Positions 1-20,000 of a stretch of DNA of 20,000 nucleotides are shown here, piece by piece. Both the position numbers and the translations under genes were made by a program. Below the pieces are notes generated by a model that did no database searches, was not told the origin of the DNA, and worked only from the letters and a program-made list of their open reading frames with translations. The stretch comes from an uncultured virus (IMG/VR IMGVR_UViG_3300038825_001787) (Duplodnaviria > Heunggongvirae > Uroviricota > Caudoviricetes): the IMG/VR virus record IMGVR_UViG_3300038825_001787. One strand, written 5' to 3'. How positions within the stretch are numbered: the first letter of the stretch is position 1; the number at the start of each line of letters is the position of its first letter.

Positions 1-20
1 ATAGAAGAACTATTGAAGAG

Positions 21-1607
21 ATGCTCGCACGCGACGATTTTAGCACCAAAGAACTAAACAACAGTTTGTTTTTGACTAAAAGAAATGCTTGCGGCAAAAT
101 ACCATATGCCGATGGAACAGAAGCATATGACATCATAGAGTTACTACACTTGGAAAAATTCAAAGACCGAGTCCACTACAATTTACCGGTGGAACGTTTC
201 GATGAATTTATACCCATGTATGAATCTTTTTTCTTAACGAAAACAGAGTCACCATGGGTAAGAACACGACAAAGCCCAGAAATGGGGTATGAAGGCCGTT
301 GCACCATTGGTGCCGGCATTTATTACTGTCGTACCAATTATGAAATACACGAAGATGAAAACTACAATTACATCGTATCAACGTTTGACATATACACAAA
401 TAATTTATTTGACAATGCTGTTGAACTATACAATGGTGTAACACCTGCTTATTATTATAGGGGCACAGAGCCTCGACATATAGAAGCAGATACTGGACTA
501 TCCAGATTTTACGAGTTGTTAAAAACAGCGCCACAGAATACAGGCTCAACAGGCTCAACCCGCCAAGTAGTCAGGCACAACCTAACCAACTTGGAACGGT
601 TGTGGCAATGGAAAAGTGAACATCGCCTACCAGAAGTGAGGCGACATGCTATGGATACAAGTCGAGATAACATATCAGTTACCAGAAATGGACTGACTGC
701 TTGTGTTGCGATTCGTAAGGGGTTCAACCCCGCCCCAGGAGATCCAACGGCAGAAGCCGATAGGTCTTTGGGGGACTACGAGTTGACTAAAAGGTGGTTT
801 GGCAAGTCGACGGCAACTGAAAGGTTGCTATCAATGCGAAAGCGTCCCGTGTATTTAAATGAAACAAGAATAGTAACTACTACTAATTCTTTAACTAAGA
901 AAAAAAGTGACAAAATGTTTCAAGGCATTTTGGCACGGCAGCCCTCTGCTAATGGGATTGCCGACAACCCTTTTGCTTTTGCTCAGATCTTTACTACAAA
1001 CAGTAATGAACAGAGCGGGCAAGAACTACTTCGTTTGTTGAAAAACAGACTAAGTCCAAAGAATTACCCTGAAACCCAAAAAAAGGTCCTGTTGAAAGCC
1101 GGGGCCTTTGTAGGCAACAATCCGCCTGGTACGGATATAATAAGGATAGACCATGTTTTAACAAGCGCCATTTCTCTAGTAAGAAAAGGTGACTGTAATG
1201 AAAGAATTGGTGGACGCAACTTATATGACTTTTGTCGATTGAACGATGCAGAAGGAGTGTTTGAATTAACTCTCCCAAACAATGCAACACTACGACTAGA
1301 CAAGAAAGTGGCTACACTAGACAATGGTATATACAAAGTTTGTGTCACAGAAGACGTGACCGATATTATACAATATCTATCTACAATAAGGACTGCATTC
1401 GGCAGCGTAACTGTCGAAATAAAAAAGGGAAGACTAAACCTAGAAACAGGCTCAGTGAACGAAGTCCGTCGAAAAAGACGCGCTAGAATCATGAGTCCTT
1501 CTACTAACACAACTCCTACTTCGAGAAGAACAAGGTATGGAAGATTTAGACTAGGAAGTGCTTTTGGACTTTTAGGAAAAGAAAATAAAACGGATGAAAA
1601 TGAATAA
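21..1607 (+). CDS. Hypothetical protein, probably 5'-truncated by the window edge
   Basis: 528-aa ORF. The frame is open back to position 3. The stop lies in the junction hairpin at 1588-1614. No family recognised. Confidence 0.75.
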   Translation: MLARDDFSTKELNNSLFLTKRNACGKIPYADGTEAYDIIELLHLEKFKDRVHYNLPVERFDEFIPMYESFFLTKTESPWVRTRQSPEMGYEGRCTIGAGIYYCRTNYEIHEDENYNYIVSTFDIYTNNLFDNAVELYNGVTPAYYYRGTEPRHIEADTGLSRFYELLKTAPQNTGSTGSTRQVVRHNLTNLERLWQWKSEHRLPEVRRHAMDTSRDNISVTRNGLTACVAIRKGFNPAPGDPTAEADRSLGDYELTKRWFGKSTATERLLSMRKRPVYLNETRIVTTTNSLTKKKSDKMFQGILARQPSANGIADNPFAFAQIFTTNSNEQSGQELLRLLKNRLSPKNYPETQKKVLLKAGAFVGNNPPGTDIIRIDHVLTSAISLVRKGDCNERIGGRNLYDFCRLNDAEGVFELTLPNNATLRLDKKVATLDNGIYKVCVTEDVTDIIQYLSTIRTAFGSVTVEIKKGRLNLETGSVNEVRRKRRARIMSPSTNTTPTSRRTRYGRFRLGSAFGLLGKENKTDENE

Positions 1608-1619
1608 TCCGTTTACTAG

Positions 1620-2138
1620 ATGAAATATATTTGTAAAATATGTGATTTGGAATTCACGACAGAGGCAGCAGAAAAACTGCATAACTCTGTTTTTCACAAA
1701 AAGAAAGCCAAAGTAAAGACACCGAAAAAACCACCAAAGAAGGATAAACTCCTGGCAACTGATGCTAGGAAAGGATACCTTTCTCGTGGCGGTGAAAATA
1801 CCAAAGTATTCTTGCCCGATGGAAAGTCTACTAAATATAAAGACTACATCAAAGGAATGCGAGACGGCTTTCCTGACTTCAAAGTCGGCGATAAAATCGC
1901 TGCGAAAGAAGTTAGAAATTTGTTTAAGCACGATATATATAATACAAAAGATATCAAAGGTGCTAAACTGGAAGTTAAAAGAATTGTCAAAAATAAGAAT
2001 GGTATTAGAAGATACTATTTGGAGAACAGCAAAGTGCGATTGACGTGGTCCGAAGGGGTCGCTTTCAAGAGTCATGCTGAAAGAAAAATGCGTGACAAGC
2101 ATATTATACTTCCAATTAATTTGTTTCACAAAAAGTGA
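1620..2138 (+). CDS. Basic protein with N-terminal C2H2-type zinc finger
   Basis: CKIC-x11-H-x4-H at the N-terminus. ATG directly follows ACTAG. Confidence 0.8.
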   Translation: MKYICKICDLEFTTEAAEKLHNSVFHKKKAKVKTPKKPPKKDKLLATDARKGYLSRGGENTKVFLPDGKSTKYKDYIKGMRDGFPDFKVGDKIAAKEVRNLFKHDIYNTKDIKGAKLEVKRIVKNKNGIRRYYLENSKVRLTWSEGVAFKSHAERKMRDKHIILPINLFHKK

Positions 2139-2147
2139 AACTACTAG

Positions 2148-2225
2148 ATGAGTTCGGAAGATAACCCCATGCGGGCCTTCCCATTAAGTAAGAACAATGA
2201 TATCAGGAATTTTGAGTGTGGTTAG
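2148..2225 (+). CDS. Putative 25-aa peptide (MSSEDNPMRAFPLSKNNDIRNFECG)
   Basis: Not in the ORF track. ATG follows hairpin GTTTCAC/GTGAAAC + tACTAG, and the stop lies in the next junction hairpin. Confidence 0.5.
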   Translation: MSSEDNPMRAFPLSKNNDIRNFECG

Positions 2226-2245
2226 AATATAACCACATTCATCAG

Positions 2246-2440
2246 ATGAGTAAAATAGAAGATGACGTATGTCAACAAATACAAGACCGTGCCAAAGTGG
2301 GGCTAAACAAATATGGAACCACTATGGAGCGTACTGACCTTTCTACAATAGACTGGTTGGAACACGCCAAACAAGAAGCAATGGATCTTGTCATATACTT
2401 AGAGCGTATCATACAAGATATGCGTGAGAAGGAAGAATGA
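2246..2440 (+). CDS. Conserved phage-type small helical protein (KYGTT...W..HA.QEAMD motif; possibly all-alpha NTP-pyrophosphatase-like)
   Basis: Motif recalled from phage hypothetical proteins. Start moved to ATG 2246, which follows an 11-bp hairpin + ATCAG. Confidence 0.75.
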   Translation: MSKIEDDVCQQIQDRAKVGLNKYGTTMERTDLSTIDWLEHAKQEAMDLVIYLERIIQDMREKEE

Positions 2441-2455
2441 ATCTTCCATTACTAG

Positions 2456-2737
2456 ATGGAAATCAAAATTAAAATGGAACCCGAAGACATACCAAAAATA
2501 TTGAAGGGGATTGGAAACGTCGAACAACCGGCAGAGTCTGTTGTTGAGAAACGTGCCAAAAGGGCCGACATTGGACAAAACAGAGTCCCCTGGTCGAAAA
2601 GAGAGAAGGCTTGGCTGAAAAAGCAGGCAAGACCAACCATTGATAACGGTCATCATCGGCAAGAATTGAAAGAAATGTTTGGCAATATCCGAACAGCGAA
2701 GTCAATAGATGCTTGTTGGAGAAGACTTACCAATTGA
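2456..2737 (+). CDS. Putative Myb/SANT-like HTH DNA-binding protein
   Basis: PWSKREKAWL...FGNIRTAKSIDACWRRL resembles a Myb repeat. Motif-linked start. Confidence 0.7.
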   Translation: MEIKIKMEPEDIPKILKGIGNVEQPAESVVEKRAKRADIGQNRVPWSKREKAWLKKQARPTIDNGHHRQELKEMFGNIRTAKSIDACWRRLTN

Positions 2738-2790
2738 TTGAGCATAACATAGTAAGATTAATTACTAACTATGTTTCCTCAATTTACTAG

Positions 2791-2991
2791 ATGACACTGA
2801 TGCCAAAGCAAAGTGAGAACCTGGGACTAGAAATCTCAGAGCCTATATACAGGCTGGCAACAAGCATATACGAAAAGCACAATTCCAAGGTCTTAGCAGG
2901 CAGTGGAAAATGGATGCCCACAAACGTAGCGGTTGACTTGGCAAAAAAAATGCTAAGTGAAACGAATGCTAGTCGGTCTAATACTAGATGA
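2791..2991 (+). CDS. Hypothetical protein
   Basis: 66-aa ORF with motif-linked ATG. Its stop overlaps the next ATG (ATGA). Confidence 0.6.
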   Translation: MTLMPKQSENLGLEISEPIYRLATSIYEKHNSKVLAGSGKWMPTNVAVDLAKKMLSETNASRSNTR

Positions 2992-4220
2992 GTAATATAA
3001 ACGAAAATCAAGGATACGCAGTTGAAGGAAGATTGAAAGAAACAGCCAAAGGGTATTTAGCCCTCTGGTCAATTAATGCAGGTAGGATGAGATATTCCGA
3101 CCTTGTTACTGTTGCTAAGCGCAATGGTTTAACACAGGGTCAGATACCGAAACTACGAACCGCAAAGAATGCTTTTGCAGTTGCAAAGGATACTATACTT
3201 AACTCCGCATTACCAACACTCTTAGAATTAGATGGTTGGGATGGAGCGGTCAAACAAAGTTTAGATGTTAAACATCTAAAAAGAGGAAATGAATACCAAG
3301 TCTCGGTTAGACGAGAAGGTAGAATGCATGGGAAGTTGCACAAGGAAAGTTCTCCAGTCTTTAGACTGGAATTCTCTCCTCCAGATGCCTTTGACCATGT
3401 TGCATGGGTACAAAACTACATGCGCTCTTTTTGGGATGCTGAATACATCAAAGAAATTGAAGCAGGTACTAAACAAAGACCTGTACCTAGTCAAACTAGG
3501 GTTTGTATACGTATAGAAGGCTATTGGGATGACAGCGATATTGACGTCGAGTTGATGTTGAGAGTCAGAGACCGAATAAGCCAAGCATTTGAAGATACTA
3601 TTGTTAGTATTGACGAAACGCTTTTGCGACAACACATTAAAGAGACATTGAAATCTTTAAACGGTATTAGTTTCCTTGCAGGCAAGGGGGCTACATATAT
3701 TCCCATTACAGACGAGGACAGAGATTCAAAATCTGCGTCTTTGGAGTCTATGGCTAATATTATCACCTCTTTTTCTAGAGGATACCAAACAACCGCAAAC
3801 GATGAAAACTACTATGACGAGAATGGCAAACCCATCAATCGTTATGGAACATCAAGTAATTTTAGATATCTAGGATACCTAGATAGCGAAAGAGAGATGC
3901 AGTACATAAGAGAAGATTTGGGTTCCAGTATTTCGAGAGAAATAGCGGAGTTCCAAGCAGAAGTCGTTAAGACTGCTGCCTCTTTTGATACAACTAAAGT
4001 CGAACTTTTCGAGAAGCAACTTACCAAATTGCAGAGAAAGAAAACTAATATTACTAAAAGAATCGGCAATATGCGCACAACATTGGGCGGAGAGATTCCT
4101 ATTCGTAGGAGACTCCATTCTGATGTTCAGCAAAGATTTGGTAGCCGAATCTCAAACATAACTCAGACCCACAATGCAGTTAGTACTACATTGATGAAGT
4201 TAACTGAGTTTGACAATTGA
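2988..4220 (+). CDS. Hypothetical protein, resembles DUF6744-like family, with C-terminal coiled coil
   Basis: 410-aa ORF. Patterns GYLALWS...GL...IP...AF and GISF..G.GATYIP were recalled from that family and not verified by search. Confidence 0.75.
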   Translation: MSNINENQGYAVEGRLKETAKGYLALWSINAGRMRYSDLVTVAKRNGLTQGQIPKLRTAKNAFAVAKDTILNSALPTLLELDGWDGAVKQSLDVKHLKRGNEYQVSVRREGRMHGKLHKESSPVFRLEFSPPDAFDHVAWVQNYMRSFWDAEYIKEIEAGTKQRPVPSQTRVCIRIEGYWDDSDIDVELMLRVRDRISQAFEDTIVSIDETLLRQHIKETLKSLNGISFLAGKGATYIPITDEDRDSKSASLESMANIITSFSRGYQTTANDENYYDENGKPINRYGTSSNFRYLGYLDSEREMQYIREDLGSSISREIAEFQAEVVKTAASFDTTKVELFEKQLTKLQRKKTNITKRIGNMRTTLGGEIPIRRRLHSDVQQRFGSRISNITQTHNAVSTTLMKLTEFDN

Positions 4221-4238
4221 GGCTAATGCCTCTTACTA

Positions 4239-4954
4239 GAAAGTAAATACAACTGATGCCCTTCGGGGCAAATGACGTATCGCCGAAAATTCCGGTAGAG
4301 CACGCTCTACAGGAACGGCTCATCCTCCGGAACTGCTTCAGGCTGCTGCGCAGACTACTGCGTATCTGAAGCCTTTACCCTAACATCCCTATCACCTTGC
4401 GGCTCCGCTGCGGTGAAACGGAATGTAAACGGGCACGCCTAAACTACAGTTTCCTCGAGCGAGTAAACTGGTTTAACGGCTAATCCTACGGAATAACAAT
4501 CAGGATTTAGTCCTGATAGTATGAGCCTATTTACCGCCTCTACCCTCATTGGGGTAACCCAATTAACCTTCTAAAGAAGGGAGGGCGAGAGGCTTCGGCT
4601 CCTCGGAACTACTACGGCACGAACCAAGATTGAGTTAATCAGTCAAGAGAAATATAAGTACCCGCGTACTGACATTTCACATGACTTACTCAATTTTCAT
4701 GACTTACCCTATGTAGAAACATAGATTTGAACAACTTGAGGCGGCTCTGCGCTGCCCTAAAGGGACATCAAATCTCTGCGTCTACCCCTAGTAAGTCACG
4801 AAAGTTCATACCTTGAGCCACGGTGGAATCCAGAAACAAGTCTTCTGGATTCTGCCCTGCAACTGTATGCTCTGCGGAACCCCGCATACAACGTTGCGGC
4901 TTGGCTCAACCGGTTCATCGCCAAGTTCCTCGGAAAATAGTTTTACTTTCACTA
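4239..4954 (+). ncRNA. Candidate large structured RNA, about 715 nt, family unassigned
   Basis: Bounded by ACTAG sites. No credible ORF. Dense hairpins, including TGCCC-TTCG-GGGCA at 4257-4270. Ends pair: GAAAGTAAA 4239-4247 with TTTACTTTC 4942-4950. Confidence 0.65.
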
Positions 4955-4983
4955 GAGCCTCGAAAGAGGAAGAGTTGATTGAC

Positions 4984-5376
4984 ATGATTGAAGAAAGAAA
5001 CAACATAGTTGACCAAGCAATTACTGATGTAGCACCCGCTACACCAATTGCTGAGCAACCCAAGAAAACAAAAATGGCGCCCATAACGAATGAAATATTT
5101 ATTCGTATGTGGAACCAATCTGAATATGTCAATGATGCAGCAGAGGCGATGGGTATGAACCCCGCTTCTGCAAGAGCAAGGGCCGCAAAACTGAGGGCTA
5201 TATTTGCGAAAGCAGGTGTAGAAATACAGTTGAAGAAACACCCTAAAGCACCAAGAAAGCAAAAGAAGTCGTTGGTCAATGACCTAGACGAACTTGAAAG
5301 ACTTGCTGCGATTGCTAAAGCATCATTACCATCAGAGCCAGCAACACAAAGTGCACCATCAGAGCAATCTGAATGA
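4984..5376 (+). CDS. Putative HTH-like nucleic-acid-binding protein, 130 aa
   Basis: Start moved to ATG 4984, which lies downstream of ACTAG 4951 and a purine-rich leader. FIRMWNQSEYVNDAAEAMGMNPASARARAAKLR is HTH-like and is followed by a basic patch. Confidence 0.7.
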   Translation: MIEERNNIVDQAITDVAPATPIAEQPKKTKMAPITNEIFIRMWNQSEYVNDAAEAMGMNPASARARAAKLRAIFAKAGVEIQLKKHPKAPRKQKKSLVNDLDELERLAAIAKASLPSEPATQSAPSEQSE

Positions 5377-5394
5377 AACACTTGTGTTCTACTA

Positions 5395-5949
5395 GAGAGA
5401 ACTAAAACACCGATGCCGAACAAGCATGTGACGTAAATTAGTAAATTAGAGATTACACATAGCAAGGAAGTCAAACTGATTTTCTGCTAAATCTAAATCT
5501 GCATGGTGATCCAAGCAAGTAATCACGAATGGAATAAATCCACTCGCTGATTTGTATAGGGCAGTTGCCCTACTCAAATCTTACCTGCCCAGGGTCACCA
5601 GCACAATTAGAATAAAGAATTCACATTCGTGAATTAAACTACCACCACATTAGAACGGTAGTCTGCCTTAGAATTAATTTTTTAACATCCGCAACTGGAA
5701 ACGTTCCGCGTGTCTTCACATTCACCTTTACAAAGTAAAGGCCGCACAATACTGTGCCACCAACAGTGAGGTAAAATCCTCACAACATTGGTTGAATGTT
5801 CCAAACACAGCGTCCGAGTTCCAATGCGGAACACCAAAAATCAATAAAAGTTAAACACTAAAACTAGGCAGCATTAAACTGCCAAAGTAAAGCGGCTTAT
5901 ATAAGCCCAATAGTAAAACTTGAAACACTAAAAACTAGAACTCTCACTA
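5395..5949 (+). ncRNA. Candidate large structured RNA, about 555 nt, family unassigned
   Basis: Bounded by ACTAG sites. No + strand ORF of 60 aa or more. Many hairpins joined by A-rich linkers. Ends pair: GAGAG 5395-5399 with CTCTC 5941-5945. Confidence 0.6.
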
Positions 5950-6025
5950 GATAGACCACCATATTTTATATTCATCACCATGAAAAAATAATGGTTTATA
6001 TGACAATCGGGAAAGACCGGTACCA
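5950..6025 (+). ncRNA. Possible 76-nt small RNA ending in hairpin-ACCA (not a cloverleaf tRNA)
   Basis: Lies between ACTAG 5946 and ACCAG 6022. Long interrupted hairpin (TAGACCA/TGGTTTA) plus ATCGG-gaaaga-CCGGT. Confidence 0.3.
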
Positions 6026-6026
6026 G

Positions 6027-6098
6027 ATGAACAAAACTAAACCACTACAACAACTCAATGCTGATTTCCTAAAAAAAGATTGGACGTATGAAAAATGA
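6027..6098 (+). CDS. Putative 23-aa peptide (MNKTKPLQQLNADFLKKDWTYEK)
   Basis: ATG directly follows hairpin + ACCAG variant. Confidence 0.35.
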   Translation: MNKTKPLQQLNADFLKKDWTYEK

Positions 6099-6110
6099 CG
6101 CTTTTAATTT

Positions 6111-6281
6111 ATGGACGCATGGATTAAAAATGAAAGTATACTTGTTGGAAAAGGCGACAGGGGTAAAACCCGGCTCTGTGGTCACAAGTTTTGCGTCGGA
6201 CACCATGAAAGAATGGAACACTATGCTGTGGGCCCGAGCGGTGACAGTCATATTGTTAAAAGGGGTGAGATTCCCCACTAG
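6111..6281 (+). CDS. Putative 56-aa Cys/His-containing protein (alternative frame: ORF 6088-6285)
   Basis: MDAWIKNESILVGKGDRGKTRLCGHKFCVGHHERMEH... ends on the TAG of the ACTAG site. The coding frame is ambiguous. Confidence 0.3.
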   Translation: MDAWIKNESILVGKGDRGKTRLCGHKFCVGHHERMEHYAVGPSGDSHIVKRGEIPH

Positions 6282-7514
6282 ATGAATATCAAATGGAAGA
6301 CAGAAGAGACGCGTTGTATCCATAAAGACCCACGGGACTTTAGCAGATGCAAAATTAAAGACGTTAAACCTGGAGAATACTTATGTGAACACCATAAGTA
6401 CGATCTCGCATCATTTGTAAATGACCCAACAGCCTGTATTGATATTATGGCTGAAAGGTTTCCAAAAAGACATCATCCTGCCTGTGACCGCAAAGGAGAA
6501 AATGACTGCGAATGTCATGACTACTCTAGAGGCGCAAGTATGATGATTACCATGAAGGCTGCTTTCAAAGAAAGCAAACTTCAGAGTAAACTATACCAAA
6601 AACACTTGAAAGTAACGATGGCTGATAAAGTCCGTCGAATCAAGAACTATTATAGGAATATAACAGAGGATGATATATATCTACCTCCCTATAGTAATTT
6701 TAGACAGTATAGATTTTTCACATGGGAACCAAAGAGTCAGAGAATCGTTGTCAAAGTATTGAAAGATAATGTAAGGACAAAGAAAATTCTGCTCAGTCAT
6801 CTACGAAGACTGGCACCTATACACGTGTATTACACAACAGGTCAATGGCTAAATCCGCAAGGAATTGGTCCTGACCCTGAATCACGTAAAGGTTTAGCCA
6901 AGATGCGAAAGAAAGGTTGGTGCGCTAAAAAAAGTAAGAAAGTTACTTTGAAGCGATACCATAACACCATGTTGAAACGAGATTTATATTTCGATATAGA
7001 TTACGACAACAAAGACTATCATCAAGGAATAAGGATGGCCGACGAACTAATACATGCAATAAATAAACACATTCATTGTTATCAGTTCAACGGCGTAAAA
7101 CAACAAATCGTATTTAGTGGAGGCAAAGGCTTCCACTTGATAATAAACGGATACTATGACGAAGCGTTTACTAGACCTAGTAAGCGTAAATTGTACGACC
7201 TATTGAGAAGAGAGGCTATAAAAAAAGGCGAAGATAAAAACGCCGCTTTCTTACGCTACTCTGTCAACCACGAAAACAAAAATGCAGCGATTGAAAACCA
7301 CTACAAAGACATAGTGGATATTCTGCAATACGAAACAGACCTTTTGTTAGATTGGATGGTTACATATGATAACCGTAGAATAATACGATTGCCTGGAAGC
7401 GTGCATGGAAAGTCCATGCGTGTTTGTAAGGAAATTAATTTTAGTGACGATAATGTTATTAAAAACCGTGCTGGAAAACCCGTTGGGTATGTTCCAGCAG
7501 ACCCCATTCCTTGA
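6282..7514 (+). CDS. priS: Archaeo-eukaryotic primase catalytic subunit (PriS-like) with Cys/His-rich N-terminal extension
   Basis: AEP motifs DLYFDIDYD, VFSGGKGFHL and DWMVTYDNRRIIRLPGSVHGKS, plus APIHVYYT resembling PriS P.HVYYS. Confidence 0.88.
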   Translation: MNIKWKTEETRCIHKDPRDFSRCKIKDVKPGEYLCEHHKYDLASFVNDPTACIDIMAERFPKRHHPACDRKGENDCECHDYSRGASMMITMKAAFKESKLQSKLYQKHLKVTMADKVRRIKNYYRNITEDDIYLPPYSNFRQYRFFTWEPKSQRIVVKVLKDNVRTKKILLSHLRRLAPIHVYYTTGQWLNPQGIGPDPESRKGLAKMRKKGWCAKKSKKVTLKRYHNTMLKRDLYFDIDYDNKDYHQGIRMADELIHAINKHIHCYQFNGVKQQIVFSGGKGFHLIINGYYDEAFTRPSKRKLYDLLRREAIKKGEDKNAAFLRYSVNHENKNAAIENHYKDIVDILQYETDLLLDWMVTYDNRRIIRLPGSVHGKSMRVCKEINFSDDNVIKNRAGKPVGYVPADPIP

Positions 7515-7523
7515 GGTTACTAG

Positions 7524-8060
7524 ATGACAAATGAAATTGAATTTTATGTTGATGGCTCTGCCATCAATAATGAGAATCCAAATGTACGAACTCTTGGAGG
7601 TATAGGTGTTTACAGACGCACTAACTCAGAGAACGGTATTAATATTTTAACTGCCCGACCAGATCAAGAATGGGCAATAAATGTTGATGACGGTGGCGTA
7701 GCGTTGAGGCGTGAAATCCCATTAGATTTGGGAAAAGTAACAAACAATACTACCGAACTGGCTGCAATATACTATGTTCTTCTGATAATAAAACTGAACC
7801 ATAAATATGACAATTGCATAATATACGGAGACTCGCAATACGCGGGTAACTTAGTATTTGGAAACTGGAAAGCAAAACAAAACAAGGAACTAGTTGCTAA
7901 GGTTAAAGCCCTGGCAAAAACAGTTCCTAATGTCACATGGGAATATGTGAAAGCACACGATGGCAATGTCTACAATGAATATGCAGACTACCTTGCCAAA
8001 TCTGGTGCATACAACAGAACCCCACTACCATTCGATGAATGGAAAGAAACGGAATTTTAA
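7524..8060 (+). CDS. rnhA: Ribonuclease HI
   Basis: FYVDGSA, TNNTTELAAI, IYGDSQYA and VKAHDGNVYNEYADYLAK supply the D-E-D-H-D catalytic set. Confidence 0.93.
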   Translation: MTNEIEFYVDGSAINNENPNVRTLGGIGVYRRTNSENGINILTARPDQEWAINVDDGGVALRREIPLDLGKVTNNTTELAAIYYVLLIIKLNHKYDNCIIYGDSQYAGNLVFGNWKAKQNKELVAKVKALAKTVPNVTWEYVKAHDGNVYNEYADYLAKSGAYNRTPLPFDEWKETEF

Positions 8061-8070
8061 TTCCTACTAG

Positions 8071-8862
8071 ATGAGTACTAAAAGAGAAAATCAAAAAATA
8101 CCCACACGAGAAATCAATGGTGTCGACATACCATTAACAAAGATGGTCGACGCACAAAAGATGCTGACATCTCAAAGAGATGCTGTTTCTAAACTATTAG
8201 CCACCATAAAAGGTGCTTGTGAAGAATACTCAGGTTGGACAAGAGAATTTAGCGATAGTGATTTAACCCCACTTCGCACGACGAACTTTGTCAAACTAGT
8301 AAAGCAATCTGAAACAGACTTGAATGTACTTCAAGTATGGGATGGACAAAAGTGGATAAATGTACAACTTACTAAAATTGTACTGGAACCGAAGGTAGAC
8401 AAAGATGTCAAACCTTCATCGAAACAAATAAGCAAGAAATCGCCAATAGAGGTTCACAGGACCCAGATGGCTAAGAAAAAATACAAAGACCTCGGAGACG
8501 GACTAGACTTCAAAACAAAGTACGGTGTCGAGATAATGTTACTTGCAATTAATTGCTTCAAAGAGGCATACCAAATGGAACGACAAAAAGGAGGAGACTT
8601 AGGGTCTTTGACTTTGTTCTGGGAAGACTGCACCAAATATGTTAGAAACCATCAGAGCGTTAGTTCCGTCCTTACACCTGGATGGAAAAATGCTTTGCTA
8701 AAGTCGTTAATTGACGACGGATGGATTCTTGGCAGAAAAGACAAGGCTTTGACCGTAAAACCTTTTTCAAAAGGTATCGAAGGTTGGCCTAGTGGTGGAA
8801 AGTTACATCCTACTGTACTTGGAGAAGCACCAATTCGTATTACAAAATATATGAAAAAATGA
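8071..8862 (+). CDS. Hypothetical protein
   Basis: 263-aa ORF with motif-linked start. Confidence 0.8.
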   Translation: MSTKRENQKIPTREINGVDIPLTKMVDAQKMLTSQRDAVSKLLATIKGACEEYSGWTREFSDSDLTPLRTTNFVKLVKQSETDLNVLQVWDGQKWINVQLTKIVLEPKVDKDVKPSSKQISKKSPIEVHRTQMAKKKYKDLGDGLDFKTKYGVEIMLLAINCFKEAYQMERQKGGDLGSLTLFWEDCTKYVRNHQSVSSVLTPGWKNALLKSLIDDGWILGRKDKALTVKPFSKGIEGWPSGGKLHPTVLGEAPIRITKYMKK

Positions 8863-8880
8863 AACATTTGTTTCTACTAG

Positions 8881-9048
8881 ATGAGTTATAGAAAAAGACA
8901 AAAAATACATAACATAGTCGAATGTCCTAATGTATGTTGTAAACATAATACACACATGAATGTAGATGAATTCAGGTGTGTCGATTGTGTCACAAGAATA
9001 TACAATATCAAACAAATGCTACAAGATTTGATGGATAACTTGGACTAA
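8881..9048 (+). CDS. 55-aa putative zinc-binding protein
   Basis: Not in the ORF track. MSYRKRQKIHNIVECPNVCCKHNTHMNVDEFRCVDCVTRIY... with motif-linked ATG. Confidence 0.7.
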   Translation: MSYRKRQKIHNIVECPNVCCKHNTHMNVDEFRCVDCVTRIYNIKQMLQDLMDNLD

Positions 9049-9105
9049 AGACAACAACTATAAACCCCCAATTTAGGGTTCATATTGTTACTAGGAGAAC
9101 TTAAA

Positions 9106-9540
9106 ATGACAAAGCAAACCAAATTAAGCGACTTCCTCAAGGGAGTTGCAGAAGAAGACGAAAAGCACCGCACACCGAATGCCGAAATTGAAGATAGGGA
9201 AGACTTTAAGGCTGAATTTGACACAGTATATGAGAACTATATTGTGGAAAGTTACACCTCAGATATCCCTAGCAATTTCGATGATAAAACAAACACAGTT
9301 GTGAAATTGACAAGCCCCGCTGGAGACAAACTCCAAATGTGGGTTGGAAGTTACGAACAAGACCACTTTCACCAGAAAGTTGCTGCTTGGGAAAAACAAG
9401 GTCATGAACTACCAGTGAAAATATCATTTGCACGAATCAAGGTGCCGTCAAAGAAAGACCCAAGTAGGTCATACAACAGACTGAAGATTCAGACTGTTGC
9501 TCTTGGCCCAGATGTGGCTCAAGAATTACTTACACTTTGA
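9106..9540 (+). CDS. Hypothetical protein, possibly OB-fold ssDNA-binding
   Basis: ATG 9106 follows ACTAG-GAGAACTTAAA, which contains an SD-like GGAG. Beta-rich pattern with an acidic N-terminal segment. The fold call is a guess. Confidence 0.75.
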   Translation: MTKQTKLSDFLKGVAEEDEKHRTPNAEIEDREDFKAEFDTVYENYIVESYTSDIPSNFDDKTNTVVKLTSPAGDKLQMWVGSYEQDHFHQKVAAWEKQGHELPVKISFARIKVPSKKDPSRSYNRLKIQTVALGPDVAQELLTL

Positions 9541-9560
9541 GGTTAACGACCTCTTACTAG

Positions 9561-9809
9561 ATGGATAAGAAAAACCAAAAGCAATGTTGCTATGAATGCA
9601 ACAAAGAACTAACCGAAGCAGAATCATACCGAGTCCCTACCGACTCAGGAAGTGTGAGAGGGCGACAGGTTAAACCAAGAGGAAGAGATCGATTTGAAAT
9701 CATAGCAGATTACCATGTTTGGAACAATCTATGCTATGGTTGCTTTATCGCTTATTCCGGCTTCGACAATGAAGGTAGACCAGCAGTGGTCCAACTTTCA
9801 GAAGCGTGA
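9561..9809 (+). CDS. Small zinc-finger protein
   Basis: CYEC...CYGC pairs. Motif-linked start. Confidence 0.75.
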   Translation: MDKKNQKQCCYECNKELTEAESYRVPTDSGSVRGRQVKPRGRDRFEIIADYHVWNNLCYGCFIAYSGFDNEGRPAVVQLSEA

Positions 9810-9829
9810 GGCTTTGAGCCTCTTACTAG

Positions 9830-10699
9830 ATGAGTAACTTTGAAAGTGAAAATGAAATGGAGGAAAGAATGACAAGAAGATCCTGCTCGGATTGCGGATG
9901 CAAAATGAGTAGGGTACCTAAGAAAGGAAGGCCAAACAGAATCGGTTTGAGAACAAATGGTGTAAATATGCACTATATGTTAAAAACTGCTTTGTGGTTT
10001 GAAATAAACCAAGCATACCGAGGATTGTTGTGCCTAACATGTGCACAAATAAGACTTGGTAGAAAGTTTGTTCCAACCGATTTTAAGCCCGTACCAATTA
10101 ATTTTGCGAAGGGTGGAGCATTGGCTACACTGTTCCCAGGTGAATTTACAGCCCACATGGTTGCATTCGTTGGGGAAGAAACCGTAGAAGAGCAAGATGA
10201 AGCGAGAAGGCTTGTAGATGCTCACTATAAATCACTTGAATCAAAAAACACGACCCCTTCGAAAGAGGAAGTTGCTGTTGATTTAACTCCAGAAGAAAAT
10301 AATTCTGAAACTGAAACTGAAACTAAACCTAAAAGTAAAGGTAAGTCCAAGAAAAAAACTACGACATCGAAGAAAACCAAGAAAGCAATGGATGACCTCA
10401 AGAAAAATAAGAGAGTCTTTACTAATGCCATCTATGGTTGGGATGTCAAAGACAGAAAGTTGTACCCAAACTGGGATGAACAAAACAATATTGATTGGAT
10501 GAAAAAACAATTAGGCTTTGGAATACCTGCTGCAGAAATAGCAAAGACACTGAATATAAACGACTGTCGCGGAAAGCGTGGCGGTAAGTGGAATAGTTCT
10601 GGTGTATTGCGTACAGTCAAATACGACATCCATGCAGATAGGGATGAGTCTGAAGCACCAAGGTGGTTCAGAAAGCGTTCCGGTAACAGAATAAGATAG
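9830..10699 (+). CDS. Fusion of a phage-type Zn-binding domain and a serine-recombinase 'Recombinase' DNA-binding domain; no catalytic resolvase domain
   Basis: N-terminal CSDC...YML...LW...LLCLTC...RLGR...DF..VPIN. C-terminal YGW...LYPNWDEQ...G....EIAKTLN....RGKRGGKW....V.R. Confidence 0.75.
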   Translation: MSNFESENEMEERMTRRSCSDCGCKMSRVPKKGRPNRIGLRTNGVNMHYMLKTALWFEINQAYRGLLCLTCAQIRLGRKFVPTDFKPVPINFAKGGALATLFPGEFTAHMVAFVGEETVEEQDEARRLVDAHYKSLESKNTTPSKEEVAVDLTPEENNSETETETKPKSKGKSKKKTTTSKKTKKAMDDLKKNKRVFTNAIYGWDVKDRKLYPNWDEQNNIDWMKKQLGFGIPAAEIAKTLNINDCRGKRGGKWNSSGVLRTVKYDIHADRDESEAPRWFRKRSGNRIR

Positions 10700-10717
10700 G
10701 CAATACTGCCTTACTAG

Positions 10718-11791
10718 ATGACAAAAAAAACAGACAAGAGGCGCAAGAGATTCAAATCTAGTGCGTCTAAAAAGAAAACATCAACAAAAACAACAACAAA
10801 AAAACCAAAGTCAGATCCGATATGGGATCGACTATGGACTCGAGAGGCAATTTTGGCCCATGCGTGGGTTGTCGCTGATCATATATTTGACAGCGATGAC
10901 GCACAATTGATTGATATCGGTATAACTTCTAGTTATACAGAATCAAATGACAACAGAAAGGTCTATCGATTAAAGAACAAGGAAAAGAAAAATCTATCTT
11001 TGGAAAAACATATTACAGTTCCAGCAGGTGGTATATCGCTCGAAAGTGCATTATATACCGGACACTGGAAGGACTTTGTGAATATTGTTGTTAAGATGAT
11101 TACTGGCTATTCCCCCATCACTGATGAGTGGGATAGTAGGTATGATTCTAAGGCACCGGACTTAAGAAGTGTTGCAACTAAGCGATATTTTAGAGTCAAA
11201 CGACTTTTGGAAGAATCCATAGAATCAATAATTTACTTGAGATACTATGACGCAAAGAAGGAATTCTCTGCAAAATTTCCAGAGTTTAAAACCAGATACT
11301 TAGATAAAATAAGTTTTGGTGACAAGGTGATAGATAAAACTACACTACCTTACAAAACACTACACAGATGCAGGAAAAAACAATGCCATGGATTGTGTTT
11401 TAAATCGACCCTAAAGAAATTAAAGAACAGGGATGAAGACGGTAGTACCGGAGCACAAGCATACCTCATTGCAAGGGCACATGAACTTGCCCTGCACAGT
11501 AGAATGACAAAAGACATATACAATTATGCACTATACGGCGACAGAACTATATTCCGTAACGAGGATTCTAGATTCTGGGATCTTTTTGACAAAGATCATC
11601 TTATAGATGCCTCATTTAGTGAAAGCGTAATTGCCACATATGTAATTATTTTTCTAACCAATGACAAAGGTACTGTACCACCTGGATATCCAGTTGGTAA
11701 GGAAGCAGACCGTATCCGTAAAATGTTTAATAAAATTTTATCGGACGCAAAAGACTCCTACCCTAAATTAAAGGGTAAGGTGCGTAGGTAA
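10718..11791 (+). CDS. Hypothetical protein with basic N-terminal tail
   Basis: 357-aa ORF with motif-linked start. Confidence 0.8.
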   Translation: MTKKTDKRRKRFKSSASKKKTSTKTTTKKPKSDPIWDRLWTREAILAHAWVVADHIFDSDDAQLIDIGITSSYTESNDNRKVYRLKNKEKKNLSLEKHITVPAGGISLESALYTGHWKDFVNIVVKMITGYSPITDEWDSRYDSKAPDLRSVATKRYFRVKRLLEESIESIIYLRYYDAKKEFSAKFPEFKTRYLDKISFGDKVIDKTTLPYKTLHRCRKKQCHGLCFKSTLKKLKNRDEDGSTGAQAYLIARAHELALHSRMTKDIYNYALYGDRTIFRNEDSRFWDLFDKDHLIDASFSESVIATYVIIFLTNDKGTVPPGYPVGKEADRIRKMFNKILSDAKDSYPKLKGKVRR

Positions 11792-11806
11792 TCTTGATGC
11801 TTAACT

Positions 11807-11837
11807 CACCAACCTAGAAATAGGTTGGTGTTTTTTT
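11807..11837 (+). terminator. Intrinsic-terminator-like hairpin
   Basis: CACCAACCTA-GAAA-TAGGTTGGTG (10-bp perfect stem) followed by T7. Confidence 0.75.
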
Positions 11838-11847
11838 ATCTTACTAG

Positions 11848-12066
11848 ATGAGAGGAATAAAGACCCGAACCAGAGCACTTGATGCCTGCGCGAACATACT
11901 AAAGCAAACTGCTAGACCTATGTCTTCGTCAGAACTGATTGGTGCTATGATAAGTAAAAACCCTAGAAGTACAAGATGGGCGCCACAGGCGCAAGCATTG
12001 AGTAATTGGCTAAGGGGAGATCAAAGGTTTCAATCCTTTGGTAGAAAGCAGTGGAAACTAAAATAA
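11848..12066 (+). CDS. Winged-helix protein (HARE-HTH-like)
   Basis: ILKQTARPMSSSELI...ALSNWLRGDQRFQSFGRKQWKL matches the wHTH pattern. Confidence 0.72.
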   Translation: MRGIKTRTRALDACANILKQTARPMSSSELIGAMISKNPRSTRWAPQAQALSNWLRGDQRFQSFGRKQWKLK

Positions 12067-12230
12067 CCACTTACTAGATGAAGAAAATATACGGAGACAC
12101 TTACCTTAGTGTTGAAGAAGAATTCGCCGCTATAAACAAATTAGCAGAAATAAATGCTAAAGAGTTTTTAGTTGAAATAATACACTTATTTCCAAACAGT
12201 GGAAACTAAAATAACCACTTACTAGATGAA
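12049..12230 (+). repeat. 34-bp exact direct repeat (12049-12082 and 12197-12230) flanking a small ORF
   Basis: CAGTGGAAACTAAAATAACCACTTACTAGATGAA occurs twice. Confidence 0.95.
12078..12209 (+). CDS. 43-aa hypothetical protein
   Basis: Not in the ORF track. MKKIYGDTYLSVEEEFAAINKLAEINAKEFLVEIIHLFPNSGN, with motif-linked start and the stop in the next hairpin. Confidence 0.6.
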   Translation: MKKIYGDTYLSVEEEFAAINKLAEINAKEFLVEIIHLFPNSGN

Positions 12231-12729
12231 AAGGAGATACAGTCCTAACAGGAACAGAAGAAAAGGTACAACACTAAAGAAGAGCCGAGAATGGCTCAAG
12301 AAAAAAGTGCATTGTAATTATTGTGGTGACGAGATAGAAACACTCGTTGATAAAAAGGCCAAAGGGCCATTTTACCATAATGACTTATGTGAGCAGGCTT
12401 GGGAATCAGAGCAATCTGGTGGACCCGTGCTTGCTTCTTCTAAAAACTATCACGACATAGAAGATGATACTTTGTGGCGTGAATTGAGTTATACCAAAAC
12501 AGAAAGTGCAGAAGATGCACTTCATAACATGATAAGTGAAAGAAGAATTGAAGTTGCAAAGCGCAAAGGCTACCCCATAATGGGGTGGCAAACGCCAAAA
12601 CACACCGCCTTTTCTTTTAATCACAAAGGCGATGCAATACACTCTGCTGTCGACAAAGATGCTCTTTCTGAGCAACTTAAAGAGCAGCAAGTTAGCGTAT
12701 TGTGGCTACGTAGTTACCTGAGAAGGTAA
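12226..12729 (+). CDS. Hypothetical protein with CxxC...HxxxC metal-binding motif
   Basis: 167-aa ORF with CNYC...HNDLC. Motif-linked start. Confidence 0.78.
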   Translation: MKRRYSPNRNRRKGTTLKKSREWLKKKVHCNYCGDEIETLVDKKAKGPFYHNDLCEQAWESEQSGGPVLASSKNYHDIEDDTLWRELSYTKTESAEDALHNMISERRIEVAKRKGYPIMGWQTPKHTAFSFNHKGDAIHSAVDKDALSEQLKEQQVSVLWLRSYLRR

Positions 12730-12740
12730 TGCGTTACTAG

Positions 12741-13589
12741 ATGTATAATGAAGATAACATTAAAGAAAAGAGATTACAAATAACGACTTTGACCGAAGAA
12801 GAACACGAGAAACTCAGAAACTTAACACTTTCTGAAGTAAAGGTTACTCCGGTCTGCATGGGTGCAAAAGTTGGTTGTCACTTGGCCGAATGGCCTAGTG
12901 GTAGAACCGGCAAAGCGCACTTCTGTAACGGTGATGGATTAGATGTTAATTACTATGTATTACTTAGTGACAACTCTAACGATGAACTAATTCGTGCTCA
13001 CGCAGTGGGTAAATGTAATCATACACACTTGGATATTGCCAGAAGAAATATTGATGGCAAAAACAAAAGACAAAGAAAAAAGGACATGAAAGCCGCATTC
13101 AAAGATTTGAGGGAACTCATTCTTTTAGTCGGCAGCAACTTAGAACAATTCTATACCGCTTGGCGTATTTCACTACGACCAAGTGATAAAGAGTTCTTTG
13201 AACTGTTTATGGACTACAAGCGAGACATGGCGCTGGCAGAATGTTTGGTGATGCTTAATTCGGAAGAATACCGCAACACTGTACCACGATTACCAGAAGA
13301 AAGTGACTTTGCTTGGGACAAGAGATTTAGACAACAGGCTGTATTGCACTTAGATGCTATACAAGAACTAGCAACAGGAAGTTATGCTGAATTCCAAATG
13401 GATGAAGAAGACTATGCTAATCTAACTGCTGCTATTAGAGTCTCTATGGTTCAACTAAAAAATCAACGTTCTTTGAACAATTGTTTTTTGAAGTTTAATA
13501 GCGAATCTGCACTTGCTCTTTTCATTGAGCGAGCAGGATACGGACACTTAATGTCTGATGATATTAAACAAAGATGGTTAGGAGAATAA
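12741..13589 (+). CDS. Hypothetical protein
   Basis: 282-aa ORF with a Cys/His-rich N-terminal half. Motif-linked start. Confidence 0.8.
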   Translation: MYNEDNIKEKRLQITTLTEEEHEKLRNLTLSEVKVTPVCMGAKVGCHLAEWPSGRTGKAHFCNGDGLDVNYYVLLSDNSNDELIRAHAVGKCNHTHLDIARRNIDGKNKRQRKKDMKAAFKDLRELILLVGSNLEQFYTAWRISLRPSDKEFFELFMDYKRDMALAECLVMLNSEEYRNTVPRLPEESDFAWDKRFRQQAVLHLDAIQELATGSYAEFQMDEEDYANLTAAIRVSMVQLKNQRSLNNCFLKFNSESALALFIERAGYGHLMSDDIKQRWLGE

Positions 13590-13605
13590 GCCTGACTATT
13601 ACTAG

Positions 13606-13956
13606 ATGACTACAAAAAAATGTAAAGAATGTGAAAAAGAATTCACACTGACACAACCTGCCCAAAAATACTGCTCGGATGAATGCCGAGGTATTAGCAG
13701 GAAGACTTACATGAAAGAAATGATGGCTCTGAGAAGAGAGATTTTGTTTTTTGAAATGATGAATAGTACCGCGAAGGATGTACCAATACCAGACGACCAA
13801 GAATTAATGGTTGCTTGGTATAAAACACCTGGGTTACTAGAATTTATCAGGAATTGTATAAAGGAAGGCCAACGAGTAGTTGGCATCCAAATAACCAGGA
13901 ACGAAACAGGAATTGTTGTCGTACCCGATGGTTTAATTAACGCCTCAGAAGACTGA
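13606..13956 (+). CDS. Protein with N-terminal CxxC...YCSxxC (TRASH/treble-clef-like) zinc finger
   Basis: KKCKECEKEF...QKYCSDECR. Confidence 0.78.
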   Translation: MTTKKCKECEKEFTLTQPAQKYCSDECRGISRKTYMKEMMALRREILFFEMMNSTAKDVPIPDDQELMVAWYKTPGLLEFIRNCIKEGQRVVGIQITRNETGIVVVPDGLINASED

Positions 13957-13966
13957 GGTTTACTAG

Positions 13967-14137
13967 ATGCGTAAAATAGATACTAAAGCATATCAACCAC
14001 ATACTTTTGGTGGCGCAGCACGATTCGTGCTTGACGCCCCTGAAATATTGGCAGCCCTCGATGAAGGGTACGAAGAAATTCGGCAATTAAAGGCCGAGAA
14101 TACGAGACTCAAATCTCAACTACCTACTAATGAGTAG
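13967..14137 (+). CDS. 56-aa protein related to 15969-16244
   Basis: Not in the ORF track. MRKIDTKAYQPHTFGGAARFVLDAPEILAALDEGYEEIRQLK... with motif-linked start. Confidence 0.7.
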   Translation: MRKIDTKAYQPHTFGGAARFVLDAPEILAALDEGYEEIRQLKAENTRLKSQLPTNE

Positions 14138-14145
14138 GCTACTAG

Positions 14146-14478
14146 ATGAATGAATCAACGGAAGTAAAAACAGAAAAAGAACTAGTTGCCGAACTTGACG
14201 AATACACCGCAACAATGCGGCAAATTCGCAAGTTAGATGCTAGCAGGATGAAAATAAAACAATCTTTTCATGCTAGTTTAGTACCTGGACAGGAAATGGT
14301 TGGTCACTATCAGATAAAATCTGATAACATAGAAACAACCAGAATGAAGTCCGTAGAAGCATGCCGAGCAGAATTAATTGGACTTGGATATGATGAAAAA
14401 GAAATCATGAAAATAATGTCCAAATTAATTAACTACGGTGTAAGCAGACAGTTCTTAGTTAAATACGACCCCCAATGA
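14146..14478 (+). CDS. Hypothetical protein
   Basis: 110-aa ORF with motif-linked start. Confidence 0.75.
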   Translation: MNESTEVKTEKELVAELDEYTATMRQIRKLDASRMKIKQSFHASLVPGQEMVGHYQIKSDNIETTRMKSVEACRAELIGLGYDEKEIMKIMSKLINYGVSRQFLVKYDPQ

Positions 14479-14508
14479 GTTAAAAAGAAAACTCAAATGG
14501 GCTACTAG

Positions 14509-14808
14509 ATGGAAGAAAAAGACTGGCAACCGAGCATATCGGATATAGAATGGACACGACGTACAATAGATACTTTGGTGGAAGAAGGAGCATGGGGTAT
14601 ACCCTCTGCAAATGTCTTACTAAAAGTATCAAAGATAAACAAAAGATACGGAATAAGTCCAATAAAAGACAGATCACTTAATCAAAATGAGACAGCCCTC
14701 CTAATTCGCACAGTTAAAACAATGAAAAAACTGGATTACGAAATAGGTGCTGTCGAAGGTGGAATAGCATTCCACTCTGGAATCAGTGTCATCTTTAAGG
14801 TGGCTTGA
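14509..14808 (+). CDS. Hypothetical protein
   Basis: 99-aa ORF with motif-linked start. Confidence 0.75.
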   Translation: MEEKDWQPSISDIEWTRRTIDTLVEEGAWGIPSANVLLKVSKINKRYGISPIKDRSLNQNETALLIRTVKTMKKLDYEIGAVEGGIAFHSGISVIFKVA

Positions 14809-14818
14809 TTCTTACTAG

Positions 14819-15040
14819 ATGCGAAACATACACAAAGAATACGAAACAGTACATACTGTACTAATATATTTAGAGAATGTGAACACACTAGATGTCCTGA
14901 TAAGAGCAGGAGATCCAATGTTACGAAGTCATTACGAAGAACAATACGTAGGTCTAAAACCAAGTGAACTTTGGTTCAGATTAGACATAGAACATCGTAA
15001 GAATATCGTAAGAGATGCTATTGACTATTATACTAAATAG
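14819..15040 (+). CDS. Hypothetical protein
   Basis: 73-aa ORF with motif-linked start. Confidence 0.7.
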   Translation: MRNIHKEYETVHTVLIYLENVNTLDVLIRAGDPMLRSHYEEQYVGLKPSELWFRLDIEHRKNIVRDAIDYYTK

Positions 15041-15062
15041 CACTGGGCTGACGCCTTACTAG

Positions 15063-15413
15063 ATGAGAAAACGTGGAACGTTAAATGAAAGAGACCCCTT
15101 TACAACCGAAGTTGAAATCAACGAGCCCGATAGGATTCGTTGGCCAATTAGGTGTAGAGCGGTTATCGACACGGGTGCGACAAGAACTTCTATTGATGAA
15201 GGATTGGCTCGCACACTGAATCTCAAACCCGCTGGTCGGGTTAGAGTAAGAAATGCAATGGGAGTACAAAAAAGGAAACTAGTTTGGCTACAAATAGATG
15301 TCTTTAATGAAACAATTATACTAAAGGCTTCTATTACTAATAGATCTAAACTATCCTGTCCTATACTTATAGGAAGAGATATACTACATAATGCATATGA
15401 GGAGGAAGAATGA
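15063..15413 (+). CDS. Retropepsin-like (clan AA) aspartic protease
   Basis: AVIDTGATRTSID catalytic motif and C-terminal ILIGRDIL. Confidence 0.85.
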   Translation: MRKRGTLNERDPFTTEVEINEPDRIRWPIRCRAVIDTGATRTSIDEGLARTLNLKPAGRVRVRNAMGVQKRKLVWLQIDVFNETIILKASITNRSKLSCPILIGRDILHNAYEEEE

Positions 15414-15538
15414 TGAAAGAAATTGACCCCGAAGAAGGACACCCACAAGACCTCATCGTGTTGAAGCGATGTGAATTGGTTGCAGGTTACACATATTTGG
15501 TGGAAGAAGTCATCCCACATAAAGTGGAAGAAGAATAA
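15410..15538 (+). CDS. 42-aa hypothetical protein, translationally coupled
   Basis: Not in the ORF track. ATGA overlap with the protease stop and SD-like GAGGAGG upstream. No ACTAG site at its start. Confidence 0.5.
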   Translation: MMKEIDPEEGHPQDLIVLKRCELVAGYTYLVEEVIPHKVEEE

Positions 15539-15976
15539 CCCTCTACTAGATGAATGATGAAGAATTATTCGAGAAAATAAATAACAAGGAAGTAACTAAT
15601 GAATCAATAACCATACCAATAATCGGCCAAGGTCGAGAATTGGTGATATGGGCAATTGAGAGCAAAGAGGAATTACCCGAACACTTGTCACATAGTGATG
15701 CTTGTGGTTGGGTGGTCGTTGAACGACAGGATGATGGTGGTGAATTTATTCACATCATTTTTTACAAACGCGACGACAACCCAGTTTACGAAGCAGGGGT
15801 AATCGCTCATGAGTGCTTACACGTGCTCAGACTACTTCACGAAAACACCGGTCAGAACTTCAATTTGAAGAAGGGAGATGACGAGTTCTCAGCCTACATA
15901 TTACAGTGGCTAGTAGAACAATGTTACCTAAAACTGACAAACCATGAGGAAGAATAACCCTCTACTAGATGAATGA
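15530..15976 (+). repeat. 28-bp exact direct repeat (15530-15557 and 15949-15976) flanking the HExxH gene
   Basis: GAAGAATAACCCTCTACTAGATGAATGA occurs twice. Confidence 0.93.
15550..15957 (+). CDS. HExxH (zincin-like) phage protein
   Basis: VIAHECLHV followed by DDEFSAYILQWL. Confidence 0.75.
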   Translation: MNDEELFEKINNKEVTNESITIPIIGQGRELVIWAIESKEELPEHLSHSDACGWVVVERQDDGGEFIHIIFYKRDDNPVYEAGVIAHECLHVLRLLHENTGQNFNLKKGDDEFSAYILQWLVEQCYLKLTNHEEE

Positions 15977-16244
15977 GAAAATTGATTTATCAAGATATGA
16001 AGGACATACAGAAGGGCCGTGGGCATGGGAGAGAGGAGCATTGAATGTTCTTCATGTGAAAGACAGCGAGCCTATGCACACTCTACTTCACGATGAAAAG
16101 AAGGATGTTGATGCACAACTCATAGCAGACGCGCCACTTCTCTTAGAAGAAGTCAAGCGGTTGAGATACATCGTGGATAGCATTCCTGATGAGGTGTGGA
16201 AAGACATGGAGACATGGGAAGCGATGAAGGGAGTGATTGAATGA
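15969..16244 (+). CDS. Phage protein of the HTxGPW...A.LIA.AP.LL type (Ead/Ea22-like)
   Basis: GHTEGPWAW...DAQLIADAPLLLEEVKRLR. Confidence 0.78.
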   Translation: MNEKIDLSRYEGHTEGPWAWERGALNVLHVKDSEPMHTLLHDEKKDVDAQLIADAPLLLEEVKRLRYIVDSIPDEVWKDMETWEAMKGVIE

Positions 16245-16270
16245 CCTTCATGGGCTAACGCCCTACTAGA

Positions 16271-16603
16271 ATGAGTAATGAAAATGAAAACAATACTAAT
16301 GAAAAATACGAGAAATACGAAATGCTAGAATACCTAGCCGAAAGTGTTCCGCACGATGCGGGGGACTACCAAGCAGAGGCTAAAGCACTTCTTGACTTGA
16401 TGGGAACTACCTACACTGCTATGGGATTTCCCATAATCTTGAGAGAAATGGTCAACCAAAACATAAAGGAAAACTACAAACCTCGTATCAAGTCCTTTTT
16501 CGGAGGAAACTCCACAAGTGCCGATGAAAAGATAAAGGCTGCTGGAAAGAAGTTCCAAGCGGCCTTTGAGGATGCTCTTGTGGGACATATGAAAGAGGAG
16601 TGA
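16271..16603 (+). CDS. Hypothetical protein
   Basis: 110-aa ORF with ACTAGA-ATG start. Confidence 0.75.
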   Translation: MSNENENNTNEKYEKYEMLEYLAESVPHDAGDYQAEAKALLDLMGTTYTAMGFPIILREMVNQNIKENYKPRIKSFFGGNSTSADEKIKAAGKKFQAAFEDALVGHMKEE

Positions 16604-16610
16604 ACAACTC

Positions 16611-17189
16611 CTACTAGAATGGAAATCAAAATAGACATTAGTGTAAAACAAATACTAACTCTATGCGGTATACAACAAGAGATTGACAAAAAGGAAGTCG
16701 CTAGACTTCGTAAAAATGCCAATAACCGAAGATACCGTGAAAGAAACAGAGAAATAATCAATGCTAGAAAAAAACTGTATCGCGAAAAGAATCGTGAGAA
16801 GATAAAAGCAAGAAGACGCGAGATTCACAAAGCGAATCCTGAGAAGAAGTCGATGTCTGACCGCAAGTATTACGAAAAGAATCGTGAAAAGATAATTGCA
16901 AAAAGACGTGAGTGGGATGAAGCAAATCCTGAGAAAAGAAATGCGTATGACCGCAAGTATTACGAAAAGAATCGTGAAAAGATATTAGCGAGAAAACGCG
17001 CACGCTATCACGCAGACAAAGAGGACTAATCCTCTACTAGAATGGAAATCAAAATAGACATTAGTGTAAAACAAATACTAACTCTATGCGGTATACAACA
17101 AGAGATTGACAAAAAGGAAGTCGCTAGACTTCGTAAAAATGCCAATAACCGAAGATACCGTGAAAGAAACAGAGAAATAATCAATGCTA
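16611..17189 (+). repeat. 156-bp exact direct repeat (16611-16766 and 17034-17189)
   Basis: Identical from CTACTAGAATGGAAATC to ...ATCAATGCTA. Confidence 0.95.
16619..17029 (+). CDS. Basic helical repeat protein (YREKNREKI-type repeats)
   Basis: 15/30-aa periodic repeats, with a 37-bp exact internal repeat at 16858-16894 and 16948-16984. Confidence 0.8.
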   Translation: MEIKIDISVKQILTLCGIQQEIDKKEVARLRKNANNRRYRERNREIINARKKLYREKNREKIKARRREIHKANPEKKSMSDRKYYEKNREKIIAKRREWDEANPEKRNAYDRKYYEKNREKILARKRARYHADKED

Positions 17190-17404
17190 AACAACGCCTA
17201 TATCGCAATAAAAATTTAGAACGATTGAAGGTTAAGCAAGAGGAATGGCGTAAAGCCAACCCTGAAAAACGCGCGGCACAAGCCCGACGATACCGTGAGA
17301 AACACCGCGAGAAGTTGGCTAGAAAACAGCGTGAATATATGAAAAGAAAGAAGGAGCAATCCTCTACTAGATGGAAGAAAAAATTGAATGCTCAATTTGT
17401 TTGA
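17042..17404 (+). CDS. Paralogous basic repeat protein; apparent stop-loss at 17357-17359
   Basis: First about 49 codons are identical to the 16619 gene. It reads through the junction and overlaps the next gene by 34 nt. Confidence 0.72.
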   Translation: MEIKIDISVKQILTLCGIQQEIDKKEVARLRKNANNRRYRERNREIINAKQRLYRNKNLERLKVKQEEWRKANPEKRAAQARRYREKHREKLARKQREYMKRKKEQSSTRWKKKLNAQFV

Positions 17405-17667
17405 AAACAATAGAACCACACCCAAAAGACACCAGACAAGCAAAATGGAAAGAAGCCAACTATCATGGTTGGATCTATGGGAATAACCCCGATCCTGTTG
17501 CCACTGGTCGCTGTTGCGACACATGTGACTGTCTGATTGTTCTCCCAGCAAGAATGGGTATGAACGGTGCGGCGGCTATTGAGTTTGGACAGATAATGCT
17601 CCGAAACCGGATTAACCCTCCGGATTTTGAAAAAATTAAAGAAAACCTTAAGAAACAGGCTGAATAA
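17371..17667 (+). CDS. Phage-type zinc-binding protein (CxxC...GNNP.P...GRCCDxC)
   Basis: CSIC and YGNNPDPVATGRCCDTC...VLPAR. Motif-linked start. Confidence 0.8.
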   Translation: MEEKIECSICLKTIEPHPKDTRQAKWKEANYHGWIYGNNPDPVATGRCCDTCDCLIVLPARMGMNGAAAIEFGQIMLRNRINPPDFEKIKENLKKQAE

Positions 17668-17678
17668 GCCTCTACTAG

Positions 17679-17795
17679 ATGAGTGATTTACACGATGAAA
17701 TAATTGCATGGCGTTCCCATTTAAGGAACGAAAATGCTACTAGTCACGTCTCTGATGAACATATGCCATATATTGGCGAGTTTATTGGAGAGTGA
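17679..17795 (+). CDS. 38-aa hypothetical protein
   Basis: Not in the ORF track. MSDLHDEIIAWRSHLRNENATSHVSDEHMPYIGEFIGE, with motif-linked start and the stop in the next hairpin. Confidence 0.55.
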   Translation: MSDLHDEIIAWRSHLRNENATSHVSDEHMPYIGEFIGE

Positions 17796-17805
17796 ACTTA
17801 CTAGA

Positions 17806-18921
17806 ATGAGTAAAGAATTTGAAACAAAAATAATATACAAGAAAACCAGCACAGGCAAAATCCAGCAATGGCAAGCCTGGGTTGAAAAGACTGAAACTGG
17901 ATATCTGTTAAAAGTTAGATCGGGTCAAACCGATGGTAAACTTACAGAAACAACAGGACAGGTTATTGATGAAGGTAAGCAAAAGCGTACCGCAAAGGAG
18001 CAAGCAGTTTTTGAGGCTAACTCAAAAGTTAACAAGAAACTAGATGAAGGATATTCTGACAGCATTGAAAGTGCTAAGAATTACGTCAAGTTGCTACCGA
18101 TGCTGGCACATTCTTTTGCTAAGCGAAAGCACAACATCAACTATCCTGCAATTGTTCAGAGAAAATTTGACGGTGTACGATGTCTAGCCATCCTAAAGGA
18201 TGACGGCACTGTATCACTAATGTCAAGAAAAGGAAAAGAATTTCCTCACATGAATCATATCAGAAAAGATATTGCTGCCAATAACAGTGATACTACTTTG
18301 ATACTTGATGGTGAATTATATTCTGATACCTTGTCTTTCCAAGTACTGGTTGGACTTGTAAAACGTGTTACACTGAAAGAAGGAAATGATGAGCAAATGC
18401 TCCAAGTTTCCCTACGTGTATACGATTGTATAAAATTAAACGAAGAACCTGGGTTTCAACAAAGACACGAGATGATTGCCAAAGTAACAGATGGCGCAAA
18501 TTATCTTTCTTTAGTTGAAAACTTTACAGTGGAATCTGAAAAGGAAATCCACGAAGCACAGGCTCGATTCGTAGAAGAAGGCTATGAAGGTGCTATGGTT
18601 AGAAACATAACCGGAGCATATGCCATCGGAAAAAGAAGTGCTAATTTACAGAAAGTGAAAACTTTCTTAGACGGCGAATACGAAATCGTCGGCTTTAACC
18701 AAGCCTCAGGAAATGACATTGGAACGGTTATCTGGGTGTGTAAAACACCGGAAGGAAACCAGTTCAACGTCAGACCTCGTGGTACGAGAGAAGTAAAAAG
18801 AGAACAATACGAAAACGGTGATTCTTACATTGGGCGACATTTGACTGTCCGATATCAAGAATTAACCGATGACGGTGTTCCAAGATTCCCAGTGGGAATA
18901 GCAATTCGTGATTACGAATAA
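17806..18921 (+). CDS. lig: ATP-dependent DNA ligase
   Basis: Motif I QRKFDGVR, motif III ILDGELY, motif IV GYEGAMVR, motif V LQKVK and C-terminal VPRFP. Start moved to 17806 (ACTAGA-ATG). Confidence 0.93.
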   Translation: MSKEFETKIIYKKTSTGKIQQWQAWVEKTETGYLLKVRSGQTDGKLTETTGQVIDEGKQKRTAKEQAVFEANSKVNKKLDEGYSDSIESAKNYVKLLPMLAHSFAKRKHNINYPAIVQRKFDGVRCLAILKDDGTVSLMSRKGKEFPHMNHIRKDIAANNSDTTLILDGELYSDTLSFQVLVGLVKRVTLKEGNDEQMLQVSLRVYDCIKLNEEPGFQQRHEMIAKVTDGANYLSLVENFTVESEKEIHEAQARFVEEGYEGAMVRNITGAYAIGKRSANLQKVKTFLDGEYEIVGFNQASGNDIGTVIWVCKTPEGNQFNVRPRGTREVKREQYENGDSYIGRHLTVRYQELTDDGVPRFPVGIAIRDYE

Positions 18922-18948
18922 TTGCCTTAACAGGCTTACTAGATAAAA

Positions 18949-19707
18949 ATGGGATATGACCTAGAAATTATAACAAACAAAACCAAAAGAAAATATCATA
19001 TGTGGTTCAGCGTATGGGAATGGTACCGATTGTTGGTAGTTACATTACATGGATTGGGTGCTTTGACTTCGGAAGAAGTAGAAAGAAAACTAATGACTGT
19101 TAATGAACTACAAGCCGGGACACTCCCTAATGATGAAGAAACCAAAGGAAGAATCGACCTTTCTTATGAAAAAAATGATGATGACAGAACAACACAAAAT
19201 AAGATATTATCCATGGACCTTGACACAGATGTACAAGGTCGGATAATTGGAATTGGTGTTGGCGTACCAATGCATTTTGTAGAAAATGCTGACGAGTCAG
19301 AAATAGAAAGACTTCACAATAACCTTGAGTCATTGTGTAGGATACAAATGATGACCAACCACATGTTATTTGATACACAAGATATGACAGGCTTTGGAAA
19401 CAAAACCTGTCGAGGTCTTGCGTGTAATGACGGTTTTAAACTATCAAGTGATACAGTTGCCGCACTAGGGTGTGGTATGTTTATTGCTGCTTCCAAAGGA
19501 GGCATAATTGATGAAAAGTTAACCGAATTTTTACAAAACACAGAATTCACTGAAACATTTCAAAATGTTCTAAAGGAACTAAAGGAAATGGATTCTGGTG
19601 ATTTTGAGATAGAAGAATTATGGGAAAACCACAAAGAGGAAATTCCTAAGTGGTTTGCTATAATGATCAAAGCAACCTCTTTGGGTGCCAAAATTGAAAT
19701 CACTTAG
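18949..19707 (+). CDS. Hypothetical protein
   Basis: 252-aa ORF. ATG lies 6 nt after ACTAG. Confidence 0.8.
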   Translation: MGYDLEIITNKTKRKYHMWFSVWEWYRLLVVTLHGLGALTSEEVERKLMTVNELQAGTLPNDEETKGRIDLSYEKNDDDRTTQNKILSMDLDTDVQGRIIGIGVGVPMHFVENADESEIERLHNNLESLCRIQMMTNHMLFDTQDMTGFGNKTCRGLACNDGFKLSSDTVAALGCGMFIAASKGGIIDEKLTEFLQNTEFTETFQNVLKELKEMDSGDFEIEELWENHKEEIPKWFAIMIKATSLGAKIEIT

Positions 19708-19724
19708 TCGCGAGGCTATACTAG

Positions 19725-20000
19725 ATGAACCCTGAATGGAAGAAACGTCAAGAAGAATTGATAAAACACTGGAATGAGCGTGCAAATGAATTGGTTGGTA
19801 AGACAATCAAATCGTGTCGCTACATGACAGACGAAGAAAAAACAAAACTAGGACTGGAACACTGGGGTCGAATTAATGTAATAATTACTTTCGACGATGG
19901 CACTATTGCATTTCCGTCGCAAGATGATGAAATGAATGGTTCAGGTGTACTATATGCTTACAGAGCAGATGGTTCTGAAATTGCAATGCCTCACATATAA
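19725..20000 (+). CDS. Conserved phage-type hypothetical protein
   Basis: LVGKTI...RYMT.EE...FDDGT...PSQDDE.NG.G pattern. Motif-linked start, stop at the window end. Confidence 0.78.
   Translation: MNPEWKKRQEELIKHWNERANELVGKTIKSCRYMTDEEKTKLGLEHWGRINVIITFDDGTIAFPSQDDEMNGSGVLYAYRADGSEIAMPHI

Follow-up and report, generated by a model that had tools for sequence, protein, structure and literature searches.

A hairpin-TACTAG mark at gene and non-coding RNA boundaries of a viral gene array: possible punctuation at the RNA level

Boundary signals in other systems and the locus analysed

Long transcripts of phage T7 early genes (by RNase III) and of mitochondria (by tRNA punctuation) are cleaved into RNAs for single genes at structured signals between cistrons. 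In T7 these signals are long, irregular duplexes and the cut falls within the stem; the upstream product retains a 3' hairpin and the genes have SD leaders. In mitochondria the signals are entire tRNAs. At the 3' end of histone pre-mRNA, a stem-loop is followed a few nucleotides on by a cut made by the beta-CASP nuclease CPSF73, which has the archaeal homologue aCPSF1/FttA. Integron attC sites (57-141 bp), which require IntI and fold at the DNA level, contain extrahelical bases and cores of the form RYYYAAC/GTTRRRY. The haloarchaeal virus HGTV-1, reportedly first described by Sencilo et al. in 2013, carries a TATA-like box of conserved sequence, CTTAAGTAGATA, which lies about 25 nt upstream of ATG (inspected in NC_021328). 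For the archaeal tailed virus HF2, an excerpt of PMC8707807 describes nine class I/II intergenic repeats (29-58 bp) that are conserved in sequence and carry demonstrated BRE/TATA promoters. PeSL (promoter-early stem-loop) cassettes of T4-type phages are small composite stem-loop motifs between small variable same-strand genes (PMC4122927, in excerpt; see also PMC2839356).

We analysed a 20,000-nt stretch (the window) of the uncultured virus record IMGVR_UViG_3300038825_001787. It belongs to a long array of accessory and replication genes, most of them small and all on one strand, in which nearly every gene and several non-coding RNA units are bounded by a hairpin, TACTAG and then directly ATG. 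A literature search found no description of such a mark, which looks like an undescribed way of setting the end of one RNA unit and the leaderless start of the next. Judged from its sequence, the source appears to be an uncultured marine virus of archaeal type, since MCM, a primase of archaeo-eukaryotic type and a homologue of TFB are encoded by relatives. The TFB homologue is full-length in the close relatives L183, L182, L240 and L222 (PF00382, E = 4e-45; zinc ribbon, E = 2e-15). Pfam and PHROGs matches in the window included RNase H, primase, ligase and an aspartyl-protease-like protein; four large orphan proteins had no relative among solved structures.

Frequency, position and conservation of the mark

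The hairpin-TACTAG marks are genuine and far beyond chance. ACTAG occurs 73 times on both strands, compared with 34.8±6.5 expected (200 dinucleotide shuffles, maximum 53), with 57 copies on the + and 16 on the - strand. The bias was stronger for TACTAG (37 and 5) and for ACTAGATG (29 and 0); TACTAGATG was counted 26 times and TACTAGAATG four times. Two intragenic copies of ACTAGATG (14887, 18039) look like chance. Our own recount gave 39 unit-boundary marks, the number in the original prediction: 34 of the 37 TACTAG sites, CACTAG at 4951, 5946 and 6277, and AACTAG at 5863 and 5934. A candidate 40th mark at 17739 lies outside this count. The predicted ATG spacing (direct or after one A) and four hairpins that had been singled out (1588-1614, 12708-12734, 13573-13600, 17020-17035) were also recovered (Table 1).

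Table 1. Marks and associated units in the window, all on the + strand
Position	Feature	Following unit and remarks
1588-1619	Mark: hairpin 1588-1614 + ACTAG	ATG 1620; gene 1620-2138, 172 aa, C2H2-like N-terminus
2123-2147	Mark: hairpin + TACTAG	ATG 2148, 25-codon mini-ORF
2431-2455	Mark	ATG 2456, gene 2456-2737
2785-2790	TACTAG without adjacent hairpin	ATG 2791, gene 2791-2991; TAG is upstream ORF stop
2982-2987	TACTAG, weak hairpin only	ATG 2988, gene 2988-4220, 410 aa
4219-4239	Mark opening non-coding unit nc1	
4240-4950	nc1, highly structured non-coding RNA unit, 711 nt	z = -13.5; homologues in contigB, L245
4940-4955	Mark: 3' strand of nc1 closing helix + C + ACTAG	28-nt leader, ATG 4984, gene 4984-5376
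5375-5395	Mark: short hairpin + TACTAG, opens nc2	
5396-5862	nc2, structured non-coding unit, 467 nt	z = -8.9; 87% identical in contigB
5863-5867	AACTAG without hairpin	Opens 66-nt unit 5868-5933 with two small hairpins
5934-5950	Hairpin-less ACTAG pair at 5934 and 5946, 12 nt apart	Open unit 5951-6276
5897-6002	Three TATA-like boxes (5897, 5964, 5995)	Non-coding DNA; candidate canonical promoter region
6262-6281	Mark (CACTAG)	ATG 6282, archaeo-eukaryotic primase-like, 6282-7514; TAG is upstream stop
7500-7523	Mark	ATG 7524, RNase H, 7524-8060
8051-8070	Mark	ATG 8071, gene 8071-8862
8861-8880	Mark	ATG 8881, gene 8881-9048
9054-9094	Mark	11-nt leader with GGAG, ATG 9106, gene 9106-9540
9539-9560	Mark	ATG 9561
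9808-9829	Mark	ATG 9830; stem covaries: GAGGC/GCCTC vs AAGGC/GCCTT in contigB
10698-10717	Mark	ATG 10718
11807-11847	Hairpin 11807-11830 (terminator-like), seven Ts, TACTAG	ATG 11848
12050-12077	Mark	ATG 12078
12198-12225	Mark, hairpin sequence identical to 12050-12071	ATG 12226
12708-12740	Mark, GAGA loop	ATG 12741
13573-13605	Mark	ATG 13606; compensatory changes vs contigB
13942-13966	Mark	ATG 13967; two compensatory changes vs contigB
14123-14145	Mark	ATG 14146
14471-14508	Mark	ATG 14509
14779-14818	Mark	ATG 14819
15045-15062	Mark	ATG 15063, aspartyl-protease-like, 15063-15413
15544-15549	TACTAG, weak hairpin only	ATG 15550
15946-15968	Mark	ATG 15969
16252-16269	Mark + A	ATG 16271
16596-16617	Mark + A	ATG 16619
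17020-17040	Mark + A	ATG 17042
17349-17370	Mark	ATG 17371; upstream ORF 17042-17404 reads across mark
17657-17678	Mark	ATG 17679, 38-codon ORF
17712-17743	Possible 40th mark: hairpin + TACTAG	56-nt unit, no direct ATG
17778-17804	Mark + A	ATG 17806, ATP-dependent DNA ligase, 17806-18921
18924-18942	Mark 3' of ligase	6-nt leader, ATG 18949; relatives' hairpins covary, GAAA/GAGA loops
19705-19724	Mark	ATG 19725

The mark is conserved across 80 related marine contigs, in the two forms YWACTAG/ATG and YTTAG/ATG. TAG stood exactly at -3 to -1 of ATG in 736 of 1107 + strand ORFs (CAG in 39), and within 7 nt upstream in 807, compared with 41 of 496 - strand ORFs. Core YAG and start codon were directly adjacent at 415/458 and 308/334 sites. 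A stem and TAG directly followed by ATG occurred 385 times on the + and 17 times on the - strand; there was no such excess for GTG (24 and 34) or TTG (21 and 39). This excess of AUG alone fits a 5'-terminal AUG.

Marks also stand at both ends of nc1 and at the opening of nc2. On the + strand, nc1 has UUCG and GNRA loops, its 5' end pairs with its 3' end, and 28 of 113 consensus pairs show changes on both sides; comparison with Rfam gave no match. In all three nc1 homologues, the closing helix followed by C-ACTAG is itself the mark. In the relatives L003 and L238, a tRNA-Arg lies between two marks: the first, hairpin-C-TAG, stands 4 nt from the tRNA's 5' end, the second on its 3' side. Because marks bracket non-coding RNAs and a tRNA, they are not a translation signal only.

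These units bear on a rival in which the mRNA stays uncut and polycistronic: a terminating ribosome would melt the hairpin and re-initiate at the AUG 6-28 nt downstream, and the refolded hairpin and adjacent UAG would prevent sliding or starts elsewhere. Such coupling would suit the upstream stops, which were predicted to lie mostly inside the hairpin. Among 33 marks preceded by an ORF of at least 40 codons, the stop lay 6-28 nt 5' of ACTAG, within or beside the hairpin, in 30, and 44 nt away in one. It would also suit the absence of SD sites at marks, AUG as the sole start codon in excess and the RNA-library contigs that span marks. We consider it quite improbable: nothing is translated in the non-coding RNAs and the tRNA that marks flank, the stop-to-start distance varies, and the mark's TAG is seldom in the upstream frame, serving as stop at only 2/33 junctions (2786, 6277).

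Hairpin structure and similarity breakpoints

We folded the 32 nt upstream of 32 gene-opening ACTAG sites. The mean MFE was -6.13 kcal/mol, compared with -3.41 kcal/mol at 1000 random positions (Mann-Whitney p = 7e-8), -2.45 kcal/mol for shuffles of the same segments (p = 9e-13) and -2.94 kcal/mol upstream of the remaining 25 + strand ACTAG copies. The hairpins are thus more stable than both the shuffled controls and the other ACTAG sites, as the original prediction would have it. By a strict rule (MFE ≤ -3, helix end no more than 3 nt from ACTAG), 28 of 39 marks had an adjacent hairpin, and four more (7519, 12221, 4951, 5391) had one through an alternative fold or a long-range helix. A usable adjacent hairpin was absent at the other seven (2786, 2983, 5863, 5934, 5946, 11843, 15545). 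Together with a helix-to-TAG spacing of 2 to 5 nt in this lineage, this fits poorly with an enzyme whose cut is measured from the helix.

Structure, not sequence, is under selection at the hairpins. At orthologous junctions the helix is kept through compensatory changes; the stems 3' of the ligase read GGC/GCC, GCC/GGC, GTCC/GGAC, GCCC/GGGC and GCCT/AGGC across relatives. Among 116 distinct 4-nt loops at TAG/ATG junctions, 30 were GNRA and none belonged to the reverse-complement class TYNC, compared with about 2.5:1 expected from base composition alone. As proposed, these loops indicate that the hairpin acts as + sense RNA. The companion argument from G.T pairs failed: symmetric scoring gave 19 G.T and 18 A.C pairs, and + and reverse-complement folding energies did not differ (Wilcoxon p = 0.87), so the strand call rests on the tetraloops. 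An N4-type hairpin promoter, offered earlier as an alternative, is weakened by loop sizes of 3 to 14 nt, and no viral RNA polymerase was seen. The other suggestion, a single-stranded DNA site of HUH/Helitron type, found no support, with RNA-type loops and no HUH protein in the window by Pfam and PHROGs.

Compared with 10 close relatives, 57 of 109 similarity ends in the window fell within 15 nt of a mark (6.6% for random positions). Strain variants in the sequencing runs jumped exactly from mark to mark (2145>2244, 5935>6276, 15955>17358), relatives with ligases 93-98% identical had different genes after the ligase mark, and junction sequences recurred within the window (12050-12077 equals 12198-12225; 15545 resembles 15964). 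All this speaks for a rival in which the mark is primarily a site of cassette recombination in DNA, much as in integron attC or PeSL-mediated shuffling, and its position before ATG a by-product. However, breakpoints at marks are expected under any model because marks are gene boundaries. The GNRA bias speaks for selection on the transcript, a crossover site has no need of zero spacing between YAG and AUG, and Pfam and PHROGs revealed no integrase or complete recombinase in the window; of this kind there was only a fragment, in 9830-10699, of a DNA-binding domain of recombinase type. We regard a primary role in recombination as very unlikely.

Transcription signals and the favoured reading

No TATA/BRE-like or SD block was found at the marks: across 66 sites, no logo position from -60 to -6 exceeded 0.25 bit, which bears out the claim that junctions lack canonical promoters and SD sites. 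Canonical promoters in the same clade are obvious A/T boxes, such as TATTATATA, 24 nt upstream of the ATG that opens the L183 gene for viral TFB, and the three TATA-like boxes at 5897-6002 stand upstream of the array. In L003, replication genes on the opposite strand (MCM, Erf, primase) have GGAGG-like sites and marks at 0/9. The host therefore reads SD, which sets the array apart as an expression class of its own.

If each mark were a compact promoter or initiator of non-canonical type, transcription would start at the A or G of TAG (pyrimidine at -1, purine at +1), directed by the viral TFB or another viral factor. Every gene would then be its own leaderless transcription unit, and the hairpin would be the terminator or 3'-end stabiliser of the preceding one. 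The base after the mark was a purine at 65 of 66 gene sites, and the hairpin and seven-T run just before mark 11843 look like a true terminator, which suggests that transcription may stop there and would have to restart. Precedents come from HGTV-1, in which almost all small genes have a promoter-like box upstream and ATG about 25 nt after it (PMC3950731, in excerpt), and from HF2, where class I repeats start transcription at a G in the conserved gamma motif, the central 12 bp of which contain TAGAG (PMC8707807, in excerpt). Against such a promoter, free-sequence stems rich in G+C occupy the space that TBP would need, the GNRA loops reveal selection of the hairpin as RNA, no TATA/BRE-like block stands at any fixed distance, and a review states that archaeal viruses encode no RNA polymerase (PMC5569661, in excerpt). 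We consider it unlikely, with some weight left to it because the TFB that close relatives themselves encode could act at promoters of a non-canonical kind.

Our preferred reading, held tentatively at a little under even probability, is that the mark is an RNA-level boundary which breaks up long transcripts into near-leaderless mRNAs and units that end in hairpins, with cassette exchange as its secondary role. The array would be transcribed from a few canonical promoters into long RNAs. Each unit, whether a gene, a structured non-coding RNA or (in a relative) a tRNA, ends in a short free-sequence hairpin that forms in the + sense transcript. After 0-5 nt comes YAG (here TACTAG), and the next unit begins at once, genes with AUG. 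A putative endonuclease, host or viral, would read 'helix + YAG' and cut at or just after YAG; Pfam and PHROGs gave no candidate for it in the window. The upstream product would retain a protective 3' hairpin, and the downstream product would start 0-3 nt before AUG and undergo leaderless translation. Strains may, secondarily, exchange gene cassettes at the conserved core of 8-10 nt. This punctuation, already proposed in the original prediction, fits all computed evidence but sits less well with the RNA-library data (four runs, contigs only, which cannot show RNA ends). There, many contigs span marks (e.g. 2481-2907, 7253-7824 and a 3.6-kb piece over 609-4279), which means that uncut RNA, or else DNA carried over, is present.

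Among known systems, the histone 3' end is purely an analogy: it shares a short hairpin of fixed shape, a distance of about 5 nt, a cut (for the marks a putative one) at a pyrimidine-A step and a homologous nuclease in archaea, but histone stem-loops have conserved sequence and the marks free sequence. Compared with T7 and mitochondria, the marks combine a hairpin of 4-12 bp with YAG, a terminal AUG and a putative enzyme. Like attC, they are hairpins of variable sequence and conserved shape at the 3' end of promoterless cassettes, with a short conserved core just upstream of the next ORF; they have none of the other attC features, and their loops are RNA-type. HGTV-1 and a relative of our virus both have large genomes of archaeal tailed-virus type (143.9 kb and a 143.6-kb contig), with long same-strand arrays of small genes, a conserved signal in a gap of about 25-35 nt and ATG without SD. 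The HGTV-1 box, however, has inverted repeats in one arm only, whereas the marks have free-sequence hairpins, no A/T box and TAG at ATG. The HF2 repeats are likewise repeated intergenic signals of an archaeal tailed virus (PMC8707807, in excerpt); the marks differ in number (about 40 sites per 20 kb), variable sequence and lack of TATA. PeSL sites resemble the marks in that indels and replacements between close relatives occur there, but as far as the excerpt of PMC4122927 goes they have a recognisable early promoter and terminator, and the marks have no promoter block. By the same comparison, the marks conserve only YAG/TACTAG touching ATG, belong to a virus of a probably archaeal host, and bracket non-coding RNAs and a tRNA.

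Boundary marks in the window

Every credible gene of the window lies on the + strand, in a one-strand array whose coding strand is purine-rich. ACTAG occurred 73 times on the two strands together, compared with 34.8±6.5 in shuffles, and 57 of these sites were on the + strand and 16 on the − strand. TACTAG (ACTAG with a preceding T) was found 37 times on + and five times on −, and ACTAGATG 29 times on + and never on −. A recount gave 39 boundary marks (ACTAG, mostly behind a hairpin, at the start of the next unit), the same number as the junction sites of the original prediction: 34 of the 37 TACTAG sites, three CACTAG and two AACTAG. The remaining TACTAG sites were inside genes at 7170, 13836 and 17739, as were the two ACTAGATG sites at 14887 and 18039.

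The 32 nt located 5′ of 32 gene-opening ACTAG sites folded with a mean of −6.13 kcal/mol. Controls gave −3.41 (1000 random positions), −2.45 (shuffles) and −2.94 kcal/mol (other ACTAG sites), so that the hairpins postulated upstream were indeed more stable than shuffled sequence. The folding picture was the same in a related contig (34 sites, −6.52 versus −3.49 and −2.57 in controls). With a strict rule (helix end at most 3 nt from ACTAG) 28 of the 39 marks passed, and seven had no hairpin. Stems measured 4–12 bp and loops in the window 3 to 14 nt; hairpin sequence varied from site to site, and the only common part was YYTACTAG. The logo of 66 sites read YYTACTAG/ATG (the slash marks the unit boundary), with T at −1 in 62. 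The stop codon of the preceding gene was 6–28 nt 5′ of ACTAG in 30 of 33 junctions, and stem-loops were present between small accessory genes of the same strand.

No A/T box was found at the marks, and no position from −60 to −6 exceeded 0.25 bit in the 66-site logo, which agrees with the earlier claim that the intergenic gaps are too short for a canonical promoter. Three TATA-like boxes clustered in non-coding DNA at 5897–6002, just 5′ of the array starting at 6282; elsewhere, TATA-like 7-mers were strand-even (13 clusters on +, 12 on −). A canonical box, TATTATATA, lies 24 nt before the ATG of a gene for a viral TFB (archaeal TFIIB homologue) in the related locus L183, and this gene ends in a T run without a mark. 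SD-like GGAGG sites lie ahead of the opposite-strand replication genes of L003, a related contig, showing that SD is used by the host where the virus supplies such a site.

A T run followed the hairpin at one of the 39 marks (11807–11838), and as a class the hairpins do not have the form of intrinsic terminators. This sole terminator-like site of the array, a strong hairpin with seven T, is 5 nt before the mark and is kept in the related contigB (L004). A terminator-like hairpin directly before a mark speaks for the alternative that the viral TFB uses the mark as a non-canonical initiator, an account that we consider unlikely.

Coordinates of mark variants, the nc1 family and the viral TFB genes
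Feature	Location	Strand	Remarks
CACTAG marks	4951, 5946, 6277	+	among the 39 marks
AACTAG marks	5863, 5934	+	among the 39 marks
Possible 40th mark	17739	+	TACTAG
nc1 family, ~600–710 nt	window 4240–4950; contigB (L004) 4842–5502; L245 13096–13692		no Rfam match
Viral TFB/TFIIB homologue, 307 aa	L183 12557–13480		also L182 18285–19202, L240 19792–20673, L222 15457–16350

Related loci and the probable host

Two related IMG/VR contigs were found. The first (21.5 kb) is syntenic with 75–97% nucleotide identity (ligase 97%, primase 89% identity), and the second (143.6 kb; L003/L130) has a ligase of 75% identity. Searches by junction 14-mer, GGCC-hairpin pattern and single proteins for further IMG/VR relatives returned the same two contigs or chance matches, and no ligase relatives were found in the genome collection. 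A metagenome scan with a ligase alignment yielded 80 loci of 70–98% identity, a choice that rests on one gene. Their genes were taken as naive ORFs from the first ATG, with − strand ORFs as background only. ORFs of at least 50 codons numbered 1107 on + and 496 on −; TAG was at most 7 nt before the ATG in 807 and 41 of them, and 535 and 15 had an adjacent hairpin too. After stem plus TAG, ATG alone was in excess (385 on + versus 17 on −; GTG 24 versus 34; TTG 21 versus 39). The mark was absent from the more distant ligase relatives L005–L009 and the 735-kb phage LR756501.

The trinucleotide at −3 to −1 was TAG in 736 of the 1107 + strand ORFs. AG is the most constant part of the mark, because CAG/ATG replaces TAG/ATG in 39 of these starts. 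A few such junctions (ACCAG, CACAG, GACAG) were seen 5′ of the ligase in L190, L206, L234 and L239. There were two flavours, YWACTAG/ATG (458 sites) and YTTAG/ATG (334 sites), with zero spacing between TAG and ATG in 415 and 308, respectively; in L003 the form is helix-N-TAG, then 0–3 nt to the ATG. From the two flavours and the L003 form we infer that the invariant core is YAG/AUG behind a helix, the additional TAC being lineage-specific. TACTAG followed by ATG is also the BioBrick assembly scar ahead of coding parts. A synthetic origin was rejected in view of 80 environmental contigs, runs of nine studies, the TTAG variant and covarying natural hairpins.

Alongside many orphans, the window encodes RNase H, an ATP-dependent ligase and proteins resembling an archaeo-eukaryotic primase and an aspartyl protease. 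The opposite strand of L003 bears genes for Erf, MCM and a further primase, and a tblastn search with this MCM against 50,697 phage/virus records matched 16, all archaeal viruses. A complete TFB homologue (TFIIB repeats, E=4e-45; zinc ribbon, E=2e-15) was present in four loci, and its gene lies ~6 kb past the ligase in close relatives. The MCM matches and the TFB homologues thus point to an archaeon as the probable host. Because structural genes were not seen, we do not call this virus a tailed virus. Viruses of marine archaea are abundant. The stretch was found in 20 sequencing runs of nine studies, 14 of them DNA runs with a word share of at least 0.99; six RNA-library runs contained parts of it.

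A 172-aa protein has an N-terminal C-x2-C-x12-H-x4-H (within 1620–1700), by eye a classical C2H2 zinc finger, and CxxC pairs are abundant in many array proteins. Tandem paralogues at 16619–17029 and 17042–17404 are identical in their first 49 residues with diverged tails; further copies occur in contigB, and the N-terminus of gene 2456 (MEIKIK) is similar to their start.

Evidence on a proposed RNA-level boundary

Stems covaried between orthologous junctions. The original prediction had argued from G.T pairs that the hairpins work on the + strand. This argument failed: a symmetric count of stem wobbles (19 G.T, 18 A.C) and the folding energies of the + and − strands gave no strand signal. The + sense itself was borne out by the loops. 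Among the 116 distinct tetraloops at TAG/ATG in relatives (loops of 3 to 8 nt: 53, 116, 107, 38, 32 and 17), 30 were GNRA and none was of the reverse-complement class, where composition predicts ~2.5:1. In the post-ligase hairpin, which follows the stop codon, most variants had GAAA, GAGA or GUAA loops. Together, the GNRA-only tetraloops and the post-ligase loops argue that the hairpin is under selection within a + sense transcript.

Marks also border non-coding units. The structured unit nc1 (711 nt) is opened by a mark at 4235. It is much more stably folded than shuffled sequence (z=−13.5), and UUCG and GNRA loops occur on its + strand. Its 5′ and 3′ ends pair, and the closing helix with C-ACTAG forms the next mark, a layout kept in the nc1 homologues of contigB and L245, where the closing helix covaries. 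Of the consensus pairs, 28/113 were changed on both sides (n=3 sequences). The family combines invariant single-stranded blocks amid variable hairpins with the covarying terminal helix. Searches of 83 loci with nhmmer and BLAST gave only these two homologues; by exact pattern, IMG/VR gave only contigB, and the genome collection gave no match to the nc1 module. The whole window had no Rfam match at gathering score, and region 4200–6300 gave only three chance-level matches (E≥1.4). A second structured unit, nc2 (5396–5862, z=−8.9), is also mark-opened. Both units begin with a common module, YNGAUGCC-loop-GCAWRUGACGUA (4253–4279 and 5410–5435), unchanged across the three nc1 homologues except in the loop; it could fold as a K-turn and would then be a candidate L7Ae site. 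Guide pairing by nc1 CUAGUAAG (4788–4795), which complements the junction core, was dropped because this segment is absent in contigB.

The 83 related loci gave four tRNA calls in three distinct contexts. In L003 and L238, which count as one case because they are orthologous, GGCC-GAGA-GGCC-C-TAG lies 4 nt before the 5′ end of tRNA-Arg and a second mark lies behind it. The mark, which brackets nc1 and tRNA-Arg and opens nc2, is more than a translation signal. Termination-reinitiation on uncut RNA is an improbable alternative. Many marks were crossed in four RNA-library runs, whose contigs cannot show ends and thus speak neither for nor against processing; the lack of piled-up ends, and of poly(A) or an added leader at loose contig ends, likewise carries no weight either way. 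Relatives 90–99% alike were seen in two oligo-dT-primed marine RNA libraries (X16, X17), which could reflect tailed RNA, carried-over DNA or internal priming at A-rich stretches.

When the window was compared with ten close relatives, 57 of 109 similarity ends fell within 15 nt of a mark, compared with 6.6% for random positions; these ends are non-independent events and marks double as gene boundaries. In public runs, strain variants jumped from mark to mark, and in relatives with 93–98% identical ligases the post-ligase gene differs, divergence beginning right after ACTAGAT. Entire junctions, last and first codons included, were duplicated within the window (12050–12077 is identical and 15526–15552 similar to 12198–12225 and 15945–15971, respectively), which points to gene conversion or to recombination from one junction to another. 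That DNA recombination is the primary role of the mark seems even less probable than termination-reinitiation.

The simplest account of all points, to which we give a little less than an even chance, is an RNA-level boundary whose core also serves as microhomology. Few canonical promoters would give rise to long transcripts, which would be cut at a helix followed by YAG into an upstream RNA with a hairpin end and a downstream mRNA with a terminal AUG; the shared core would double as microhomology for cassette exchange. More tentatively, viruses of marine archaea may possess a dedicated punctuation system, in which a ribonuclease or ribonucleoprotein reads any helix followed by YAG and cleaves long viral transcripts to yield tRNA, large structured RNAs and leaderless mRNAs. 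At its centre may stand the virus's own ~700-nt structured RNA, with its K-turn-like module, released by two marks. The protein domains of the window gave no nuclease candidate, nor had four orphan proteins a relative among solved structures. Histone mRNA 3′ ends are the work of a beta-CASP nuclease, and a link between the mark and such nucleases would be no more than an analogy.

If true, the punctuation system would be the archaeal and viral equivalent of tRNA punctuation in mitochondria, relying on a novel enzyme and signal, and would account for the expression of dozens of SD-less genes from few promoters. An enzyme reading helix plus YAG would represent a novel activity in RNA processing and might be useful as a tool. 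The signal, found at about two thirds of accessory-array genes, would make mRNA processing and leaderless translation in archaea directly accessible to study. It also offers an explanation for gene-cassette shuffling and, for annotating such genomes, a practical rule by which to place gene starts, non-coding RNAs and small ORFs.

Comparison with known systems

N4-type hairpin promoters have a fixed geometry, with a short stem and a 3-nt loop, which the 3- to 14-nt loops of the marks do not match. The viral RNA polymerase model PF00940 had no match in the 21-kb related contig, and control genomes were equally silent. T7-type RNase III sites are long irregular duplexes of about 20 bp or more, unlike the 4–12-bp stems here. 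tRNA punctuation uses tRNAs between genes, and the window has none. Integron attC sites have RYYYAAC / GTTRRRY cores in an imperfect palindrome of 57–141 bp, whereas the core of the mark is TACTAG or TTAG behind a short stem; no tyrosine recombinase that could be an integron integrase by the array was found among 26 proteins of the 20-kb window.

Full-text literature searches, supplements aside, turned up no account of a mark that joins a hairpin to TAG. The main text of the magrovirus paper (PMC5434244) has no mention of promoter, hairpin or leaderless, that of the Poseidoniales virus paper (PMC11706807) gave nothing for related terms, and that of the archaeal Caudoviricetes paper (PMC8651126) mentions neither TFB, and hence no viral TFB genes, nor promoter. 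Of the systems already described, the nearest are the PeSL cassettes found in T4-type phages (PMC4122927), the HGTV-1 motif (PMC3950731) and HF2 intergenic repeats (PMC8707807). PeSL resemble the marks in placing a stem-loop between small same-strand accessory genes and in the indel/replacement breakpoints of close relatives at the motif; they differ in carrying an early promoter in the cassette, and the host here is of archaeal type. In HGTV-1, the TATA-like box CTTAAGTAGATA, conserved in sequence, lies ~25 nt before the ATG at nearly every small gene (most of 41 + strand genes inspected) and is absent at the marks. HF2 class I/II repeats are 29–58 bp of conserved sequence with BRE/TATA, whereas the marks share only YYTACTAG. 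All three signals are promoter-bearing sequence repeats, and in this defining feature the mark differs from them.

Follow-up and report, generated by a model that had tools for sequence, protein, structure and literature searches.

A likely new family of large structured RNA, set between two copies of a gene-start signal in uncultured viruses

Closest described systems

GOLLD RNAs are borne by phages, run to 600-900 nt, form many helices, join a conserved core to a variable part, and turn up in marine metagenomes. They usually adjoin tRNA genes in phages and prophages, a placement given as typical of the class and not strictly defining in the accounts drawn on here. In those same accounts ROOL is likewise a large RNA of phages and prophages, with a variable linker and no known protein partner. 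OLE, about 600 nt in length with highly conserved unpaired nucleotides between its helices, is a chromosomal RNA of Bacillota that has membrane-protein partners. One of its elements is a protein-bound kink-turn (PMC9723947). According to a cryo-EM preprint on the three, OLE is a dimer, GOLLD and ROOL are RNA-only cages, and kissing loops, palindromic in some cases, join these large RNAs to one another, those that hold GOLLD assemblies together being symmetric.

Phage group I and group II introns resemble the RNA described below in size, in their paired ends and in their exact presence or absence among relatives. Group I introns obey the rule that U stands before the 5' splice site and G is the last base of the intron, while group II introns begin with GUGYG and contain a domain V. 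Then there are the PeSLs of T4-type phages, repeated promoter/stem-loop cassettes that flank shuffled genes.

The window analysed here is a stretch of 20,000 nucleotides from an uncultured virus (IMG/VR IMGVR_UViG_3300038825_001787). On its + strand, at 4236..4955 (720 nt counted from CTAG to ACTAG), lies a structured non-coding unit that I call RNA-1. It has the properties by which large ornate phage RNAs are recognized: a length over 500 nt, no coding content, many covarying helices, and conserved unpaired nucleotides. The carriage by phages, size, many helices, pairing of conserved core with variable part and occurrence in marine metagenomes given above for GOLLD are found in it as well, and where GOLLD has symmetric kissing loops, RNA-1 has an invariant palindromic loop. 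It also shares size, phage carriage, variable stretches and the want of a known protein partner with ROOL, and length and conserved unpaired nucleotides with OLE.

The differences are as plain. RNA-1 has no tRNA neighbours and is embedded in a gene-junction signal, unlike GOLLD, and its conserved blocks are spread along its whole length, whereas those of GOLLD are concentrated in the 3' region. It differs from ROOL in habitat and in the lack of nearby tRNA islands, and from OLE in carrier and partners; the Rfam models of all three fail to match it. Introns of phages lie within a gene, but RNA-1 lies between genes. Both of its borders share a pentamer, hence the same letter, so it does not fit the group I rule, and its 5' end, (CUAG)AAAGUA or AGAGUA, is not GUGYG. 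The junctions around RNA-1 resemble PeSLs in being short repeated regulatory units at gene borders, with small cassettes gained and lost; here, however, a variable hairpin and a 5-nt motif are fused to the start codon, and one cassette is a large RNA.

No Rfam model reaches its gathering score in the window. At E<=10 the region 4000-6400 gives five matches, all at chance level, and the only one that touches RNA-1 is a snoRNA model on the - strand (4925-4996), with 16.7 bits against a cut-off of 44; at E<=1, ten related loci give no match at all. Models of group I and group II introns and of small self-cleaving ribozymes match nothing in 4000-6400 or in the ten related loci, and ARAGORN finds no tRNA or tmRNA in the window or in 21 loci. 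The initial annotation had named GOLLD, ROOL, OLE, RNase P, group I/II introns and tmRNA as the families with which the unit might be compared. No family matched, so RNA-1 is none of GOLLD, ROOL, OLE and RNase P, nor is it any known ribozyme or intron. A full-text search of the literature listed no paper describing RNA-1 or the junction motif. The best reading is that the RNA-1 family is a new one, a large ornate phage RNA of a familiar kind that has no Rfam entry.

The locus and its homologues

The + strand holds all the credible genes of the window, and nearly all of them have one pattern at their start: a short hairpin, variable in sequence and often containing the stop codon of the previous gene, is followed by zero to two bases, by A(C/T)(C/T)AG and by ATG. 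AYYAGATG occurs 33 times in the window, on the + strand only, against 3.0 expected, and the AYYAG-ATG signal is present in 37 of 37 related loci. The genes include a primase-like gene (6282-7514, 1.3 kb downstream of RNA-1), one for RNase H (7524-8060) and one for an ATP-dependent DNA ligase (17734-18921), the last with a best identity of just 38.5%, to uncultured huge phages. There are also an HNH protein and a number of small ones with matches among phage families of unknown function.

Upstream of RNA-1 is a gene of 410 codons on the + strand. Its stop codon (4218-4220) overlaps the 5' arm of a hairpin, GAGGC-TAAT-GCCTC (4219-4232), which is followed by TT and ACTAG (4235-4239), so that TTACTAG occupies 4233-4239 and the whole 5' junction signal 4219..4239. 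A second ACTAG closes the unit at 4951..4955 on the same strand. Beyond it the window has a small hairpin, then the leader of the downstream gene (4975..5376, +), a gene that starts at TTG 4975 or ATG 4984 and has no family match. The claim of the initial annotation that the signal brackets the unit is thus upheld. The predicted model of the upstream 410-aa protein has a pLDDT of 81; Foldseek gives no match for it at E<=0.001, and the sole match in a wide structural search is a generic ferredoxin-like one (Z 8.3 over 69 residues). A function drawn from that match was rejected as resting on too generic a likeness.

A second structured non-coding unit, RNA-2, lies nearby on the + strand at 5391..5950, between ACTAG at 5391-5395 and at 5946-5950. 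The gap in which it sits (5377-6281) opens with a hairpin-TACTAG (5376-5395). Five close loci have RNA-2 at roughly 88-92% identity, L003 and L005 have it at 71%, and in more distant loci its 3' end alone is recognizable. From 8 sequences RNAalifold derives for it a consensus of 125 pairs, with compensatory changes at 26, in which a long helix joins both ends, as in RNA-1.

RNA-1 is non-coding. Its longest stop-free frame on the + strand, as the initial annotation had suggested in calling the gap devoid of a credible ORF, is a mere 59 codons (4761-4940), and a frame of 193 codons (4795-5376) is just an upstream extension of the frame of the downstream gene. It is also, as had been noticed, richer in G+C than its flanks, 0.45-0.49 over 4201-5000 against about 0.39. 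The minimum free energy (MFE) of the RNA-1 region is -286.5 kcal/mol, with z of -12.69 on the + strand and -10.24 on the - strand. These values must be read beside those of 755-nt coding controls (z -7.55, -9.22 and -2.48) and of the next gap (z -9.45): the coding DNA of the window also falls far below its shuffles, so fold energy alone is not specific to RNA-1. A preliminary swap-shuffle scan with 8 shuffles gave negative z nearly everywhere, a weak result that was set aside.

The case for RNA-1 therefore has to be made from its homologues. Loci were found through an alignment of the 410-aa protein with its 29 relatives, one locus in IMG/VR and 35 in metagenomes; those relatives are 44-100% identical to it, bear Tara source labels in some cases, and lie on contigs of up to 143 kb. 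Block searches of the 36 loci found full copies of RNA-1 downstream of the 410-codon gene in 19 and a copy cut by the contig end in 9, while 6 contigs end before the site and two loci (L005 and L007) have no RNA-1. Since L024 and L027 carry two copies each, the full copies come, with that of the window, to 22, and they range through insertions from 580 nt, the size of the minimal homologue (L012, 6034-6613), to 977 nt. Sequence runs containing the RNA-1 stretch come from 13 studies labeled marine, seawater, estuary, aquatic or viral metagenome. Searches elsewhere were negative: blastn against GenBank phages matched neither 4200-5000 nor 1-8000, a scan of viral contigs with a single flanking protein as query matched nothing, patterns from the RNA-1 core met in viral contigs only the same IMG/VR contig, and two such patterns were absent from 185,579 species genomes, so that no host or prophage was identified. 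The carriers form an uncultured lineage of viruses from the sea and are probably tailed phages, their genomes measuring near 140 kb.

The borders of RNA-1 hold throughout. A(C/T)TAG stands at the 5' border of 22/22 copies, with a clear local hairpin just upstream in all but one. The exception, copy b of L024, is preceded by the end of copy a and by a weak fold only. At the other border, 11/22 copies have the next gene's ATG immediately after the 3' AYYAG.

The consensus fold and its variable hairpins

An alignment of 21 RNA-1 copies shows near-identical blocks alternating with segments wholly different in sequence and length. Of the 391 columns that are well occupied (occupancy of at least 95%), 165 are invariant, in runs of up to 13 nt, and this in loci whose flanking protein is merely 43-72% identical. 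The RNAalifold consensus comprises 51 pairs in 9 helices, and 99.2% of their 1069 cells are paired. Nine pairs change on both sides, in 33 cells, where shuffled alignments average 4.4 and 8.3, and in 500 shuffles neither the pairing nor the compensatory counts nor the covariation score ever come up to the values observed. Because the sequences are related to one another, the shuffles overstate the significance, and a fairer control is to slide the partners by 1-3 columns; pairing then falls to 33-47% and compensatory pairs to one or two. Certain G-U pairs are conserved in 20-21 of the 21 sequences and would be A-C mismatches on the opposite strand, which indicates an RNA of the + strand. An all-against-all screen of columns with G-U allowed proved too noisy for use.

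Of the helices of this consensus, P1, P2, P3 and P4 are already present in the MFE structure of the window's single sequence. P1 is the 9-bp closing helix, GAAAGTAAA with TTTACTTTC (4239..4247 with 4942..4950, +), that had been predicted to join the two ends, and it does lie directly before ACTAG. Six of its pairs (4239-4244/4945-4950) are paired in 21/21 sequences, one of them switching from G-C to A-U in 5. An extension of P1 by CUAG:CUAG was considered and rejected, as ACCAG variants break the pairing. P2 is the hairpin UGCCC-UUCG-GGGCA (4257..4270, +), with compensatory changes in 2 of its 5 pairs, and it sits inside a 5' module, CYGAUG-hairpin-NRUGACGUA, common to RNA-1 and RNA-2. That module, with its CUGA ... 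AUGA around a hairpin, looks like a candidate kink-turn, judged by the consensus of that motif. A UUAC/GUAA helix inside the 5' arm is put forward tentatively.

Three helices of long range follow, all on the + strand. P3, GCCGAA with UUCGGC (4282..4287 with 4594..4599), has 6 pairs, with 99.2% of cells paired and one compensatory change. P4, GGCUCA with UGAGCC (4317..4322 with 4522..4527), is found by both RNAalifold and MFE, and since it is invariant in 21/21 it lies beyond the reach of a covariation test. P6, GCC with GGC (4536..4538 with 4591..4593), has compensatory changes in 2 of 3 pairs, in 5 and 3 sequences. P1 clamps the two ends of RNA-1, and P3, P4 and P6 enclose a central domain.

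Within that domain the hairpin P5, CACC-UU-GCGGC-UCC-GCUGC-GGUG (4393..4415, +), is almost invariant, and its G-U pair 4401/4409 is present in 21/21. The 3' domain is largely invariant too, and alternative long-range helices may form there; much of the core never varies, and covariation speaks neither way on P4, on P5 or on the rival pairings 4600-4609/4925-4934 and 4816-4819/4898-4901. The hairpin P9, with which the 3' domain ends (4894..4933, +), has 10 pairs, 3 with compensatory changes, and its loop of 14 nt carries the palindrome AACCGGUU (4908-4915), invariant in 21/21.

The segments between the conserved blocks are variable in sequence and still fold. For six of eight such segments, 19-21 of the 21 sequences have z<-2 against shuffles; for the other two, var2 and var3, the figures are 11/18 and 10/19. 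With each sequence folded separately, the three-tier hairpin var4 (4437..4480, +; z<-2 in 20/21) closes at the same anchors in 21/21 with many different stem sequences, and the hairpin var5 (4493..4521, +; ATCAGGA/TCCTGAT in the window; z<-2 in 21/21) forms in 21/21 with 15 distinct outer stems. Lineages with flanking proteins at only some 50% identity have such variable modules in common. The window itself is 78% identical to L013 over 4375-4820, and its core is closest in identity to L031.

Most of the hairpins that the initial annotation had picked out by eye stand: those at 4257-4270, 4290-4315, 4336-4372, 4499-4517, 4709-4724 and 4828-4850, and CCTTC/GAAGG near 4567-4580. The one that does not is GC-TTCG-GC at about 4592, which is no local hairpin but the 3' strands of the long-range helices P6 and P3. 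Its larger proposal, of a viral ncRNA comparable in size to GOLLD or ROOL, is borne out by the conserved structure, by compensatory changes in 9/51 pairs and by the + strand G-U pairs.

One could still suppose that the region is a decayed coding sequence, or that its structure works at the level of DNA only. The - strand does fold well (z -10.24 as given above), as a DNA structure would have it. But no reading frame is conserved, insertions and deletions are of any length, and blocks are invariant at every codon position. The compensatory changes and the G-U pairs on the + strand contradict this idea as well, and it is extremely improbable. It is the fold of RNA-1 that is conserved and not a reading frame, and the unit very likely represents a new family of functional structured RNA.

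Gain, loss and possible roles

At the empty site of L007, a locus that lacks RNA-1, a hairpin and CTCTTACTAG lead straight into the leader of the downstream gene. In its relative L001 two copies of ACTAG enclose 670 nt of RNA at this point. The flanks of L001 and L007 are 96.5% and 92.8% identical overall, and next to the site they read the same. In another sub-lineage, L005 and L003 differ by the same exact presence and absence at A(C/T)TAG. There are thus two sets, L001 and L006 (with RNA-1) against L007 (without), and L003 and L004 (with) against L005 (without). In the 11.2 kb of L005 and 9.5 kb of L007 that were read, RNA-1 is absent, RNA-2 is kept, and the gene-start signal persists in 14 and 13 copies. 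Elsewhere copies of RNA-1 occur in at least 4 junction contexts, including the tandem pair of L024. RNA-1 is a cassette between two copies of the gene-start signal, one that can be absent or doubled, and from these sequences it appears dispensable in at least two relatives.

Such behavior invites the view that RNA-1 is intron-like or a mobile, selfish cassette, inserted or removed at A(C/T)TAG by splicing or at the level of DNA. Exact presence and absence at the pentamer in two separate sub-lineages, the several junction contexts, the sharing of variable modules by otherwise diverged lineages, and a P1 that juxtaposes the two junctions would all follow from it. It would be hard on this view, however, to account for 165 invariant columns across diverged phages unless RNA-1 did something for its carrier. 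Besides, the models of group I and group II introns and of self-cleaving ribozymes all fail to match, and the borders fit neither the U-then-G nor the GUGYG rule. RNA libraries bear on the question too, with the proviso that the four runs, from four studies, are available as assembled contigs only and may include DNA. Coverage by these contigs is patchy and takes in the genes, portions of both RNAs, and relatives whose variable modules differ; stretches left uncovered carry no meaning. None of the contigs joins across 4240-4955, which argues, weakly, against removal from the transcript. A contig from run X16 does skip a different stretch, 5935-6276, beside ACTAG motifs at 5934-5938 and 6277-6281, and therefore gain and loss at the motif may be a general turnover of cassettes and nothing peculiar to RNA-1. 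All told, a selfish or intron-like RNA-1 is unlikely.

Two of the runs that contain the RNA-1 stretch, X16, which is one of the four, and X17, are oligo-dT libraries, and its presence in them may reflect A-rich internal priming or carried-over DNA.

Might RNA-1 instead act in cis, on the translation or stability of the gene downstream, or as part of a replication origin or primer RNA? Its position is suggestive: in 11/22 copies P1-AYYAG-AUG directly precedes the next gene, the primase and RNase H genes lie just downstream, and G-C skew is negative over 4000-6200, unlike in the rest of the window. Where RNA-1 is absent, however, the downstream gene is intact and has a leader of its own, and ordinary genes manage with a simple hairpin, so a conserved fold of 600-900 nt would not be needed. 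Nor do doubled copies and the free exchange of modules suit an origin, and the conserved G-U pairs favor RNA over a DNA structure. A role in cis is quite unlikely.

The initial annotation had gone on to speculate that RNA-1 is the ribozyme or RNP scaffold that recognizes hairpin-ACUA sites. In its fullest form this idea makes RNA-1 and RNA-2 the catalytic or guide RNAs of a machinery that recognizes or cuts every hairpin-AYYAG junction. Both RNAs bear the junction motif at both ends, and they have in common the 5' module and a 3' end of ACUCUC-ACUAG, being otherwise different. A T-A-G at 4938-4940, just upstream of the 3' strand of P1, is invariant in 21/21. The window, like the majority consensus, reads UAGU there, and RNA-2 has CUAG at the corresponding position; the two are complementary to ACUA, and the very high conservation would suit a ribozyme. 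Yet a complementarity of 4 bases means little, no known ribozyme fold was found, and the cutting of junctions is itself a supposition. Then there are L005 and L007, which in the parts read keep their 14 and 13 signals without RNA-1, although RNA-2 could substitute for it. The speculation is left unsupported by these data, and a role for RNA-1 and RNA-2 in recognizing or cutting junctions is very unlikely. It is just as much of a long shot that the two are the RNA parts of a phage-wide system that cuts, or cuts and rejoins, transcripts at all stem-AYYAG junctions. If that were true, messages would begin at AUG, RNA-2 would be the constant copy and RNA-1 its optional paralogue, and the same chemistry would explain the gain and loss of cassettes exactly at the pentamer.

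I propose, with moderate confidence, that the RNA-1 unit encodes a large structured non-coding RNA, stand-alone and multi-domain, of a family outside Rfam, carried by uncultured marine viruses. It would be transcribed together with the neighbouring genes of the + strand. The junction signal would work in RNA, because in half of the copies P1 is the sole stem before AYYAG-AUG, and P1 as a junction stem forms only within an RNA of 600-900 nt. RNA-1 might then be released at both junctions, or it might persist as a stable domain with protected ends. That it acts in trans, on its own, is rather probable, and it may serve as a scaffold during infection, as has been proposed for GOLLD and ROOL.

Its invariant unpaired blocks may make tertiary contacts or bind a conserved partner, and with its palindrome AACCGGUU the loop of P9 may serve self-association as a symmetric kissing loop. 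The latter suggestion is made because GOLLD, ROOL and OLE, as the preprint describes them, use kissing loops and RNA-1 has an invariant AACCGGUU. The palindrome never varies, so it offers no covariation for an intermolecular pair, and a loop palindrome of 8 nt is not rare by chance. By this analogy RNA-1 could form homo-oligomers, which I consider doubtful.

Phage and bacterial RNAs of such size and complexity are rare, and each earlier class opened new biology. RNA-1 is tied into a genome-wide junction code of stem-AYYAG-AUG and stands beside another large RNA whose end motifs it shares. Its close relatives with and without the cassette amount to a natural knock-out, and the length of its transcript would allow probing and cryo-EM with no recourse to the uncultured host.

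A second structured RNA downstream

The next gap downstream of RNA-1, the first large structured non-coding unit, holds another one, RNA-2. RNA-2 occupies window 5391-5950 on the + strand and carries ACTAG at both ends, as RNA-1 does, and the two have a 5' module and the 3' end in common. The consensus drawn from eight RNA-2 sequences contains 125 pairs, 26 of them with compensatory changes. Both of the related marine virus loci that lack RNA-1 (L005 and L007) keep RNA-2.

Phage sequence in oligo-dT libraries

About one quarter of the sampled words of window 2900-6400 are present in X16 and X17, which are oligo-dT, poly-A selected marine RNA libraries. In X16, examined as assembled contigs that may contain DNA, a 3.6-kb contig spans from the gene of a 410-aa protein into RNA-1. 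The presence of phage sequence in such libraries is likely due to A-rich internal priming or to carry-over of DNA.

One X16 contig (depth 2.9) omits a 340-nt stretch, window 5935-6276. ACTAG motifs adjoin both borders of this stretch (5934-5938 and 6277-6281), and the joint in the contig carries 10 other letters. It is possible that the joint was made at the level of RNA. An alternative view, the one I prefer, is that the contig probably represents a strain without the small-ORF cassettes.

Neighboring genes, repeats, and the folding of coding DNA

The gene of the 410-aa protein (window 2988-4220) lies upstream of RNA-1 in all RNA-bearing loci. The protein has no family match in Pfam or PHROG. 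Its model is confident (pLDDT 81), a ferredoxin-like domain with a long helical tail, and a structural search with it gave no informative match. Farther along, a match to gag-asp_proteas (E 7e-8) gives a 116-aa protein (15063-15413) a retropepsin-like aspartyl protease domain, an uncommon feature for the replication region of a phage. Then there is a 182-nt direct repeat (16611-17215), whose copies, 95% identical and 423 nt apart, span two adjacent genes, and 16732-17025 contains repeats of 69 nt whose starts lie 45, 90, and 90 nt apart.

Two 755-nt coding stretches that served as controls for RNA-1 fold far better than their dinucleotide shuffles (z of -7.6 at 3200-3954 and -9.2 at 6400-7154), unusually strong folding for coding DNA of phages. 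Junction hairpins account for it only partly.

A gene-start signal throughout the window

Across the whole window, a variable hairpin, often containing the stop codon of the previous gene, is followed by A(C/T)(C/T)AG fused to ATG. This signal occurs 33 times on the + strand, where 3 are expected (examples at 1615-1622, 2983-2990, 7519-7526, and 12736-12743, all +), and it is found in all related loci. It leaves no space for a Shine-Dalgarno site. Coupling, RNA cutting, or leaderless messages may be the mechanism by which it works.

Follow-up and report, generated by a model that had tools for sequence, protein, structure and literature searches.

A conserved folded RNA element beside a primase gene belongs to an uncatalogued family of structured cassettes in uncultured marine tailed viruses

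GOLLD and ROOL are large, ornate non-coding RNAs (PMC12286853), and phages often carry them. The kink-turn, a second point of comparison, is defined in PMC6298567 as a regular helix, a bulge that is usually 3 nt long, tandem G:A and A:G pairs and a further helix; the same source gives C:G as the −1b:−1n pair of most natural kink-turns and states that a C at 3b or a G at 3n favours ion-induced folding. The viral element described here, termed unit B, and its related cassettes share with GOLLD, ROOL and OLE a length of several hundred nucleotides, many covarying helices and the lack of a known enzymatic role. The cassettes gave no match to the Rfam models of these three RNAs, even at an E-value of 10, and differ from them in forming tandem arrays of diverse paralogues, in sharing a junction word with protein genes and in having a terminal helix and a 5′ kink-turn-like module.

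The window, the whole stretch of 20,000 nucleotides that was analysed (IMG/VR record IMGVR_UViG_3300038825_001787), appears to be part of a tailed-virus genome. Its credible genes all lie on the + strand, and its GC content is ~39%. Scanning of 31 ORFs assigned families to an archaeo-eukaryotic-type (AEP) primase, an RNase H and an ATP-dependent DNA ligase, while most other ORFs had no family; no kink-turn-binding protein, RNA polymerase or endoribonuclease and no L7Ae-family match was found among them. The neighbouring genes use all three stop codons, and a tRNA scan of the window found none. Neither blastn of positions 4200–6300 nor tblastn of the primase found a match in GenBank phage records. 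The model of the 130-aa protein encoded between units A and B has a confident three-helix core that is predicted to be helix-turn-helix-like, with no family match and a best Foldseek E-value of 0.37, to LysR-type DNA-binding domains. A 410-aa upstream protein resembled only DUF6744 among language-model and fold look-alikes, and neither of these two proteins had a sequence match in the PDB. The 65-aa ORF of unit C is not retained in three of seven relatives.

Unit B spans positions 5396–5950 of the + strand (555 nt) and contains no ORF under any of four stop-codon schemes, comprising the standard code and each single stop read as sense; the longest open stretch in the standard code is 58 of 185 codons. 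It is G-poor (16.6% G). Units A and B both start exactly at the place of a gene's ATG and run to the end of the following ACTAG, which for unit B is the word at 5946–5950. The pairing of GAGAG (5395–5399) with CTCTC (5941–5945), proposed from the sequence-only reading, can form. RNAalifold favours a register slipped by two, in which CTAG 5392–5395 pairs with CTAG 5947–5950 and GAGA 5397–5400 with TCTC 5942–5945. The register found across the family pairs A5396–G5399 with C5941–T5944, which is the proposed pairing minus its first pair; here the base that follows YAG opens the 5′ arm, and a single C separates the 3′ arm from ACTAG.

The predicted fold of unit B has a minimum free energy (MFE) of −155.5 kcal/mol, compared with −101.4 ± 5.8 kcal/mol for 100 shuffled sequences (z = −9.35), and the − strand also folds well (z = −8.15). 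A homolog alignment, which had been suggested as a check on the proposed RNA, was built from seven full-length unit B sequences at three levels of divergence and is the sole support for the interior helices. The RNAalifold consensus for the + strand comprises 126 pairs in 22 helices, with 94.9% of 860 consensus cells paired, and all of the hairpins listed from the sequence alone fall within it. Compensatory changes exceeded those in shuffles: 25 pairs were changed on both sides, against 10.7 ± 2.3 with shuffled partners (none of 500 shuffles reached 25) and 1–6 in controls with slid partners. The 3′ domain (5853–5938) is conserved even in relatives whose primase is 63–68% identical. These results indicate that unit B is a real, evolutionarily conserved folded RNA element. 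Its features and those of the surrounding region are given in Table 1.

Table 1 Features of unit B, its paralogue and neighbouring genes in the window.
Feature	Position	Strand	Remarks
Paralogous unit A	4235–4955 (block 4240–4955)	+	no ORF; z = −13.5
Kink-turn-like module, unit A	4253–4277	+	R1 match 4235–4278, 35.1 bits
Unit A module hairpin UGCCC-UUCG-GGGCA	4257–4270	+	
130-aa ORF between units A and B	4984–5376	+	kept together with both units in relatives
5′ junction word ACTAG	5391–5395	+	precedes A5396, the first base of unit B, which takes the place of the A of ATG in genes
Closing helix, 5′ arm AGAGA	5396–5400	+	consensus helix 1
A-rich linker AACUAAAACAC	5400–5410	+	first ACUAAAA copy
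Kink-turn-like module, unit B	5410–5433	+	R1 match 5391–5434, 39.1 bits, E = 5e-07
Unit B module, non-bulged strand	C5410-C5411-G5412-A5413		
Unit B module, C-helix UGC/GCA	5414–5416/5424–5426		only 3 bp
Unit B module, bulge UGU	5427–5429		
Unit B module, tandem G:A partners	G5430-A5431		then C5432-G5433
Two-part hairpin GATTTG..TAGGGC/GCCCTA..CAAATC	5549–5580	+	helices 8 and 9, compensatory changes
Hairpin AATTCAC/GTGAATT	5618–5636	+	helix 10; two pairs double-changed in L037 and L032
Three-hairpin domain within a covarying stem	5725–5792	+	helices 14–18
Hairpin	5725–5741	+	invariant or nearly so
Hairpin, conserved AUAC loop	5744–5757	+	helix 16, compensatory changes
Hairpin	5759–5792	+	helices 17 and 18, compensatory changes
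3′ domain	5853–5938	+	linker AAACACUAAAACUAG, two hairpins, linker AAACACUAAAAACUAG
Hairpin GGCAG-CAUUAAA-CUGCC	5867–5883	+	invariant or nearly so
Hairpin GGCUU-AUAU-AAGCC	5894–5907	+	invariant or nearly so
Closing helix, 3′ arm CUCU(C); one-base linker; 3′ junction word ACTAG	5941–5950	+	
Unit C, optional third cassette between ACTAG words	5951–6281	+	carries the 65-aa ORF
AEP primase gene	6282–7514	+	PF01896; RNA cassettes precede the primase across the virus family
RNase H gene	7524–8060	+	two genes downstream of unit B
ATP-dependent DNA ligase	17806–18921		

Six to twelve bases into each copy lies a module that reads YGA, tetraloop hairpin, NRUGACG. In an alignment of 51 sequences the G and A before the hairpin and the U, G, A, C and G after the gap are invariant, and the capping helix has 36 double-changed cells compared with 5.5 in shuffles (0/500). 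Cells of the C-helix are paired in 96.7% of cases, with changes on both sides in four of its five pairs across these sequences. Exactly three columns separate the capping helix from GA in all 51 rows, forming the bulge, and the G and A required on both strands for tandem G:A and A:G pairs are present in 51/51. Position 4b, ahead of GA, pairs with 4n, the G behind GAC, in 48/51 sequences (C-G in 44, U-G in 4), 3b is C in 51/51, and −1b:−1n is C:G in 38/51 and A:U in both units of the window. The module looks to be arranged as in kink-turns and is here called kink-turn-like; it has the same helix, 3-nt bulge and tandem G:A pairs as Kt-7, the U4 5′ stem-loop and box C/D RNAs. The motif lies inside an RNA of 0.12–1 kb, with a D-like word first, then the hairpin and then a C-like word. 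GNRA and UUCG tetraloops predominate among the hairpin caps, with GGC-GAAA-GCC in 33 and UGCCC-UUCG-GGGCA in 19 of 123 modules, a signature that is strand-specific and of RNA character. In the reading favoured here, unit B is probably bound by protein through the kink-turn.

The CUGA and RUGAxG words of the module resemble D and C boxes. Box C/D sRNAs have a 5′ C box, a 3′ D box, a terminal stem and guides, and are 50–70 nt long in archaea. Unit B has no terminal C/D box pair and no guide arrangement, and we therefore rejected an identity as a box C/D sRNA; it is 555 nt long, and the D-like word stands on the 5′ side of the hairpin and the C-like word on the 3′ side. At permissive E-values one snoRNA model, SNORD26, scored at chance level on the − strand at 4925–4996, which is outside unit B (16.7 bits, where the gathering score is 44; E = 4.7), and the relatives gave no snoRNA hit at E ≤ 0.1.

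A covariance model of the module, R1, gave 140 matches at E ≤ 0.01 in the 641,726 bases of the window and the related loci, all on the + strand; 51 of the 140 had served to train the model, and overlapping contigs account for some further matches that are nearly identical. Within the window the model matched only the starts of units B and A. A simpler regular expression gave 160 matches on the + strand and 13 on the − strand in 501,726 bases, and an exact-pattern scan of IMG/VR for the GGC-GWAA-GCC module gave none. Because the R1 matches are all on the + strand, the strand is settled at the level of the family as that of the genes.

Unit A is framed in the same way as unit B: ACTAG is followed by AAAGUAAA, which pairs as an end arm with UUUACUUU, and then come C and ACTAG. 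The frame and the 5′ and 3′ motifs are common to both units across 24 distinct sequences. Three features recur in the A and B types: the 5′ core AC-YGA-[hairpin]-N-R-UGACGU, close to the 3′ end a GCG(G/A)-hairpin, and the tail GAAA..UAG..[3′ arm]-C-ACUAG. This shared architecture identifies units A and B as paralogues in one RNA family. No catalogued family was matched in a search of Rfam 15, one of the checks suggested for the proposed RNA: at gathering score the window had no match, including none to HEARO, group I and II introns, RNase P, tmRNA or riboswitches. Permissive E-values over 4150–6350 gave only chance-level matches (E = 1.5–8), and seven related loci yielded only a tRNA and a sub-threshold overlap with a tRNA. 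No description of the family emerged from literature searches on structured RNAs of marine viromes, on archaeal-virus RNAs with kink-turns or on the junction word. These comparisons indicate that the cassettes are an uncatalogued family of large structured RNAs in a family of uncultured marine tailed viruses.

The primase has 148 metagenomic relative proteins, and a primase profile scan supplied four loci from IMG/VR and, out of 219 from metagenomes, the best 80 for comparison; related complete contigs are ~140 kb long. Primase identities among the loci fall into bands of 83–97%, 63–68%, 50–53% and 43–47%. Sequence similarity reveals unit B at full length in the closest band alone (83–97%), at 88–92% identity in loci L010, L007, L011, L001 (= L002) and L008 and at about 70% in L037 and L032, with partial copies in L013, L012 and L006. 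Loci of the 63–68% band carry two units each, framed A[CT]TAG-AGAG ... CUCUCA(A)CUAG, one of which aligns with A and the other with B. In the 43–47% band such units, arrayed in tandem, fill the space without ORFs that lies upstream of the primase. Locus L074 has eight, of 131–622 nt each, between 847 and 4000; each opens directly after YAG with a purine-rich arm, continues with the same core and closes with a complementary arm, which two or three bases separate from the following YAG. The end arms covary between units (AAGAG/CUCUU, AAGGA/UCCUU, AACUG/CAGUU, AGGG/CCCU and AGAAG/CUUCU): for ten units whose boundaries were delimited by hand, matched arms formed 5.2 bp on average compared with 3.7 bp for mismatched arms (permutation p = 0.0002). 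An automated search for the 3′ partner of each unit performed no better than with shuffled arms.

The word that bounds the units also precedes genes. ACTAG occurs 73 times in the window compared with 34.8 expected (0/200 shuffles reached the count), 57 of the 73 on the + strand, and Y-T-ACTAG-(A)ATG stands before ORFs of at least 35 aa at 31 sites. No TATA-like, −35/−10 or Shine-Dalgarno position is conserved upstream of these 31 sites, and the word abuts the start codon, which implies leaderless mRNAs. A hairpin is common in the 36 bases before the word, ending 0–3 bases short of ACTAG, and the stop codon of the preceding gene often lies in or near it. The mean MFE of these junction segments is −7.4 kcal/mol compared with −4.1 kcal/mol at random places, and 68% of them reach −6 kcal/mol or better compared with 25% of the background. 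The word varies by lineage (ACTAG, ATTAG, CTTAG, CATAG/CACAG and ACCAG); in the complete distant relative G001, CAYAG-ATG is restricted to the 47–91 kb region on the + strand. A tRNA-Lys(CUU) occupies the same frame in the band whose primase is 51–52% identical, where TACTAG is followed by five bases, the tRNA with CCA, and AATAG-ATG.

Two kinds of known system resemble this arrangement. Transcripts are punctuated by RNase III sites in T7, by tRNAs in mitochondria and by processing stems in rRNA; as in these, a hairpin follows every gene and non-coding RNAs and a tRNA stand in the same series, and the ends of the RNA units pair together as in an rRNA processing stem. The constant element here differs in being a fixed 5–7-base word, not a hairpin, and this word changes by lineage. 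Minimal initiator-type promoters include the baculovirus late TAAG, the poxvirus late TAAAT and the yeast mitochondrial nonanucleotide, and they share with the putative system here a very short word at or next to the first base of many genes; such promoters are read by a virus- or organelle-specific polymerase, whereas no virus RNA polymerase was found among the 31 ORFs of the window.

With moderate confidence, we propose from these sequence comparisons that unit B is a structured non-coding RNA cassette with paired ends, released by the same event at ACTAG/A that would make the leaderless mRNAs, and acting early and in trans. The early and replication genes would be expressed as units that start exactly after the junction word, either through initiation at a minimal initiator-type promoter or through an endonucleolytic cut of a long transcript. 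This event would yield leaderless mRNAs (ACTAG/AUG) that end in a 3′ hairpin, and would also liberate unit B, about 555 nt long, as an RNA of its own whose 5′ end is sealed in the terminal helix and which retains a short 3′ tail (C-ACUAG). The kink-turn could then recruit a protein of the L7Ae kind or make a tertiary contact, giving a stable particle that would act in trans in early infection. Because the cassettes stay beside the primase and RNase H genes, we guess that their role may lie in genome replication or in the take-over of host RNA-binding factors, which is the weakest step of the proposal. Points that count against the proposal include the A:U pair, in place of C:G, beside the bulge of unit B's module, the short C-helix of that module and the low G content of the unit. 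The sequence-only reading had described the block as a second large non-coding RNA, and this description gains from the lack of an ORF, the conserved covarying fold and a gene-strand module common to unit A and the 140 sites. ColE1 RNA II is a primer RNA that forms a persistent RNA–DNA hybrid at the origin and is cut by RNase H; unit B is similar in being a structured RNA of ~550 nt beside replication functions with RNase H nearby, a likeness of context alone, and the multiple tandem copies do not fit such a primer.

A wider reading, which we regard as tentative and somewhat unlikely in full, is that a lineage-specific word of 5–7 bases (YT-ACTAG/A here; ATTAG, CTTAG, CAYAG or ACCAG elsewhere) serves as a punctuation code marking the first base of every early mRNA, of a tRNA precursor and of the one to about ten kink-turn cassettes. 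A factor of the virus that co-evolves with the word would read it, as a polymerase using a minimal initiator promoter or as an endoribonuclease with sequence specificity, and the cassettes, including unit B, would form a new class of trans-acting RNP scaffolds tied to the start of viral DNA replication. Large intricate non-coding RNAs without an assigned function are rare, and every new class has opened work. The present family is diverse and multi-copy, with more than 100 natural variants usable for structure determination, and its recognisable protein-binding motif, the candidate kink-turn, is an experimental handle. Its boundaries are shared with all neighbouring genes, and RNA ends would therefore reveal how leaderless messages are made with neither a ribosome-binding site nor a visible promoter.

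Four rival explanations were weighed and are taken up here from the most to the least probable. In the first, which we consider unlikely, unit B is a cis-acting structured leader or spacer in a polycistronic early transcript that is never released and that controls the translation or stability of the next gene, which in several relatives is the primase, or insulates its neighbours. Unit B of L037 abuts the ACTAG-ATG of the primase, as does an A-type unit in the group with 51% identity; the closing helix lies where ordinary genes have the junction hairpin; and a structured block bearing the module precedes the primase in 47 of the 55 loci with at least 1500 bases upstream of it. However, the type of unit adjacent to the primase differs by lineage (B, A, unit C or, in L074, short units), and although 105 of 123 modules lie upstream of the primase start, 18 lie downstream. 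The cassettes, all on the gene strand and mostly upstream of the primase, number from one to about ten per 9-kb locus, with eight in tandem in L074, which is hard to reconcile with a single leader, and the tRNA in the same frame also argues against this explanation.

A selfish or mobile cassette, moved between viruses by recombination at the junction words in the manner of a gene-cassette system and with a fold that serves mobility rather than the virus, is more doubtful still. Several observations on its relatives are in keeping with movement. Parts of unit A are 87–97% identical in L036, L040 and L039 despite primases that are only 51–52% identical; unit A is absent in L037 and L007 and unit C in L037 and one contig from an RNA run (joint 5935 to 6276), in each case with an edge at the junction word; the copy number ranges from 1 to about 10; and a weak serine-recombinase-like match lies at 9830–10699. 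The junction hairpins fold equally on both strands and, being without strand bias, could act in DNA. Against this, homologous exchange would need a longer sequence than the 5-base word, the arrays have no linked recombinase, and the tetraloops and kink-turn signature are features of RNA. Unit B itself tracks the primase phylogeny, being ~90% identical where the primase is 83–97% identical and recognisable only at its ends at 63–68%. Integron cassettes are moved by the tyrosine integrase IntI at attC hairpins with conserved core sites; this type was rejected, as no such integrase was found among the 31 ORFs of the 20 kb and a single word follows the hairpin, with no paired core sites.

It is improbable that the block acts as DNA, as a replication origin or a single-stranded DNA structure beside the primase whose A-rich repeats are protein sites, although the primase and RNase H genes follow it directly, the GC skew is locally reversed at 4000–6000 and both strands fold well. 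The A-rich words do recur: AACTAAAACAC lies at 5400–5410, with the repeats at 5853–5867 and 5923–5938 present as first described, and ACTAAAA has three copies in unit B compared with 0.2 expected from mononucleotide shuffles (p = 0.001). Plain ACTA, which had been included among the possible binding or decoy sites for a factor that reads the junctions, is not enriched in unit B (7 compared with 4.15, p = 0.12). CTAG at 5864–5867 is retained in all seven aligned sequences, and ACTAG at 5934–5938, one of the two internal copies of the word, is not conserved, reading ACATAG in the six others. An iteron-type origin was taken to have an array of at least three direct repeats of about 17–22 bp. The suggestion that the A-rich repeats are origin iterons gains no support here, with direct repeats in only two copies and no array: the best are two 18-nt copies, at 5846 and 5916, that are 83% identical, and the one tandem repeat is an 8-nt unit present 2.1 times. 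The module count of 140 to 0 in favour of one strand, and the GNRA and UUCG caps that matter in RNA also argue against a role as DNA, and the ten tandem copies and the copies away from the primase fit a single origin poorly.

Interior helices bear on the strand of unit B itself. The 100 pairs predicted on both strands contain 16 A:C cells compared with 6 G:U cells on the + strand, and these 16 would be G:U on the − strand. The − strand, which is G+U rich, has a consensus of 181 pairs, 36 of them with double changes, compared with 126 on the + strand, and a consensus energy of −120.4 compared with −89.9 kcal/mol. Since this interior wobble evidence leans to the − strand, the assignment of unit B to the + strand rests on the 5′ module and the homology to unit A. 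A functional RNA from the − strand, antisense to the genes, is nevertheless very improbable, as the kink-turn module, the unit A homology and the 140 sites occur only on the + strand, C(UUCG)G loops occur twice on the + strand of unit A and never on its − strand, 11 of 28 listed units have a 5′ ATTAG opposite a 3′ ACTAG and hence U:G on the + strand, and a scan of 3900–6500 found no − strand promoter-like site at the right place.

In the same region, sigma-70 promoter-like sites were fewer than in shuffles and none was sensibly placed; four terminator-like sites on the − strand were rejected as being the unit's own hairpins. Six RNA runs, two of them oligo-dT, contain parts of 3000–8000. Assembled contigs from four RNA libraries, which carry no strand or end information and may contain DNA, extend over coding and non-coding parts to the same degree. 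Contigs of two different studies, two in all, share a start at 4972, which we read as an assembly break rather than an RNA end because strains differ there by the presence of unit A. The depth of a contig from an oligo-dT run is higher over 5773–6649 and is not interpretable as a signal.

As to the host, a scan of genome contigs gave only a weak Streptomyces fragment. G001 is 140 kb long with a primase 37% identical to that of the window, and its genes for PolB, GroEL, an MCM-like helicase, RNase H and TerL recall the gene set described for magroviruses in PMC5434244 and PMC10768690. Since G001 has no R1 match, this gene set leaves the host of the window virus unsettled. A search for the RNA polymerase family PF00940 found no match in G001 but none in control genomes either, and was thus uninformative. 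DNA of the window is present in 14 DNA runs (nine of the 12 studies listed; marine sequencing).

Nearly every gene in the window starts at the sequence Y-T-ACTAG-(A)ATG (31 sites), with a hairpin of variable sequence located 5′ of the start, and no Shine-Dalgarno or promoter-like signal. The junction word itself is lineage-dependent, with ATTAG, CTTAG, CAYAG or ACCAG replacing ACTAG among related viruses. The same cassette arrangement accommodates a tRNA gene in several related loci: a tRNA-Lys(CUU) with an encoded CCA is present in L034 (697–773) and also in L039, L041, L042 and L033, in the order TACTAG, a 5-base leader, the tRNA and then the AATAG-ATG of the next gene. Near-exact repeats in the window comprise junction hairpins together with the first codons of the adjacent genes, a pattern that points to local cassette duplication.

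Junction-associated features and the region concerned in the RNA sequencing runs.
Feature	Window position	Sequence
Gene-start sites, examples	1615, 2451, 6277, 7519, 9825, 13962, 17366	Y-T-ACTAG-(A)ATG
Repeated junction-hairpin segments	12051–12077 and 12199–12225
Repeated junction-hairpin segments	16613–16643 and 17036–17066
Repeated junction hairpin, example (two copies)		GTGGAAACTAAAATAACCACTT-ACTAG
Repeated junction hairpin, example (two copies)		ACTAGAATGGAAATCAAAATAGACA
Region concerned in runs X16 and X17	2500–9500

At the gene spanning window 2143–2440, the ACTAG-ATG at 2148 opens a reading frame of only 25 codons that ends at a TAG stop. The conserved part of this gene (2216–2440), which has PHROG matches and a T4 y05I-like C-terminal domain, lies in a different frame from that ATG. 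The mismatch could stem from a frameshift or from an error in sequencing, or the gene may start elsewhere.

Among all the blocks, the putative structured RNA cassette unit A (window 4240–4955) exhibits the strongest folding (z −13.5), with C(UUCG)G loops at two positions. Parts of this unit are 87–97% identical in viruses whose primases are only ~51% identical, and this disparity between the sequences suggests either inter-virus exchange or extreme constraint. In loci of the 43–47% primase identity band, arrays of such units occupy the region upstream of the primase gene, with eight structured units in tandem in L074 (847–4000) and ~9–10 matches per locus, counted by the core covariance model alone, in L069 and L075. 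The smallest L074 unit (1974–2104) is 131 nt long and may define the minimal core. Unit C (window 5951–6281) is located between two ACTAG words and contains no kink-turn module. Its 65-aa ORF (6088–6285) is absent from L001, L010 and L008 and is shifted in frame in other loci, and L037 lacks the entire block.

The core model had no match in G001 (L086–L092), a relative whose complete 140-kb genome has terminal repeats. Its genes include those for PolB, GroEL, an MCM-like helicase and TerL, along with two for RNase H, a set similar to that described for magroviruses of marine archaea (PMC10768690 and PMC5434244).

In two marine, oligo-dT-primed RNA libraries (X16 and X17), one-third of the words sampled from window 3000–8000 were present, and X16 includes one contig of 3.6 kb. 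Viral RNA that was polyadenylated or primed at A-rich stretches may be the source, as may carried-over DNA.

What the first reader, a model, noticed from the sequence alone, without database searches (positions are those of the whole stretch)
5946..6029. Boundary is predicted at ACUA|G, and variants ACCA and AUCA suggest tRNA acceptor-end mimicry
Seen: in both large non-coding units the G of the opening ACTAG pairs with the C just before the closing ACTA, giving G-stem-C plus a 4-nt 3' overhang. Two sites with a good hairpin and a directly following ATG use other tails: ATCGG-gaaaga-CCGGT-ACCA-G-ATG (6006-6029) and GAGTGTGGTTA-gaata-TAACCACATTC-ATCA-G-ATG (2214-2248). The consensus is AYYA|G. 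The unit 5950-6025 is 76 nt and ends in ACCA, but has no cloverleaf. Established: tRNA ends are a stem plus NCCA. Inference: the sites may mimic acceptor minihelices for a tRNA-processing-type enzyme. All three variants are also YAG, so a cut after G cannot be excluded.
Basis: partly seen in the sequence, partly recalled or inferred. Interest (0 to 1): 0.7.

Follow-up and report, generated by a model that had tools for sequence, protein, structure and literature searches.

The report
Helix-plus-NYYAG punctuation between viral genes
In this abundant uncultured marine virus nearly every gene or RNA module is separated from the next by a small helix and a five-letter mark just before the ATG. This looks like an undescribed way of cutting one long transcript into units, and its resemblance to tRNA ends is only partial.

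Summary
ACTAG is over-represented and strand-specific. 30 window genes start 0-1 nt after it, usually behind a hairpin that holds the upstream stop codon. ACCAG (6022-6026) and ATCAG (2241-2245) close two short non-coding modules. In 80+ related marine loci the pentamer is lineage-specific (ACTAG, ATTAG, YTTAG, CATAG/CACAG). It also precedes structured RNA modules and a tRNA, so it is not a translation signal.

RNA modules begin with the G of the mark, and that G pairs with the C just before the next mark. Stems are 6-14 bp and covary, and 69 of 101 such modules end in ACCA. This supports the A|G boundary and an acceptor-like geometry.

CCA itself is not conserved. The hairpin at 6006-6021 occurs in 27 distinct copies, with tails ACTA 17, ACCA 5, AATA 4, ATTA 1. 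Other lineages use 3-nt tails. There is no T-arm or cloverleaf, and real viral tRNAs do not use the junction. The 76-nt length is coincidental.

The best reading is RNA-level punctuation by an unknown helix-plus-tail endonuclease, giving near-leaderless mRNAs and discrete RNAs. The main rival is an initiator for a virus-modified RNA polymerase. No RNA ends could be mapped. This scan noted a similar mark earlier in another genome.

The parts
5946..5950 (+). ACTAG mark that closes RNA unit B and opens the 76-nt unit
   Evidence: Conserved in L001.
5950..6025 (+). 76-nt non-coding unit: a long imperfect hairpin (5951-5999), the conserved 3' hairpin and an ACCA tail
   Evidence: Fold (z -2.6). No tRNA or Rfam hit. 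The length is not conserved: 195 nt in L081.
6006..6021 (+). Conserved hairpin NNCGG-GAAAGA-CCGNN
   Evidence: 27 distinct copies in relatives. Three pairs are invariant, one is U.G 19 / U-A 8, and the outer pair is G-C 12 / A-U 7 / unpaired 8.
6022..6026 (+). ACCAG mark (tail ACCA plus G)
   Evidence: In L081 and L075 the same hairpin plus ACCAG directly starts the primase gene. It reads AATAG in L001.
6027..6098 (+). 23-codon frame after ACCAG, probably not a gene
   Evidence: 1-2-nt indels in L001, L061 and L062 break the frame.
6277..6281 (+). ACTAG mark behind hairpin ggggtgagattcccc, directly before the primase ATG (6282)
2143..2147 (+). ACTAG mark opening the 98-nt module
2148..2245 (+). 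98-nt non-coding module ending in a 12-bp hairpin (2213-2241) and ATCAG. It is present or absent between strains.
   Evidence: Contigs of runs X16 and X17 skip exactly 98 nt here. Fold z -2.7, and -5.0 for the hairpin alone. L001 has a further ~195-nt insert at the same mark.
2246..2440 (+). Real gene (64 aa) starting right after ATCAG
   Evidence: PHROG hits down to 5.9e-13, scanned from codon 2.
4239..4954 (+). RNA unit A (716 nt): closing stem 4239-4247/4942-4950, 5' core 4253-4277, tail ACTA
   Evidence: In the ~65% lineage the same unit ends in ACCAG, with GAGAGTAAA/TTTACTCTC as a covarying stem.
4984..5376 (+). 130-aa gene with a 28-nt leader after ACTAG 4951-4955
   Evidence: Orthologues in relatives start directly after ACCAG.
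5395..5949 (+). RNA unit B (555 nt): closing stem GAGAG/CTCTC, 5' core 5410-5433, tail ACTA
1615..19724 (+). 30 gene starts placed 0-1 nt after ACTAG. 24 of the 29 folded have a hairpin ending <=4 nt before TAG.
11807..11838 (+). The only canonical hairpin-plus-U-tract terminator on the + strand, 5 nt before the mark at 11843
   Evidence: Conserved in L001.

Best explanation
The ACTA|G boundary is one instance of a family-wide RNA punctuation grammar. In the replication/early arm of these viruses every expression unit ends in a helix followed by a 3-4-nt tail (AYYA here; AYA or YUA in other lineages). A unit can be a protein gene, a structured RNA module or a tRNA.

The helix takes one of three forms:
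- a local hairpin that holds the upstream stop codon;
- a ~47-nt hairpin module;
- the terminal stem of a 100-1300-nt RNA module.

The next unit starts with the following G, and in most genes the ATG comes directly after it.

The most likely mechanism is that the arm is transcribed as long precursors and an endonuclease cuts after the tail. That enzyme would read a helix plus a single-stranded NYYAG. The cut would leave upstream RNAs with helix-protected 3' ends, and downstream it would leave near-leaderless mRNAs or discrete RNAs.

Shown: the grammar, its strand polarity, its conservation with lineage-specific marks, the register of the helices, and the use of the marks as cassette breakpoints.

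Inferred: that cutting occurs, its exact position, and the enzyme. A tRNA-maturation-type enzyme is a candidate only for the ACCA-tailed RNA modules. RNase P would cut 5' of G+1. A tRNase Z that cuts after the tail is the other option.
For: Non-random and strand-specific.

The same architecture occurs in 80 metagenome loci, a MAG contig and two viral records, with lineage-specific marks.

565 of 840 distinct gene starts in relatives sit directly behind an NYYAG-type mark.

A hairpin is found in 415 of 629 junctions, against 175 of 629 control sites.

The median distance from the upstream ORF end to the next ATG is 9-18 nt, so the stop codon lies inside the hairpin.

It is not a translation signal:
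- the mark precedes RNA units A and B;
- it precedes a tRNA in L037 and C2;
- it precedes genes with 6-28-nt leaders.

It acts at RNA level:
- long-range closing stems start exactly at the G and end exactly before the next mark, with covariation;
- tandem modules share one mark as both end and start (L138, L109, L110);
- the conserved hairpin has a U.G pair in 19 of 27 copies.

No conserved upstream promoter element appears in 594 aligned junctions, where information is confined to -9..+13. Sigma-70-like sites show no excess.

ACTAG inside ORFs is not depleted: about 16-18 sites against ~17 expected. The pentamer therefore needs its helix context.

The punctuated arm of L037 ends in hairpin-plus-U-tract terminators, unlike the internal hairpins.
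Against: No RNA 5' or 3' end was observed. Only assembled contigs of RNA libraries were available. They cannot show ends and may hold DNA.

No candidate RNA endonuclease was recognised among the window's proteins or among 87 ORFs of the complete relative G002.

The spacing between the local hairpin and the mark varies by 0-4 nt, which is awkward for an enzyme that measures from a helix.

G.U pairs exceed A.C only modestly in junction hairpins (70 vs 47), and not at all in the long-range stems (16 vs 13).

A canonical terminator sits 5 nt before the mark at 11843. This suggests either re-initiation there or read-through.

G002 encodes an RNA polymerase Rpb1-domain-5 protein, which favours a transcriptional reading.
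Confidence: 0.5

Rival explanations
1. The mark is a transcription initiator. A viral or virus-modified host RNA polymerase would start at the A or G of ..YAG, and the preceding helix would act as terminator or promoter element. Each unit would then be its own leaderless transcript.
For: - The mark is lineage-specific, as expected for a co-evolving viral factor.
- The complete relative G002 encodes an Rpb1-domain-5 RNA polymerase protein.
- A Y-then-R step sits in the mark.
- A canonical terminator lies 5 nt before the mark at 11843, with genes following.
- In G002, 22 modules of fixed length (18 of 22 are 47 nt) place a conserved GAATTACA about 22-29 nt before the ATG, the usual place of an archaeal TATA box (the TATA position is recalled).
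- The mark resembles the T7-class promoter end CTCACTATA|G (recalled).
Against: - No conserved element lies upstream of -9 in 594 junctions.
- Stems and loops vary freely.
- Closing helices up to 1.3 kb apart cannot form in duplex DNA, yet they take the same place as the local hairpins.
- RNA modules in tandem have no promoter-like sequence in the preceding module's 3' end.
- The variable flanks of the G002 47-nt modules appear complementary on inspection, which fits an RNA hairpin (judged by eye, not counted).
- No T7-like polymerase was found in G002 or G001, but that family search rang in no control genome.
Confidence: 0.22
2. The mark is a translation re-initiation or coupling signal. Ribosomes that terminate inside the hairpin would restart at the ATG 10-17 nt downstream, without a Shine-Dalgarno sequence.
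For: - The ATG follows the mark by 0-1 nt in 30 window genes.
- The stop codon lies inside the hairpin, with a median gap of 16 nt.
- The sequence after the ATG is A-rich and unstructured.
- No SD-like sequence lies before these genes.
Against: - The same mark precedes RNA modules, a tRNA and genes with 6-28-nt leaders.
- Marks also follow non-coding modules, where no ribosome arrives.
Confidence: 0.08
3. The mark is purely a DNA-level cassette or recombination site, comparable to PeSL or attC sites, with no role in expression.
For: - Strain indels end exactly at marks: 2145->2244 and 15955->17358 (X16, X17) and 5935->6276 (X16).
- Contigs diverge right after ACTAGATG (loose ends at 14821 and 18944).
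- L001 has an insert at the 2143 mark.
- The same small module sits at different junctions in different lineages.
Against: - The strict strand polarity, the fixed place between stop and ATG, and the use of the G in RNA closing stems all point to expression.
- Shuffling is an expected by-product of any short repeat.
Confidence: 0.05
4. Strict tRNA acceptor-end mimicry. The ACCA tails would be functional CCA ends that are charged, repaired by the CCA-adding enzyme, or used as decoys. All junctions would be read through that identity.
For: - 69 of 101 closed RNA modules end in ACCA behind a G-C-closed stem.
- ACCAG and ATCAG are tied to non-coding modules.
- A at both -1 and the first tail position prevents the stem from extending further (sequence; inference).
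Against: - Tails are interchangeable at one and the same hairpin: ACTA 17, ACCA 5, AATA 4, ATTA 1.
- 25 of the 101 modules end in ACTA.
- Other lineages use 3-nt tails.
- There is no T-arm.
- Real tRNAs sit apart from the marks.
Confidence: 0.05

Closest known systems
PeSL (promoter-early stem-loop) cassettes of T4-type phages (PMC2839356: search listing and start of abstract; PMC4122927: abstract and outline)
   Same: A short composite stem-loop motif is repeated between many small genes, and insertions, deletions and replacements between strains break at the motif.
   Different: PeSLs combine a terminator with a host sigma-70 early promoter. Here no promoter consensus is present. The mark abuts the ATG, also bounds RNA modules, and can be preceded by long-range RNA helices.
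Mitochondrial tRNA punctuation: RNase P and RNase Z cut polycistronic transcripts at tRNAs (recalled; PMC8003010 and PMC11996679 seen as search listing and start of abstract only)
   Same: Structured elements between genes would define both ends of neighbouring RNAs and give leaderless mRNAs.
   Different: The punctuation here is not a tRNA. It is any helix plus a 3-4-nt tail and a G, and neither enzyme nor cleavage has been shown.
Host RNase III processing of phage T7 early polycistronic RNA (general knowledge)
   Same: A viral polycistronic RNA is cut at intergenic hairpins, which then protect the 3' ends.
   Different: RNase III needs roughly 20-bp duplexes and cuts within them. Here stems are 4-12 bp and the predicted cut lies 3-8 nt downstream, in a conserved single-stranded pentamer.
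tRNA acceptor ends, RNase P model substrates, and a tRNase Z that cuts after an encoded CCA (recalled)
   Same: A G-C-closed helix is followed by A-C-C-A, and then by the first nucleotide of the next helix.
   Different: CCA is not conserved, tail length differs between lineages, there is no T-arm, and coding units have no helix at their 5' G.
Magrovirus group D elements (PMC5434244, passages read)
   Same: The complete relative G002 carries the four genes named for group D: DNA polymerase B, a thermosome-type chaperonin, a resolvase and an RNA polymerase A-like protein. It also carries MCM and an AEP primase.
   Different: The six terms searched in that paper (primase, ligase, RNA polymerase, promoter, genome size, RNase H) gave no occurrence of 'promoter', and the seven passages shown do not mention intergenic marks. 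'Stem-loop' and 'intergenic' both have 0 occurrences in it. The window itself holds only primase, RNase H and ligase, so its link to group D rests on synteny and 37% primase identity.

Membership tests
tRNA / tRNA-like structure | Cloverleaf or at least a T-arm stacked on the acceptor stem | tested here: not met
   ARAGORN found 0 genes in the window. Rfam found 0 hits at gathering score and at E<=1 over 4150-6350. The 76-nt unit folds as two hairpins. Only genuine tRNAs were hit in relatives.
tRNA / tRNA-like structure | Acceptor helix closed by G1-C72 and followed by NCCA | tested here: inconclusive
   Met by 69 of 101 closed RNA modules in relatives. At the flagged hairpin, ACCA occurs in only 5 of 27 distinct copies. 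Window units A and B end in ACTA.
RNase P substrate | The cut nucleotide (+1) is the first base of a helix whose 3' strand carries a single-stranded tail | tested here: inconclusive
   The geometry is met for RNA modules. It is not met for coding units, where the G before ATG has no partner helix. Cleavage is not testable with these tools.
PeSL composite terminator-promoter | Stem-loop followed by a host early promoter (-35/-10) | tested here: not met
   A stem-loop is present. No promoter consensus appears in 594 aligned junctions. Sigma-70-like sites number 54 against 49.5 expected.
PeSL composite terminator-promoter | Strain-level indels break at the motif | tested here: met
   Joints 2145->2244, 5935->6276 and 15955->17358, and the L001 insert at the 2143 mark.
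Intrinsic (rho-independent) terminator | G+C-rich hairpin followed by a U-tract | tested here: not met
   Only one junction hairpin on the + strand has a U-tract (11807-11838). The others are followed by 0-4 nt and the mark.
RNase III processing site | Roughly 20 bp of duplex | tested here: not met
   Junction stems are 4-10 bp by my rule. 341 of 415 are 4-6 bp.
N4-type hairpin promoter | 5-7-bp stem with a 3-nt loop at a fixed distance from the start (recalled) | tested here: not met
   Loops are 3-12 nt; 4 nt is commonest and 3 nt occurs in 36 of 415. Tails vary 0-4 nt.

The most novel reading that the evidence does not exclude
An abundant group of marine viruses, probably archaeal, expresses a whole genome arm by 'tRNA punctuation without tRNAs'. 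A tRNA-maturation-type or new viral endonuclease would read any helix plus an AYYA-type tail and cut before the next G. One cut per junction would make both the leaderless mRNAs and hundreds of distinct ACCA-tailed structured RNAs of a new family. The same marks would serve as the joints for shuffling gene and RNA cassettes.
Probability: 0.2. Interest if true: 0.9.

Novelty: new variant of a known kind. Interest (0 to 1): 0.74.

Why it matters
If cutting at these marks is confirmed, it would be a compact and general rule for viral gene expression. One helix-plus-pentamer signal would replace the promoter, ribosome-binding site and terminator for dozens of genes, and would make near-leaderless mRNAs. 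It would point to a nuclease of unknown identity, either a host tRNA-processing enzyme used for mRNA or a new viral one.

The work also exposes a large, unannotated family of structured RNAs with paired ends and ACCA tails. I counted 201 distinct module starts in the loci fetched, and up to 15 in one 21-kb locus. The viruses are widespread in seawater metagenomes. The marks make gene starts in this viral dark matter predictable, and they explain its cassette mosaicism.

Tried and rejected
RNA ends. The one run search and one read layout gave only assembled contigs of six RNA-labelled runs. Some contig ends fall at marks (10716, 13965, 12078, 18942), but assembly graphs also branch there, so I draw nothing from this. 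Oligo-dT libraries holding the virus are not evidence of polyadenylation. No spliced-leader or poly(A) loose ends were seen among the rows shown.

Host. One relative contig is binned in a Flavobacteriales MAG, and that MAG shows no excess of CTAGATG. G002's archaeal-type genes make the binning doubtful. SD-like GGAGG/GGTGA before genes outside the punctuated arm also argue against a Bacteroidota host; the Bacteroidota link is recalled. The host remains unproven.

Viral polymerase. The T7-like RNA polymerase family was not found in G001 or G002, but the search rang in no control genome, so it is uninformative. Records behind L037 and five metagenome loci are not held.

The conserved 410-aa protein next to the RNA units:
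- no PDB sequence match;
- AlphaFold model with pLDDT 81;
- no Foldseek match at E<=0.001;
- the Atlas places it with DUF6744 viral proteins of unknown function.

Other negative searches:
- A 14-mer junction scan of IMG/VR found 34 loci, of which only one contig shared the architecture.
- An alignment of 11 short RNA modules gave no consensus fold because the interiors are too divergent.
- No hammerhead or other ribozyme family was found by Rfam.

Considered by eye and rejected:
- The hammerhead core does not fit.
- A bulge-helix-bulge reading fails because both tails lie at the same end of the closing helix.
- The spliceosomal reading of YAG fails because the 98-nt skip has no GT-AG in any register.

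Literature. Word searches found no description of this mark.
Full report
**What is in the window.**

All genes lie on the + strand and G+C is about 0.40. Recognisable proteins are:
- an archaeo-eukaryotic primase (6282-7514);
- RNase H (7524-8060);
- an ATP-dependent DNA ligase (17806-18921).

Almost everything else is unknown. There is no tRNA and no Rfam family. No cultured phage is close: there is no nucleotide match, the ligase is below 40% identical, and the primase has no match.

ACTAG occurs 57 times on the + strand and 16 times on the - strand, against 34.8 +/- 6.5 for both strands in shuffles. ACTAG(A)ATG occurs 33 times on + and never on -.

Thirty of these 33 open the window's genes. 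The other three are:
- the 25-codon frame at 2148;
- a 2-codon frame at 14892;
- a site inside the ligase gene.

Three more genes start 6, 11 and 28 nt behind an ACTAG (18949, 9106, 4984), and one starts behind ATCAG (2246).

Of the 29 gene junctions folded, 24 have a hairpin whose 3' arm ends no more than 4 nt before TAG. ACTAG inside ORFs is at chance level, about 16-18 sites against ~17 expected per strand. The pentamer therefore needs its context.

The first is hairpin 6006-6021, ACCA 6022-6025, G, ATG. The second is hairpin 2214-2240, ATCA 2241-2244, G, ATG. For the two large non-coding units:
- G4239 opens a 9-bp stem ending at C4950, before ACTA;
- G5395 opens GAGAG, which pairs with CTCTC ending at C5945, before ACTA.

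**Relatives.**

The virus is widespread in seawater. DNA runs from several studies hold 99% of the sampled words. Ligase and primase homologues number in the hundreds and sit on contigs of up to about 143 kb. I fetched:
- one close viral contig (L001/L036, primase 89%);
- 80 metagenome loci around the primase (43-97% identity);
- a 34-kb MAG contig;
- a 143-kb viral contig end (L037);
- a complete 140-kb relative (G002).

All share the architecture, but the mark is lineage-specific:
- ACTAG in the window's group and some others;
- ATTAG in the ~65% group;
- CTTAG/TTTAG in a ~45% group;
- hairpin, then Y, then TAG, then 0-3 nt in L037 and C2;
- CATAG/CACAG in G002.

Among 840 distinct predicted gene starts the counts are ACTAG 293, ATTAG 92, TTTAG 83, CTTAG 64, ACCAG 23, CCTAG 5, ATCAG 3, two singletons, and 275 with no such mark. 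Few minus-strand ORFs carry it.

The median distance from the upstream ORF end to the ATG is 9-18 nt for the TAG classes, so the stop codon lies inside the hairpin. A hairpin by one fixed rule is present at 415 of 629 distinct junctions, against 175 of 629 control sites inside ORFs.

**It is not a translation signal, and probably not a promoter.**

The mark precedes the window's two RNA units, genes with short leaders, and a tRNA-Arg in L037 and C2. That tRNA is arranged as hairpin, CTAG, 4 nt, tRNA, then CCA (L037) or no CCA (C2), 8 nt, hairpin, ATAG, ATG.

In 594 aligned junctions, information is confined to positions -9 to +13. This covers a pyrimidine-rich 3' arm, the mark, ATG, an A at +4 and an A-rich start. 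Nothing sits where a -35/-10 or TATA element would be. Sigma-70-like sites are at chance level.

**The A|G boundary.**

In relatives the non-coding stretches resolve into RNA modules. Each starts with the G of a mark. Each carries a conserved 5' core, CYGA, then a small hairpin, then RUGAYG, placed 6-24 nt downstream. That core has 391 matches on + against 36 on -. Each module ends in a stem formed with its own 5' end.

Of 201 distinct module starts, 101 have an in-register closing helix of at least 6 Watson-Crick pairs that ends exactly at a downstream mark. The closing marks are ACCAG 69, ACTAG 25, AATAG 3, AACAG 2 and two others. The median module length is 433 nt.

Stems covary. Examples are GATACCCTG/CAGGGTATC, GAGAAACTAATG/TATTGGTTTCTC and GAAGAGT/GCTCTTC. 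Tandem modules share one mark as both end and start.

An unbiased test gives the same answer. Of 540 distinct ACCAG sites, 141 have an upstream partner of at least 8 bp for the bases just before the mark. The partner is preceded by AYYA in 22 cases, against 2-3 when the 3' anchor is shifted by 1-5 nt.

Window units A and B are members of this family, with cores at 4253-4277 and 5410-5433. In the ~65% lineage, unit A ends in ...TTTACTCTC ACCAG and starts GAGAGTAAA. That is a compensatory change relative to the window's GAAAGTAAA/TTTACTTTC.

**The tRNA reading is only partly right.**

In its favour:
- CA-ending tails mark non-coding modules. ACCAG gene starts follow a median gap of 411 nt, 19 of 23 at >=100 nt, and all three ATCAG starts follow gaps >=100 nt.
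- Both window variants close short non-coding modules.
- A G-C-closed helix followed by A-C-C-A is the geometry of an acceptor end.

Against it:
- The hairpin at 6006-6021 is itself a conserved element with 27 distinct copies. Three pairs are invariant, one is U.G 19 / U-A 8, and the outer pair is G-C 12 / A-U 7. Its tail is ACTA in 17 copies, ACCA in 5, AATA in 4 and ATTA in 1. The closest relative has AATA.
- In L081 and L075 the same hairpin plus ACCAG directly starts the primase gene. The window's ACCAG is therefore an old primase junction, displaced by about 250 nt of inserted sequence.
- The 23-codon frame behind it is broken by indels in close relatives.
- The unit is 195 nt in L081, so 76 nt is coincidence.
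- Coding junctions have 0-4 extra nt between helix and mark.
- G002 uses 3-nt tails: helix-C then AUA|G or ACA|G. It has 22 copies of a hairpin module (18 of 22 exactly 47 nt) bounded this way.
- No T-arm or cloverleaf appears anywhere.
- G002's tRNA sits outside the marks.

**Mechanism.**

Three facts suggest the signal is read on RNA:
- a helix that can be a local hairpin, a 47-nt module or a stem closing up to 1.3 kb takes the same place before the same mark;
- RNA modules in tandem have no promoter-like sequence before them;
- the L037 arm ends in true hairpin-plus-U-tract terminators, unlike its internal hairpins.

The most economical reading is long precursors cut after the tail. That would give helix-protected 3' ends upstream, and near-leaderless mRNAs or discrete RNAs downstream.

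I could not observe ends. Only contigs of RNA-labelled libraries were available.

The enzyme is unknown:
- RNase P fits the RNA modules, because the cut would be 5' of a helix that bears a 3' tail. It does not fit the coding units, whose G has no helix.
- An enzyme that reads the upstream helix and tail fits all junctions. A tRNase Z that cuts after CCA is recalled as a precedent. Such an enzyme must tolerate variable spacing.
- The lineage-specific marks suggest a viral specificity factor.

**The main rival.**

G002 is complete, with direct terminal repeats. It carries DNA polymerase B, a thermosome-type chaperonin, MCM, a resolvase, two AEP primases and a protein with RNA polymerase Rpb1 domain 5. 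Four of these are the set that Philosof et al. name for magrovirus 'group D' (PMC5434244, passages read). Its primase-RNase H synteny matches the window.

This makes an archaeal host likely. It also allows a virus-modified RNA polymerase that starts at the mark. Two further points support this rival:
- the terminator at 11807-11838 lies just before the mark at 11843;
- the GAATTACA element sits at a fixed distance before the ATG in G002's 47-nt modules.

I give this reading about 0.22, against 0.5 for processing.

**Cassette joints.**

Strain variants break at the marks:
- contigs of two runs skip exactly the 98-nt module 2148-2245;
- they also skip 15955-17358;
- one contig replaces 5936-6275 with 10 nt;
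- contigs diverge right after ACTAGATG;
- L001 carries an extra ~195-nt unit at the 2143 mark.

This parallels PeSL-mediated shuffling in T4-type phages (PMC2839356, search listing; PMC4122927, abstract), but without their promoter.

**Prior knowledge.**

Word searches of the paper library found no description of this mark. My L037 and C2 data reproduce that pattern, and G002's gene content agrees with an archaeal link.

Noticed in passing
window 4239-4954 and 5395-5949; L109, L110, L119, L127, L138 and others: A large, unannotated family of structured RNA modules (100-1300 nt). Each has a paired 5'/3' end, a conserved 5' core (CYGA, small hairpin, RUGAYG) and mostly an ACCA tail. I counted 201 distinct starts, up to 15 in one 21-kb locus. 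There is no Rfam match. The core loosely recalls a box D/C-type K-loop (recalled; untested).
   Followed up: partly
window 2148-2245: A 98-nt non-coding module is present here but precisely absent in related strains. A homologous module (ATGAGTTCGGAAG..) sits before the primase in L081 and L085, so small modules move between junctions.
   Followed up: partly
window 11807-11838: This is the only canonical hairpin-plus-U-tract terminator on the coding strand. It lies 5 nt before the mark at 11843 and is conserved in L001. It may split the arm into two transcription units.
   Followed up: no
window 15063-15413: A 116-aa protein matches retropepsin-like aspartyl protease families (PF13975, 7e-8), which is unusual in a virus of microbes.
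   Followed up: no
window 12049-12077 vs 12197-12225; 15527-15549 vs 15946-15968; 16619 vs 17042: Junction hairpins are duplicated almost letter for letter, and two neighbouring genes share the same first 19 nt. These are signs of recent cassette duplication through the marks.
   Followed up: no
G002 (L143-L149), e.g. L144:18532-19869 (-), L143:16367-17896: The complete 140-kb relative encodes an RNA polymerase Rpb1-domain-5 protein, a thermosome-type chaperonin, MCM, DNA polymerase B, a resolvase and two AEP primases. This is the set described for magrovirus group D, for which the 2017 paper reported no closed genome.
   Followed up: partly
G002: 22 sites, e.g. L147:644-690, L146:12466-12512: Hairpin modules of fixed length (18 of 22 are 47 nt) read GAACC..GAATTACA..GGTTC plus ACA|G. 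They lie between a hairpin-CATAG and the next ATG. Their inner flanks appear complementary on inspection (not counted), and the conserved loop sits where a TATA box would be.
   Followed up: partly
L054 / G001:C2: A 34-kb contig of this virus group is binned in a Flavobacteriales MAG, probably a binning artefact given the archaeal-type genes of G002.
   Followed up: partly
window-wide (runs X16, X17): Oligo-dT-primed RNA libraries of marine samples hold contigs of related strains across most of the window. It is unclear whether this reflects transcripts with A-rich stretches or carried-over DNA.
   Followed up: no
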